Part shown: positions 1 to 64,000 of the stretch, piece after piece
How the letters are laid out: every line of letters starts with the position of its first letter
Numbering within the stretch: the first letter of the stretch is position 1
Assembly: GCA_951406725.2 (NCBI GenBank)
Contig: OX597828.1
Span: 27,156,001-27,220,000, forward strand
Length of the DNA stretch: 64,000 bases
Reading direction: 5' to 3'
Source: Octopus vulgaris
Taxonomy: Eukaryota
Program-made: the position numbers and the translations under genes
Notes under the pieces: model-generated
Database searches by the model: none
Told to the model about the DNA's origin: nothing
The model's input: the letters and a program-made list of their open reading frames with translations, nothing else

Positions 1-1
1 A

Positions 2-44
<43 letters not shown>

Positions 45-109
45 ATTTATATAAATAAAGTATGAAAACAAAATTTCATAAATGAGTTTACTCCTTGCAC
101 TTGTGTATG

Positions 110-181
<72 letters not shown>

Positions 182-483
182 TATTTATATATATATGGCT
201 TGCATACATATTTTGTTTCCTCAAAATAACACAGATATCCAATTCATAATTATTCACAAATTCACTCTCGTTATGTCTGTTATTTTATTGCTGCTGTTTT
301 CACTATTGTCTTTGAGAATTTATTTCATTTTGCTCTCCTTTTTGTTGGTACTGTTTTGCTTTTATTGTCGTCTCTTCTTTTTGTTTATTTTATTGTTTCA
401 TTTTGTTTTCTCTCTCATTGTGATTTGAAATTCCCTGTAAGGTAAATATCGCTGGTAAAGTTATATGATTAATCATTTTTATG

Positions 484-881
<398 letters not shown>

Positions 882-1137
882 TGTATGTCTTCTTTTATTT
901 GAATCAATTCAACATACACCTATCTCTGTCTTTATGCAAGCCTTTCACTGTACACACACACTCTCCAATATACACTCACACACACTGTTACAAACATATG
1001 TAAATATTTAAATATCTACACACAAACACATATAGTGCAGACATCTATCTATCTATCTATCTATCGACATGTATGTAAAAATCTATCTGATCTCTCTCTC
1101 TCATATGTGTATGTATATATATATATGTATATATATA

Positions 1138-1327
1138 GGGAAAGTTTACGAAAAAAAACAAAAGACGAAGACAGGTGGTGTACAAAACAAACAGATGTAT
1201 TAGTATAACGCTCAGGAATAGAAAAAGTCTTTTACGTTTCGAGCCTATGCTCTTCTACAGAAAGGTACACAGAAAAAACAAGGAGAGAAAAAAATGTGTG
1301 TAATGGCTAACGATCTATCATGGCGAC
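1138..1327 (-). mobile_element. Family H2 short element with hammerhead-like motif (putative Penelope-like pLTR remnant), copy 1
   Basis: Homologous to 24808-24992, 28939-29109 and 32927-33086; flanked by (TA)n; minus strand reads CTTT CTGTAGA A GAGC ATAG GCTC GAAAC GTA AAAG. Confidence 0.7.
1229..1264 (-). ncRNA. Minimal type I hammerhead-like motif, variant core CUGUAGA
   Basis: Stem I CUUU/AAAG, stem II GAGC/GCUC, GAAAC-GUA; U instead of A at core position 6. Confidence 0.55.
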
Positions 1328-1349
1328 TATATATATACATGGACACACA

Positions 1350-1720
1350 CAAGGTGTGATGGGTAAATCGTTGTCATTTTATATTTTCAATTTCATGCAT
1401 GCACATTATTTGATGTTGTTGACTACTCAGTATAGTAGGGTCAGTCGGGTATTGTCTGTAAGAAAAACAGCACCATGACACAATTCCTAGGAGGTAGTGC
1501 TCCCTTAGGTCAAGAGGGTGGCTGCTGTAAAACCCTTTGTTTGGCAACAGGAATCTGCACCATGCCACACGAGCAAGATAACCCAGTCATGGCTGTCAGA
1601 CAATTTCTGCAATTACATCACCCCTAAACATTGGCACCTAGCTTCTCAAACTCTAACCCCACTTGATTATTAGTATGGGGCACAGTTGTGCTAGAGACCA
1701 ACAAAATTGCTTGTGACAAG
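1350..1720 (+). mobile_element. Internally deleted Tc1/mariner (DD37D/maT-type) relic
   Basis: Left end matches that of 48121-48962; translates WQQESAPCHTSKITQSWLSDNFCNYITPKHW, then a frameshifted NPLDY-like motif. Confidence 0.8.
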
Positions 1721-2059
1721 GAAGTTGTGTTGTCAGTCATACAACTTATGGGTTCAGTTACTGAAATGAGCAGCATATTGTGCTGTTGGTCATTGCACTG
1801 CAGTTCATGTCACCTCAGCGTACTTGGCTTTTGAAGACTTTTGGAATGTAAATGTTCCTTACTTGAAAAACAGGTGTAGGGTGGCCACAATAAGAGCCTC
1901 TAACTCTTAAACCCTGCCTGAAAATCAGTTCTCACCCAAGCCTTGCTGGCATTGTAAAAAAAGGATGTTAAGCAAACAAACAAAAGAACCCAATATTCAA
2001 TCTACTGATGAGATCCACTTCTGTTGATGAATTTCATTTACAAACAATAAGAAAATAAA

Positions 2060-2240
2060 AATTCGCCGAGCGAAATGCTTAGCGGTATTTCGTCTGTCGC
2101 TACGTTCTGAGTTCAAATTCCACTTAGGTTGACTTTGCCTTTCGGGGTCAATAAATTGAGTACCAGTTATTTACTGGGGTCGATCTAATTGGCCCCCCTC
2201 CCTCAAAATTTCAGGCCTTGTGCCTAGAGTAGAAAAGAAT
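2060..2240 (+). mobile_element. SINE family A (tRNA-like head, Meta/MESC-like core, tail 1)
   Basis: GAGTTCAAATTCC B-box, then GACTTTGCCTTT..GGGGTCAATAAATTGAGTACCAG core and TTTCAGGCCTTGTGCCTAGAGTAGAAAAG tail. Confidence 0.85.
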
Positions 2241-2254
2241 ATTAAAATAATTCT

Positions 2255-2445
2255 TTCAAATGTTGGTGCAAGGTCTGAGATTTTGAGGTGAGGCATTATC
2301 CGATTCCATTGACATCGGTGCTTGGCTAGTGCTTTATTCTATCGACTTCAGAAGGATGAAAGGCTAAGCTGCACTTTGTGTGATTTGATCTCATAATGTA
2401 AAGAGCCAGAAGGAATACAACTAAGCATTTTGTCCAGCATGCTAA
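2255..2445 (-). mobile_element. SINE family A, diverged, tail-to-tail with previous copy
   Basis: Reverse-complement core GAAGGATGAAAGGC and head GCATTTTGTCCAGCATGCTAA. Confidence 0.7.
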
Positions 2446-4301
2446 TCATGGACTATAATTAATTAATGAAAGAAAATAAGTTTATAACAATCAATAAATT
2501 TACATCAAGCTCATCTCCCTTGCAAAAAAACTGAGCAACTTATATGAAATGTGCTCAGTGTTTCAGTTTGTTCTAAAATGTATTCAATTTTTGAAATTTC
2601 TATTTTCTCTTTGCTGGAATCTTTTAAAATATCCAACTATAATTAACAAATTTTTTTTTTCATTTTTCTTGCTCAGAGTGAAACTATTAAATTCTGAGAC
2701 AACTGAAGGCTATAACTTTTACAGGCATTGATACAAATTTTTTATATTAATACTTCTCCCAAAGATATTAGTTAGATTACAGAAATAAAATAGTTCTTAT
2801 CAGGTATTGAAACTAAGACCTTTACTAGATATTTGCCTCTTACTGTGCATAACTTTTTCTCAATCACTTTGAACAACTTTCTTTGGAGGAAGTTCTTGAA
2901 ACTTTTTGTATTTTCAGTAATTATTGGACAACCTCAAAGCAATAGAAATTAACAAGACTGAGAAATATTAAGCTTTTGCAATGATAATTTCCAATCCAGA
3001 AGTAGTTAGTTACCATCGTTTAAATGCACATTGTTGATATCAGCATTTTGTAGTCCCGATAAGCTATAATTGTCTTCTTTATTCAAAGTTTAGTCTCTTC
3101 AAGTTGGCCAACTTTCTCAAAACCGTTTCCCTATACATATATAAACTCAACACATTTGTTGACATTGCTTGTATTGCACATACGTGCATTTTCCCTGATG
3201 CACTCAGCAGTTTACACATTATTGGTCAATTTTGAATAAAGAAAACTTGAAATTATGTTTGGCATCGTCCACCACCAGTTTTGGACTTTTGAATGAAGCG
3301 AATTCATGTAATCTTTTATCGCTTTATTGAACCCTTATTATTGATCTGTTAATGGTGGGGTCACTGCAAATTGGCAGTGGAATCTTAAGTTTTGATGATT
3401 TATTCAACAGTCTTTTTCTATACCCAATCAATCTGTTACAAGCAATAATAACTATCTGAACAAACAAATTGAACAAAAAAAAAAAAAAAAAGAAAGAAAG
3501 TGTAAAAGAAGAAAATTAAGCTATCAGAGTTTGGTAATTATCATATAGAACTCTGTTAAGAGGGCAGTTTGTAAGATGATGGCTGGCTTTACCAATGGCT
3601 GTGTAGAAATGACCAAATGGTAATCTTCAAGAATCAGATCTTCTTTATTGCAGTTAATGACTTTGCCTGAGGGTGTTTCTCCTTCTCTTCAATTCATTCT
3701 TCTCATTTTCTTTTGCCATAACTTTGTCCCCAGGCTGGATAATCTTGATTTTTTTACTTATATCATATTTTTTTGTCTTCTTTCTCTGTCTATATATCTC
3801 TCTCTCACCCTCGTGACCTATTGTCTTCCTTATAGAACATGGTTTTCAGCAATCATTTTTACGTAGCCATATGCAAGCCTGGCGGCATTTCACAGACTTC
3901 TTCCAGCCACCTTTACATTATTGTTCCTCTCTTTTATGGTAGCTAACAGCACCACTAACAAAAGGTACCTTTTTCTTTTCTCACGCTATATATTTAGATC
4001 AAACAATCACCAAGAAATACAACTGCTGCTATCTTTGTCTCTTTTCAAACTGCAGTCATTACCGCCATTTTTCCTATTTGCCAAGCCATACTCACAGACT
4101 TCCTCTCCCCATCTTACAAGTTCACACAGAAACCTACTCCAATTTTTATTAACATGAACTGAACAAGAATTCTTTCTCTAGAAACATCAATGGAAGATAT
4201 ATAAAGATTTTCAAAAGTATTCCCCCTCCTCCGTTTTAAAAGTGCTTTTCGAAGTATATTTGTATTTCTAAGTGTATGTATATTTATATATGTATATATG
4301 A

Positions 4302-4335
<34 letters not shown>

Positions 4336-4594
4336 GCACTTATGTGTGTATGTCTACGTGCAAATGACAGCTTCTTTGATAATTTCCTTCAAATGGTGAA
4401 AATGTATTTAGAAGTAGTAATTAATAAATTGTATTTCATCAACTTCTCTCTGCTTTGTTTTATTAATATATAAATTATACATGTATATATGCATGCATGC
4501 ATGTATGTGTGTATATATGTGTGTATTGTTGTGCATGTATATATGCATGTATGTCTATGTATGTATACATATGTGTATATATATTCTTACACTT

Positions 4595-5101
4595 GTACTT
4601 TTTCAGTCATCTTACTGCAGCCTTTAGTCAAACAAATTGATCCCAGAACTTATTCTTTGTAAGCTTAGTACTTATTCCATCAGTCTATTTTGGTGAACTG
4701 CTACGTTACAAAGACTTCAACACATCAACATCAGTTGTCAAAACAATGGTGGGGAAACAAACACACATACATACATACACACATACATGCATGCATACAT
4801 ACATACATACATACATACATACACACATACATGCATGCATACATACATACATACATACATACATACACACATACATGCATGCATACATGCATACATACAT
4901 ACCAACATACATACATACATGCATGCATGCATGCATGAGTGATAGGCTTCTTTCAGTTTCCGTCTACCAAATTCACTCACAAGGCTTTGGTTGGCCTGAG
5001 GCTATAGTAGAAAGGACTTGGCAAAGGTGCCACGCAGGGAGACTGAACCCAGAACCATGGGGTTGGGAAGCAAGTTTCCTACCACATGGCCACTCCTGCA
5101 C

Positions 5102-5103
<2 letters not shown>
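4595..5103 (-). mobile_element. SINE family B (tRNA-like head, CORE-like segment, internal microsatellite)
   Basis: Matches the full copies at 49163-49564 and 60822-61246; internal (TACA)n expansion. Confidence 0.85.
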
Positions 5104-5132
<29 letters not shown>

Positions 5133-5424
5133 CTTTCATTATCATTTTTATGAGCAGTCTTCTATGCTGGCTTGGGTTAAACAAAAAGATGCTTCAGCAA
5201 ATTTTCTAAATCTATATTGTCTTCCTCTTACCAACTCAAGGGCAAGAAAGAATTTGTCGATGCAGTTTCTCCTTCAACCTGATGCTTTCCCTGTCACCAA
5301 CACTTACCTGCTTTCTAGCAAGATAATATTTCCCCACGACCAGATATGTTTTTCATCATAGCAAACAGCATTACCTGCATGGCAATGGCACTCATTAACA
5401 ATCATCACATGAAGTACAGACGCG

Positions 5425-5470
<46 letters not shown>

Positions 5471-6749
5471 TACAAACAACAAGAAATTCACTCACTAGAT
5501 ACTAATCCATCTGGAGCTATAGCAGAAGATTATCCAAAGGTGTTACACAGTGGGACTGAACCTGAGACCACCTGGCTTGAAAGTGGAATTTTGAAACAAC
5601 ACAGACTAATGTATATGCTTACTTGTGCAAACATCCTCATGTGTATTTGTGTACACGTGTGTGTGTGTGTGTGTGTACACGTGCATAAATACATAGAAAG
5701 AACGAGAGAGGAGATGTATTGATGTTTCTCTTTATGCATGGTAATATGTGCATGCATAGACATGCACTCACTCAAACTTACTAACACACGCACATACAAA
5801 CACACACATTCCGAACTTATGTAAGGAAACTACTCGGGTCCTCAATGATGTGGCTTTAGTCTATGTGTTTTGAGATGCATGTAATAACTTCCTGAACTTA
5901 CTTTTATAAATGGCTTAATGCCAAATAAGATCTTTCAGAGTTTATTTTTTTTTTTACTATTTTTTTTTTCCTTTTTTTTTCTTTACTTTTATTTTTTTTA
6001 CAAGCTTCCAACACTGATTTTAATGTAGCAGACAAATAAAACAGGTCACATGATAAATCATTTCACTGCCAGACATCTTCAGGATAAATAATTTTTACTT
6101 TTCATTGTGATGTTAATGTGAACTTAGCTCTCTTACTAAATTGGTTCAAATCTAGTTTTGATTGCAATGTGTTTACAGTAATTCGTTTTCGTGACTCAGT
6201 TATTTCAATTTACTTTGGTTTTCCTTCACAGATGTCCATGAGAAAGTCATGAATGTCACATAATCCCAGGATTTTTGGGATGTTTTTTTTTTTTTTTTTC
6301 AGTGTTTTCCTCCATCATAAATCCAAGGTTTTTGGTTTTTTTTTTTGTTGTTGCTGTTTCTATGTATTATAACAAAATCAATATGGTTATGTAATTTTTC
6401 GGAAAATGTTCAGATGTGATGGCAGTGATAATACATGTTACTTAATATGGAAGCCAATTTTATAAAGCTCACATTATGAAGAGCATTCACCTTTAAAATG
6501 AAAAGCAAAAGAAAAAAAAAGCAAAAAAAAAAGAAGGAAATAATGTAAATGGAGTTGTGTAATAACACATGCTACCTCACATTTCACATCATAAAATATC
6601 CACGTTTTCAGACCGTTCCATATCGTGTTTGTATTTAAGCAAATGTATGTAAATGTCATCAAATTTGGTAGCAAAGTAAAGATTCTCTATGAAGGCTGTA
6701 AACAAATTTGGAGCAGATATTGGTTAATAAACATTGCAACATTTTTAAT

Positions 6750-7387
6750 ATAATGGCTGTGTGGTTAGGTTCAATCCTATGATTGGCACCTTGAGCAAGT
6801 TTTTTTCTACAATAAGTCTTTTACCAACCAAAGCCTTGAGACTGGATTTGGTTGATGGAAACTGAAAGAAGCAAAGTGTGTGTAAAGGCAGTTTGTGTTT
6901 CCTTGTTTTGATATCGTCTGATAAGTTATAAAGGAACAGACCCAACTTAATAAGTGGTATTCCTCATCAAAGGCGACGAGGTGGCAGAAACTTTAGCACA
7001 CCGGGTGAAATGTGTAGCCATATTTCGTCTGCTGTTACGTTCTGAGTTCAAATTCCGCCGAGGTCCACTTTGCCTTTCATCCTTTCGGGGTCGATTAAAT
7101 AAGTACCAGTTGCGCACTGGGGTCGATATAATCGACTTAATCTGTTTGTCTATCCCTGTTTGTCCCCCTCTGTGTTTAGCTCCTTGTGGGTAGTAAAGAA
7201 ATAGGTATTCCTCATCACCAATTCTGTGTGAAAACATGTCTTGTCATAGGGAAATATTATCTCTGCTTGCAAACAGTTGATGACGGCAGCAAAATGGACA
7301 TTTGGCTGTAGAAAAATCTGCTTCGGGGGACTTCTGTTTGACCCACGAGAAAGGAGAGATCAAAAGTAATGATGATGATGATGATGA
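6750..7387 (+). mobile_element. SINE family E (B-type head plus RTE-like (GAT)n tail), interrupted by a family A SINE
   Basis: Head TGGCTGTGTGGTT..GGCACCTTGAGCAAG; tail GGAAATATTA..GGCTGTAGAAAAATCTG..GACCCA..(GAT)n. Other tail copies near 1850-1975(+), 5260-5420(-), 10277-10530(-), 40150-40265(+), 49640-49785(+), 55625-55850(-). Confidence 0.7.
6970..7203 (+). mobile_element. Full-length SINE family A, tail 2, with 14-bp flanking direct repeat
   Basis: GGTATTCCTCATCA at 6956-6969 and 7204-7217; intact head, B-box and core CCTTTCATCCTTTCGGGGTCGATTAAATAAGTACCAG. Confidence 0.92.
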
Positions 7388-7647
7388 CTTCATAGTTACC
7401 CAATGAAAGAACATCTGGAAAGTGATTGTCAACAGCATGCTTGTGTGAGAATAACAAGTGTATAAACGTGTGTGTGTGTGTGTGTATATATGTATATATA
7501 TATATATATACATACACACACACACACATGTGTTTTTTTTATCTTATACGAGTGTCATTAGACTGTGGCCATGCTGGGACATTGCTTTGAAGAATTTTTA
7601 GTCGAATGAATCTACTCCAGTAACGTTATTGTTTTTTTTTGGTTTAA

Positions 7648-7866
7648 CCCTTTAGTATTTAAACCGGCCATATCCGGCCAAAATAGTTAATCTGTTTTAT
7701 GTTCAAACTGACCAGATCCAGGCCCTCACACCTACCCTACAATGTTATTCTACATTAAGTAATTACACCATCAAGATCTTGAAGATATGAGATAATACAT
7801 GATTAATTCAAATCAATATGAATCAATAAGCATTATGTTTGATAGAATAATCTGAACACTAAAGGG
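7648..7866. mobile_element. piggyBac-like MITE family M2, nested in a family B SINE
   Basis: TTAA-CCCTTTAGT...ACTAAAGGG-TTAA; host SINE B (about 7545-8075, minus) resumes on both sides. Confidence 0.85.
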
Positions 7867-8923
7867 TTAAAACCTGATATTATTCCATCAGTCTCTTTTG
7901 CCGGACTGTCAAGTTACAAAGATGGAAACACACCAACTCCGGTTGGCAAGTGGTGGTAGAGGACAAACACAGACACAAATGCATGCACACATACACACAC
8001 GTGTATGTACAACAGGCTTCTTTCAGTTTCTGTATATGAAATTCACTCACAAGGCTCTGGTTGACCCAAGGCTATGTATGTATATATATAATATTTATCA
8101 TTTAACGTCTGTTTTCCATGAGTTGGATGGTTCGACTGCGGTCTGGGAAGCCAGAAAGCTGCACCAAGCCCCCCCCCCCCACTATATATATATATAAATA
8201 TATACACATACACATATACACATATATGTATATGCACACAAACAGATATATATGTGTGTATATATATATAAACATATGTATATACATGTATATGTATGTA
8301 TATATGTGTGTCTGTAAACACATACGTAAATATACACACAGCTTATATCTCTCTCTTTTTGACATTCTAGAGGCAGACAGATATATATGTATATGTGTGT
8401 GTGAGAGAGAGAGTGGAAAGAAATGGTTGTTGTTGCTATTGTTGTTGTGGTGTTTGTGATGAGAAATTAGCAATTCAAATGACAGAGATGGCCAGTTGTT
8501 GTTTGTTTGTTAAGAGGAAATCTGCTGATGACATATTAATGTCACCCCTTTGCTAGAAGTGGCTAATTAATTAACAGCAATTCCCTTAGGTGCCACCACA
8601 ACAAGGAGAGCCATTCTTTTCTGTTTTTATTTGTTTGTTTGTTTGTTGTTGTTTTTCTGGCTTACTCTGTCATGCCTGCATCAGTGTATATGACTTGGGT
8701 TTTTGTGTGTGCGTGATGGGGTGACTGGGTTTTCTGTATGCTATCATTTGCTGTCTGGGTTGTGCTCCGCGTTTTTATATATACACACACATGTGTGTGT
8801 GTGTGTGTATGCACATGTTTATGTATATTTATATATGTTTACATACACGTGTGTGTGTGTGTATATATATGTATATTATATATATTATGTATATATATAT
8901 GTTAATGTATATATATATATATG

Positions 8924-8977
<54 letters not shown>

Positions 8978-9099
8978 GTATATATGTGTATATATATATA
9001 TAAATGTATGTATATATATATGTATATATATGTGTATGTGTATATATATAAGTGTGTGTATATGTATATATATATATATATATTGTATCTATATCTGTG

Positions 9100-9130
<31 letters not shown>

Positions 9131-9176
9131 GTTTATATCATATCATTATACATATATATATGTATATATACATATA

Positions 9177-9207
<31 letters not shown>

Positions 9208-9774
9208 TATGCATATACATATATATATATGCATATATGTCTGTATATATATACATATACATGTATATGTATATATATATGTGTTTTGAGTGTTTGCATT
9301 TATGCATGTATATATATATGTGTGTGTGTGTATGTATACCTATTTATAGATATATGCATACATATATACATTATATATGCATATGAAATTATAAATATAT
9401 ATATATATATATATACGTACATACACACATTCATGTATATGGGTCAACAAAGAAAGTAGCACTCAATATATTTAGTTGGAGGAGCATGTATTTAATAAAA
9501 TGTGAAGCTGTGTCACACTGTGTGTCACTATATACAAATGCATGCATGCAAACTCATGCACACACATTTACGTGGGGCAATTGTTTTTAATAGATGCAAG
9601 TTTGTTTTAGAAAGGTGACATGAATTTATTCATTGCTTATACACACGCATCTGTCTAAAGAAGTAAAATTAAAAATAAAAATGCATCTGCATAAGTGTGT
9701 GTGTGTGTGTGTTGACATGTATATTTGTGCGTGTATAGTTATATACCCATCTCTATCCCTCTCTTACATCTTAA

Positions 9775-9995
9775 CCCTTTCGTTACTGAATTTATTTTAA
9801 GATGCTCAGTGTTTCTTCCAATTACTTTAAATATAATAAAAAATTAAGTAAAATAACATCGTTATCATTAAGCTAGCGTTAGGAACATAAATTGTGACTA
9901 AGGTTTGGTGGAAGATTTTAATTCAGAACTTTTGAAAACCAGACATTTGTACTAAAGAGCCAGAGCCGGTTTCAGCCGGGTTGGTAACGAAAGGG
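9775..9995. mobile_element. piggyBac-like MITE family M1
   Basis: Perfect 12-bp TIR CCCTTTCGTTAC/GTAACGAAAGGG, TTAA on both sides; empty paralogous site at 10687-10690. Confidence 0.93.
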
Positions 9996-10658
9996 TTAAT
10001 GAGTACAAAGCCATCTTCCCCTGTTCCAATCCCTATCCCAGGTGAGGAGTTGTTGTCTTGGAAGTTTCTTAGCAACCCCTTCGGTGTTGGTGCTACATAA
10101 AAAGCACCCTGTACACTCTGTGTGAGAGAGAGAGAGAGAGAGAGAGAGGAAGGGTGAACTTGAAAAAGTGGTTGATGTGTATTTGTATATGAATATAAAC
10201 ACATACATACCACATATGCATACATTTGCATATATTGCATATCACGTACACACATACTGCATGTACATTTTGTGTGTCATCATCACCATTTTTATATCCA
10301 CTTTTCCATGCTTACATGGATCAGATGGAATTTGTCGAGACAGATTTTCTGCAGTCAGATGCTCATCCTGTTGCCAACCCTCACCTGCTTCCAAATAAGG
10401 GGATATTTCCCCATGACAAGACATGCTGCACATGTTTTCACTGCAGATTGGGAATGAAGGACAACTTTTGTATATGACAGTGACATTCGTTTACAACAGT
10501 CATACAGTGTATAGACAAGGAGACCTCAGATTACACACACACACACATGTACATATCTTATAAATATAGATATATATATTCTCTCTCTCTGTTCCTCTTC
10601 CCTCCTCTCTCTCTCCCCTTTTCATTCTAGACTAGCCAAAGATCTCCTCTATAGTAAA

Positions 10659-10812
10659 ATACCCATCTCTATCCCTCTCTTACACCTTAATGAGTACAAC
10701 GCCATCTTACCCTATTCCAATCCCTATCCCAAGTGAGGAGTTGTTGTCTTGGAAGTTTCTTAGCAACCCCTCTTGTGTTGGTGCTTCATAAAAAGCACCC
10801 TGTACACTCTGT
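10659..10812 (+). repeat. Local duplicate of 9743-10121 lacking the MITE
   Basis: ATACCCATCTCTATCCCTCTCTTACA-C-CTTAA-TGAGTACAA..AAAAGCACCCTGTACACTCTGT is present twice. Confidence 0.9.
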
Positions 10813-11726
10813 AAAGTGGTTGGTGTTATGAAGAGCATCTAGCCATAGAAACCATACCAAATCTGACAATTGGAGCCTGGTTCAACTCTCTGGCTTGCCA
10901 GTTACTGTCAGTTGTCCAACCCATGCCAGCATGGATGACAGACATTGAATGATGATGATATATACTTCACAGAACTCTTTTTGTTTACATCTACCAAATC
11001 TGCTCACAAGGTTTTTATTGGCTCAATGCTATTACAGAAGACACTTGTCCAAGGTGCCTTGCAGTGGGACTGAACTCAGAACCCTGTTGTCAGTAAACAG
11101 ATCTCTTGACCTCACAGCCATGCCTGCACTTATATTAAAAACATGATGCCAATTAGGAGCTGAACTCCAATGACAGAATTACTACATATCACTTGTATCT
11201 AAGTTAACAAAGATAATGTCGAATGGATAGACTTGTTACTGTAGAATTTAGCTTAGAGATATATAGGTAATCCTCAGTTTAATCAAAGACAGACAATTTT
11301 TCTAAGACCAATCCTAGAATTTGAAGAATTCAAAACAACTTTTAATTACTATTTAGTCATACTAAAATATCTGCGATCATCTAATTATTTTAAAGATATA
11401 ACTGCACTTAATCCAATGAATAGGAAAAGAGGTAAAAACAAAAGGAAGAAAGAAAAAAAAAATGAAATCATGTAATGACATTTAAGTAATTGTTAATTAG
11501 TCTTAAAAATATTAAAACATTAATGCTATTAATTAATGCTGCTATCCTGCGTAAAAAGACAATGCAAGAAGATAGAAATTAAAAAGCTTGCCATGTTGTT
11601 GTATGATAAAATTATTGCAGATATTACGTATTAATGTTAACTATGTGTTTATGGGTACTGAGTGTATATTTATGTACATGTGTGTGCAAGTGTGTTTATG
11701 CATTTGTATATGTGTGTGCATGTGTG

Positions 11727-11784
<58 letters not shown>

Positions 11785-11844
11785 CATATGTATGTGCATA
11801 TGTATATATGTATGTATATATGTGTATGTATATATATGTGTATG

Positions 11845-11875
<31 letters not shown>

Positions 11876-11902
11876 GTATATATATATATGTGTGTATGTA
11901 TG

Positions 11903-11933
<31 letters not shown>

Positions 11934-12327
11934 TCACACACACATACATGCACATATATATATGTATATATGCACAAGCAATGTACAGCTTGGTGATTGA
12001 TAAACTCTTCGAGGCTGACCTACTTGGTTAGTCCTAATTATAAAATTTTGTAGATATAATATTCTTCAGTGATGTCCCCCCACCACCTCCTACATTACTA
12101 ACACTCACAGTAGCACTTGGGGACACAGGGACACACACACACACACACACCCAAATAGATAAATAAACATTCTTATGATCATACTTATATGCTGAAAATT
12201 TTTGTGAATGTATGTAAATATAATTATGTATAATTCATTACTTTAGTGATACTCAATGTATTAATTGAGTTAATTAATTCTGGCTAAGAATATCTTTCTT
12301 TCATTATTACCATTTGGTGCTGCATTG

Positions 12328-12479
12328 CATATTGGTCTGTTCTTCAACAGTTCTAATATCATATCGGTCTGTTCTTGAAGAGTTCTAGTATCATATTAGT
12401 CTGTTCATGGACCTTTCTAATATCATATTGGCTGGTCTGTTCTTGGATAGTTCCAGTATTTGTCTGTGTCAGTTCCAGT
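12328..12479. repeat. About 32-bp minisatellite, 4-5 degenerate units
   Basis: CATATTGGTCTGTTCTT...TTCTAATAT repeated in tandem. Confidence 0.8.
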
Positions 12480-12672
12480 GGATTATCCATGACATGGAAA
12501 GTAGAGGCTTGCATGCATGACCAACAGCTAGTCTTTTGCAAACAAAAAATAAATAAATAAGCCTTCCCTGGTTTTACCAATAATAAAGCACAACTTTATA
12601 CATGTATCATCCGTCTTTATTCTCTTCTAATTAAAAATAAACGTCTGTTTCAAATGCTGATAGAAATCTACC

Positions 12673-13085
12673 AAAACCGTTTTGTTACTGTATTTCTGTC
12701 ACTATGAACTACTTTTGTTTCGATCTTGAAACTAATCAAGAATTTGGTAAAATACCTTTGTTGTTATTAAGCTGTGTTAATGTGATGAGCTGGCAGAACT
12801 GTTAGCACACCGGATTCTTCTTGGTTTATGTTCTGAGTTCAAATGCCACTGAGACTGAACTTACCTTTCATCCATTCGAGGCCAATGAAATAAGTAGCAA
12901 TAAGGGGTCAGTGTAGTTGACTAATCCTTTCCCACTTGAAATTTCAGGGCTTGTACCTACAGTTGAAAGGATTGCTAAATGAACATGGAATTTTAATGGA
13001 AAGTTTTAATTTTGATTATTTAAAAATGGAAGCTGTATCTTAGAGACAAGGGCAGATCCAGGTGAGTTCGTATCAAAAGGGTTAA
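12673..13085. mobile_element. Old M1-related MITE containing a family A SINE (about 12781-12975)
   Basis: TTTTGTTACTGTATTT start and ATCAAAAGGGTTAA end resemble M1; SINE A head and core lie in the middle. Confidence 0.65.
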
Positions 13086-15410
13086 TTAACATCTAATTGA
13101 TAACAGAAATTGTGAGGCTTGTAATTTATCATATTGTATCTTTGTGGTTGTAAACTAAGAAATACTGGCTGTGAAGTTAAGATGTTGGGCTCTCATACAA
13201 ATACCAAATTTTTGTACAGATGTGTACTCATCTAACCCATGCTAGCATGGAAAAAATAAATGTGGAATAAACAAAAAAAGGAACAAATACTTGAGATAAA
13301 TTAGGAAGGAGATTGAATGCATGAATTCATTCAGTCACAGTGTATCTCGGACTTCATTATTCAATAAGTCCTTCTTTTTAAAACCAGTAGAGAATGAATT
13401 GTGTGAGATTTGCTTGCTATTTCTACTGGATTTGAGGAACCACATAAAGATTACCTGTAGGCTTTGGAAAGGGTATATGCAGATGAAGCTTTAACATATA
13501 ATTATCAAGTTTTCTTAAACACTGGAGACAAATTTTGAAACGTGTTCAAATTTAACATCAACTCATTCAGAGAGTGCATCGAGAACAACATAATTCAAAA
13601 ATGTCCTTTGTTTTGTAAAGTCAATGAAGTCTGATTCAGGGAAGATTTGGCTGCTGTTTCTAGTCACTCAGGTAAACACAGTAAGGCTACCATCATCACC
13701 TCAACAGTACACAGTTAGAAAGGACGTGTGCCTTATCTGATGTGCTCTAACATTATTATTATACAATTATCAAATTTTCTTATAAATATTTGAGACAAAT
13801 TCGAGAGGTGATTAAATTTGATATCAACTCTATAAATGTTGAGCTACGTTGTGCGATAGATAAAAGCCCCTATGCTGTGGCTGTCAGTCATAGGATAGGC
13901 AGCCCCTATTTATTGAACCCACAGTAATTCAGCTATAAGCAAATGAATCAGTTATCATTGATCGGCCAAAGGTGAGCATGTTGTCATTGATCGCTGAACT
14001 AGAATAAATCACGAGAACGCAATGGTGAATTGATTGGATAAGCTATGTGGAAAGGTCACACACACTCGACTAGACATGACACAAACACACTTCCTTAAAT
14101 GACCTGCTGGCCGCAAGCCATAGCAAGACACCCTGGCTGAATGGGTAGATGTAGTGCAGAAACATGCCATTGCACTGTTAAGCCAGACATTTTCCGGATC
14201 GATAGCGAAAGAGATTAAGAAAGTGAGAATTGAGAAAGAGATGGCGGTGGGGATGGCATAGGTGGTGGTGGTGGTGGTGGTGGTGGTGGCAAGGGGTTGG
14301 AGTTTAAGATGAGAGAATCACTTGATATATGGATAGGTTCCGCTGGACATCTCCAGACCAGCAAAGCACTAATGACTTGGTCAGTGGTTACAGACAAAAG
14401 TCAAGAGGATATTATGAAACATAAATAGTAATAAGTTAAAACTAATATACCAATTGATAATTCAGGAAAGTTTAATTAATTAATTAAAAAACATTAAACA
14501 AAGCAAAGCCATTATGTGTGTGTGTGTGTGTGTGTCTGTGCGTGCGTGTATGTATATGTAACTGTAAAAGCTGCATTGCGAAGAATACCTGTAGTGATAA
14601 ATTTTTCAATTCCATAGGATTTTTAAGTTGCATATCCCATGTTTTTCTCACAACTGCCACTCAAATAAGAATAAAGAAAGTGTGCTAAATGGAGGGAGGG
14701 AGAGAACAGGGGTGGGTGGGCATGGGGGAATTGTATTGAATTACTTTGGTTTGTCTAATCAAATCTAATTATGAGAACAATACCACAGTGATGTTTCTGT
14801 TGTTATTGTTACTGGTGCTGCTGCTGAGGATGATAGTGATGTTGGATAATGATGACTATGATAATAGATGATGGTGATGATTAAGTGAGGAGGAGGAAGA
14901 AGAAAAACAGCTGGTGGTGGTGGTGGTGGAGTTGAGGATGATGATGATGATGATGATGAGGATGGGTGGGGTGATGATGATTGATAAATGACTGAATGTC
15001 ATTGAGCTTCTGCTAATTCTGTCATTAAGAATACTGATGGGGTGGGGAAAAATTTTTGACGATGGAGATGATGGAAGGGATAGAGGAGGAATGATAATAA
15101 TAATAATAATGATAATCAGTAATGAGGATAATGAGAAAGATAATGGGTTATTGAAAACTATTGGAGCAGCAGTCCTCATATCCTGAGTTCAAATCTAACC
15201 AAAGAATCGCATTTGTTTGGCCAAAATGAATTCAAAATTATTTTCCTAAATTTATGTGTTTGGGGTGGAGAAGTGAAATCACGATTCACCAGTGTTAAAC
15301 AGATTCTGCTGTGGAGTTTCTTCCAAATTCCAAGCCCATTGACGATAACTTTGTCCTTCAAATATTAACATTTAATGAAGCACAAGTAATGGAATCCCTA
15401 CTCTCTCTCT

Positions 15411-15447
<37 letters not shown>

Positions 15448-16372
15448 CGCTATCATCATCATCATCTATCTCTTGTTTTTGTCACTGGACCATGGCCATG
15501 CTGGGGCATCGTCTTGATGAATTTAGTCAAACAGATCAACCCCCCAGCACTCTTATGAGCCTGGCACTTTATTCTTTAAGTCTTTTTTTTATTTTTTTCC
15601 AAACTGCTAAGTTACGGGGACATAAACAAACCAATATCAGTTGTCAAGTGGAAGGATGGGAACAAACACAAACACACACGTACACACAGAAACACTCGCA
15701 TGCCACACACACACTCATGTATAAAATGGGCTTCCAAACAGTTTCTATCAACTAAATTTGCTCACAAGGTACTGGTTGATCTTGGGCTATAGTAAGAGAT
15801 GTTTGTCTGAGATGCTGTGCAGTGGGACTGAAATTTAAACCATGTGGTTGCAAGACAGAATTGGACAGCACTTGTTGTCATGGTATTTTATAGACGAATG
15901 CCTTTCTTGAAATCAGCTCTTTTAGTCAGTCCTTATGACCCGTTAGATACAGTGCATTTGATAAGATGTACAAATGTGTCTTACATGTCCTTAATTTCAG
16001 CCATGTAGAGCTAAGTTAAGCTGTTATTAAAAATATATCCTCATCCTCATACGCATACACATTTATAAGTTATCTCCTGTGATATGTGCATTTAATTTGA
16101 AATCCTGTTCAATCTTGTTTAACCTCATGTATTCTCATCCAAAATGGAGATGAGTACCAACACATGAACACTTGTGAAGCTTGCTTCACATGAAACCATT
16201 GGCTACTTTGTTAAGCCACAAATAAAGTGCATGTGTGTCTATATTCATTCACCTTGAAAGGGACGGATTAAATCAGTACCAGTGAAACACTGAGGTTGAT
16301 GTAATCAACTACTCCCCTCCTCCAAAATCTCAGGCCTTGTGCCTTTTGTAGAAAGTATTATTATTATTGTCA

Positions 16373-16855
16373 TCATTCAGTAGTCTTATTTTTATCACAT
16401 GTTTTCACTTCACTACTGAGCACAGCTCTGTGCTTTCGGTATGTGCTGTTGATTATTGTGATGCTCTTATAGTTACTGTATTGAAAGTGCTTTACGTAGG
16501 ATGTGTGCAGTGCCTAGTAGTGCTGTTTTCTGTATGTTATATATACTTGTTAGTCCTAGTTGTTTTTGTTATGTATTTGTCTGAAAATTTTTTTATCATG
16601 CCTAACATGCCCACTATGATAGGAATTGTTTCTGCTTTTATGCTCCACATTCGAGTTACCTCTATTTTCAGGTCTTTGTATTTTGAAAGTTTCTCCATTT
16701 CTTTTAGAGAAACGTTGTCATCTGCTGATATTGATACATTGACTAAAAAGCATTTTTTTTTTTTTTTTATGATCTCTGACAACTATATCTGGCCTATTGG
16801 CCTTAATTTTTCTATCTTTATTTTCCTCATTTTTCTGTGACCTTTTCTGACGTGT
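16373..16855 (-). mobile_element. R4/Dong-clade non-LTR retrotransposon 3' fragment (restriction-like endonuclease domain)
   Basis: Frameshifted RKIKANRPDIVVRDHKKKKCFLVNVSISADDNVSLKEMEKLSKYKDLKIEVTRMW..IPIIVGMLG, then NIQKTALLGTAHILRKALS; flanked by (TTA)n. Confidence 0.85.
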
Positions 16856-16967
16856 GCCTATATTATTATTATTAGTAGCAGCAGTAGTAGTAATAGTAGT
16901 AGTAGTGTTGCTATTAGCTGGTGTTAGGAAGAGCACCTTATAATAGAAATCATTTCAAAATCAAACA

Positions 16968-17405
16968 TAGGTACAAGTGTGGCTGTGTGGTAAGGAGTTT
17001 CTTCACAATCTCATGGTTTTGCTTGGCACTTTGGATGTCTTCTACTGTAACTCTGGGCTAACTAAAGCCTTGTGAGTAGATCTAGTTGACGAAAACTGAA
17101 AGAAGCCTGTTGCATATATAAAATGAAGAATATATACACATACACACACACACATACACATGTATATATAGGGAGAGAGGGAGAGATGTATTTGTGTATG
17201 TATTTGTGTTCATCCCACCATCATCCCTTGACAATTGGAGCTGGTTTTACATCCCCATGACTTAGCAGTTCACCAAAATGGGGACTAATAGAATAAGTAC
17301 GATGCTAAGGAAAAATTAATATTGGGGTTGATTTTTCAACAAAGGCCTTCAAGGTGGTGCCCTAGCATGGCCACTGTCTAATGGTTAAAACAAGTAAAAG
17401 ATGAA
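16968..17405 (+). mobile_element. SINE family B, diverged
   Basis: GTGGCTGTGTGGTAAG head, AACTGAAAGAAGCC body, GGTGCCCTAGCATGGCC..AAACAAGTAAAAG tail. Confidence 0.8.
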
Positions 17406-19239
17406 ACATGGTCATCGAATTCTGCCTGGAAGAGCATAAAATGCAAACAAGAACTGAATCTAAGTGCGATGACCCACTCAACCCATGCAAGCATGAAAAA
17501 CGGAAGTAAAATGGGAATGATGTCAATATTTTTTTTATTGAAAGAAAAGTGAAATATTAAAAATAAATATGTTGAATAATCATAGATTATCTTCTTCTAT
17601 AGCAGTTGTGCAACATTGTCTGTTATTTATGGGATTATAAATTTTTGAAGGGTCTTTTTTTTCTTCTTAATTTTGGCCCCCAAAAAATCAAGATGTCACA
17701 TGTGTTATACATGTTAGCATTAGCATAGTCAACATGAAGCATGGGTATCATTCTTGGCAGGGAAGTGGGTTTCATAAGATATGGCTAATCATCAGGCAGG
17801 TGACTAAAAAAGAATTTATGGTAATTTTTTTGTTAGGTATTCCATTCAGGAAGTCCTTCAGGCTTCAATTTGACCATGGTAGGTGTATGTATATGGACCT
17901 TTATGGTACTTAGGGGTGTTTTTTTGGTGGTGGTTGTGGGGGGGTATGTTATGGCAGAATGTACAAATATCTAACCTAGTAGCATGTAAAAAAATAATTC
18001 GACCTTTTAAATTAAATTTTAAAAAAATAGAAACCAATTAAATTACAATATCGATCTTATTTGATCTCTGGAGTGAGAAATTTGTCCTTTCGACTTATTC
18101 GAACCTTGGTGTCATTCGTGATGGCTATCATAAGATGTTTTCAAATGACTTCCTAACAGCTATGTAGCAGAACCCATCTTTCATCAGCATCAGGACTTTA
18201 TTGATTGATAGATTGAATCAATCATTGATTGATTAATTGATTGATTTGTCCTTTTAAACTTGTTTAGGTCCTCTATGTCACCTCTGATTGTTATTGGAGG
18301 TGAGGGTTTATATTTCTTTTTGCTTGTTGTGAAGGGGGTTTTTTTTTTGGTTTTGTTATTTGTTCCTGTTTTTTTTTTTTACATGTATATTTTTATATAA
18401 ATATTTTTTTTTTAGTTCACAACCCTGCAGAATCCATCTTTCTCTAAGGATTTCTGTTCACTTTCTTTTAAGCCTTTAAAAGAATGTGTGTGTGAGAGAG
18501 AGAGAGAGAGATGCGGGGGTGGTGGTGGTGGAGTGAAGAATATAACTGTCTTGAAGAGTGTCTTTAATTTCAATTTTTGTGTTTGTGTTTGTTTTATTTT
18601 CTGCCAAGATGGTGGCATGTGGAGCGGGGGTGGGTGGGGTGGAAGCTCTGTCAGTCAAAGTTTGTCTCCTCCATCACTTGTCATCTGCAGCAAGGGTTTC
18701 TGGGAATCAGAAACCTGCTGAGAGAGAAAGAGAGAGAAAGACACAGACAGAGACAGGGTCGGTGGAGGGGGGATAACGAGAAAGAGAAAGAGAAAGAAAG
18801 GTGGGGGAAAGGATAGAGGAAGGGGGGAAGGAGTAGAAGAAGGGTGGGGGCAAAACAAAATAAAACAATTGAATGATGAAATGAGAGGAAAAAGAGAAAA
18901 TAATTATCAAAGTGGACAATAGACTTTAAGCAATGACAATGTGATAATGGGGGGGGGGGGGCAGGAAGGTGTGGTTGCGGGGCGGGGGTAGAAGAAAACT
19001 GTGGGTAGGGGTGCAGCAGAGAGATTGGTGAAGTAAAGACTCTGTAAGAAGGTGACAATGAATCATGTTGGCACAGAAAGAAACAAAGCTATGGAGCAAA
19101 CAAGTGGGTGTGGAGCGAACGATTGGTGGACGTGTGTGTGTGTGTGTGTGCTTCCATGGTATAACTTACATAGTATGGCATACACTTTGGCACAACACTG
19201 GCATGGTGTGCCATATGGGCTGGGCAGTGTGTGTACTTA

Positions 19240-19254
19240 GTATTGCTGTTGTTG

Positions 19255-19294
<40 letters not shown>

Positions 19295-19850
19295 TATTGT
19301 TGTTGTTGTTGTTATTCTTTTTATTGTTGTCTTGATGAAATCAAATTAATCCAAAGTAAAAATAATCACTTTAGATATTGCAAGGAAATAAAATTTGTTG
19401 ATGGAGTTGGGTGCCATAATGAAATTCAAGGGAACAAAGAATTGTAGATTTGAGGAAATTTTCCTATATTTTTATACATATTTTTATTATACCATTGATG
19501 TTGATGATGATGACTAAAACGATGGTAGTGGTGGTTGTGGTAGTGATGTTGGTGACGATGGTGGCAGCAATAATGACAATGGTGATGATGATGATGATGG
19601 TGATGAATATGATGGTGTGGTTGCTGATAGTGGTAGTGATAGCAGGAGTAACAGCAATTGCAATGACAATGCGATGATGAAGATGACGATGATGATGATA
19701 AGAATGATAGGAATAATAATGATGATGAAGATGAGGATAAAGATGATGATGGCTATTGTAATGATGGCGGTGTGAACAAGCTTTGGTATATATATATATA
19801 TATATATATAGATATATATATATATAAATATAAATGTATATCTTCATATG

Positions 19851-19900
<50 letters not shown>

Positions 19901-20112
19901 TACTAGAGTATATATAGAGCATATATATATATAAGTGTATAGAAAGGTGGTGGTGGTAGTGATGATAACATTATTAACAGCAACAAAAACAACTTCCATA
20001 AATACTATTAATTATAACAATAGTAGTAATAAAAATTTCCACTGATGATGATAATGATGATGATAGCAATATAGAAATGCAGTAACAATATATAAATATC
20101 ATTAATAATAAC

Positions 20113-20149
<37 letters not shown>

Positions 20150-20230
20150 GTGATTTCTTCTTAATAATAGCAATAAGAATAATAATAAAATTATGACAAT
20201 AATAATGATAATAATAATAATAATAATGAG
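19240..20230. repeat. Low-complexity trinucleotide region (GAT/TAA/GTT)
   Basis: Direct reading; a similar tract at 25590-26610. Confidence 0.9.
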
Positions 20231-20675
20231 TGAATAAATGTCGCCACTGTTCTTCTAATCTCGTTCACACATCCCCTCCACCTCCCTGACTTTTATTTTG
20301 TCTGTAATTTCTTTTCTTTCCTTCAATTCTGTGAAGTAGTCAAAACCCTACCACTGCTGCCCTCTCCACCTCACCATCACCTCCCCCGTCTTTCTTTGTA
20401 TTCCTTCTTTTTTTTCTTCCTTTTCTTCTTCGTTAGTTTTACTGTAATAAATGAGAGCTGCCAAAACAAAAACAAAAAAAAGAAACAAAAAGAAAAGGAA
20501 AAGAGAAGAAAAAAGTAGAAGACCTAGGGAGTGTGCGTGCATACGCGCGTGTGTGTGTGTGTGTGTGTGTGTGTTAGGGAAGTAGGTAGTGGGGTAATTA
20601 ATAATGATAATTGAGAAATTCTGAAATGAGATAAAAAGATTTCAGTTCAGTTGGTAAGTGTGAATAAAGAAAGAA

Positions 20676-20774
<99 letters not shown>

Positions 20775-21217
20775 CAAGTGTGTGTATATATATATGTGTG
20801 TGTGTGTGTGAGTGTATAGATGTATATGTGCATATATGTTTGTATATACATGTGTGTGTGTGTGTGTGTAAATGTATATATATAAACAAAAGACATTCAC
20901 TAAAGAATGCTTCTATTTGGTTTGGTTTTTGAATTTTTTGTTTCTTTTTTTTATTTTGTAAAATGTCATTTCATTTTTTCAATTATTATTATTTTATCTT
21001 TCTTATATACTTGTGTGTGTGTGTGTGTGTGTGTGTGTGGTTATTTTTGTGTGCTTATGTGTGTTTGTATGTATGTGCATGCATCTATGTAATTATGTAA
21101 TTATATATATATATATATAAAATGTATGTGTATAAACGTATATTTTAAATATTTTTAGGCTGAACTTTTTCTTTCTGTATTATCTTTTTGCATATATGTA
21201 CACTGTTACTGAATATG

Positions 21218-21274
<57 letters not shown>

Positions 21275-21290
21275 GTGTGTATATATGTAA

Positions 21291-21339
<49 letters not shown>

Positions 21340-22099
21340 TATACATGAGTGTGTGTGTGTGTACAACATGTTATAAGTGTGTGTCTATATTACATACGTG
21401 TGTGTGTGATTGCATTTTTGTTATGAAGGGATTGGAGTAAATAAAAAAAATTTAGATAAATAAATGAATATCTAAATAAACAAGTAAATAAAAAAGAAAA
21501 AACATGACAAAAAATTTCTGCTAAAAAAAAACTTGAAGGCCAAGATATTAGAGATAGAGAAGGAAAGAAATATGATGCCAGGGTAAAGGGAAGAAGTGTG
21601 TAAACAATATATTTCTATGACCATTGAGATATAAGTAACTCTTACTTTAAGATAAGCTTTCTGCTCTTCCCGCACCCCCACCCACCCCCACTTCTTTCAT
21701 TTTTTTTTGTTCTTTGTTTTGGGTTTTTGGGGGTTGCTTTTCTTTTATTGTTTCTCATTTTATTTTAGGGCTCTCTTTTTTGTTTTGTTTTTGTTTTGTT
21801 TTGTTTTGTTTTCAGTTTTTGTTTTTTTGTATTATTGCAAAATCTGAAAACAAGTGAAATGATTAAAAGTGTATTTTAAAATGAAAACAAAAACCAAAAA
21901 AAAAACCAAAAAAAAACAAGAAAAATCTCCAGAAAAATTAAATTATAATGATGTCGTGACAATGATTATGATGATGCTAATGATGATGATGATTCTGGTG
22001 GAAATATAGCTGGAGGAGAAAGGATAATAAGCTGTTTGTGATGATAATAATAATAGGAATATGTGTATGTGTTTGTGTATAGATGTATATATGTGAAAG

Positions 22100-22375
22100 T
22101 ACATGACCTACAGAGCAGGGTGTTGCACTCCTGATCACAAAACCATGGTTTTGATTCCCAGACTGGCTCTGCTTTGTGTTCTTGAGCCAAACACTTTATT
22201 TCACTTTGCTTTCATCCATTCACCTGTAAATGAGTGAGTGTTGCATTCAAAGGGAACTTAGGCCTACCCACCCACCCAGCAGGGTGGCATCATTTGAAAG
22301 CTACAATGATGTAAGCAAGTGCATTGTGACAAGTGATGTATTACAACATCTGATAGCCAGGACAGTGGTGATGCA
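22100..22375 (+). mobile_element. SINE family G (tRNA-like head plus CORE-like TTGAGCAA..CACTT..TTCAC)
   Basis: GGGTGTTGCACTC..GATC..GGTTTTGATTCCCAGAC head shared with 28106-28335(+), 41354-42110(+), 51820-52015(-), 55860-56010(-). Confidence 0.7.
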
Positions 22376-22999
22376 ATGATATTCATGTATGTAATTGTGT
22401 CTGTGTGTATGTAACATTATTATCGTGATCAGGACTTTTGTGCACACCTTTCCCGGTTGGAAAAGTTTGGTTGAGTTAAAACCACCCTCCCTTCTTACAC
22501 GGGAGTAGCCTTGCAGATCCCCATATCAATCATTAAAGTTCCCTTTTTAAAGTAGTCTTTTATGGTTGAGAATTTCAGAGAGTTGACCTTCCACAAAGGA
22601 AGATTTTGACAAAACATTCCAAGTGGGAGACTGGTGGGGTAACAAATTGAAAAGAGAGAGAAAAAGGGCCTAGATGTGTCCTAAGGTGAGCCTGGACAGA
22701 GATGGTATTCAGTTTGTTCAGAGGGAACTGAGACTATTGAAGTATGGAAAATGTAGAGGAAGAAGAAGCACATGTGTGGGTTAAAGATTGTAGGATGATC
22801 AGGTAGAGTGAGGTGACTGTATTTCTGTGGGTTAGTAGTTGTTGTGTGTATTAGTGAGTGAATAAACAGGGTGTATTAAGGGTAGACCAGGTACAGGGAA
22901 GAGGTAACACATTTGTAGGTTAAAGGCTGTAATGTCCAACTGCCTCACTTCTATCTACCACATTCCATAATTTGTAAGAAGATAGACTTCGCTTGACTT

Positions 23000-23270
23000 A
23001 TTTGATTTGCTCTTCTTTTATGAATTGAAGTGGAGGTCTTCATCAGTATCATAATAAACAAATGGGTCATTGTGCGAGAAAATAAGACAAACAAACTCTG
23101 CTTTGTGTGTTAAAATTCAGTATAAATGGTTTTAGGTGTTTCTGGTAGAAGCTTTATTTGGTGTACCTCATATCCAAAGTATATAATATGCTGTTTGAGA
23201 ATGTTACTTATGTTGGGCAGACATTCTATGCAAGTAGGGACTTGGCTTTTATTTGCTTAAAACTCTTAAC
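23000..23270 (+). pseudogene. Possible highly decayed GIY-YIG (Penelope-like) endonuclease remnant
   Basis: In-frame VYNMLFENVTYVGQT near 23179-23223 resembles VY..YVGQT, but the spacing is shorter than typical and no ORF survives. Confidence 0.25.
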
Positions 23271-23780
23271 ACCCTGTTCTAAATTTTCAAAGGCAACAGA
23301 TTTATCCTGAAATGATTAAACATATAAACTATCTAAAAATGGGTTTGTTTATTCAAATGCTTGTAGCGTATTTATATGTAGTCAGATTATCGTGAAAATG
23401 GACAATATTGCAGAAACGACTTGGTTTTTATTGTAAATAGTCATTTGTGCTAAAAATAATATTTTGTGTGTGTGTGAGGTCGTTAATTCATTACATAGTG
23501 ATAGCTAAAAATAATGCACCAAAAGAAAATAATGAAATGTGATTTTAGCAATAAATGGAATTAGTAACAGGACACACAGACATCACAAATGACAAACATG
23601 CTTTCTCTGATATTTTTTGTAGCTTTTCCAATATGAAATTTACAAGTTTATTCCGTTATCTTTCATTAAAAAAATTTTTTTAAATCCAGGAACATATCAA
23701 AGTTGCATCCAAAAAGACATTGCAAACATTCAGCAACACACGTGTCATCACTTTTAGCAGTGAATGTTTACAGAATTTAA

Positions 23781-24002
23781 CCCTTTAGCATTTAAACCGG
23801 CCATATCCGGCCAAAAATATTCTACCTGATTTATGCTCAAACTGGCCAGATCCAGTCTCTCACACCAACTCTATAATATCATTTTAAAAATTAACAGCTA
23901 CCTCATCAAAATCTCATAGCTACAAGATTAATGCATGATTAATTCAAAACAATGTAGATGAAGAAGCATTAATTTTGGTAGAATAATGCCAACACTAAAA
24001 GG
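23781..24002. mobile_element. piggyBac-like MITE family M2
   Basis: TTAA-CCCTTTAGCA...CTAAAAGG-TTAA; internal similarity to 7648-7866. Fragments at 24170-24240, 45430-45524, 63927-64000. Confidence 0.85.
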
Positions 24003-24240
24003 TTAAATAATTAACAGATGAAGGAATTAAAGTTTTCTTCCTTAGAGTAAAGACTTTATAACTTCCTTTAAAACAACAATAAACAAAATTGTTCTGATCT
24101 GGGCAGTTTCAGGTGGTATAGGACTGAGGAATACGTGCAACAGTGGGTGGATTCATGTAGAATAGTACATTAACCCACTGGTATTTAAACTGACCATACC
24201 TAACACAAATCTTCCCCCTGTTTTATTTTCAAACTGACTA

Positions 24241-24476
24241 TGCGCATCCAGGCTCAGCGGTTGCGTAGGAAGTCAGAGACAAGAAACAGGAAGAAAGAGT
24301 GAGAGAAAGTTGGGGCGAAAGAGTACAACAGGGGTCGCCACCATCCCTTGCTGAAGCCTCATGGAGCTTTAGATGTTTTCACTCAATAAACACACACAAC
24401 GCCCGGTCTGGGAATCGAAACCACAATCCTCCAACCATGAGTCCACTGCCCTAACCATTGGGCCATTGTGCCTCCA
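24241..24476 (-). mobile_element. SINE family F, 3'-truncated
   Basis: Reverse complement of about 37834-38060. Confidence 0.85.
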
Positions 24477-24807
24477 CGCTGATGCTGCTCAAGCAAAGTG
24501 GTTTATTGTACAGTGAGGTTACTGGACATTTTGTGTCTCAAAGAAGAATAATAGAACTTACATATAAATAAATGAAGTAAACTTATGTGGTTTCTTATTT
24601 TTCAGTGTGTGTGTGCATAAGAAAATTATGGCTTATTTTAGAATGCTTACAATTCATAGGGTATTATAAATTCAGTTTACTTTTGTGCTGTTATATGTCT
24701 ATCCCAAATGAATTAAGTTTACGTTATTTACATTTTGGATCCTGAATTTTGAATAGAAATACACTGTTTGTATGCCTTATTTAAGTAATACTAATGTTAG
24801 TCACTGT

Positions 24808-24992
24808 GAGAATTTACAAAAAAACAATAGACAAAGACGAGTGTGTAAACAACAAACAGATGTATTAGTTTAATGCTCGGGAAGTGAGAAAGTCTTTTAC
24901 GTTTTGAGCCTAAGCTCTTCGACAGAAGGGAACACAAAAATAAACAGGGAGAGAAAATAGAAAAAGTTTAGTGGCTAATGATCTATCATGGC
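24808..24992 (-). mobile_element. Family H2 copy 2
   Basis: Motif at 24894-24929: core CUGUCGA, stem II intact, GAAAC mutated to AAAAC. Confidence 0.7.
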
Positions 24993-25597
24993 AAAAAATG
25001 GTCATAGTATGGTCAGTGTGGCTGCACAGCCATTCAGTCAATAACAACAACTACTATATGCCACTAGTATATGTGTGTGTATCTCTGAAAATCTGATGAT
25101 GTGCATGTGTCTTATACTCACGAAATTTGAAGTAATGTGGACCTGACTCAAGAATTGCTATTAAGTAAATCTACCTTCGATTAATTAGGTCAAGTCCTAC
25201 ATTTTTTGTTTTCATGCATCAGTACCTACACACACACACATACATGCATGCACACACACACACACATATGCCACTGCAAGTTCTGTGCTGGTAAGGTAGA
25301 AATCACAAAGTTTGACTGTTGCAGATGCACACACACACGCGCACAACTGTTCTCGGGATGCACTCAACAACATCTGCAAAAATAAAAGACGCCTCTGTCT
25401 GCTTTATCTATTTAGTTAAAATTTTTGCTTTATTCCTAAGAATGTGGTGTGGGTGGTATGATGGGTGGGTCATGGTAGGAAGGTTTAAAGTTCTAATGGA
25501 AGTTGAGGTGAGACAAAAAATGTGAAGAAAAATATTAGAATGAGCCGAATTTGAGCAAGAAAAAGTTTAGAAGACAAAATAACAACAACACTGACAT

Positions 25598-25637
<40 letters not shown>

Positions 25638-26985
25638 AATAATAATAATAATAATAATAATGATAATAATTGTATCAATGTTGGTAAGTTATAAAAAAAG
25701 ATTAGAGGACAAAACAGAAGCAGCAGCAGCAGTAGCAGCAACAACAGATATGTTGATAGTAGTAAGTAGTAAAGACAAGATATAGTAACAGTGTTACTAA
25801 TGAAAGAAACAATAATATATGGATTAATATTGCAATATTACTAATACTACTGTCAACAACAACAACAATAATAATAATAATAATAATAATAATGATGATA
25901 GGAAGATGAAGTAGGATTGTAATTAGTTGTAATAATGTGTGTAGTTATAAATTGTACTAATAACAATGATATTAGTAATAATGATAATGATTGTTGAAAA
26001 GAAAAAAAAAAACTATTAGAAATAGACGTAAAATATTGCACAGAAAGATGTTAGTAGAAATATGTGTAGGTGGCGGGGGGGGGGGTCATGATGGTTGGTG
26101 GTTGGTGGTTGGTGGTGGTGATGCTGAGAGTAACGATGATAGTTATACAAAGGACAATTAATGGATTATAACGATGTTGTTGATGATGATGATGATAATG
26201 GTGATGATGAGGGGGACGATATAACAGAGATGAAAATGGCAGCAGCAACACACACACACACACACACAAAATATCCTACAAAAACTAACAATTACAAATG
26301 TGAAAAAAATTGAGAAAGTTTGTGAAAATGATGATGATGATGACAATGATGATGATGAAAACAACAATATTATTTGTGATGTTGTTGTTGTTGTTGTTAT
26401 TAATGATGATTCTGTTTTCTTAAAGATTATGTTGATGGTGATTGTGATGATGATTTTTTTATAACAACAACAACAATAATAATAATAATAATGATTATAA
26501 TGATCATAATAATAATAATGATAATAATAATAATGATAATAATGATAATAATAAGAAGAAGAAGGAATGATGTCAATGATTATAATGATGTTGATAATCG
26601 TGATAATGATGAAAAAAGATTATTTTCTTTTAATTTTTTAATTTTTTTATTTCCTTCTTGTGCCTGAGAAAATTAAAGCAGCCTCGTACCGAAGGTGTCA
26701 AGAACAGTTTGGAATAAAATGTTTTAAAGAAAATATTAAACAAAATAAAGAAATACATAAAAAGCAAAAACAAAATGAAATAAAATAAAAAATAAAAATA
26801 AAGAATGGGAAACAAAGAAGACTTCAGAAATGAAATAAAATAAAATAAAATAGATTAAAATGAAGTGTGAAAGACTCAGAAATACGAAAACTTTTGGGAA
26901 TAGGTTTCTTTTACTTTCTCAGTCTCTCTCTGTCTTCTCTCTCTCTCTCTCTCTCACACATTCTTTATTGCTTGTTCTTTCTTAC

Positions 26986-27018
<33 letters not shown>

Positions 27019-27402
27019 TTGATTTTGATTTTTTTGTGGCCAATTTTTATTTCTATTTTATCTTTCAATATTTTTCTTTGTTGTTATTTTTGTTGCTCCA
27101 TTATAGTTGATATTTACTTTATAAGGATAATCTTTGGTGCTGCTACTGTACAGAACGAGGAATTTGGTACATTTTCATCTTCTTCAGAATCTTAATTCTA
27201 TTCTTACCTCTGGAGAAATATGTAGCAACCCAAAGCTGATATGGTGGACATAAGTGTGTGTGTGTGTGTGCATTCACACATACAGGGCAGAGAGAGAGAG
27301 ACACCTAGATTGTGTGTATCCACAAAGGAAATACAAATGCATATAACAGTACACATTACTCATATATATATGTTATATATATAAACACACGCATGCACAT
27401 GG

Positions 27403-28052
27403 GCACTATCTCCGACATAAAACCAAGCGACCATATTCATAACAGTAACGTACTTACAAAATGCAACATATCAGGTATTGAAGCCATCCTAATCAAAGTA
27501 CAGCTTAGATGGTCAGGTCATCCCTCACGTATGAGTGATATCAGAATCCCAAAGCAACTTCTATTTGGCCAATTCCCCATAGGAAGGTCAGTTGGAAGGC
27601 CACTCTTGCGCTTCAAAAAGAAACTGAAAGACAATCTGAAAAGATGCAACATTCCGTTTTCTTCCTGGGAAAACAAAGCATTAAAATGCAGGACCTCGTG
27701 CCGGTCCTGTTTCTCCTCAGTTAAAATTTTTTAGCAAAATCGACTCCGGCATCAAGACCAACATCGTGCAAGCATGAAGACATGCTGGCAAAATGCTGCT
27801 CCCTTAAATGGAAACCTTACCTGTCATTGTGGTTTTTTTTGGCACGAAGCAAAGCAGGCCTTGCTGTCTTTTCAAGAAAACATATACTAAATAATCTGCA
27901 AGCACTCCAGCAAACTGAGTTCTCAACTTGTCCCAGTTTCCAAAAGGTCTGCTAGGCACCAGCAGGCCTCAAGAGACTGAAGCATGTCCATAGAACATGA
28001 TCAACACTTTATTTTACTGAACTCTTATTCATAGTCCATGACAAGAGAATCC

Positions 28053-28055
<3 letters not shown>
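27403..28055 (+). mobile_element. RTE-clade LINE 3' fragment (post-RT C-terminus and 3' end)
   Basis: ISDIKPSDHIHNSNVLTKCNISGIEAILIKVQLRWSGHPSRMSDIRIPKQLLFGQFPIGRSVGRPLLRFKKKLKDNLK is the typical RTE LRWxGH..RM..R.PK..GRP region; decayed Cys motifs follow; ends at (TA)n. Confidence 0.88.
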
Positions 28056-28098
<43 letters not shown>

Positions 28099-28905
28099 GT
28101 GTGTGTGGAGGTACATGGCTTAGGGGTTAGAGTGTTGCACTCATGATTACAAGATCATGAGTTCAGTTCCCAGACTGGGTGCTGTGTTCTTAGGCAAGGC
28201 ACTTCATTTCACATTGCTCTGTGATCATGTTGTCATCTGACAGATGGCACCCATAGCACCTGTACAGTTAATGTCAATCTGATGGAGAGAGTGAGCTTCT
28301 GTGTACACAAAGATTTGTCAGCAAGAAATTGCAGTTGGCTAGATCAGCCACTGGGCTGGAATGAAGACTAGGGTTTTAGTTGGGGTAGGGTTATCCAGGT
28401 GGGAGTGAAAAATACAAGATAAAAGATTATCCTTTAGCTGTGTGGTTTGGTGGTCAATGCAATGCGTGTGGGAGGAAAGGGTTGAGCTAACTAGTGGAGA
28501 GAGGAGGCAATAGGGATGAGAGGTAACATGAGTGTTTAGTTATAAATCTGTTGACTACAACATGGGATTCAGTTTTAAGTTTAAAAAACTTTAATGAGGA
28601 CTGTGTGTGCACTTTAGATGTATATGTTTGTTGATTGATACCAGAATAATGAATTTATTTATTGTAACAACAGTAATGAATAAATATTTATAGTTGTAAC
28701 TTCAACGAAAGGTTTGCAGATGGTTAAAAGTAGTAGAATTAAATAGTACTCGAATACCTAAGGTAGAGTAAAAATGTTATATTGTTAAATCCCCCCAAAA
28801 ACTTGACAAACTGTTACTCAGAGCTCTACATAACTGATATATATATACAAATTTATGGTAAATAAACATACAGCATAATGTATACTAAGTGTGTGTGTGT
28901 GTATG

Positions 28906-28938
<33 letters not shown>

Positions 28939-29107
28939 GGGGAGAGTTTACAAAAAAACAAAAGACGAAAACTGGTGGTGTACAAAACAAACAGATGTAT
29001 TAGTATAACGCTCAGGAATAGAAAAAGGTGTTTTACGTTTCGAGCCTATGCTCTTCTACAGAAAGGGACACAGAAAAAAATGTGTGTAGTGGCTAACGAT
29101 CTATCAT

Positions 29108-29109
<2 letters not shown>
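28939..29109 (-). mobile_element. Family H2 copy 3, inside (TA)n
   Basis: Nearly identical to 1138-1327; motif at 29030-29065. Confidence 0.75.
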
Positions 29110-29161
<52 letters not shown>

Positions 29162-29168
29162 CTATCTA

Positions 29169-29199
<31 letters not shown>

Positions 29200-29214
29200 C
29201 TATCTATCTATCTA

Positions 29215-29270
<56 letters not shown>

Positions 29271-30339
29271 TAAAGTTTGTCGCCACTTTGGCATTGCTGT
29301 TCTGGTTGAACGGAACTGCCATGTTGAAATGGCAACAAACATTACTTGCCAGTATAGCTACTGTGTTCATCTCTCACACATATTATACAACTAGCTCATT
29401 TGCTTTTACACACACACACACACATGTATGTATGTATGTATGTATGAGAGAGATGTTTTCAAGTTCAAACTCTACCTAGGTTCGGATTACGTTTTATCAT
29501 TCTGAGCTCAATAAAATGAAATATCGTGATGAGGAGGAAAGTGATGATATAATCAGCAATACCTGACAGAGTGGTGTCCCAGCATGGCGATGGTTCAATA
29601 TGTGAAACCAGAAACAGCATAGAATAACGTAGCCTAATAGTCCATCATTTTGTGAAAGCGCCTAACTATAACTCCATTTCATTACACATTGACTACACAC
29701 AATGGCACACCTCCACATAGACACATATGTAATGTAAGCCTCCGCCCTCATACATACACAGACATATTTTTCAAAGCTAAGAGTCTACTTAGTATTGGTG
29801 ATTATTGTATTACATCAATTTTATCATGCTTACAGGAGTGCAATTCGTATTTGCTCAACAATTGCTTTTTACAGTTGGATGATTTTTCCAACCAATAATC
29901 ACTCAGCCATGAAGCAATAAGTGTTTTATATATATATGTGTGTGTGTGTGTGTGTATCTTTACTATCAATCAAGCCAACAGGAGTGAGTACAATTCTGTG
30001 CTTAAAAAAACATAATGGCTTTAATAAGATGGGGGGTATGATGACCCTTTTACTTACAAAGCTGTTTTGATCATCATATCTTACACAGGGACAACAGAAC
30101 ACAATTTTGTTTTGTTTTCCATTTTTATGGTGGAAGAGAAAGGGAAAGTGAGGGAAGGCTTTCATTAATTAAATCATACACCCATACTAGATTAGTACCT
30201 GAGTTATTATTGATTGCAAAATGATAAAATTAAAAACTAGACCTCTCAGAATTTTAATATGATACACATTCAAATAAGCCTTTATGAAATATAGATACTC
30301 TGTATGTGTATCTATCTGTCTGTCTATCTATCTTTCTAT

Positions 30340-30485
30340 TTTTCTTTCCTTTTTTTTCTTTCATACTTTCCCTTTTACGATCCCTTTTGATCGAAAGCCT
30401 ACCCCACTTTTTTTTTTGCTCCCCAAAAAGAAAAGCTCTACTTTGTCCTGTCTGTGTGCAGCCCTGTGTGGCTAATAAAGAAACA
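30340..30485 (+). mobile_element. Short retroposon 3' end sharing its terminus with SINE A tail 2
   Basis: TTGTCCTGTCTGTGTGCAGCCCTGTGTGGCTAATAAAGAAAC versus TTGTCCCCTCTGTGTTTAGCTCCTTGTGGGTAGTAAAGAAAT at 7160-7202. Confidence 0.5.
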
Positions 30486-30866
30486 TATCTATCTATCTAT
30501 CTATGTGCATCAGTGTGTATATATATATAAATATATATATATGTGTCTATATATATATACGTATATGTGTATATATATATATATAGGGACTTTGAATTTT
30601 TGGCTAGTTAAGCCATTGTGATGCATTAATCTTAGTTTTGTATAGTCTCTGTTGGCTTAAAGTCTTTGTGTTTGAGAAGGGTAGTAATTAGGTTTTAGAT
30701 TGGATTGTTATGGAGAGCTGTTTTGGAGGAATTTTGATTGATTAAATTTGAGCTTGTGTTATTGTTTAGAATGTAAGTCTCTACACTTGTATCAATAATT
30801 ATAGTTCTTTATTTCCAGCAATATTGAGCTCTACTTATTTTGTCATCACCACACTTCCTTTGTGTG

Positions 30867-30930
<64 letters not shown>

Positions 30931-31103
30931 CACACATACATAAAATGTGTGTTGTGTGTGACAGTCATTTTAGTTTCCATTTACCAAATCTAATAGCAAG
31001 GTTTTGCTTCACTCAGGGTCTTAGTAGAAGACATTTATGTAAGGTACCACACAGTAGGACTGGGCCTGAAACAATGTGGTTGGGAAGCAAGTTTTGAGTA
31101 GTC

Positions 31104-31315
31104 TGTAGAAGGGATAAGAAGCAACTTTCAGGAACAATAATAGTTTATTGGCAGAGAAAGTTGTAGGCTTTTCCCATATTGAAGTTTGTTAAGCGGAAAA
31201 AGTTTTTTTTTTATATAGTTCACGGTTAGCAACTAGGTTTGCTATGAATGCAAATAAAAATCCAAATTGAGGGAACAGAGCAGGTAAAAATACAGGCTTT
31301 ATATCTTTCCTAGCA
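31104..31315 (-). mobile_element. Possible solo LTR
   Basis: Minus strand TG...GATATAAAGC...AATAAA...CTACA order; no TSD seen. Confidence 0.25.
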
Positions 31316-32663
31316 GAACCATGAAAGTAAAGATTATATGAGAGGCTTCCACACTGTTTCCACTAATGTAACTAAAGCCCACAGAATTGGTTGGTCTGGA
31401 CTATAAAAAAAGAAATGTTCAAAATGCTACAGAATAGATCTTGTGTTCTTCACACAACTGACTCTAACGTTTTAGTTCACTCTAAGAGAAAATACAATAT
31501 TAGGTGTTGAAATGTGGCACCTGAAAACACTGAGTGATTACACTAATTAAAATATATTGTTAATAATAAACATAGAAAAATGCCTAGGTTAATAATTGTA
31601 AAGGACATCTTCCAATTTAATTACTGTGATTTCTATAATTTTACATCTTGTTTTTCTTTTTTCTGTTCTTTTAGCAAATGATCAACAAGATTTTTATATT
31701 TTTCTTTGTCTTCGTTTGCTTTCTTTTTTTTTTTTTGTGGAGGTAGGGTGGGGGTGGCTCGATTACCTTCTTTTGCTCATTTATTCCTTCTTTCTACTTT
31801 GACAACTTTTTCAGTGTGATTCTTCATTTCATAATATTAGGTCTTGCATTGTAGATTATTTCAGTTAATCCATTAATCTCGTCAAACATACTATCTACTA
31901 CTATCAGTCACACACATGTACCAACATCTAGACACTACTACCACCACCTCACACACCACACCACACACACCAGCCAACCAGCTGCTCACTTACTCACTCC
32001 CTCCGCTTCCCCCTTCACTTCCATCATCCACCATATCAATTCTTCACATATTGTTGTCACCACCATTCCCCCTCTCTTGTTGCCCCTTCACCTCCAACAC
32101 CCTCCCATCCAACCTCCCCCCCCCTATTTTGGCACAATATCTCATCTCAGCTCATCTTTACTGTGTTTCCATCACTGTAACCATCGATGACATGGCATCG
32201 TTAATCAGCAACATCGTTTCCTGTATCACTTCATCTTCGACTTCACTCCCAACAGTTCCATCAATCAGTTTTAATTACTGTTTAAATGAATTGCTTCACT
32301 TTGATATTAATTAGGTTCAACTTCAGTTACAAACTGTTGCTACATTAAACAAACTTGTTGTGAAGATGTATATGCTTATGTGTGTTTGTGTGTATGTATA
32401 TATATAATTACTTTGTGTGTGTGTGTGTGTTTGTGTGTGTTGTTCGGATGGTCATATTATAAATTGTCATGGTAGTTGATGAACTTGTTCAAGATGACAT
32501 ATGTCGGGGAATACAGTTTTCTAACTTCTACATATCTTTCTAATCTTAAACTTCTAGAATTCATAATATCAAATGGTTTTCAACGTCCATACTATTTAAG
32601 TGGTTCCTGCCAGTGGAGTTTGATGGTCATGCTGGAGCACTGTAACCTAATGATATAATTAAA

Positions 32664-32712
<49 letters not shown>

Positions 32713-32926
32713 TTTATATATACACACTCTCTCACACATACACACACATATCAGTATACACCACTCTGCTCTCTCTACCACCATCCACTGCAAACACACT
32801 GACTCATACTCACACCACATTCAGAGGGCGCTTTTTATGTGTCACTGGCACAAGAGCCGGTTAGGTGGTCCTGTCATCGATCACATTCAGATATATATAT
32901 ATATATATATATAGATGAAATTTATA

Positions 32927-33620
32927 GATGAAATTTATAGAAAAACGAAAGACGAAGACAGGTGTATGAACAACAAGCAGGTGTATTAGTTTGATGCTTG
33001 GGAAAATGAAAAATGAAAAAGTGTTTTATGTTTCGAGCCTACGCTCTTCAACAGAAAGGAATTAGAGGAAAAAGAACAGAGAGAAAATGAAGAGGGGAAG
33101 TGGATGTCAGATAAAGAGAGGAAACAGGTGTCAGATGAAGAGAGGTGGGGAGAGTCATATAAAGAGAGGAGGGGATTTGATCCCATGTGGCACAAAGGAG
33201 CGAAGTGGGAAGATTAATTCCTGTTCATGGCAAAGATGGGAGTCCAGATGGCCCTTGTGTAAAAACAATCTAAACACAGACAGATGATGTGGTGAATGAC
33301 CGGTAGAGCAGAAATGGCATGAGACCAGGATGTTGTTGCCAAGTCAGATGTTTCAGAGATGCTCTATGAACCAGTCAGCCAGTGGCATCCTGCTTGACTG
33401 GTGGACAGGGAAGAGCAGGAGATGCAGTAAATGATGTTACTAGAAGTGCAGGTAAGGGAGTCAGGGATGTGGTAGGGACAATGATGGTTGCTTGTGATGA
33501 AGGTGGTGTCAGGGAGGCAGGGTCAAGTGTGGAAGTATGGGTGGGTGCAGGGGAATGAGCTAGGCTAGGAGGTGGGGTTAGAGAAGAAATTGTGAACAAA
33601 GACCATCTAGTCATCCTTCA
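32927..33620 (-). mobile_element. Family H2 copy 4 with longer pyrimidine-rich 5' extension
   Basis: Motif at 33023-33058 (core CUGUUGA, GAAAC-AUA); adjacent to (TA)n; includes a 24-bp tandem repeat at 33087-33175. The extension boundary is uncertain. Confidence 0.55.
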
Positions 33621-34000
33621 CTGATGACTTATGGAGTGATTTTGTTTCAAATGAAGAGAAGTTGCACACCACCAACCTCACTCGTTCATGTCCATGACCA
33701 TCTTCAGTTCAGTGGCAAGATCAGTTCTCCCTACCCTATAATATGTTGCTCTGGCTGCCTCTTCTTCCACTGAACCATGAACGTTTCTTTCTCAGAGTCA
33801 GATGGGTTCAGTCTCGCCATACATAGGTGAATAAGCCCTAATATGTTTATAGCCTATATCTGGGAACCTGACAGGTACTACTCCTCAGGGTCAGAGTAGA
33901 ACTGGGATCAATTGTGACTAACAAGTGGTTCAGCAAGTATACTTTACTGAGGCAGTATTAGATTAAAACAGCCATCAGTGTATCATACTTAATTCATATA

Positions 34001-34283
34001 CACAGCTGATAGGCCAGTTACTGCAGTATTTCTCCTGAGATAACATTTCTTGAGGACATGCCATGTTAAAAGCACAATATATATCCAAGGAAAAGTGGCT
34101 GACTGTTAGTGCATGTCATTGTAAAGGCCCCCAAAACAATTGAAATATATCTAGTGTTCTTGCTGGCCACTGCTAGAACAAATTATCATCTCCCTCCAAT
34201 ATTTATTGTATTTTTAACACAGTATGTCCATAAGAGATGTTATCTCAAGACAAATACTTAAGTAAATTTGCCTATCAACAGTG
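34001..34283. mobile_element. Old MITE with about 80-bp diverged TIRs (Tc1/mariner-type, TA on left)
   Basis: CACAGCTGATAGGC..GAGATAACATTTCTT..GTTAAAAGCACAATA aligns to the reverse complement of 34204-34283. Confidence 0.75.
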
Positions 34284-35142
34284 CAAGATATGTTAATTAT
34301 TCATAGTTATGGAGATGGTGTATTTAGAAACTCAGTTTGTGTTTTTCAAATTTTCTTCTTTAAAAATACAATTTTATTATCTTCCCAGCACTACTATATA
34401 TATTTTCTTTGGAATGTCAGTACCATTAGGCACCATTCTGAAAACGGTGTGATGAGTGTTTTACATTAACTGGTATTCATATAATTAATTAAATGGCATA
34501 CAAACAAGGAAGAATTCGCTAATTAAACCAAGCAAATGATATTTCCCCTAATTCCTCAGATAATGAATAGATCATTGATGAGATATTCTTTTTACAGAAG
34601 ATTCCAAGCAAGTGATACCACATGTATGAATGGTGACTTTGTTTATAACTAACACACACAAAAGTGTCAAGATGAGGAAAGTCCTACATGTACATACACA
34701 CACATGTATGTGTATATATATAAGTGTGTGTATGTATATATTAGTGTGTGAATATCTAATATAGTAAATGTGAAAACTAATTTCTGTGTGTCGGTGTGTC
34801 ACGCTTTGAACCCCCTCTCTCACTATTACCACACTGGTAATAGAGGTGGAGCGGAAGGCAGTGAAGTCAAAGGTATTGATGTTGGTGGCGTCAGAAGTTT
34901 GAATGGTGTGTATATGGCAGATGTGGTTGTACTGTTGATTATCATGCAGCTTTGCAATAAGTTAGAAATTGACAAATTATGTCATTGTTTTGATGAAAAT
35001 TTCTTCATTGCTTGAAAAATATTGTTCAAGTTTAATAAAATTTAATATGTACTCAATGCATGAAGTTTCGCTGTTGGGCCCAAGGCTTACTGAAGATCTC
35101 TCCACGGGAGCTAGCTTAAAAGCCACCCCATTCTATGTATGT

Positions 35143-35305
35143 GTGGCACGTAAAAAGCACCCGCTACGCTCACGGAGTGGTTGGTGACAGGAAGGGCATC
35201 CAGCTGTAGAAACACTGCCTGATCAGACTGGAGCCTGGTGAAGCCTCCTGGCTTCCCAGGCCCCGGTCGAACCGTCCAACCCGTGCTAGCATGGAAAACA
35301 GACGT
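35143..35305 (+). mobile_element. Family C, 5'-truncated RTE-like LINE 3' end
   Basis: TGGCACGTAAAAAGCACCC..GGAAGGGCATCCAGCTGTAGAAA..GCTAGCATGGAAA. Other copies 8096-8170(-), 10770-10958(+), 37297-37547(+), 52368-52541(+), 53245-53437(+). Confidence 0.8.
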
Positions 35306-35725
35306 CAGGTCATTCTATTTTAATTTTCTGGTATTAGGAGGGATTTCTAGCCATAAACCCATGCCAAATCAGACACTGGAGTAAAACTGTTAAACCGATG
35401 CCAGAATAGTATATGGACATTGAATGATGATGATGAGTATATATAAATGATGGGCTTCTTGCAGTTTCTTTCTATGAAATTTACACACAATGCAGTGGTG
35501 CTGCATTTGAATATTCTTGTGCAAGGTGCTGTGTCGTGGGACTGAACCCCAAACTACCTGTTTGAGAAGTAAACTTCTCGACCACTCGGCCATACCTATT
35601 CAAGAATTTGTTTCACATTAGACTTGTTACATCGTTATCAAATGATATCATTTTAACAATTAAAACTGTTGTAAGTTTCATTGATATTGTATTGTAGTGA
35701 ACCAACTTTAGTTCTGTATTTCCTG

Positions 35726-35762
<37 letters not shown>

Positions 35763-36364
35763 GCTATATTGTTGTTCTTCATGTTATGTATTATTATTCG
35801 TAGTAATAACAGTGGTAACAGTAGCAATAGTAGTAGTAGTAGTAGTAGTAGCATAAGGCAAAATTTGATATACACATTAGTACAAATTGATAATAACTGT
35901 CCGTTGAAATCAGTGACCTTCAAGTGTAGGTGAAGATATATGCATTAGTGTTATTTCTACCAATTAGTGTTCTGTTTAATGTATATAACAACGGCTAGGC
36001 TTTCCTTCCATGTCTTAAGAAATGATCCTTCACGAAAATGGGATGTGGCATTGCCTGCGAGTCACAGCATTCACCGGAAGACAAGCAACAACCCAATCCT
36101 GCTGCTAATCAGTATGCCGAGCATGTGAATCATACCCTTCTTTTCAAATTCTGTTCTTTTCTCTTACACGAGATGTAAGCATTGCTGAGAAGTCCTCGGG
36201 GCTAGCAACGTAGCTTTTCAGTAATTGCCAGTATTCGTAAATGTATTTAATTGTGAGTGACACTGAGGATTTGGAATGTGTGTCCATTGTTACCTGTTTA
36301 CAGTACAATAAGCGAGAAGTTCTCCAATGTATTATTGTTATTATCGCTATCATCATCATTATTA

Positions 36365-36401
<37 letters not shown>

Positions 36402-37549
36402 ATATAAAAATGTTGACGATTTATTATTCTGGCTTCAATTCACAGTTTCAGAGGATAAGAATAAACGAGAACAAACAACAGAAGAAAACAAAAAAAAAAT
36501 GGGGAAAATAAAAACAACAAAATATTTCCATTTTCCATGATTACACATCATATTAACGAGAAAATATTACCAAGATGAAAATTTCTTACAAATTATTTTC
36601 CTTTTAATTATGTCTAAGACTATACATTGACTTTAGGTTTTGTTAAAGATTTAATATGCATGTTTTCACCTCATACGAGGCTTTGTATGTGTGTGTGTGT
36701 GTGTGTGTGATTCCATCTGTCTGTCTGTCCATGATATTATCTTTTGGTATTTGCTTGTTTCAGTTATTGGGCTGTGGCCATGTTGAGGCACATCCTTTAA
36801 TAGTTCTAGTGACTTTTTTTTTTAAAGTCTTGTCATTTTGCTGTTGCTCTCTTTTGTCGAACCCCTAAGTTACAAGGATGTAAACAAACTAACACCTGTT
36901 GTTAAGCAGTGGAGGTGTGTGTAACAAACACACACATACCAGGACACACGCATGCTACACTCACATACAAAAACATGCACACACACACACACACAAAAAC
37001 ATGGACACACACACACACACACACACAAGCTTTTGCACACTTTATGTCAACAAAATTGACTGACAAGGCAATAGTTGACCTAGGGTTATAGAAGAAGACA
37101 TCTGCCAAAGTTACCACAGAGTGGGTCTGAACCTGGAACCACTTGGTTGCAAAGCAAGTTTCTTAAACACTCACACTTACTTATGCCTCTGATTGAGGCT
37201 AAATATCTAACTTCACAATTCCAGAAGTGTATTGACTGACCAGGGATATTTATCTATATAGATATATGTTTATATATGTAGATATAGATAGAGATCTGTG
37301 CTGGCGGCACGTAAAAAGCACCAACTGATCATGGTTGTTGCTAGCCTCCTCTGGGCCCTGTACAGGTGGCACGTAAAAAAGCACCCACAACACTCTCAGA
37401 GTGGTTGGCGTTAAGAAGGGCATCCAGCTGTAGAAACACTGCCAGATCAAACTGAAGCCTGGTGCAGCCTCCTGGCTTCCCAGATCCCCGGTCGAACCGT
37501 CCAACCCATACCAGCATGGAAAATGGACGTTTAACAATGATGATGATTA

Positions 37550-37625
37550 TATGTGGGTGTTGAAAAGTTGTTGGCTTTAAGGGTGTTGTGAAAGGCCTGG
37601 TTGGTGGCCCAGTCTTCCGAGTTCA
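37550..37625 (+). mobile_element. Possible mariner terminal fragment
   Basis: TATGTGGGTGTTGAAAAGTTGTTGGCTTTAA resembles mariner-type ends; one end only. Confidence 0.35.
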
Positions 37626-37833
37626 TTTACCAAATCTACTTACAAGGCTTTGGGTGATCCAGGATTATAGTTGAAGATACTTGCCCAAGGTGGATAACAG
37701 TGATCTGGATCTACAGTGTTTAAGGAAAAAAGAAAGGAAAAAAGGACCCTCACATCATGATTGCCCTTAACATTAGGCTTCGTTCCTCTGAGTTGATCGG
37801 CTATGAGCATCATGTGATGCAGCAGCAGCAGCA

Positions 37834-38182
37834 GGTGGCGCAATGGCCCAGTGGTAGGGCAGCGGACTCACGGTTGGAGAATCACGGTTTCGATTCCCAG
37901 TTGTGTGTGTTTATTGAGCGAAAAACACCTAAATCTCCGCAAGGCTCCGGCAGGGGGTGGTGGTGACCCCCTGTTGTACTCTTTTGCTCCAACTTTCTCT
38001 CACTCTTTCTTCCTGTTTCTTATCCCCAACTTCCTATGCAACCCCTGAGCCTGGATGCACATTCATCCATCCGTCGATGCTCTCGGTGTCGGGGGTTGAC
38101 CTGCTTTCTCTTCTGCGGGTCTTACGAATAGCAAAGGACCTCGTTTTGGACTTTTCCAAAATGCTCGACAAACAAACAAAGA
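37834..38182 (+). mobile_element. Full-length SINE family F (tRNA-derived, (CAAA)n tail)
   Basis: A-box TGGCCCAGTGG, B-box GGTTTCGATTCC; flanking AGCAGCAGCA at 37824-37833 and 38183-38192. Confidence 0.88.
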
Positions 38183-39149
38183 AGCAGCAGCATCTGTTAA
38201 CAGTTTCAATGCATAGTTGGTGCATTACATTGCAAAAGAATGCACATTGCTGCAAACAAACAACAAACAACAAAACCATATCAGACTGATAACAACCGAA
38301 TTTGGTTAATTTGGTCACTGTTCTTCATTTGAAATACCAGTGAGCCAGTTCCCTCCCTCCTTATTTTGAGGACCTTGACAAAAAGAAATTGAAGAATTAG
38401 TTCCAGCACAATAGCACCAAAATGAATTAATAACTTGGCTAGTTTTGTTCTTGCCATAATTCTGTGTGTGTGTCTATGGAGGAGTTTGAGCTTGTGATGT
38501 CACCCTCTGGGCATTTACCATTTCATCATAATAAAGACGAAAATGATTGCAAATTCTAAAGAAGGAACATATTTTCTCTCTATCTAATACTAGCTCTGTC
38601 TATCTTTCTTTTAAATTCTTTGTGTGTGTGTGTGTGTGTGTTTTGCTTTTCAACTTCAAATTTATCTTCCTAATTCTTGATTTCTCAAACCATACTTTTC
38701 TCATTCTTTGCATCTCTTACTTACTCAATTCACTTCATCTTCTCTCTTTTTCTCCCCCACACAGCTTCTCACTTTATTCCTTCCCATCTTCTTTATTCCC
38801 CCTTTTCCCTCTTTCTCCCTTCTGCTTATTATTATTCCACTCTCTCAGTCTCTCTTCTTACCATTCTCTTTTACATGACCTCTACAAATAACCATTATCA
38901 TAAAATGCATCATAACAAAGCTTTTCTACTTTTTATAACAACTTGTTTCAGCCACTGGACTGTGACCATGCTGGGGCACTACCTTGAAGGATTTAGCCGA
39001 ACAGATGGACCCCAATACTTAGTTCTTACATTTGTTATTAATTCCATTGGTATCTCTTTGCTGAACCTCTAAGTTATAGTGACGTAACCCAACAGCAGTT
39101 GCCAAGTGGTGATTGGGGACTAACACAAACATACATACGCATGCTCACA

Positions 39150-39180
<31 letters not shown>

Positions 39181-39480
39181 AATTAGAAACAACCATCTTT
39201 TATCAATTCAAAATGAACAATTAAATTACACAATCTAGAAAATTTCATATAATAGAAATATAAAATTAAAATAACAATAATATACCGATGATTAAGTAAA
39301 TTGCAAAAAAATAATAGAATAAAATACCAAATATATACATTTTTATTATTTTTTTTCAATTTACTTAATCATCAGTATATTATTGTTATTTTAATTTTAT
39401 ATTTCTATTATATGTAATTTTCTAGATGGTGTAATGTAACTGTTCATTTTGAATTGATAAAAGGTGTTTTTTTTCTAATT
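39181..39480. repeat. Foldback element with about 136-bp inverted arms inside (TA)n
   Basis: 39181-39316 aligns to the reverse complement of 39344-39480 with few mismatches. Confidence 0.92.
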
Positions 39481-39496
39481 TATATATATATATATA

Positions 39497-40002
39497 TCAA
39501 GACCTTTGGAAATATGCAGTGCGGGAGAAGTCCTGGCAAGCCAAGTGAGACCATAACCCGTGGCCTATGCCAGGGGTGTAACCAGCTCACTTATGCATAC
39601 CTTTCCTTCAGTGGACAGTAATCTCTGCTTGCGAAGACCTGCAAGTGAAATCAAAATCAAATCAAATTCGCAAATTCAATGACTGGCACCCGTGTCAGTG
39701 GAGTGCTAAGAGCACTATCCGAGCGTGATCACTGCCAGAGCCGCTGACAGGCTTCCGTGCTGGTGGCACGTAAAAAACACCACTTGTGCGTGTCCGTTGC
39801 CAGTACCGCCTGACTGGTCCTTGTGCCGGCGGCACATAAAAGCACCCACTACACTCTCAGAGTTGTTGGCATTAGGAAGAGCATCCAGCTGTAGAAACTC
39901 TGCCAGATCAGATTGGAGACCGGTGCAGCCATCTGGTTTGCCAGTCCTCAGTCAAATTGTCCAACTCATGCTAGCATGGAAAATGGACGTTAAACGATGA
40001 TG

Positions 40003-40005
<3 letters not shown>
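39497..40005 (+). mobile_element. Family C long copy: LINE ORF C-terminus plus 3' UTR plus (GAT)n
   Basis: Starts with DLWKYAVREKSWQAK* (RTE-like ORF end), then tandem GGCACGTAAAAAGCACC-type units and the common tail. Confidence 0.75.
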
Positions 40006-40037
<32 letters not shown>

Positions 40038-41560
40038 TATATGATGAGCTTTCAGTTTATGTCAATCAATTTCCTCATTAGGCTTCGATCATTCGAGAGC
40101 TTTAACAGAAGAGGCATGTCCAAAGGTCACTGAATTTTTTCCAGTCTTTCATGGAGAAAATGTCTGGCCATTGGAAAATATTACCTTCCCTGGAAACAGG
40201 CACAGGCTGGTGACATAAAAGGCATCTGGCCTAGAAAAAGTCGACATTCATGATGATGATGATGACGGATTATTAGGATGATGGTAGCCTATGGAGACTT
40301 ATTCTGAAGGAGTGTGAACCTCACAAAAATGGGTTAACAAGATGAACTGGTGGAAGTTTTTAGTGTCATAGATACTTCACACATGTCATTGAAACTCACT
40401 TAGCGTAAACTTTACTCTTTCTTTTTTTTTTTTTTTTTTTTTTTTAGAATGAGACTGCAATCATGTTATTGGTGTTTTCTGTCTGTATAAATATTTTTAA
40501 AGAATTTAACAACAAATGGAAAGATTCCTATTCTGAAGGGGCGTATTCATAATTGCTGTAGCTATCTGGAATTGAATGCAAAAAAAAATGAAAAAAATAG
40601 GAAAGAAACATCAGTCAGATGAGGTCTTTAACTGTAGACAAATATGAATTTGTAGAATTGTGTGTGTTCCTGTGTGAGTATGATAAATGAAACATTGATA
40701 GTCTTCTGAAACTGTACGTCTGCCTTTCGGTAATAATTACTCTCTTCTTTCTTTCTTTCTTTCTTTTTTTTGCATATTTTTAGAATGGCATTGTAAGATA
40801 GTTTCTAATATTATCATGCTCTGAATAAATGTTAATTTTCTTGCCCCAAAGCAGCAACTATTCCTGTACTTCTTGTTTGGAATTTGTCCTAGTCTCTGTT
40901 ACTTTGAACACTTTAAAATAAAACCTTGTATCCCCATCCTCCGCACCCACCCCTGTGTTATTAATTGCATTTCATCAAACATTTTACTTTTCTTTGTTTG
41001 ACCACATGGAATTCATAATTAATATAATAAATGGTATTTATGAATATTGTTTCAGAGATTAATGTCCCCAGTGATGCTCATTAATTATATTTAAAAAGCA
41101 AACCCCGGGTTTAAACCAAAACACCCTCTGCATATACATGCACACATTACAGACTGGAAAAATCAGTTCACAAGACAAAATTTCTAAAATTTTCCTGAGG
41201 AAGGGGTTGTAACCCCAAAATACCCAAAAGTACAAACCATCAACTAACATTGTTTTGGCTTTAAAAAAAAAAATTAGAAATATTCATCTCTATTAGATAA
41301 TGCTCCATGCAAACTATGTTACCCATATATATATATATATATATATATATATGGGGGGTGTATGGCCTAGTGGGTAGGCAGTTGCACTTACAATCTTGAG
41401 GTCATGACTTCAATTTGTAGACCAAATGGTGCATTGTGATCTTGAGCAAGAGACTTGATCTCATATTGCTCTGCAATCATTTAGACACCTGATGTGTGGT
41501 ACATCATGTTCCTTTTTTGAGACAACCTTGATTTGATGGAAGGGGATGATCTAATGTACA

Positions 41561-42017
41561 ACACATAAAAGGGCACCATTCGAGTGTGATCGTTACCTGC
41601 GTGACCTTACTGGCACTTGTGTCCGTGCTAGTAGGGTGCCAAGAGTACTATCCGAACATGATCGTTGCCAGAGCAACTAACTGGCTTCTGTGCCAGTGGC
41701 ACGTAGAAGGGCACCATTCGAGCGTGATCGTTACCAACGTCGCCTTACTGGCACCTGTGCCGGTGGCATGTGTAAAAAGATTCAAGTGAGGTCATTGCCA
41801 CTACCACCTGACTAGCCCCGTGCCGGTGGCACGTAAAAAGCACCCACTATACTCTCGGAGTGGTTGGCTGTAGGAAGGGCATCCAGCTGTAGAAACTCTA
41901 CCAGATCAAGATTGGGGCCTGGTGCAGCCATCTGGTTCACCAGCCCTCAGTCAAAATCGTCCAACTCATGCTAGCATGGAAAGCGGACGTTAAACAATGA
42001 TGATGATGATGATGATA
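41561..42017 (+). mobile_element. Family C copy with about 5 tandem 3' UTR units, nested in a family G SINE
   Basis: Repeated GTGCCRGTGGCAC..AAAAG(G)GCACC..GAGCGTGATCGTT..ACTGGC units; SINE G head at 41354 and its continuation after 42017. Confidence 0.82.
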
Positions 42018-42554
42018 CACTTGATCACTATAAACAGAATCATTTGTTCACGTTGTTCAGCAAGTAATTGCAGAACCGTTTTTCTTTTACTGCAGGCGAC
42101 TACCATAATATATTCTACTCATTTCAGTCATTTGACTGCAGCCATACTTGAACTCCACCTTTTAGGACCGTAGTTGAAAGCCTCACTCTCAGAACTTATT
42201 TTTTTTAAAGCCTTCTACTTATTGTATTGGTCTCTTTTGCCAAACAACTGAGTTACAGAGATGTGAACAAACCAACACTGGTTGTCAAGTGGTGGTGAGG
42301 AGTAGACACAAAGACATGCACATAAAGATATACAAACTCACACGCAAATGGGCTTCTTTCAGTTTCTGTCTAGCAAATTCACTCATAATTCTTTGGTTGA
42401 CCTGGGGCTTTCAGTAGATGACGCTTGCGGTTGCTCTAGGCATCACACATTGGGACTGATCCCGGAACCATGTGATTTAAAAGCAATCATCTTTACCGCA
42501 CTATAAGGTCACACTTCTGTCTCTACAGTCTTGTTGTTGTTGTTGTTATTGCTG

Positions 42555-42785
42555 CAGTGAGCTGGCAGAATGGTTAGCACACCAGGCAGAATGCTTAGCA
42601 GTATTTCATTTCATCTGCAGCTACATTCTGAGTTCAAACTCCGCCGAGGTCGAGTTCAGCTTTGTTTCTCTTGCGGTTGATAAATTAAGTACCAGTCACG
42701 TACTGAGGTCAATGTAATCTATTATCTCCCTCCCCATAAATTCCAGGCCTTGTGCCTATAATAGAAAAGATTATGATTATTATTA
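42555..42785 (+). mobile_element. SINE family A, tail 1
   Basis: GAGCTGGCAGAATGGTTAGCAC head, B-box, core and tail; preceded by a minus-strand family B copy (about 42115-42500). Confidence 0.85.
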
Positions 42786-43408
42786 TCAATCTCAGCCAGA
42801 GACTGTGGCCATGTAAATGCTTGCTTCTTTCAAACCCAATTCCTTGCCCTGTCTGCAGAATTGGTTCTTGTGAAGCAATGAGTTGGACTGAACTACCCTT
42901 CTCTGCATTTCTTGCACAGTGTGGCTTCTGTATATTTAATATTTGCACTCAGCGAAATAATGAATTCAAAATTAATGAATAAATGAACCTATAATAACAA
43001 TGTGAATTAGTTTCCTCTCAAATATGTATAGAATGATTTTATGTATTTATTATTTTGTTAGATATTTTAAAGATTGTTTTTTTTTTTTTCTTCAACATTA
43101 TTAAACTTTCCACCAGTTTTTGGCTTAAAAATGCAGTGAGAGTTTTCTAGATGTCTTTTGAAAGGAGTCTGAAAGTAAAAAAAAATGATGCAACAAATAC
43201 ATCGAAGCACATTGTATTAAATGAGAAAAATAAAATGGAAAAAAGTATCAGAAAAAAATGAGAGATGCAATGCTAAGCATCCGAAAGAATATGTATTTCA
43301 CATACACATGAACACACACACATACATATATACATATATATCTATACATACACACACACACACACACATATAAATGTAAATGCGTGTACCTATGTACTTA
43401 TGTGTGTG

Positions 43409-43453
<45 letters not shown>

Positions 43454-43810
43454 ATATATATATGATTGTTTGTGTGTGTTTTCCTCTGTCTACACATACA
43501 GCTTATGTACCCTTACATATGAACTTTTTTTTTGAATGATTATATACACAGTCATACTCATTTTTATAAACTATCACATGCACGTACACACACACGCACA
43601 CACACAAGCATGTACGTTTCTTTGTATGTTTATATAAATATATAAAAAATATATCTATCTATCTATATATACACATATATATATATGTATGTATGTATTC
43701 CCACATGTTTTTGTTTAATTTATAATGTGAAGAACATTAGAGCATAGAAGTCTTCATGAGTTTCTGTTATTTTTTTTAGTTTGGAAGCTAAAATACCAAA
43801 AAAAAAAAAA

Positions 43811-43841
<31 letters not shown>

Positions 43842-44141
43842 GTAAATAATAATTAAATCTTGACAAAAATCTAGGCAAAAACTAAAATACCCATACTAAT
43901 AAACAACGAAACCTACACAAACACCAACAGAATGAAAACAAGGAAGTTATTTGTATTTGGAACAAGACTGAAGCAGGTGGGTTACTTTCATTAATTGGCA
44001 GAGGATAAGTGAAGCTGATACGTGCAATTTCCAAGAAAATGTAAAAGAAAGAGGAATTAAAAAACACATATGCCATGAACAAAAAATAAAAAAAAGACAT
44101 GGCTTAGAATGTAAAGTAGTTTTTAAAAGAATGTTGTGAGA

Positions 44142-44590
<449 letters not shown>

Positions 44591-45949
44591 CACATAAATA
44601 TATTTTTATATGTGGAAGTGTATATATATATATATATGTGTGTGTGTGTATGTATTTACATATATATGCACACAGACACACTTACACACACCCAGATATG
44701 CACACACACACACACATGAAACTATGTCTCAGTTTCTCTTTTATGTGTATACTGGATTTTCTCTCTATTTCAGCAAATAGCTGATGTTCATAGATTCACC
44801 TCCGCCTCAATCTTCTGCAGTGTTTGTTAGTTTATCTGTTGGTTCTCACCTGGAAATTACACTGGTTCTCTTGAAGTTTCTTTCATTCTTCATTGTTGTT
44901 CAGTAAGTATGTCATCTCGGCAGTATTCTAGGCCAGTAGGCAAATACTGTTTGAAATGGCAGATGGAGGGAAGAAATGTAGTAGAACCGGTCTCCTTATT
45001 TCCTTTGGTTCCAGATGTACAAATTATATTGTCAATTTAATTTTTGTTTTACTTTGGAAATTATTTTTTTTCTAAGAAATAATATAAAAACAATTTGTTT
45101 ATAATTTGTTATTTTCATACTGTTGTTGCTGTTTTTTAACTCCAAGTTATAATTCATTGGCAGACTTGTGAGCAAATCCATTACAGCAATAACAAATCTT
45201 CACGTTCATTGAAACCATTCTTCTTCTATTCTGTTACGTGTTTCAATCATTGGACTGCAGCCCTTCTGGGGCTCTGCTTTGGAGGGCATAGTCAAGAAAA
45301 TCAGCTTCGGTTCTTCTTTTTTTTTAATAAGTCTAGTTCTAACACTCTCTATTGCCAAAACCACTAAGTTTCAGGGATGTAAACAAAACAACACCAACTG
45401 TCAAGCAGTGAGGGTTCAAACAGACATACATCTTAAAGCTATGAGATAATGCAGGATTAATTCAAGACAAGGTGAATAAATAAGCATTACATTTGACAGA
45501 GTAATCTGAACACCAAAGGATTAAGGGTCAAACAGAGACAAAAAATGAAAAATACTTACAGGGTTATGGAAAACACCTAGGACTAGGGGTAAGACAGAAA
45601 AGATACAGGTGGGGTGTCATAAGGGAAAAGAAAGAGAGGGAGAGAGAGAGAAGGAAGGTGAAAATGCCAAGCTAAGATTCTTGGGTGAGAAAGTAATATG
45701 CTAAAAATATAATGAGGATTAAAGTCTGAGAGAGTTTGTGGGGAAGTAGGGCCAGGAAAGTTAGGATTGGGGTCAGTTTAAGCAAGATATATATATATAG
45801 AGAGAGAGAGTGGGAAATTGAAGTATCAAAGGAATTGGACAAGGGAATAATTTGTTTTTTCAAATGCTCTGGCAATCCCATTAATTCTCTGCCGACCCTG
45901 GACAATGATAAGCTTTATGTTTATCATTGTCAAAAGGATGTAAGAAAAC

Positions 45950-46576
45950 GTTGATCCCCAGCTGGATTTGAACTTGGGATATCAAGAACCAGAACAAATA
46001 TACCATGGGACATATTGTCCAATGTTCTAATGATTCTGCCAATTCCTTGCCCTACTACTGCTGCTGCTGCTGAATCATTAGTGCATTGGACAAAATGCCT
46101 AGTGGTATTTCTTCCAAGTCACTACACCCTGAGTTTGGATTCCATCAGCGTAATCTTTGTCTTTCATTCTTCCAAGGTCAGTAAAATAAGTGCCAGTCAA
46201 GGACTGGAGTCAATGTAATGGTCTTGGCCCCCTCCCCTCGAAATTTCTGGGTCTTGTGCCAAAATTAGAAAGAATTATTGCTAGTCTTAACTACTAATGA
46301 TGGTGGTAATAGCAGTGATGTTTATGGTAGTGGTGATGATGATGATAATTGCATACATGTCCTTCTTTCTCTCTTTCTCTCTTTCTTCTCTGCATCACCA
46401 GACAGCAGTCAACTTCGTCATACATATTTTCTATAAAAGCGAAACTGCATTTCCATAGAATACACCGTGCACTAGCTGTTCAACTTGATTCTAGCTCTAA
46501 TTGGATTGCACCCAAAAATATACCTTCCATACAGTTTGAACTAATAACCTCTTCCTTCTTCTCCTCCTCCTCCTCC

Positions 46577-46622
<46 letters not shown>

Positions 46623-47810
46623 TATTATTATTATTCTCTTGTCTTTCATTTGTGTGTTCTTCTCGTTCCTATGATTATTTCTTCATTGTACAGAATGAAA
46701 TAAAGATTGGCTTTTGTGGTTTCTTTTTTTCTTCTTTTTTTTTTTCTTTTTCTTCAAACTAATTGTCAAGCTTTAACAAAAAAAAAGCCTGATACAGAAA
46801 AAGATGTACCTTTCTAAAAATATGAGGTTTTCCATGGCGAGAATTATTTTTGTTTTTTGAACTCACACACAGTCTTTCTTGGTATCCGACTGTTTCAGAT
46901 GGTTATGATAATTTTTCAAGGTAGAAACAATCATCATCATCATCATCATCATCGTTATCGTCATTTGCATGTCAGACAGAAATACTTAGCAGCGTTTCTT
47001 CCACTTCTTTTCCTTTTGAAATCAAATGCTTCTAAGATCAACTTTGCCTTTCATCCTTTCAGCATGGACAAAATACGTACCAGTTGTGTACTGGGTCAAT
47101 GTGATTAACCTCCTCTGTCTGTCTCACTCTTGTAAATATTGCTGACCTTGTGCCAAAATTAGAAATAATTGCTTTCATTATTATTGTTACTATTTAAGGC
47201 AGAAATTTTGCCCATAGCTACATTGTGAGTTCAAATTCCACTCAGGTTGACTTTGCCTTTCATCCTTTCTGGGTCGATACATTAACCCTTTTGTTACTGT
47301 ATTTATTTTGAGATGCTCTGTGTTTCTTTCAAGTACTTTAAGTATAACAAAGAATTTAGTAAAATAACTTAGTTATCATTAAGCTTGTGTTAGGAACATA
47401 AATTGTGACTAAGGTTTGGTGGAAGATTTTAATTCCAAACTTATGAAAACAAGACATTTGTACTCAGAGCCAGAGCCGGTTTCAGCCAGATTGGTAACAA
47501 AAAGGGTTAAGTATCAGTGAAACATTGAGGTCAATGTAATCGACTTGTCCCCTCTCACCAAATTCCAAGCCCTGTGCTTTTAGTAGAAAGGTTTATTTAA
47601 GGCAGTGAGTTGCAGAATTATTAACAAGTTGGAGAAGATGTCTTGTGGCATTTCTTCTGCTTCATATTACATTCTCATCTCAAACCCTTCTGGGGTCAGT
47701 TTTTGCCTTTCATCCTATCAAAGTCAATAAAAAAAAAAAAAAGTACCAGTCAAGAACCGATGTCAATCCAGTTGACTTGGCCCCTCCCGCCAAAATTACT
47801 ATTCTTGCCA
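45950..47810. mobile_element. Cluster of family A SINEs (one minus-strand head fragment, four plus-strand copies)
   Basis: Core motifs at about 46150, 47040, 47250 and 47700; minus-strand head at 45950-46045. Confidence 0.75.
47286..47506. mobile_element. MITE M1 inserted at the TTAA of a SINE A core
   Basis: GGGTCGATACA-TTAA-CCCTTTTGTTAC...GTAACAAAAAGGG-TTAA-GTATCAG; same 221-bp length as 9775-9995. Confidence 0.92.
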
Positions 47811-48071
47811 AACAATGATGATTAAAAAACAAAAATGCTTTTATTTTTTCTTTTAAATGTCGAAATGTCAGAAATGAGTTGTTGTTGTTGTTATTAATAA
47901 GATTATAATTATTGATTTTTTTCTTTTTATAATTAATCTCATCTTTAGAATTACTTTTCAGTATTTTACATCTATTTTATTACTTTTAAGTTGTTCAATG
48001 GTGACTGGATATCAAACCAATTGAAACACTGATGTAAATATTGAGGCTTTCAAGATGGGGTTTACTTGTCA

Positions 48072-48120
<49 letters not shown>

Positions 48121-48126
<6 letters not shown>

Positions 48127-48962
48127 GCAATGGGTAAATTGTCGCCATTTTATATTTTTTATTTCGTGTATGCGCATTGTTTGTTTTTGATTTTGTTCAC
48201 TACACAGTATAGTAGGCTCAGTTGGGTACCATCTGTGAGAAAAACAGTACCATGATGCAATTCGCTTTGCGAAGAATTTGGAAACGATATGCTGTACTGC
48301 TTGGCATTCACACCAGTGTGTGCGGATGTCAATCTGAGGTCATGTACCAAGAGTGATAAAAAGCAAACATCCAGTCAACATCATAGAGTTTGGTGTAATC
48401 ACTAGCGATGGTGATGTTATGCCTCCATTCATCTTCCCACATGGCCTCAGACTAAACATGGAGTTCTACATCAAGTGCCTGGAGGAGTTTGCCCTTGGTG
48501 AAGAGGGTGTCTGCTGGAAGACCTTATGTCTGACTACAAGCACACAAGCAGGAAAACTGAGTCATGGCTGTCAGACAATTTCTGCAACCACATCACACCT
48601 GAAATCAAATCTGGCTACCTAACTCCCCAGACTGCAATCCCCTTGATTATTATGTATGAGGCACAGTTGAACAAAAGACCAACAAAACTCCTTGTAACAC
48701 CAAAGATGAACTGAAGGCAAGCATTATGGCAGCATTCACCAACTTAAACAAGGATACCATCCAGAAGAGTTGCAGGAAATTCCAAAGTCGTCTGGGGGCC
48801 ATGGTTGAAGCCAATGGCAGTCTTATTGTTATTGAATAAATTTACTCTTTAGTATTTCAAGATATTTTTATGAAATTCTGGTAACTATATCTGTTAAAAC
48901 TAGATATCAGTGTTATTTTCATTTTAGCATAATTTAGGCACCAATATATTCACTGCATCCTG
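48121..48962 (+). mobile_element. Non-autonomous DD37D (maT-type) Tc1/mariner element with both ends
   Basis: Imperfect TIRs TAGGGTGCAATGGGTAAATTG / CAATATATTCACTGCATCCTG in TA context; decayed transposase KSKHPVNIIEFGVITSDGDVMPPFIF..YIKCLEE and WLPNSPDCNPLDYY. A composite with 1350-1720 gives 37 residues between the last two acidic sites. Confidence 0.88.
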
Positions 48963-49162
48963 TATATATAAATGGTATTTTCCTGTTTCATTATCAAGCA
49001 ATACCATCTGCATTTTCTCATCCTTCCTGTTTGTGCTTTGAAAATTTCCAAATACAAATACAACACTGATTCTTGGGAACCATTGGTTCCAAAGCCTTTT
49101 CTGATTGCTGATGTTTCTAAACCAGGTGTGATCACTTTGGCTAACATACTAAAAATTCAACA

Positions 49163-49564
49163 AGGAATGACTGTGTGGTAAGTAGCTTGCTAACCAACCA
49201 CATGATTCCGGGTTCAGTCCCACTGTGTGGCATCTTGGGAAAGTTTCTTCTGCTATAGCCCTGGGCCAACCAATGCCTTGTGAGTGGATTTGGTAGACGG
49301 AAACTGAAAGAAGCCTGTCGTATAGATGTATGTATGTGTGTGTTTGTGTGTCTGTGTTTGTCCCCCTAGCATCGCTTGACAACTGATGCTGGTGTATTTA
49401 CGTCCCCGTCACATAGCGGTTCAGCAAAAGAGACCGATAGAATAAGTCCTGGGCTTACAAAGAATAAGTCCCGGGGTCGATTTGCTCGACTAAAGGCGGT
49501 GCTCCAGCATGGCTGCTGTCAAATGACTGAAACAAGTAAAAGAGTAATAGAGTAAAAGAGTAAA
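49163..49564 (+). mobile_element. Full-length SINE family B
   Basis: A-box-like TGACTGTGTGGTAAG, B-box GGTTCAGTCC, CORE-like GGCATCTTGGGAAAG, tail GAAACAAGTAAAAGAGTAA repeats. Confidence 0.9.
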
Positions 49565-49861
49565 TACTAAATTTACTTAAATAATTAGATGAAATGCAAG
49601 CATTTGAGTACATTAATGCAGATTGTTCTGAAAAAGCATGTCTGGTGACGGGGAAAATGTTAACCTTGCCTGAAAACAGATGAGGTTAGTGACAGAAAGG
49701 GCATTTGGGTGTGAATAATCTGCCTCAGTGAACTTTCTCCGACCCATTCAAGCATGGAGACATAGATCTTAAAATAATGATGATAAAAATCAAGAAGGTA
49801 CCATACCATTCTTTGCTTTCTTTCCTCAAAGACAACATTGGTTTCATTTCCGGATGATAAA

Positions 49862-50020
49862 TACCTATTTCTTTATTGTCCACAAGGGGCTAAACACAAG
49901 TACAGACAAACGGATTACGTCGATTACATCAACCCCAGTGCGTCACTGGTACTTAATTTATCAACCCCGAAAGGATGAAAGGCAAAGTCAACCTCGGTGA
50001 AATTTGAACTCAGAGGTCGA
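49862..50020 (-). mobile_element. SINE family A, tail 2, 5'-truncated
   Basis: Reverse complement of about 7040-7208; another tail-2 copy at 51445-51670(-). Confidence 0.85.
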
Positions 50021-50518
50021 CTTTGATGATAAATATCTTTAAATGAATTTGCACTGAATCCTCTATCCAAAGCTGCTGGTAGAAACCTCTTTGTTTCTGT
50101 CACCAAATACCTTTTGCACTTCTGGCTATGTCCATCTTCATTTCCATTGTTTGTTTTCCTAAAACTATCTGTACGTAAAATAACTTCATTTTATCATTAA
50201 TTGCTCACTTTCTGTTTATACTTCATACAAATTCTTCATTTTCAATATTGTTTCTGTCTACAAAAGCAGCAGATATTCAATATTTCACCATCTGCAAGTT
50301 TGTAAGTTTAGATTTCATCTTTCAATAAACAATCTCTTGTTAGTCATCCTCTTTTCTCCAGTTTCTGTGGTCGCTTGTTTGATGTATGGCATTGAATCAC
50401 AGTTGAAGGCTGCTATATTTTGTAATAGTATCTGTCTTGCAGTTCTATATTTAAGAGATGAGGAATTATGTACATTATTTACCTTTGGCGGATATTTGTT
50501 CTCATCTTGTTTGTTGTT

Positions 50519-50564
50519 AACACTACGTTTCGGATGATATACCCTCCAGCCTTCTTCAGGTGTC
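50519..50564 (-). ncRNA. Minimal type I hammerhead ribozyme motif
   Basis: GACAC CUGAAGA A GGCUG-GAGGGUAUAU-CAUCC GAAAC GUA GUGUU: canonical core, stem I 5 bp, stem II with one mismatch, loopless palindromic stem III. Confidence 0.8.
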
Positions 50565-50610
50565 TTGAGGAATTTCGAACATGAGTTCTTGTTCCTAAGG
50601 TATTTTTCAA

Positions 50611-50651
<41 letters not shown>

Positions 50652-50801
50652 TCACTGCTTGGAATCGAACTCGGAATCTTGGTGTAGTGGTTAAGAGTGC
50701 AGGCTACTAACCCCAAGATTCCGAGTTCGATTCCAAGCAGTGACCTAAATAATAATAATAATAATAACATGAAAAAATACCTTAGGAATGAGGGACCCCA
50801 A

Positions 50802-50847
50802 GACACCTGAAGAACTATGAAGGGTACATCAGCCGAAACGTTGTGTT
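50802..50847 (+). ncRNA. Minimal type I hammerhead ribozyme motif, stem II 5' arm decayed
   Basis: GACAC CUGAAGA ... CAGCC GAAAC GUU GUGUU. Confidence 0.65.
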
Positions 50848-52329
50848 AACAACAAACAAGATGAGGACAAATATCCATCAAATGTAAATAATATAAATAA
50901 AGTATCTGTCTTGGACTAATTTAGCATATTGAAACTTGTTTAATGCCTGTCCATTAATGTCAACAATACGCAAACAAAATACAGAACAACAAGTATCAAG
51001 ACAGATGTACAAGCAAATCTCTATTGTGGTGGTGGTGGTGGTGGCGGCGGCGGCGGCTACAGTGGTGAGTTAGTGATTTAACAACTAAATCACTCACTCA
51101 GCAAATTCCCTAAAATTTACAACGTTTGAATAATATATTAAGAATAGAAAGCCAAATAATAAAAGTGAAATTGTTATTGATGATCAAATACCTTTATGAC
51201 ATAGGGGAATATTGGAGCAGGCAAGAAATGTATTTCTTTGCAATATTTATAAAGCTGTTTTTATCTAAAGAGTCCATCATTCAAATATAAATCCTAGACT
51301 TGGTAATACAGTGATAGTCTGCATTGACAAGTATTTCTGTAGAATATTTATCAAACTATTTCTTTATCATCATCATCATCATCTGATTACACTTGCTCAA
51401 ACAGACTCTTTTGATGGCTTATAGTGGTCACTATGTTCACAGGCATTTATTTCTTTATTGCCCACAGGGGGCTAAATAAGGACAAAGAGATTAAGACGAT
51501 TACATTGACCCCAGTGCATAACTGCTACTTATTTAATTGATGAAATAATTATTTAAGGATGAAAGGCAAAGTTGACCTCGGCAGAATTTGAACTCAGAAT
51601 GTAACAACAGACGAAATACCACTAAACATTTTGCCAAGCATGCTAATGATTCTGCCAGTCCGGCGCCCTTTGCAGTTATGCACTTTGAGGGCTTGATGTT
51701 CCTGATCATTGGTGTGTGTGTGTGTGTGTACGTGCGCGCATGTGTAAGAGAAAGTGAGTTGCTTCGATGTTACTGTAGGACTTTCAGAGATGGTTACCCT
51801 GTTTCCATGGGCTACAAGTGACCAACATCACACCTTCACCCCTGGAATGGAATCTCTGTCCATTGCCTCATTGCTCATTTACAACTGAGTAAACTGGAGC
51901 AATAGGGAATAAAGTGTCTTGCTCAAGAACGCAATGCACCACACCTTCTGGGAATTGAAACCCTAATCTTGCAATTGTAAGTGCAGCACCCTAACCACTA
52001 GGACATGCCCCTTCACCGGTCGTTAACCTCTTGCATAAATTCCTCCACCCAACAGTGTAGGTGTGTTACCATTAATCAGTGTATAACACTTTTGCTCAGA
52101 TTGCACAAGCACCAATGCTCTTTCCCATGGTTTTACCTGTAACCATTGTCTGGGATAGGATCAGCAGAGAGAATTTCTTACCCAACAGATCCTCAAATGG
52201 CAGGAAAGAGGAACAGGCTTAGCAATAAACCATCCTGGGTCTCACATGGGTTGCATTTTGGTAAGGCTCATATCGATATATCTACATATATTTATATTTT
52301 GAGTTGCACTTTTCCTGTTTGCATCAACT

Positions 52330-52368
<39 letters not shown>

Positions 52369-52744
52369 GGCATGTAAAAAGCACCCACTACACTCACAGA
52401 GTGGTTGGCGTTAGGAAGGGCATCCAGCTGTTGAAGCACCGCCAGATCAGACTGGAGCCTGGTGCAGCCTCCTGGCTTCCCAGACTCCGGTCAAACCATC
52501 CAACCCATGCTAGCATGGAAAACACGTTAAACCATGATGATATATATATATATATATAAATATAACTACGAATCTAATTTTGGTGCAATGCCTGTGATTT
52601 TACTGTGTACCTGGACACCTTCAGGTAAAGGGATTCTAGACCATATGTATATTTATATATATGCTCTAAAACCCCTTTACCTTAAGGCATGCAGGTACAC
52701 ATCAATTGTTGGATCATATTAGTGCAATAATATATATATATGTA

Positions 52745-52960
52745 AGATGGCAAGCTGGCAGAAATGTTAACATGTTGGGCGAAATGCTTAGTGGTATTTC
52801 GTCTGTCTTTACATTCTGAGTTCAAATTCCGCCGAGGTCAACTTTGCCTTTTATCCTCTCGGGGTCAATAAATTAAGTACCAGTTGCGTACTGGGGTCAA
52901 TGTGATGGAATGGCCCCCTCCCCCAAAATTTCAGGCCTTGTGCCAAGAGTAAAAAGGCAT
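52745..52960 (+). mobile_element. SINE family A, tail 1, near full length
   Basis: Head, GAGTTCAAATTCCGCCGAGGTC, core and tail all clear. Confidence 0.9.
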
Positions 52961-53728
52961 ATTCCTTAGAATGATTAACCAAGGTGTTAGCTTGTGTTGG
53001 GATGAATCCTAAAAGACCAGAACAGGTGTGGGCTAGTGTCATTGTCTCATTCAGGAGAGATTAATGTTTTGGCTAAGGATTGTTAATTACCCAAAGAAAC
53101 TACTATTGACTTTTTGTGAAACCACTGGTATGTGATTGTTTATATTATTCGTTTTCTATGTCTAAATATTTATGGAAGATAATATGTATTTATTCAGAAA
53201 CTCAACTTTTATGTCACATTTGATTAAATATTTTTTTACGTTCGGGTGGCAAGTAAAAAGCACCCACTACACTCACGGAGTGGTTGGCGTTAGGAAGGGC
53301 ATCCAGCTGTAGAAACATTGCCAGATAAGACTGGAGCCTGGTGCAGCCTTCTGGCTTTCCAGATCCCTGGTCAAACCGTCCAACCCATGCTAGCATGGAG
53401 AACGGACGTTAAACGATGATGATGATGATGATGATGAATAAGTTTGGTGATAAAAACAGGAAAATAGAACTCAAATTTGTGTTTTTTATTCTTTACTTAC
53501 AGCCATGTTAGGGGTAACACCTTTAAGGGTTTTTTTGCTGGGGTCAACAGGATTGACCTCCCCAGCACTTTTTTTCTTAAGTACTTGTACTTATTAATTA
53601 TATCAGCCTATTTTTTTTCCAAAGTGAAAAGTTATAGGGACATAAACAAACAAACATTAGTTGTCAAGTAGTAGTGGTGGGAGTCAAATACAATGACACA
53701 CACATGCACGCACAGTCATACACACACA

Positions 53729-53770
<42 letters not shown>

Positions 53771-54330
53771 TTCACACATATATAAAAACAACAGGTTTCT
53801 TTCAGTTTCCATCTACCAAATCCACAAAGTTTAGATTGGAAGCCACTTACCCAAGGTGCTGCATAGTAGAACTGAACCCAAGACCTCATGGTTAGGAAGC
53901 CAGTCTCTCACCACACAGTCACACACCTATACCTATTAGGCTGCCTGTGTTTTTTTTTTGTTTTTTTTTCTCATTAATTGGCAGAAGCAAGGGCTGAAAG
54001 TTCCATACATTGGCACTAACCAAACTGGTTTCGAATTGTTCTTATAATTCTTCTGGAACAAACCAGAGAGAATTGTATTTATTATTTTAGTGTGTCTACA
54101 TCAATGTAATCCTGATTTCCGACCAATTTGATAAGTGGCAGCACACAAAATGCTCATCTTTTTAGTTACTCCTATGATTATTAATAAAAGGAAAAAAAAA
54201 AATCTTTCTTAATGAAAAATAAGTTATCCGCATACAACTTCGTTAAAATAATTTTCAGTAAATAGTACATACAAGGTTTCAATAAACAATGATATTTACT
54301 GTACTGGTATACTCTGCAACACAGAAATAC

Positions 54331-54377
<47 letters not shown>

Positions 54378-56289
54378 GCTGGTGATTGCCACTTCTATAC
54401 CAAAGAAGGCCATCTCTTCAATTAGTAAATTCTGTCATGAGATTTTGTATGACTCTCAAATGCAGCTTTGGACAAACAGACCCTGCTGCAGATGTTACGA
54501 ACATTTTCAAGCAGAAAAGTGTATGGGATTGATAGATATTTCCATACATACATGTGCGTATGTATGTACGTACGTATACAAGTGTTTATGTATGTATAAT
54601 GATCATCCTGGATTAATAATGTAATGAGCCAGATGGGATTATTAATATAATCCAGAGATGAGGTCAAGAAACTTTAAGTGTAACTTGCCTTAGGTATTAA
54701 AAATTTGGCATCTTATCTGGCCAACGATTGCTCTTTGACTTAGATTTACAGAGAACTACATGTGTGCGTGTGTGTGTTTGCAATTTGCATGTATCTGTTT
54801 GTAAGGGATTGAAGAGGGTGGAGTCTAGATTAACGGCATATCATCAGTTCTTGGAAGTATTTTTGCTTCTTGTTTAATGAAATCAAAAATCATAAAACAT
54901 CCTTATTTTTAATTTAGGATAATTCTAAATAATTTCTTTCTTTCTTTCTTTTTTTTCTCATTCCTCCCCCCACTCCATTCTCTTCTTTCTTTTCTCATTT
55001 GATCTCTGTCTCCTTTCACCCTCTCTCCCATCCTGATGTCCCTCTCCTTACCACTCTTGTCCTGTCATCTCCTTCCTTTCCACCCCCTTCACCTTCTCTC
55101 TCCCGTATTGATCCTGGCAAATATATTTCCAGAAATTGTCTTCCTACAACTTAATTTCCTTTTTATATGTATAAAATTAATTTCATGTTTATACTCTGTG
55201 TGTGTGTTGGGGGTAGTATATATAAGCATACTCCCACTCACACACAAACACACACACATGAACAAACATATATATATACACACACACACACATGTACACA
55301 GTGGAATTTGTATTTGCATGTTGCATAACTACCACCAGTAAACGCATTCATTTATGCCATTTCTACATGCATCCACAAACACACACACACACATACATGC
55401 ATGTATATATATATACATACACACATATAATATATATACACACACACGCACACTCAAACACAAGTAACTGGAATAACAGTTAATTGCCAAGTGGAGATTT
55501 CATACACCCTGTGACCCATGATACTTCAGTGACTTGTGTGTGTGTGTGTGTGTACATGCGTGTGTATGTACATGCGTGTGTGTGCACGCACACATGTGTG
55601 ACTGTGTGTGTATGTGTGATCATTGTGTTAACATCTACATTTTCCTGCCCACATGGGTCAGGCAGAACTTCTTGAGGCTAGTTTTCTACAGCTGGATGCT
55701 CTTCCTGTTGCCAACCATCACCCATTTCCAAGCAAGGTAATATTTCCCTCTGAACGGACATGTTTCCACAGAAGACATAAAAACAAGGGACACCCTTGCA
55801 TCACAGTGACACTCGTTTACAACCATCGTGCAATGGCAAGGCAAGGAAACAGTACCTGGCGAAGCGAGGCCAACGTTCCCCTGGATGGAATGCCAGTCCA
55901 TGGCAGGGTCACTCATTTGCAGATGAGTGAAATGGAGCAACTTGAAAGAAAGTGTTTTGCTCAAGAACACAACATGCTGCTGGTCTGGGAATTGAAACCT
56001 GACTCTTGAACAATTTAGTTCAACAAAGTCTCATACTTATTCTGTCAGTCTCTTTTGGTTGATTGGTAGAATTGTCAGAGTATTAGGGATAAATGCTTCA
56101 TGGTATTTCTTCTAATTCTTTGTCTTCTGATTTCAAATATTGCCAAGGTTAACTTTGCCTTTCATTTCTCAAGAGTTGATAAAATATAGGTCTAATAAAT
56201 TTACTAGGGTAACTAAAGCCAACTCCTCTTGTCCATGTAGCTGCCCTGGTACCTAAATTAGAAACTATTAATATTATTATTATTATATA

Positions 56290-56597
56290 TTTGACTTTTG
56301 CTTTACATTTGCACAAGCTGGCTCCAAGTCTCACCCAGAGACCTCAAGAGACAACAAATTGGATGTTCGTGTTGGTGTTATGCCTAGGGTGCCATATATT
56401 TGGTTTTGTACTTAGTGTTGTACTAGTGAATGTCTAAAAAACCATACAAAAATTATGTTTGTTTTAAAACTTGAGAGTACATAGAAAGTATTTTGCATAG
56501 GATATGAGCAGTTCCTATGAGCACTATCTTTTGAATTTCTACCATCTTGGGGTTTCCTGGTATCTGAGTTAGGTAGCAATCAGCCCCTTTTGCTATT
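56290..56597 (-). mobile_element. R4/Dong-clade LINE extreme 3' fragment
   Basis: IAKGADCYLTQIPGNPKMVEIQKIVLIGTAHILCKILSM matches the QK..L.GTAHIL motif at about 16480-16540; flanked by (TTA)n. Confidence 0.8.
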
Positions 56598-56627
56598 TTA
56601 TTATTGTTGTTGTTGTTGTTGTTGTTG

Positions 56628-56850
56628 TTAAGGTGGAGAGCTGGCAAAATTGTTAGCATGCAGAACCTAGTGGTATTTTTCCCGTCACTTCATTCTGAGT
56701 TCAAATTCCACCAAGGTCAACTTTGCCTTTCATCCTTTCAGAGTTGACAAAATAAATACCAGTAAAACATTGGGGTTGATGTATTCGACTAAACTCCTTC
56801 CCACTGAGCTTCAGACCTTGTATCTATAGAAGAAAGGATTATTATCATTA

Positions 56851-56881
<31 letters not shown>

Positions 56882-57112
56882 AATTATCATCATCATCATT
56901 AATGTGGTGCACTGGCAGAATCATTAGCATGCCAGACAAAATGCTTCACAGCATTTATCCAGCTTTACATTCTGAGTTCAAATTTCACTGAGGTCGACTT
57001 TGCCTCTTATCCTTTCGGGGTTGATGAATTAAGTACCAGTTGCATACTAGGGTGTCAATGTAATCGACTAGTCCCCTCTCCCCAAAATTTCAGGCCTTGT
57101 GCCTTTAGTAGA

Positions 57113-57118
<6 letters not shown>
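56628..57118 (+). mobile_element. Two head-to-tail family A SINEs linked by (TTA)n
   Basis: Heads at about 56630 and 56900, each ending GTAGAAAG/GAAAGG-(ATT)n; a third copy at 56060-56270. Confidence 0.88.
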
Positions 57119-57160
<42 letters not shown>

Positions 57161-57539
57161 AATCATCATTGCTACATTGTTGTTGTTGTCCTTTTCGTTG
57201 ATCTTCATGCTGTTCTTGTTAATGTTGTTGCTGAAAATTCTAAATAAATTTTCTGGGACACACCCTTCGCACTCCCCACTCTGGTCCCCGACATCAACCA
57301 CTAGAAATAAAAATACAAGTCATAAACAATCAAATAACCAGTGCTGAGAGTAAAATAAAAACATAAAAAGTACAAAATAAAAAATAAAATTGCCTCATTT
57401 GTTGACACGGTTACTTGATTTTTGTGCCCCCTCCCCCATCTTCTCTTCCTACCTCTATTCCTTCCACCCACCACCTGCACAAACATACACATACACATGC
57501 ACACACGACTATACCTATACATATATACATCAGTGTACG

Positions 57540-57945
57540 TCTATACCCATAGGCTCACACATACAAATTTTATCCCTAAATGTACACGCACACGAACACA
57601 CATACACACACTGCTACATATTGGCACTCATCAATAGAAGCCCATACAAATTACTACATCGATATACATACACATATACACACACATGAATATACATAAT
57701 AAAATATCAGCCATATGCATGCACATGCAAAACGGTGCATCTGGATAGGGTCATACATAAAATTTGTCTTTTTGCATAAAGATATATACAGACTTATGCA
57801 TACATAAAAAAATATTACCCTATATATATATGTATGTATGTATGTATATATATATATATGTATATCTCTATATATAAATATATCTATATATATATATATA
57901 TATATATATACATACACACATACACACACATATACAAGTCACATG

Positions 57946-57983
<38 letters not shown>

Positions 57984-58143
57984 TACAGGCTTGTGTAAAA
58001 CTTCCATTGCTATACATACACATACATACGTATATATACATACAGGTTCATATATAAAAAATCTCTTTATATACACACATAAAAACACATAAGCATGCAT
58101 ACATATGCATACACCATCAAAGTTCTGACACTACACGTATGCA

Positions 58144-58197
<54 letters not shown>

Positions 58198-58456
58198 GAT
58201 ATACATACATACACTCAAATGCATATGTATACACATACTTACGTGCTCATACTTTAAAAATTTTATCCTTATACATACGTGCACACAGACTCACAGTAAA
58301 CATTAATCCTCATACATACATACATACATACATACATACACACACACACGTAAGTACATGCACATATAACTGCATATACATACAAGCTGGTACATAAAAA
58401 CTCCATACACAAATATGCATGCATACACAATCATACTTAAGAATATTACCCCTGTA

Positions 58457-58505
<49 letters not shown>

Positions 58506-58940
58506 ACACACACTCACACACACGTGCACACATACACATTTGTGAAACATGGTCATACATAAAGATGTTATGCTTTGCACAAACCCCCACACAATTACAC
58601 ATACATATGCATACATACATGCATACATACATATATACATAGAAGCTCATGCATAAAATGTTATTCCTATTACACATATACACTTGCAAGTGCACATGTA
58701 GATGTGCACATAGGTACACATATACATAGATACAAGCTCATGCATAAAAATGTTATCCGTATGCATACGCATACATGCAAGTGCACATATACGCACACAT
58801 GTCAGAACACATACATAGATGATAAAAGTATTATCTCTTAGGCACACACTTAGGTGCACATACATACATACATACATACATACATACAGATAGACGTACA
58901 TAGATACAAGCTCATACATAGAAATTTCTCGGCGTATACA
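57540..58940 (+). repeat. Cryptic degenerate repeat: about 28-bp motif interspersed with CA/TA spacers
   Basis: Recurring ACARGCTCATRCATAAAAATKTTATCC-like motif (e.g. 57550, 57745, 58040, 58240, 58640, 58730, 58905). Confidence 0.65.
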
Positions 58941-59660
58941 TTCCATCTATTAAAAGTTATCAAACCGTATGATGTATGATATATGATGGGAAGGAGAACA
59001 AGTTCAAATTGGATTCTGGTGCTTTAAGCCATTCAAACTCACTGCAGCATGACCTTGGTTTCAAAAACAAGAAACACAACAACAAAAACAACTCCAAGAG
59101 CAACATTAAAAACTTCCCCCCCCCCAAAAAAAAAAAAAAAAACCTCAAGGATTTCTTTCGAAGCACCAACACAAAACACGGTTCATTTACAGAAATTCTT
59201 CCTGTTTTTTGCCTTTTTTTTTCACCTTTTGTTGTATTGTTTTTTTGTTTCTTCATTATTGCATTTTTGGGGTTTTTTTTTTTTATTGGTGCTTAGTTGG
59301 ACATTCCTGATTTTTTGGCTATGACACTATTACCATTTATTATACAATGTTTTGTTTTGTTCTTGTTTCCTCCTTCTTTCCTTGCTGTCAGTAGTGACCA
59401 ATCAATTGGTCTGTTACCATTGTGTATGTTTATGTACGTACATATGTGTGTATGTATGTGTGTGTGTATGTTTGTGTGTTTGAATGCATGTGTGTGTTTG
59501 AATGTGCAGTTAAAACAGATTTTGTAGATGCACATCTGTATTTGCCTGTATATATAAATATGTATGCATTTATGTTTATGTATTAGTATATGTGCATACA
59601 TATGCATCCATTTACATATATACCATATTGTGTTTGCTTATATGTCTGGAAATATTTAAA

Positions 59661-59700
<40 letters not shown>

Positions 59701-59723
59701 TGTCACACATGTACGTATGAATG

Positions 59724-59791
<68 letters not shown>

Positions 59792-60369
59792 TGTATATAT
59801 ATATATGATATATATATATATATATATATATATGAATGTATATATATATATGAATGTATATATATATTTATATGAATGTGTGTATATATATATATGTGTG
59901 TGTGTGTGCGTGTGTATATATTTAAAGTATGTAATGTATATATTTGTGTACATCAGGTTTGACCCCAAATGTATAACTATATGAAATGTATTTAATTGCA
60001 TACCTATATTTGTGCACATACAACCTATAAGTATAGTCATGTGTGTATATGTATGTGTATAATTGTGACACACCTGTATATCTGTCCATAGGAATATGTA
60101 TATTTGAATGTTTTGTTTTCAAACAGGAATTATACAAACTGTATGATAGTAGATTGAGCTGTGTGCATACACACACACAGAGATTTAGGTGTAGATATTC
60201 ATTCATATATATATATTCTTGTGTGTTGAGTGTGCATTCACACATATCACTGTTGATATTTAAGCATAATGTATTTATGCATGTAGACGAGTTTATGCAT
60301 TTGTGTCTGTCTGCACAGCAGAAGATAGAGCTGCTGTTATAACTCAGCTCTCATTAATACCAACAGCCA

Positions 60370-60760
60370 TCTACTCCTGTGAAACCTTGGATAGTGAAGA
60401 TCTATCCATTGCTGGACATGTTTCATCAATGCTGAGTGTCTCTTACCGGGTCATAATGAGAAACAAAAAGTGATGGGAAGAGGTGGCTGGGTCATTGGCA
60501 GGGCATGGTGACCAAGTAGCAGATATGTTTTACTGGCCATGTTCTTCAATTGCTAGAGGAGAGACATGCTACCATTGTGATGAAATAGACACTGAAAGAA
60601 GGAAAGAGAACGAGAGGAAGAAGACCAAGAAAGACTTGGCACCATATGTTCTGGGACAACACAATAGCATTAGGAGTTGACCTGAGCTGAGCAGAACCAG
60701 GAGAAGGCAAGCAATGAGGACGTCTGGAGAAGTCTTGTTGCTTGTTCTGCTGACAATACT
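60370..60760 (+). mobile_element. Highly decayed RTE LINE C-terminal fragment
   Basis: YSCET(W), WLGH and GKRTRGRRPRKTW motifs occur in the expected order across frameshifts and deletions. Confidence 0.65.
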
Positions 60761-60821
60761 GGAGGATTCTAAAAGCTAAGAACTACAAAAGCACATGTAG
60801 AAGATTAAGTATATGTGTGGA

Positions 60822-61246
60822 TACTCTTTTGCTCTTTTACTTGTTTCAGTCATTTTGACTGCAGCCATGCTGGAGCACCGCCTTCTTTTTTTTTTTTTTT
60901 TTAATTGAGCAACTCGACCCCAGGACTTATTCTTTTGTAAGCCCAGTACTTATTCTATCAGTCTCTTTCGCCGAACCGCTAAGTAACGGGCACATAAACA
61001 CACCAGCATTGGTTGTCAAGCAATGCTAGGGGGACAAACACAGACACACAAACACACGCATGCATATATATATACATATATACAATGGGCTTCTTTCAGT
61101 TTCCGTCTACCAAATCCACTCACAAGGCTTTGGTCGGCCCGAGGCTATAGTAGAAGACACCTGCCCAAGGTGCCACGCAGTGGGACTGAACCCGGAACCA
61201 TGTGGTTAGTAAACAAGCTACTTACCACACAGCCACTCCTGCGCCT
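60822..61246 (-). mobile_element. Full-length young SINE family B
   Basis: Reverse complement begins AGGCGCAGGAGTGGCTGTGTGGTAAG; CpGs retained. Other minus copies at about 5510, 10965, 15470, 30955, 35445, 36770, 37620, 38940, 45240, 53500, 62110. Confidence 0.92.
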
Positions 61247-61376
61247 ATATGTTTATGATATACATTTAATATACACTCATTTCTTCTGATTACTTATAAC
61301 AAGTTGGTATGCTGTAGAAAACCATACAAGCAAACATCACTTTGCATGTGAACATGAAACAAATCATAATATTTAA

Positions 61377-61919
61377 CCCTTTAGTATTTGAACCAAGCCA
61401 TATCAGGCCCAAACATTCCAACTGTTTTATGTTGAAACTGTCTGGATCTTGCCTCTCACACCTACCCTACAATGTCACTCTAAATATCTACAATTTCATC
61501 ATTGAAATCTTGAAGCTACAAGATGAGGCATGATTAATTGGAAACAATGTGGATAAATGAACATTACATTTGACGAAGTAATCTGAATTCATCATCATCA
61601 TTTAACGACCGTTCTCCATGCTAGCATGGGTTGGACGGTTTGACTGGGGATCTGGGAAGCCAGAAGGCTGCACCAGGCTCCAGTCTTATCTGGCAATGTT
61701 TCTACAGCTGGATGCCCTTCGTGACGCCAACCACTCCGTGAGTGTAGTGAGTGCTTTTTACGTGCCACCTGCACAGGTGCAAGGCGAGGCTGGCATCAGC
61801 CACGGTCGGATTGGTGCATTTTACGTGCCACGGGCATGGAAGCCAGTCGAGGCGGCACTGGCTTCGGCCACGATTCGGATGGTGCTTTTTACGTGCCACT
61901 GGCACGGAATTGTAAAGGG
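61377..61919. mobile_element. MITE M2 interrupted by a family C insertion (61590-61906, minus)
   Basis: TTAA-CCCTTTAG...TAAAGGG-TTAA; insert flanked by GAATT at 61585-61589 and 61907-61911. Confidence 0.85.
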
Positions 61920-62489
61920 TTAAATATATGTACAGGGAAGATCATTGATTGCTATGATGCAAAAGGCCAAGGCAAGTGCATGCTCGAAATGATGTTGTTT
62001 GAGAACAGAGTAGGGTGAATGACATGATCGCAAAATACTAGAAGCATAAGTTTCTACTGGTCCAAGGTTCACAGACAATTGGTGGACTTGTGCAGTTACT
62101 GATTGATAGGTAACAGATTAGAACAGGCCAGTTGGAAAACCTCTATGGTGATGGAAACACACCCACACATATATGTATGGACTACCATGCAGTTTCTCTC
62201 TACCAGATTCACTCATAAGAATAAGACACTTGGTCAGCCAGGGCCGTAGTAGATAACACATGCCCAAGGTGCCACTAGGCAATGAGATTGAACCAGAAAT
62301 CATCTGGTTGCAAACCCAGCTTCTTAACCAAACAGCCATGCCTCTGCCTATCTGTATATTTCTCTTATATTTTTTTCAATTATTTCGATTTTCAAAAGCT
62401 TTCATGACAGGCTCCCTCCCTCCCTCCTCCCCTTCCATCTTATTTTGTATTTCCATTTCTCACTGTCTTCTCAGTTTTCTCTCATCTTT

Positions 62490-62613
62490 CTCTCTCTCTC
62501 TCTTTCCAATCTTTCTTGCCTCTCTTCCTATCTTTCTGATTTGCCTCTCTCTCTCTCTTTCCAATCTTTCTTGCCTCTCTCCCTATCTTTCTGATTTGCC
62601 TCTCTCTCTCTCT
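62490..62613. repeat. About 55-bp pyrimidine-rich tandem duplication
   Basis: TTTCCAATCTTTCTTGCCTCTCTYCCTATCTTTCTGATTTGCCTCTCTC occurs twice. Confidence 0.85.
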
Positions 62614-63384
62614 CATACACTCATTCATTTCAACCCTCTCTTTCTCTCTTCTCTCCTTCACACAAACTGTATAACCTCTCTTTCTACCTTCCCCCAACTC
62701 CTCCCTTTTCTTTTCCTCATCCGTCCACATCTCTCTCGTAAAAATCTACTCAGTTTTCTCCTTACCGTTCTACCTTTCCTTCTCTCTCCCTCCCTCCCCC
62801 TCCCTCTCTCTCTCTCTCTTAATTTACTAATTCATCTATTTCATTTCGTTAACTACCCACACATATTTTTTTTTTTCCTAACATGACCAATCTTCAAACT
62901 CCAACTCTTTCCTCTGCAACTAATATCTCTCTCTCCAAGAACACTCTTTTGGTCAGACAAGCACAGATGAACCCTTCCCTCAAACTAAAGAGCAGCTTCA
63001 TTGACTAGAGTGCAGCCAATCAAATCTTGATGAATTACTCACTTGTCAGCATCAAACGAGTTATTGACAGTTAATTAGGACATTATGCCTCAACAATAAC
63101 TGGCAAACACAGACATTTCTTCCCCCCCTCTCTCTTTTTCACATTCTTCTTGTTGTTATTGTTGTTATGAGTGGTGATGAATGTGATGGGGGAGGGGAGT
63201 GCTTTTGTAGTTGTTTTTTTTTTCTTTTACTCCTTTTACTAAATTTTTATTTTATTTTATTTATTACTATTATTAGTATAATTATTATTGTTATTGTCAT
63301 TGTGCATATTATTATTCTCATTATTGTTGTTGTTGTTCTTATCATTGTTATTAATATTATTCTTGTATTATCATTGTTGTTATA

Positions 63385-63421
<37 letters not shown>

Positions 63422-63704
63422 TTCTTTTTAAACTTCTTCCCAGACTGCTATCAAAATTTCATGTTTAAATGAAGCAATTTTTTTTTTAAATCTCTCCTAT
63501 CCTACCTTATAATTTTTTCTCCCCTGTTTTTTTTTTGTTTTTTTTCTTTTTTCTGTTTCACATTTTTAAAGTCATTTTCCACAGAGTAGGGTTAGGGTTA
63601 GGTTTCGGGGGGAAGGGGTAGATTTGTGATATTTCAGTGGCAGCTACTACTTGTCATTTATTTTCACCACCTGTCCATAAACTACCAGCTGAGTCAACAG
63701 TTTC

Positions 63705-63910
63705 ATACATGTTGACTTGACCTGCTAGAATTAGCAAGTACATTTTACTCAGTCTGTATCCTTCTAATTTAAAATTAATATATAAAATGGTAGCAGTTTC
63801 CATTTTTTTTGTCTCATTTTTTTTGTTTTGTTTGGTCAACAAGGCAGCTTTATACATGATGACTTGACCTGCTGGAATTAGCAAGCAAATCTCATTCAAA
63901 TCACACTCTT
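63705..63910. repeat. Two copies of a short dispersed repeat (family D)
   Basis: CATG.TGACTTGACCTGCT.GAATTAGCAAG twice; reverse complement resembles GATTTG..TGCT.TTTCTA at about 13407 and 13644. Confidence 0.6.
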
Positions 63911-64000
63911 CTAATTCAACCCTTGACCTTTTAGCATTTAAGCCAACCATAGCCAGCCATCTACCTGTTTTATATTCAAAGTGACCAGATCTGACATCTC

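What the first reader, a model, noticed from the sequence alone, without database searches (positions are those of the whole stretch)
1138..33086. Second family with a fixed non-canonical hammerhead core (CUGUNGA)
Seen: four minus-strand copies (motifs 1229-1264, 24894-24929, 29030-29065, 33023-33058) have hammerhead topology with U at position 6 in all four. Position 7 varies (A, C, A, U) and the first loop II base varies (AUAG, UUAG, AUAG, GUAG), while stem II GAGC/GCUC is invariant. Copy 2 has lost G12, copy 4 has AUA for GUA, and copies 2-4 each have a stem I mismatch. Established: N7 and loop II are the free positions of hammerheads and A6 is normally conserved. Inference: a natural A6U variant that canonical motif searches would miss, or a fold kept for protein recognition rather than catalysis.
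Basis: partly seen in the sequence, partly recalled or inferred. Interest (0 to 1): 0.72.

Follow-up and report, generated by a model that had tools for sequence, protein, structure and literature searches.

The report
Penelope hammerhead with fixed U6 core
The four motifs are tail ends of a very abundant, young jumping gene whose small self-cutting-RNA motif has U where nearly all such RNAs have A, and genomic traces suggest it likely cuts far less often than normal ones in the same genome, which would make it a natural test of whether these elements need the cut.

Summary
Confirmed at the stated coordinates. The four copies are 5'-truncated 3' ends of a Neptune-type Penelope-like retrotransposon (PLE) in an octopus-like genome; copy 4 still carries a decayed GIY-YIG. 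Intact 4.5-kb elements carry the same motif. Exact-motif counts: U6 9,102 (plus 4,846 with another base 17), A6 107, C/G6 264, so A6 is background mutation. All 22 well-formed motifs on the related PLE loci with one (metagenomes) have A6 and compensatory stems, so U6 is derived. One correction: loop II, G12 and AUA 'variation' is CpG decay; only N7 and N17 change between subfamilies. New test: an A6 family with 478 exact motifs has 5 U6-snRNA joins exactly at its cut site; this family (13,948 exact motifs) has none found. No sharp pile-up of copy ends at the cut. Best reading: a strongly slowed hammerhead kept under selection, copied mostly uncut; a dead protein-bound fold is the close rival. 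Cleavage is untested. The scan noted this family before in this genome, and A6U in other genomes (not checked here). No paper on natural A6U found; two key papers were not held.

The parts
1135..1340 (-). Copy 1: 5'-truncated 3' end (pseudo-LTR) of the PLE, between (TA)n tracts; N7 = A subfamily
1229..1264 (-). Minimal type I hammerhead motif: stem I CUUU/AAAG, C3 at 1260, U6 at 1257, stem II GAGC/GCUC, palindromic ACGU, predicted cut between 1233 and 1232
24813..24992 (-). Copy 2 of the PLE 3' end (N7 = C subfamily); motif 24894-24929, U6 at 24922, G12 lost at a CpG
28937..29108 (-). Copy 3 of the PLE 3' end (N7 = A subfamily); motif 29030-29065, U6 at 29058
32920..33165 (-). Copy 4 of the PLE 3' end (older N7 = U subfamily); motif 33023-33058, U6 at 33051, G16.2 lost at a CpG
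33166..33603 (-). Decayed end of the PLE ORF attached to copy 4: cysteine linker and GIY-YIG endonuclease, with stops and a frameshift; 57-60% identical to the intact ORF over residues 818-958
   Evidence: (tblastn E 6.7e-31)

Best explanation
The motif is the minimal type I hammerhead at the 3' end of a young Neptune-type Penelope-like retrotransposon, with U fixed at core position 6, and it likely cuts itself only rarely while the element is copied mostly from uncut RNA. Shown: the element is a 4.5-kb RT + GIY-YIG unit in partial tandems; copies end at a fixed point about 105 nt downstream of the cut site, against (TA)n; the motif stayed the same across subfamilies except at N7 and N17. Inferred: the endonuclease nicks (TA)n, reverse transcription starts at the UUAUAUAU just past the motif and reads through it; selection keeps the hammerhead fold because two motifs of a tandem transcript pair through their ACGU palindromes, probably helped by the element's protein, and a rare cut-and-rejoin would give a unit-length circle that regenerates two matching repeats. 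U6 is predicted to slow the chemistry and can also pair with A15.1 in an inactive hairpin.
For: PLE link. U6 fixed and derived: 9,102 U / 107 A / 264 C+G; position 4 control 179 changes; 21 of 23 flank-picked, 47 of 47 protein-picked and 27 of 29 unselected copies U6; in four runs of four organisms N7 varies widely but U6-to-A stays under the 1% listing limit; 22 of 22 plausible motifs on 16 related PLE loci have A6 (one further weak match set aside), U6 rows form one branch among them. Fold conserved: 8 of 10 pairs with two-sided changes, covariation 0.76 against 0.18 shuffled. Constraint map of a hammerhead: consensus divergence 23-26% in flanks against 5-8% in the motif, lineage changes only at N7 (A, C, G, U) and N17 (A to U in two lineages; 96 U, 4 G, 0 C in the first 100 rows). 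Little cutting: 0 U6-snRNA joins at this cut site among 13,948 exact motifs against 5 for an A6 family of 478 exact motifs (about 146 expected at equal rate); 30 of 33 unselected copies span the cut site; none of 20 long elements starts at it. Repeats copied twice: 24 variants shared by both repeats of one insert, including one 96 nt downstream of the cut. Papers: core CUGA mutants have low activity (PMC9901934, passages), natural A6C is slow but not dead (PMC3088659, passages; PMC7151607, part 1), the anole PLE hammerhead cuts only with its protein and is not needed for insertion in vitro (PMC11167929, parts 1-2).
Against: No cleavage was measured and no raw RNA reads were available. There is no positive trace of cutting for this family: no sharp pile-up of 5' ends at the cut (by eye), no hybrid with a foreign RNA at the cut, and the excess of small deletions starting there is explained by microhomology. 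Matching repeats can equally arise by end-to-end template jumping without any cut; 27 variants were in one repeat only. Loop II (GUAG) and other 3' blocks are also invariant across subfamilies, more than catalysis needs. The U6-snRNA comparison uses two unlike families of unknown expression and a single control rate. The inactive hairpin is only 0.2-2.5 kcal/mol better than the open form, is strong only in U7 subfamilies, and the motif folds no better than shuffles.
Confidence: 0.5

Rival explanations
1. The motif no longer cuts at all. The hammerhead shape and sequence are kept because the element's protein binds it, or because it pairs two repeats, to select the template and place the start of reverse transcription; matching repeats come from template jumping.
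For: No U6-snRNA joins at the cut; copies read through the site; invariant loop II and extra conserved blocks downstream; hammerhead mutants did not affect insertion of the anole PLE in vitro (PMC11167929, part 2); U6 pairs with A15.1 with probability about 0.9 in the U7 subfamilies, which include the youngest.
Against: The positions that changed between lineages are exactly the two that hammerhead chemistry leaves free (N7, and N17 within H), while G8, G12 and all other core bases held; a protein-only role does not obviously predict that. One unselected copy and two flank-picked copies begin at or within two bases of the cut.
Confidence: 0.33
2. U6 is a compensated core variant: in its own context (extra A after A9, dimer, bound protein or Mn2+) the ribozyme cuts at the ordinary rate of PLE hammerheads, and its ends are rejoined at once.
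For: Full conservation of the other core bases; A6C is rescued by Mn2+ (PMC7151607, part 1); quick intramolecular rejoining would also leave few ends free for U6 snRNA; the lineage is highly successful.
Against: No second change in the core that could compensate: relatives with A6 have the same architecture. Pairwise mutagenesis found no rescue of CUGA mutants except the C3-G8 swap (PMC9901934, passages). A6 families in the same genome do leave joins at their cut sites.
Confidence: 0.11
3. The motif is a neutral relic: one master element picked up A6U and spread, and the apparent conservation reflects recent amplification or the way copies were picked.
For: All U6 copies belong to one lineage; many copies were picked by the motif itself.
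Against: Subfamilies whose flanks differ by 23-26% keep the motif; flank-picked, protein-picked and unselected copies agree; depth of laid contigs peaks on the motif in eight runs of six organisms.
Confidence: 0.05

Closest known systems
Minimal type I hammerheads (min-HHR) of metazoan PLE pseudo-LTRs (Cervera and De la Pena 2014, PMC4209133; main text parts 1-2 of 4, supplement parts 1-2 of 3 read)
   Same: Short stem I, extra base between A9 and G10.1, G10.1-C11.1 pair, palindromic C15.2-G16.2 with no loop III, position in the pLTR. Their Acropora Neptune row (GCU CUGACGAA GGGC UAAC GCUC ... AGC) equals the motif on my loci L305/L327/L370.
   Different: Every row of their Fig. S3 that I read has A6 (core variants shown are U3-A8); here U6 is fixed.
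Natural A6C hammerhead of phage Bcep176 (PMC3088659, passages; PMC7151607, part 1 of 4)
   Same: Natural change at core position 6.
   Different: A single phage sequence with C, assayed as slow in Mg2+ and better in Mn2+; here U, in more than 13,900 exact copies of an animal retroelement, unassayed.
Poseidon PLE of Anolis (PAc) and its protein-assisted hammerhead (PMC11167929, parts 1-2 of 4)
   Same: Tandem PLE, AT-rich targets, reverse transcription starts downstream of the motif on uncut RNA.
   Different: PAc is Poseidon clade, its hammerhead overlaps the ORF start and cuts with protein; here the motif is in a long 3' UTR about 630 nt upstream of the next ORF start and has U6.
Neptune-clade PLEs (definition from PMC8557442, passages)
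   Same: RT, CX2-5CxxC linker, C-terminal GIY-YIG, pLTR tandems, (TA)n targets.
   Different: Related elements from metagenomes carry A6; long low-complexity 3' UTR.

Membership tests
Neptune-type EN+ PLE | Single ORF with RT and C-terminal GIY-YIG | tested here: met
   Open frames of 857-1214 aa in 19 of 20 fetched long loci plus a 917-aa piece; RVT_1 over cut-off; IIYCISC..YIGQTGRRLADRFAEH visible. Pfam GIY-YIG did not hit this ORF itself but is precomputed on several homologues.
Neptune-type EN+ PLE | CX2-5CxxC linker between RT and endonuclease | tested here: met
   PCSRPRCRTC in the ORF; nearest loci with a known motif carry the Acropora Neptune hammerhead. No named Neptune protein was aligned, so Neptune versus Nematis rests on that match.
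Neptune-type EN+ PLE | Partial tandems forming pLTRs; (TA)n targets; 5' truncation | tested here: met
   tandems with one fixed junction, 3' ends against (TA)n, variable 5' ends.
Minimal type I hammerhead of PLEs | Stems I and II with covariation, palindromic stem III, extra base 9a | tested here: met
   92.7% of cells paired, 8 of 10 pairs with two-sided changes across 15 rows (5 from this family, 10 relatives; rows chosen by a descriptor that required pairing, which inflates the count). Within the family the stems do not vary.
Minimal type I hammerhead of PLEs | Core CUGANGA (A6) | tested here: not met
   U6 in 9,102 of 9,473 exact GUA motifs.
Minimal type I hammerhead of PLEs | GAAA, A15.1-U16.1, H17 | tested here: met
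   departures in single copies are CpG decay.
Minimal type I hammerhead of PLEs | Site-specific self-cleavage (as dimer or with protein) | not testable with these tools
   Indirect genomic tests were negative or inconclusive.
Non-LTR retrozyme (short non-coding tandem unit) | Tandem 170-400-nt units bounded by hammerheads, no ORF | tested here: not met
   Short copies are truncated ends of a coding element; only occasional pairs such as L010.

The most novel reading that the evidence does not exclude
A whole, still-spreading PLE lineage has turned its hammerhead into a non-cutting or barely cutting RNA switch: U6 locks the core in a hairpin, the fold is kept for the element's protein, and genomic U6-snRNA joins work as a fossil assay that separates cutting from non-cutting ribozyme families. 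If the A6U reported by other scan notes in sharks and other animals holds, the same loss arose repeatedly, showing that PLE hammerheads are primarily structural.
Probability: 0.25. Interest if true: 0.75.

Novelty: new variant of a known kind. Interest (0 to 1): 0.55.

Why it matters
What hammerheads do in Penelope-like elements is open (PMC8557442, passage: function unclear; PMC11167929: not needed in vitro). Here one of the most successful lineages in this genome carries a core change expected to cripple cutting, with A6 relatives and A6 families in the same genome as controls, so a few short RNAs can test whether cutting matters. It also shows that CUGANGA descriptors miss at least 13,948 motifs in one genome, and that U6-snRNA joins can serve as a genomic record of ribozyme cutting.

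Tried and rejected
Rfam scan: no hammerhead among the 150 matches shown. Pile-up of 5' ends at the cut: about 49 distinct loci in the first 100 rows, read by eye, 5 starting exactly at the cut and 3 ambiguous, the rest spread from -6 to +10; upstream control about 21 loci over 7 positions; at most a two- to three-fold step, confounded by microhomology: inconclusive. Breaks at the cut site: of 26 loci, 12 deletions, 4 foreign continuations, 3 insertions, 7 double substitutions (by eye); controls gave about 4 of 30 examined (of 39) at +6, a control blind to T-rich deletions, and 6 of 12 in loop II: inconclusive. Foreign left half joined at the cut: 0 of 5. Separate U6 families with other stems: the 30 loci examined of 87 were decayed or older relatives of this family or mis-read stems of canonical families. 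An amplified A6 subfamily: the 20 A6 loci examined of 107 are scattered over subfamilies. RNA evidence: no RNA holder listed, contigs only. Monomer folding no better than shuffles. Literature: searches found no natural hammerhead A6U; Lunse et al. 2017 and Arkhipova et al. 2017 were not held and may list position-6 variants; PMC11014351 (passages) was irrelevant; PMC13282606 (passages) has no mention of hammerheads; PMC7229834, PMC6765202 passages and part 1 of bioRxiv 10.64898/2026.07.22.740005 gave background only (its supplements are closed). The shark element could not be tied to mine: its protein is not sister to the octopus-like branch and I had no DNA for it.

Full report
Observation. 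A loose descriptor finds 4 in the window and 0 in 300 shuffles. They are copies of one repeat, 77-86% alike over 150-210 nt. The window lies in a 2.8-Gb genome of 227 contigs; its repeats and earlier scan notes make it octopus-like, which is my inference.

What the copies are. The 30 closest relatives fetched share a fixed 3' end followed by (TA)n; copies picked by the motif alone have variable 5' ends. Copy 4 continues upstream into a decayed cysteine linker and GIY-YIG domain (tblastn E 6.7e-31). A protein search of the genome scored 150 of 18,544 candidates, all 90-100% identical to the query, many with long open frames. Twenty long loci showed a unit of about 4.5 kb: 5' UTR, an ORF with RT (PF00078), PCSRPRCRTC linker and GIY-YIG, a long low-complexity 3' UTR, the motif, and about 105 nt more. 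All young units carry CUGUUGA...GUU|AAAG apart from two single CpG changes in L128. Tandems share one junction sequence. This is a Neptune-type PLE by the features listed in PMC8557442 (passages read), and the window's copies are its 5'-truncated ends.

U6 is fixed and is not decay. Exact 35-letter patterns give U6 9,102, A6 107, C or G 264, and 4,846 more U6 motifs with base 17 other than A. The control position U4 has 179 changed copies; A makes up 29% of changes at position 6 and about 35% at position 4 (first 100 rows, by eye), so A6 is background. The 20 A6 loci examined fall in different subfamilies. Copies picked without the motif agree: 21 of 23, 47 of 47 and 27 of 29 have U6. In contigs of four runs from four organisms, N7 takes all bases, U6-to-C reaches at most 1.4% and U6-to-A is not listed at the 1% limit.

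What varies. Among 213 aligned copies, mismatches are 9.3% at the six CpG positions and 1.7% elsewhere. Between subfamily consensuses the flanks differ by 23-26% and the motif by 5-8%, the latter being N7, N17 and CpG artefacts in small old clusters (4 of 32 against 68 of 165 variable columns). N17 became U in two lineages, one with U7 and one with G7. That is the constraint map of a hammerhead, with position 6 as the one exception.

U6 is derived. Of 80 related PLE loci from metagenomes, 16 held a well-formed motif, 22 motifs in all, every one with A6 and the same architecture; one weak U6 match on the opposite strand with a 2-bp stem I was set aside. Across 5 family rows and 10 relatives, 8 of 10 pairs show two-sided changes (the relatives were found with a pairing filter). 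In a protein tree of 54 rows the three U6 rows form one branch (100/100) with A6 rows on both sides under a midpoint root. Cervera and De la Pena's Fig. S3 rows all have A6, and their Acropora Neptune row matches my L305 family.

Does it cut? Known: CUGA single mutants are poorly active and not rescued by second changes (PMC9901934, passages); natural A6C is slow but active, better in Mn2+ (PMC3088659, PMC7151607); PLE minimal hammerheads are weak dimers (PMC4209133); the anole PLE hammerhead needs its protein and is dispensable for insertion in vitro (PMC11167929). Here: 30 of 33 unselected copies span the cut site, one starts exactly at it, and none of 20 long elements starts there. Pattern tests for piled-up ends or hybrids were inconclusive or negative. 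An earlier scan note (e1-8799442) suggested U6 snRNA joins as a trace of cutting, so I tested it. Among 48 U6 snRNA loci, two are joined exactly at the cut sites of two other hammerhead families with A6 and a U3-A8 core, none to this family. Targeted patterns found 5 independent joins for the first A6 family (7 rows: one inverted pair, one non-U6), which has 478 exact motifs, and 1 for the second. For this family 5 pattern hits in two searches were all unrelated to U6 snRNA or to the element. At equal rates about 146 would be expected, so the rate is at most about 2% of the control. The comparison is rough: the families differ in age, length and expression, and quick self-rejoining would also hide ends.

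Tandem formation. In 12 inserts with two repeats, 8,430 clean columns showed 24 variants shared by both repeats of an insert and 27 in one repeat only, many of the latter in low-complexity sequence. Each insert's repeats were therefore largely copied from one template. A circle made by cutting at both motifs explains this, as Cervera and De la Pena proposed; end-to-end template jumping does too.

Possible effect of U6 on folding. U6 lets U4-G5-U6(-U7) pair with (A)ACG, closing the core into a hairpin: pairing probability about 0.9 in U7 subfamilies, 0.5 in A7, 0.15-0.3 in C7 and G7, and 0 for the 6-15.1 pair in natural A6 copies.

Verdict. Shown: family, element, fixation, derivation, conservation. 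Inferred: strongly slowed cutting (0.5), with a dead, protein-recognised fold close behind (0.33), a fully active variant (0.11) and a neutral relic (0.05). It works like a PLE minimal hammerhead in fold and place, but fails the A6 criterion, so it is a variant and not a plain member. I found no paper describing natural A6U in eight searches, but two likely papers were not held. The scan has reported this family from other windows of this genome and A6U from other genomes; those notes are unchecked except where stated.

Noticed in passing
   Followed up: no
L391/L523-L529 (e.g. G000:C3:84712613-84712812) and L406/L530 (G000:C7:59352809-59353024): U6 snRNA 3' ends joined exactly at the predicted cut sites of two abundant hammerhead families with a U3-A8 core (UUGAAAA) and palindromic stem III; 5 and 1 independent joins found.
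   Followed up: partly
L373-L420: Most other U6 snRNA retrocopies are joined at their 3' U-tract to the start of SINE-like repeats, and one is a U6-U6 tandem (L418); L381-L385 look like a tandem U6 gene cluster.
   Followed up: no
L081 7703/9254 and L119 2736/6607: Young elements inserted next to the (TA)n tail of an older subfamily copy, giving tandems of two different subfamilies.
   Followed up: partly
L073/L074 second copy (G000:C1 near 3426000): A copy that begins exactly at AAAGAC, the predicted cut site, after a short non-TA stretch.
   Followed up: no
window 7033, 12824, 42619, 46120, 47007, 47216, 52807, 56686, 56963; 35152-53429; 4942-61256: Three abundant SINE-like repeat families (D17/D19, D18, D20).
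   Followed up: no
G000:C18:76866128, 76882487, 76898756: Three A6 copies spaced about 16.3 kb apart, probably a segmental tandem duplication.
   Followed up: no
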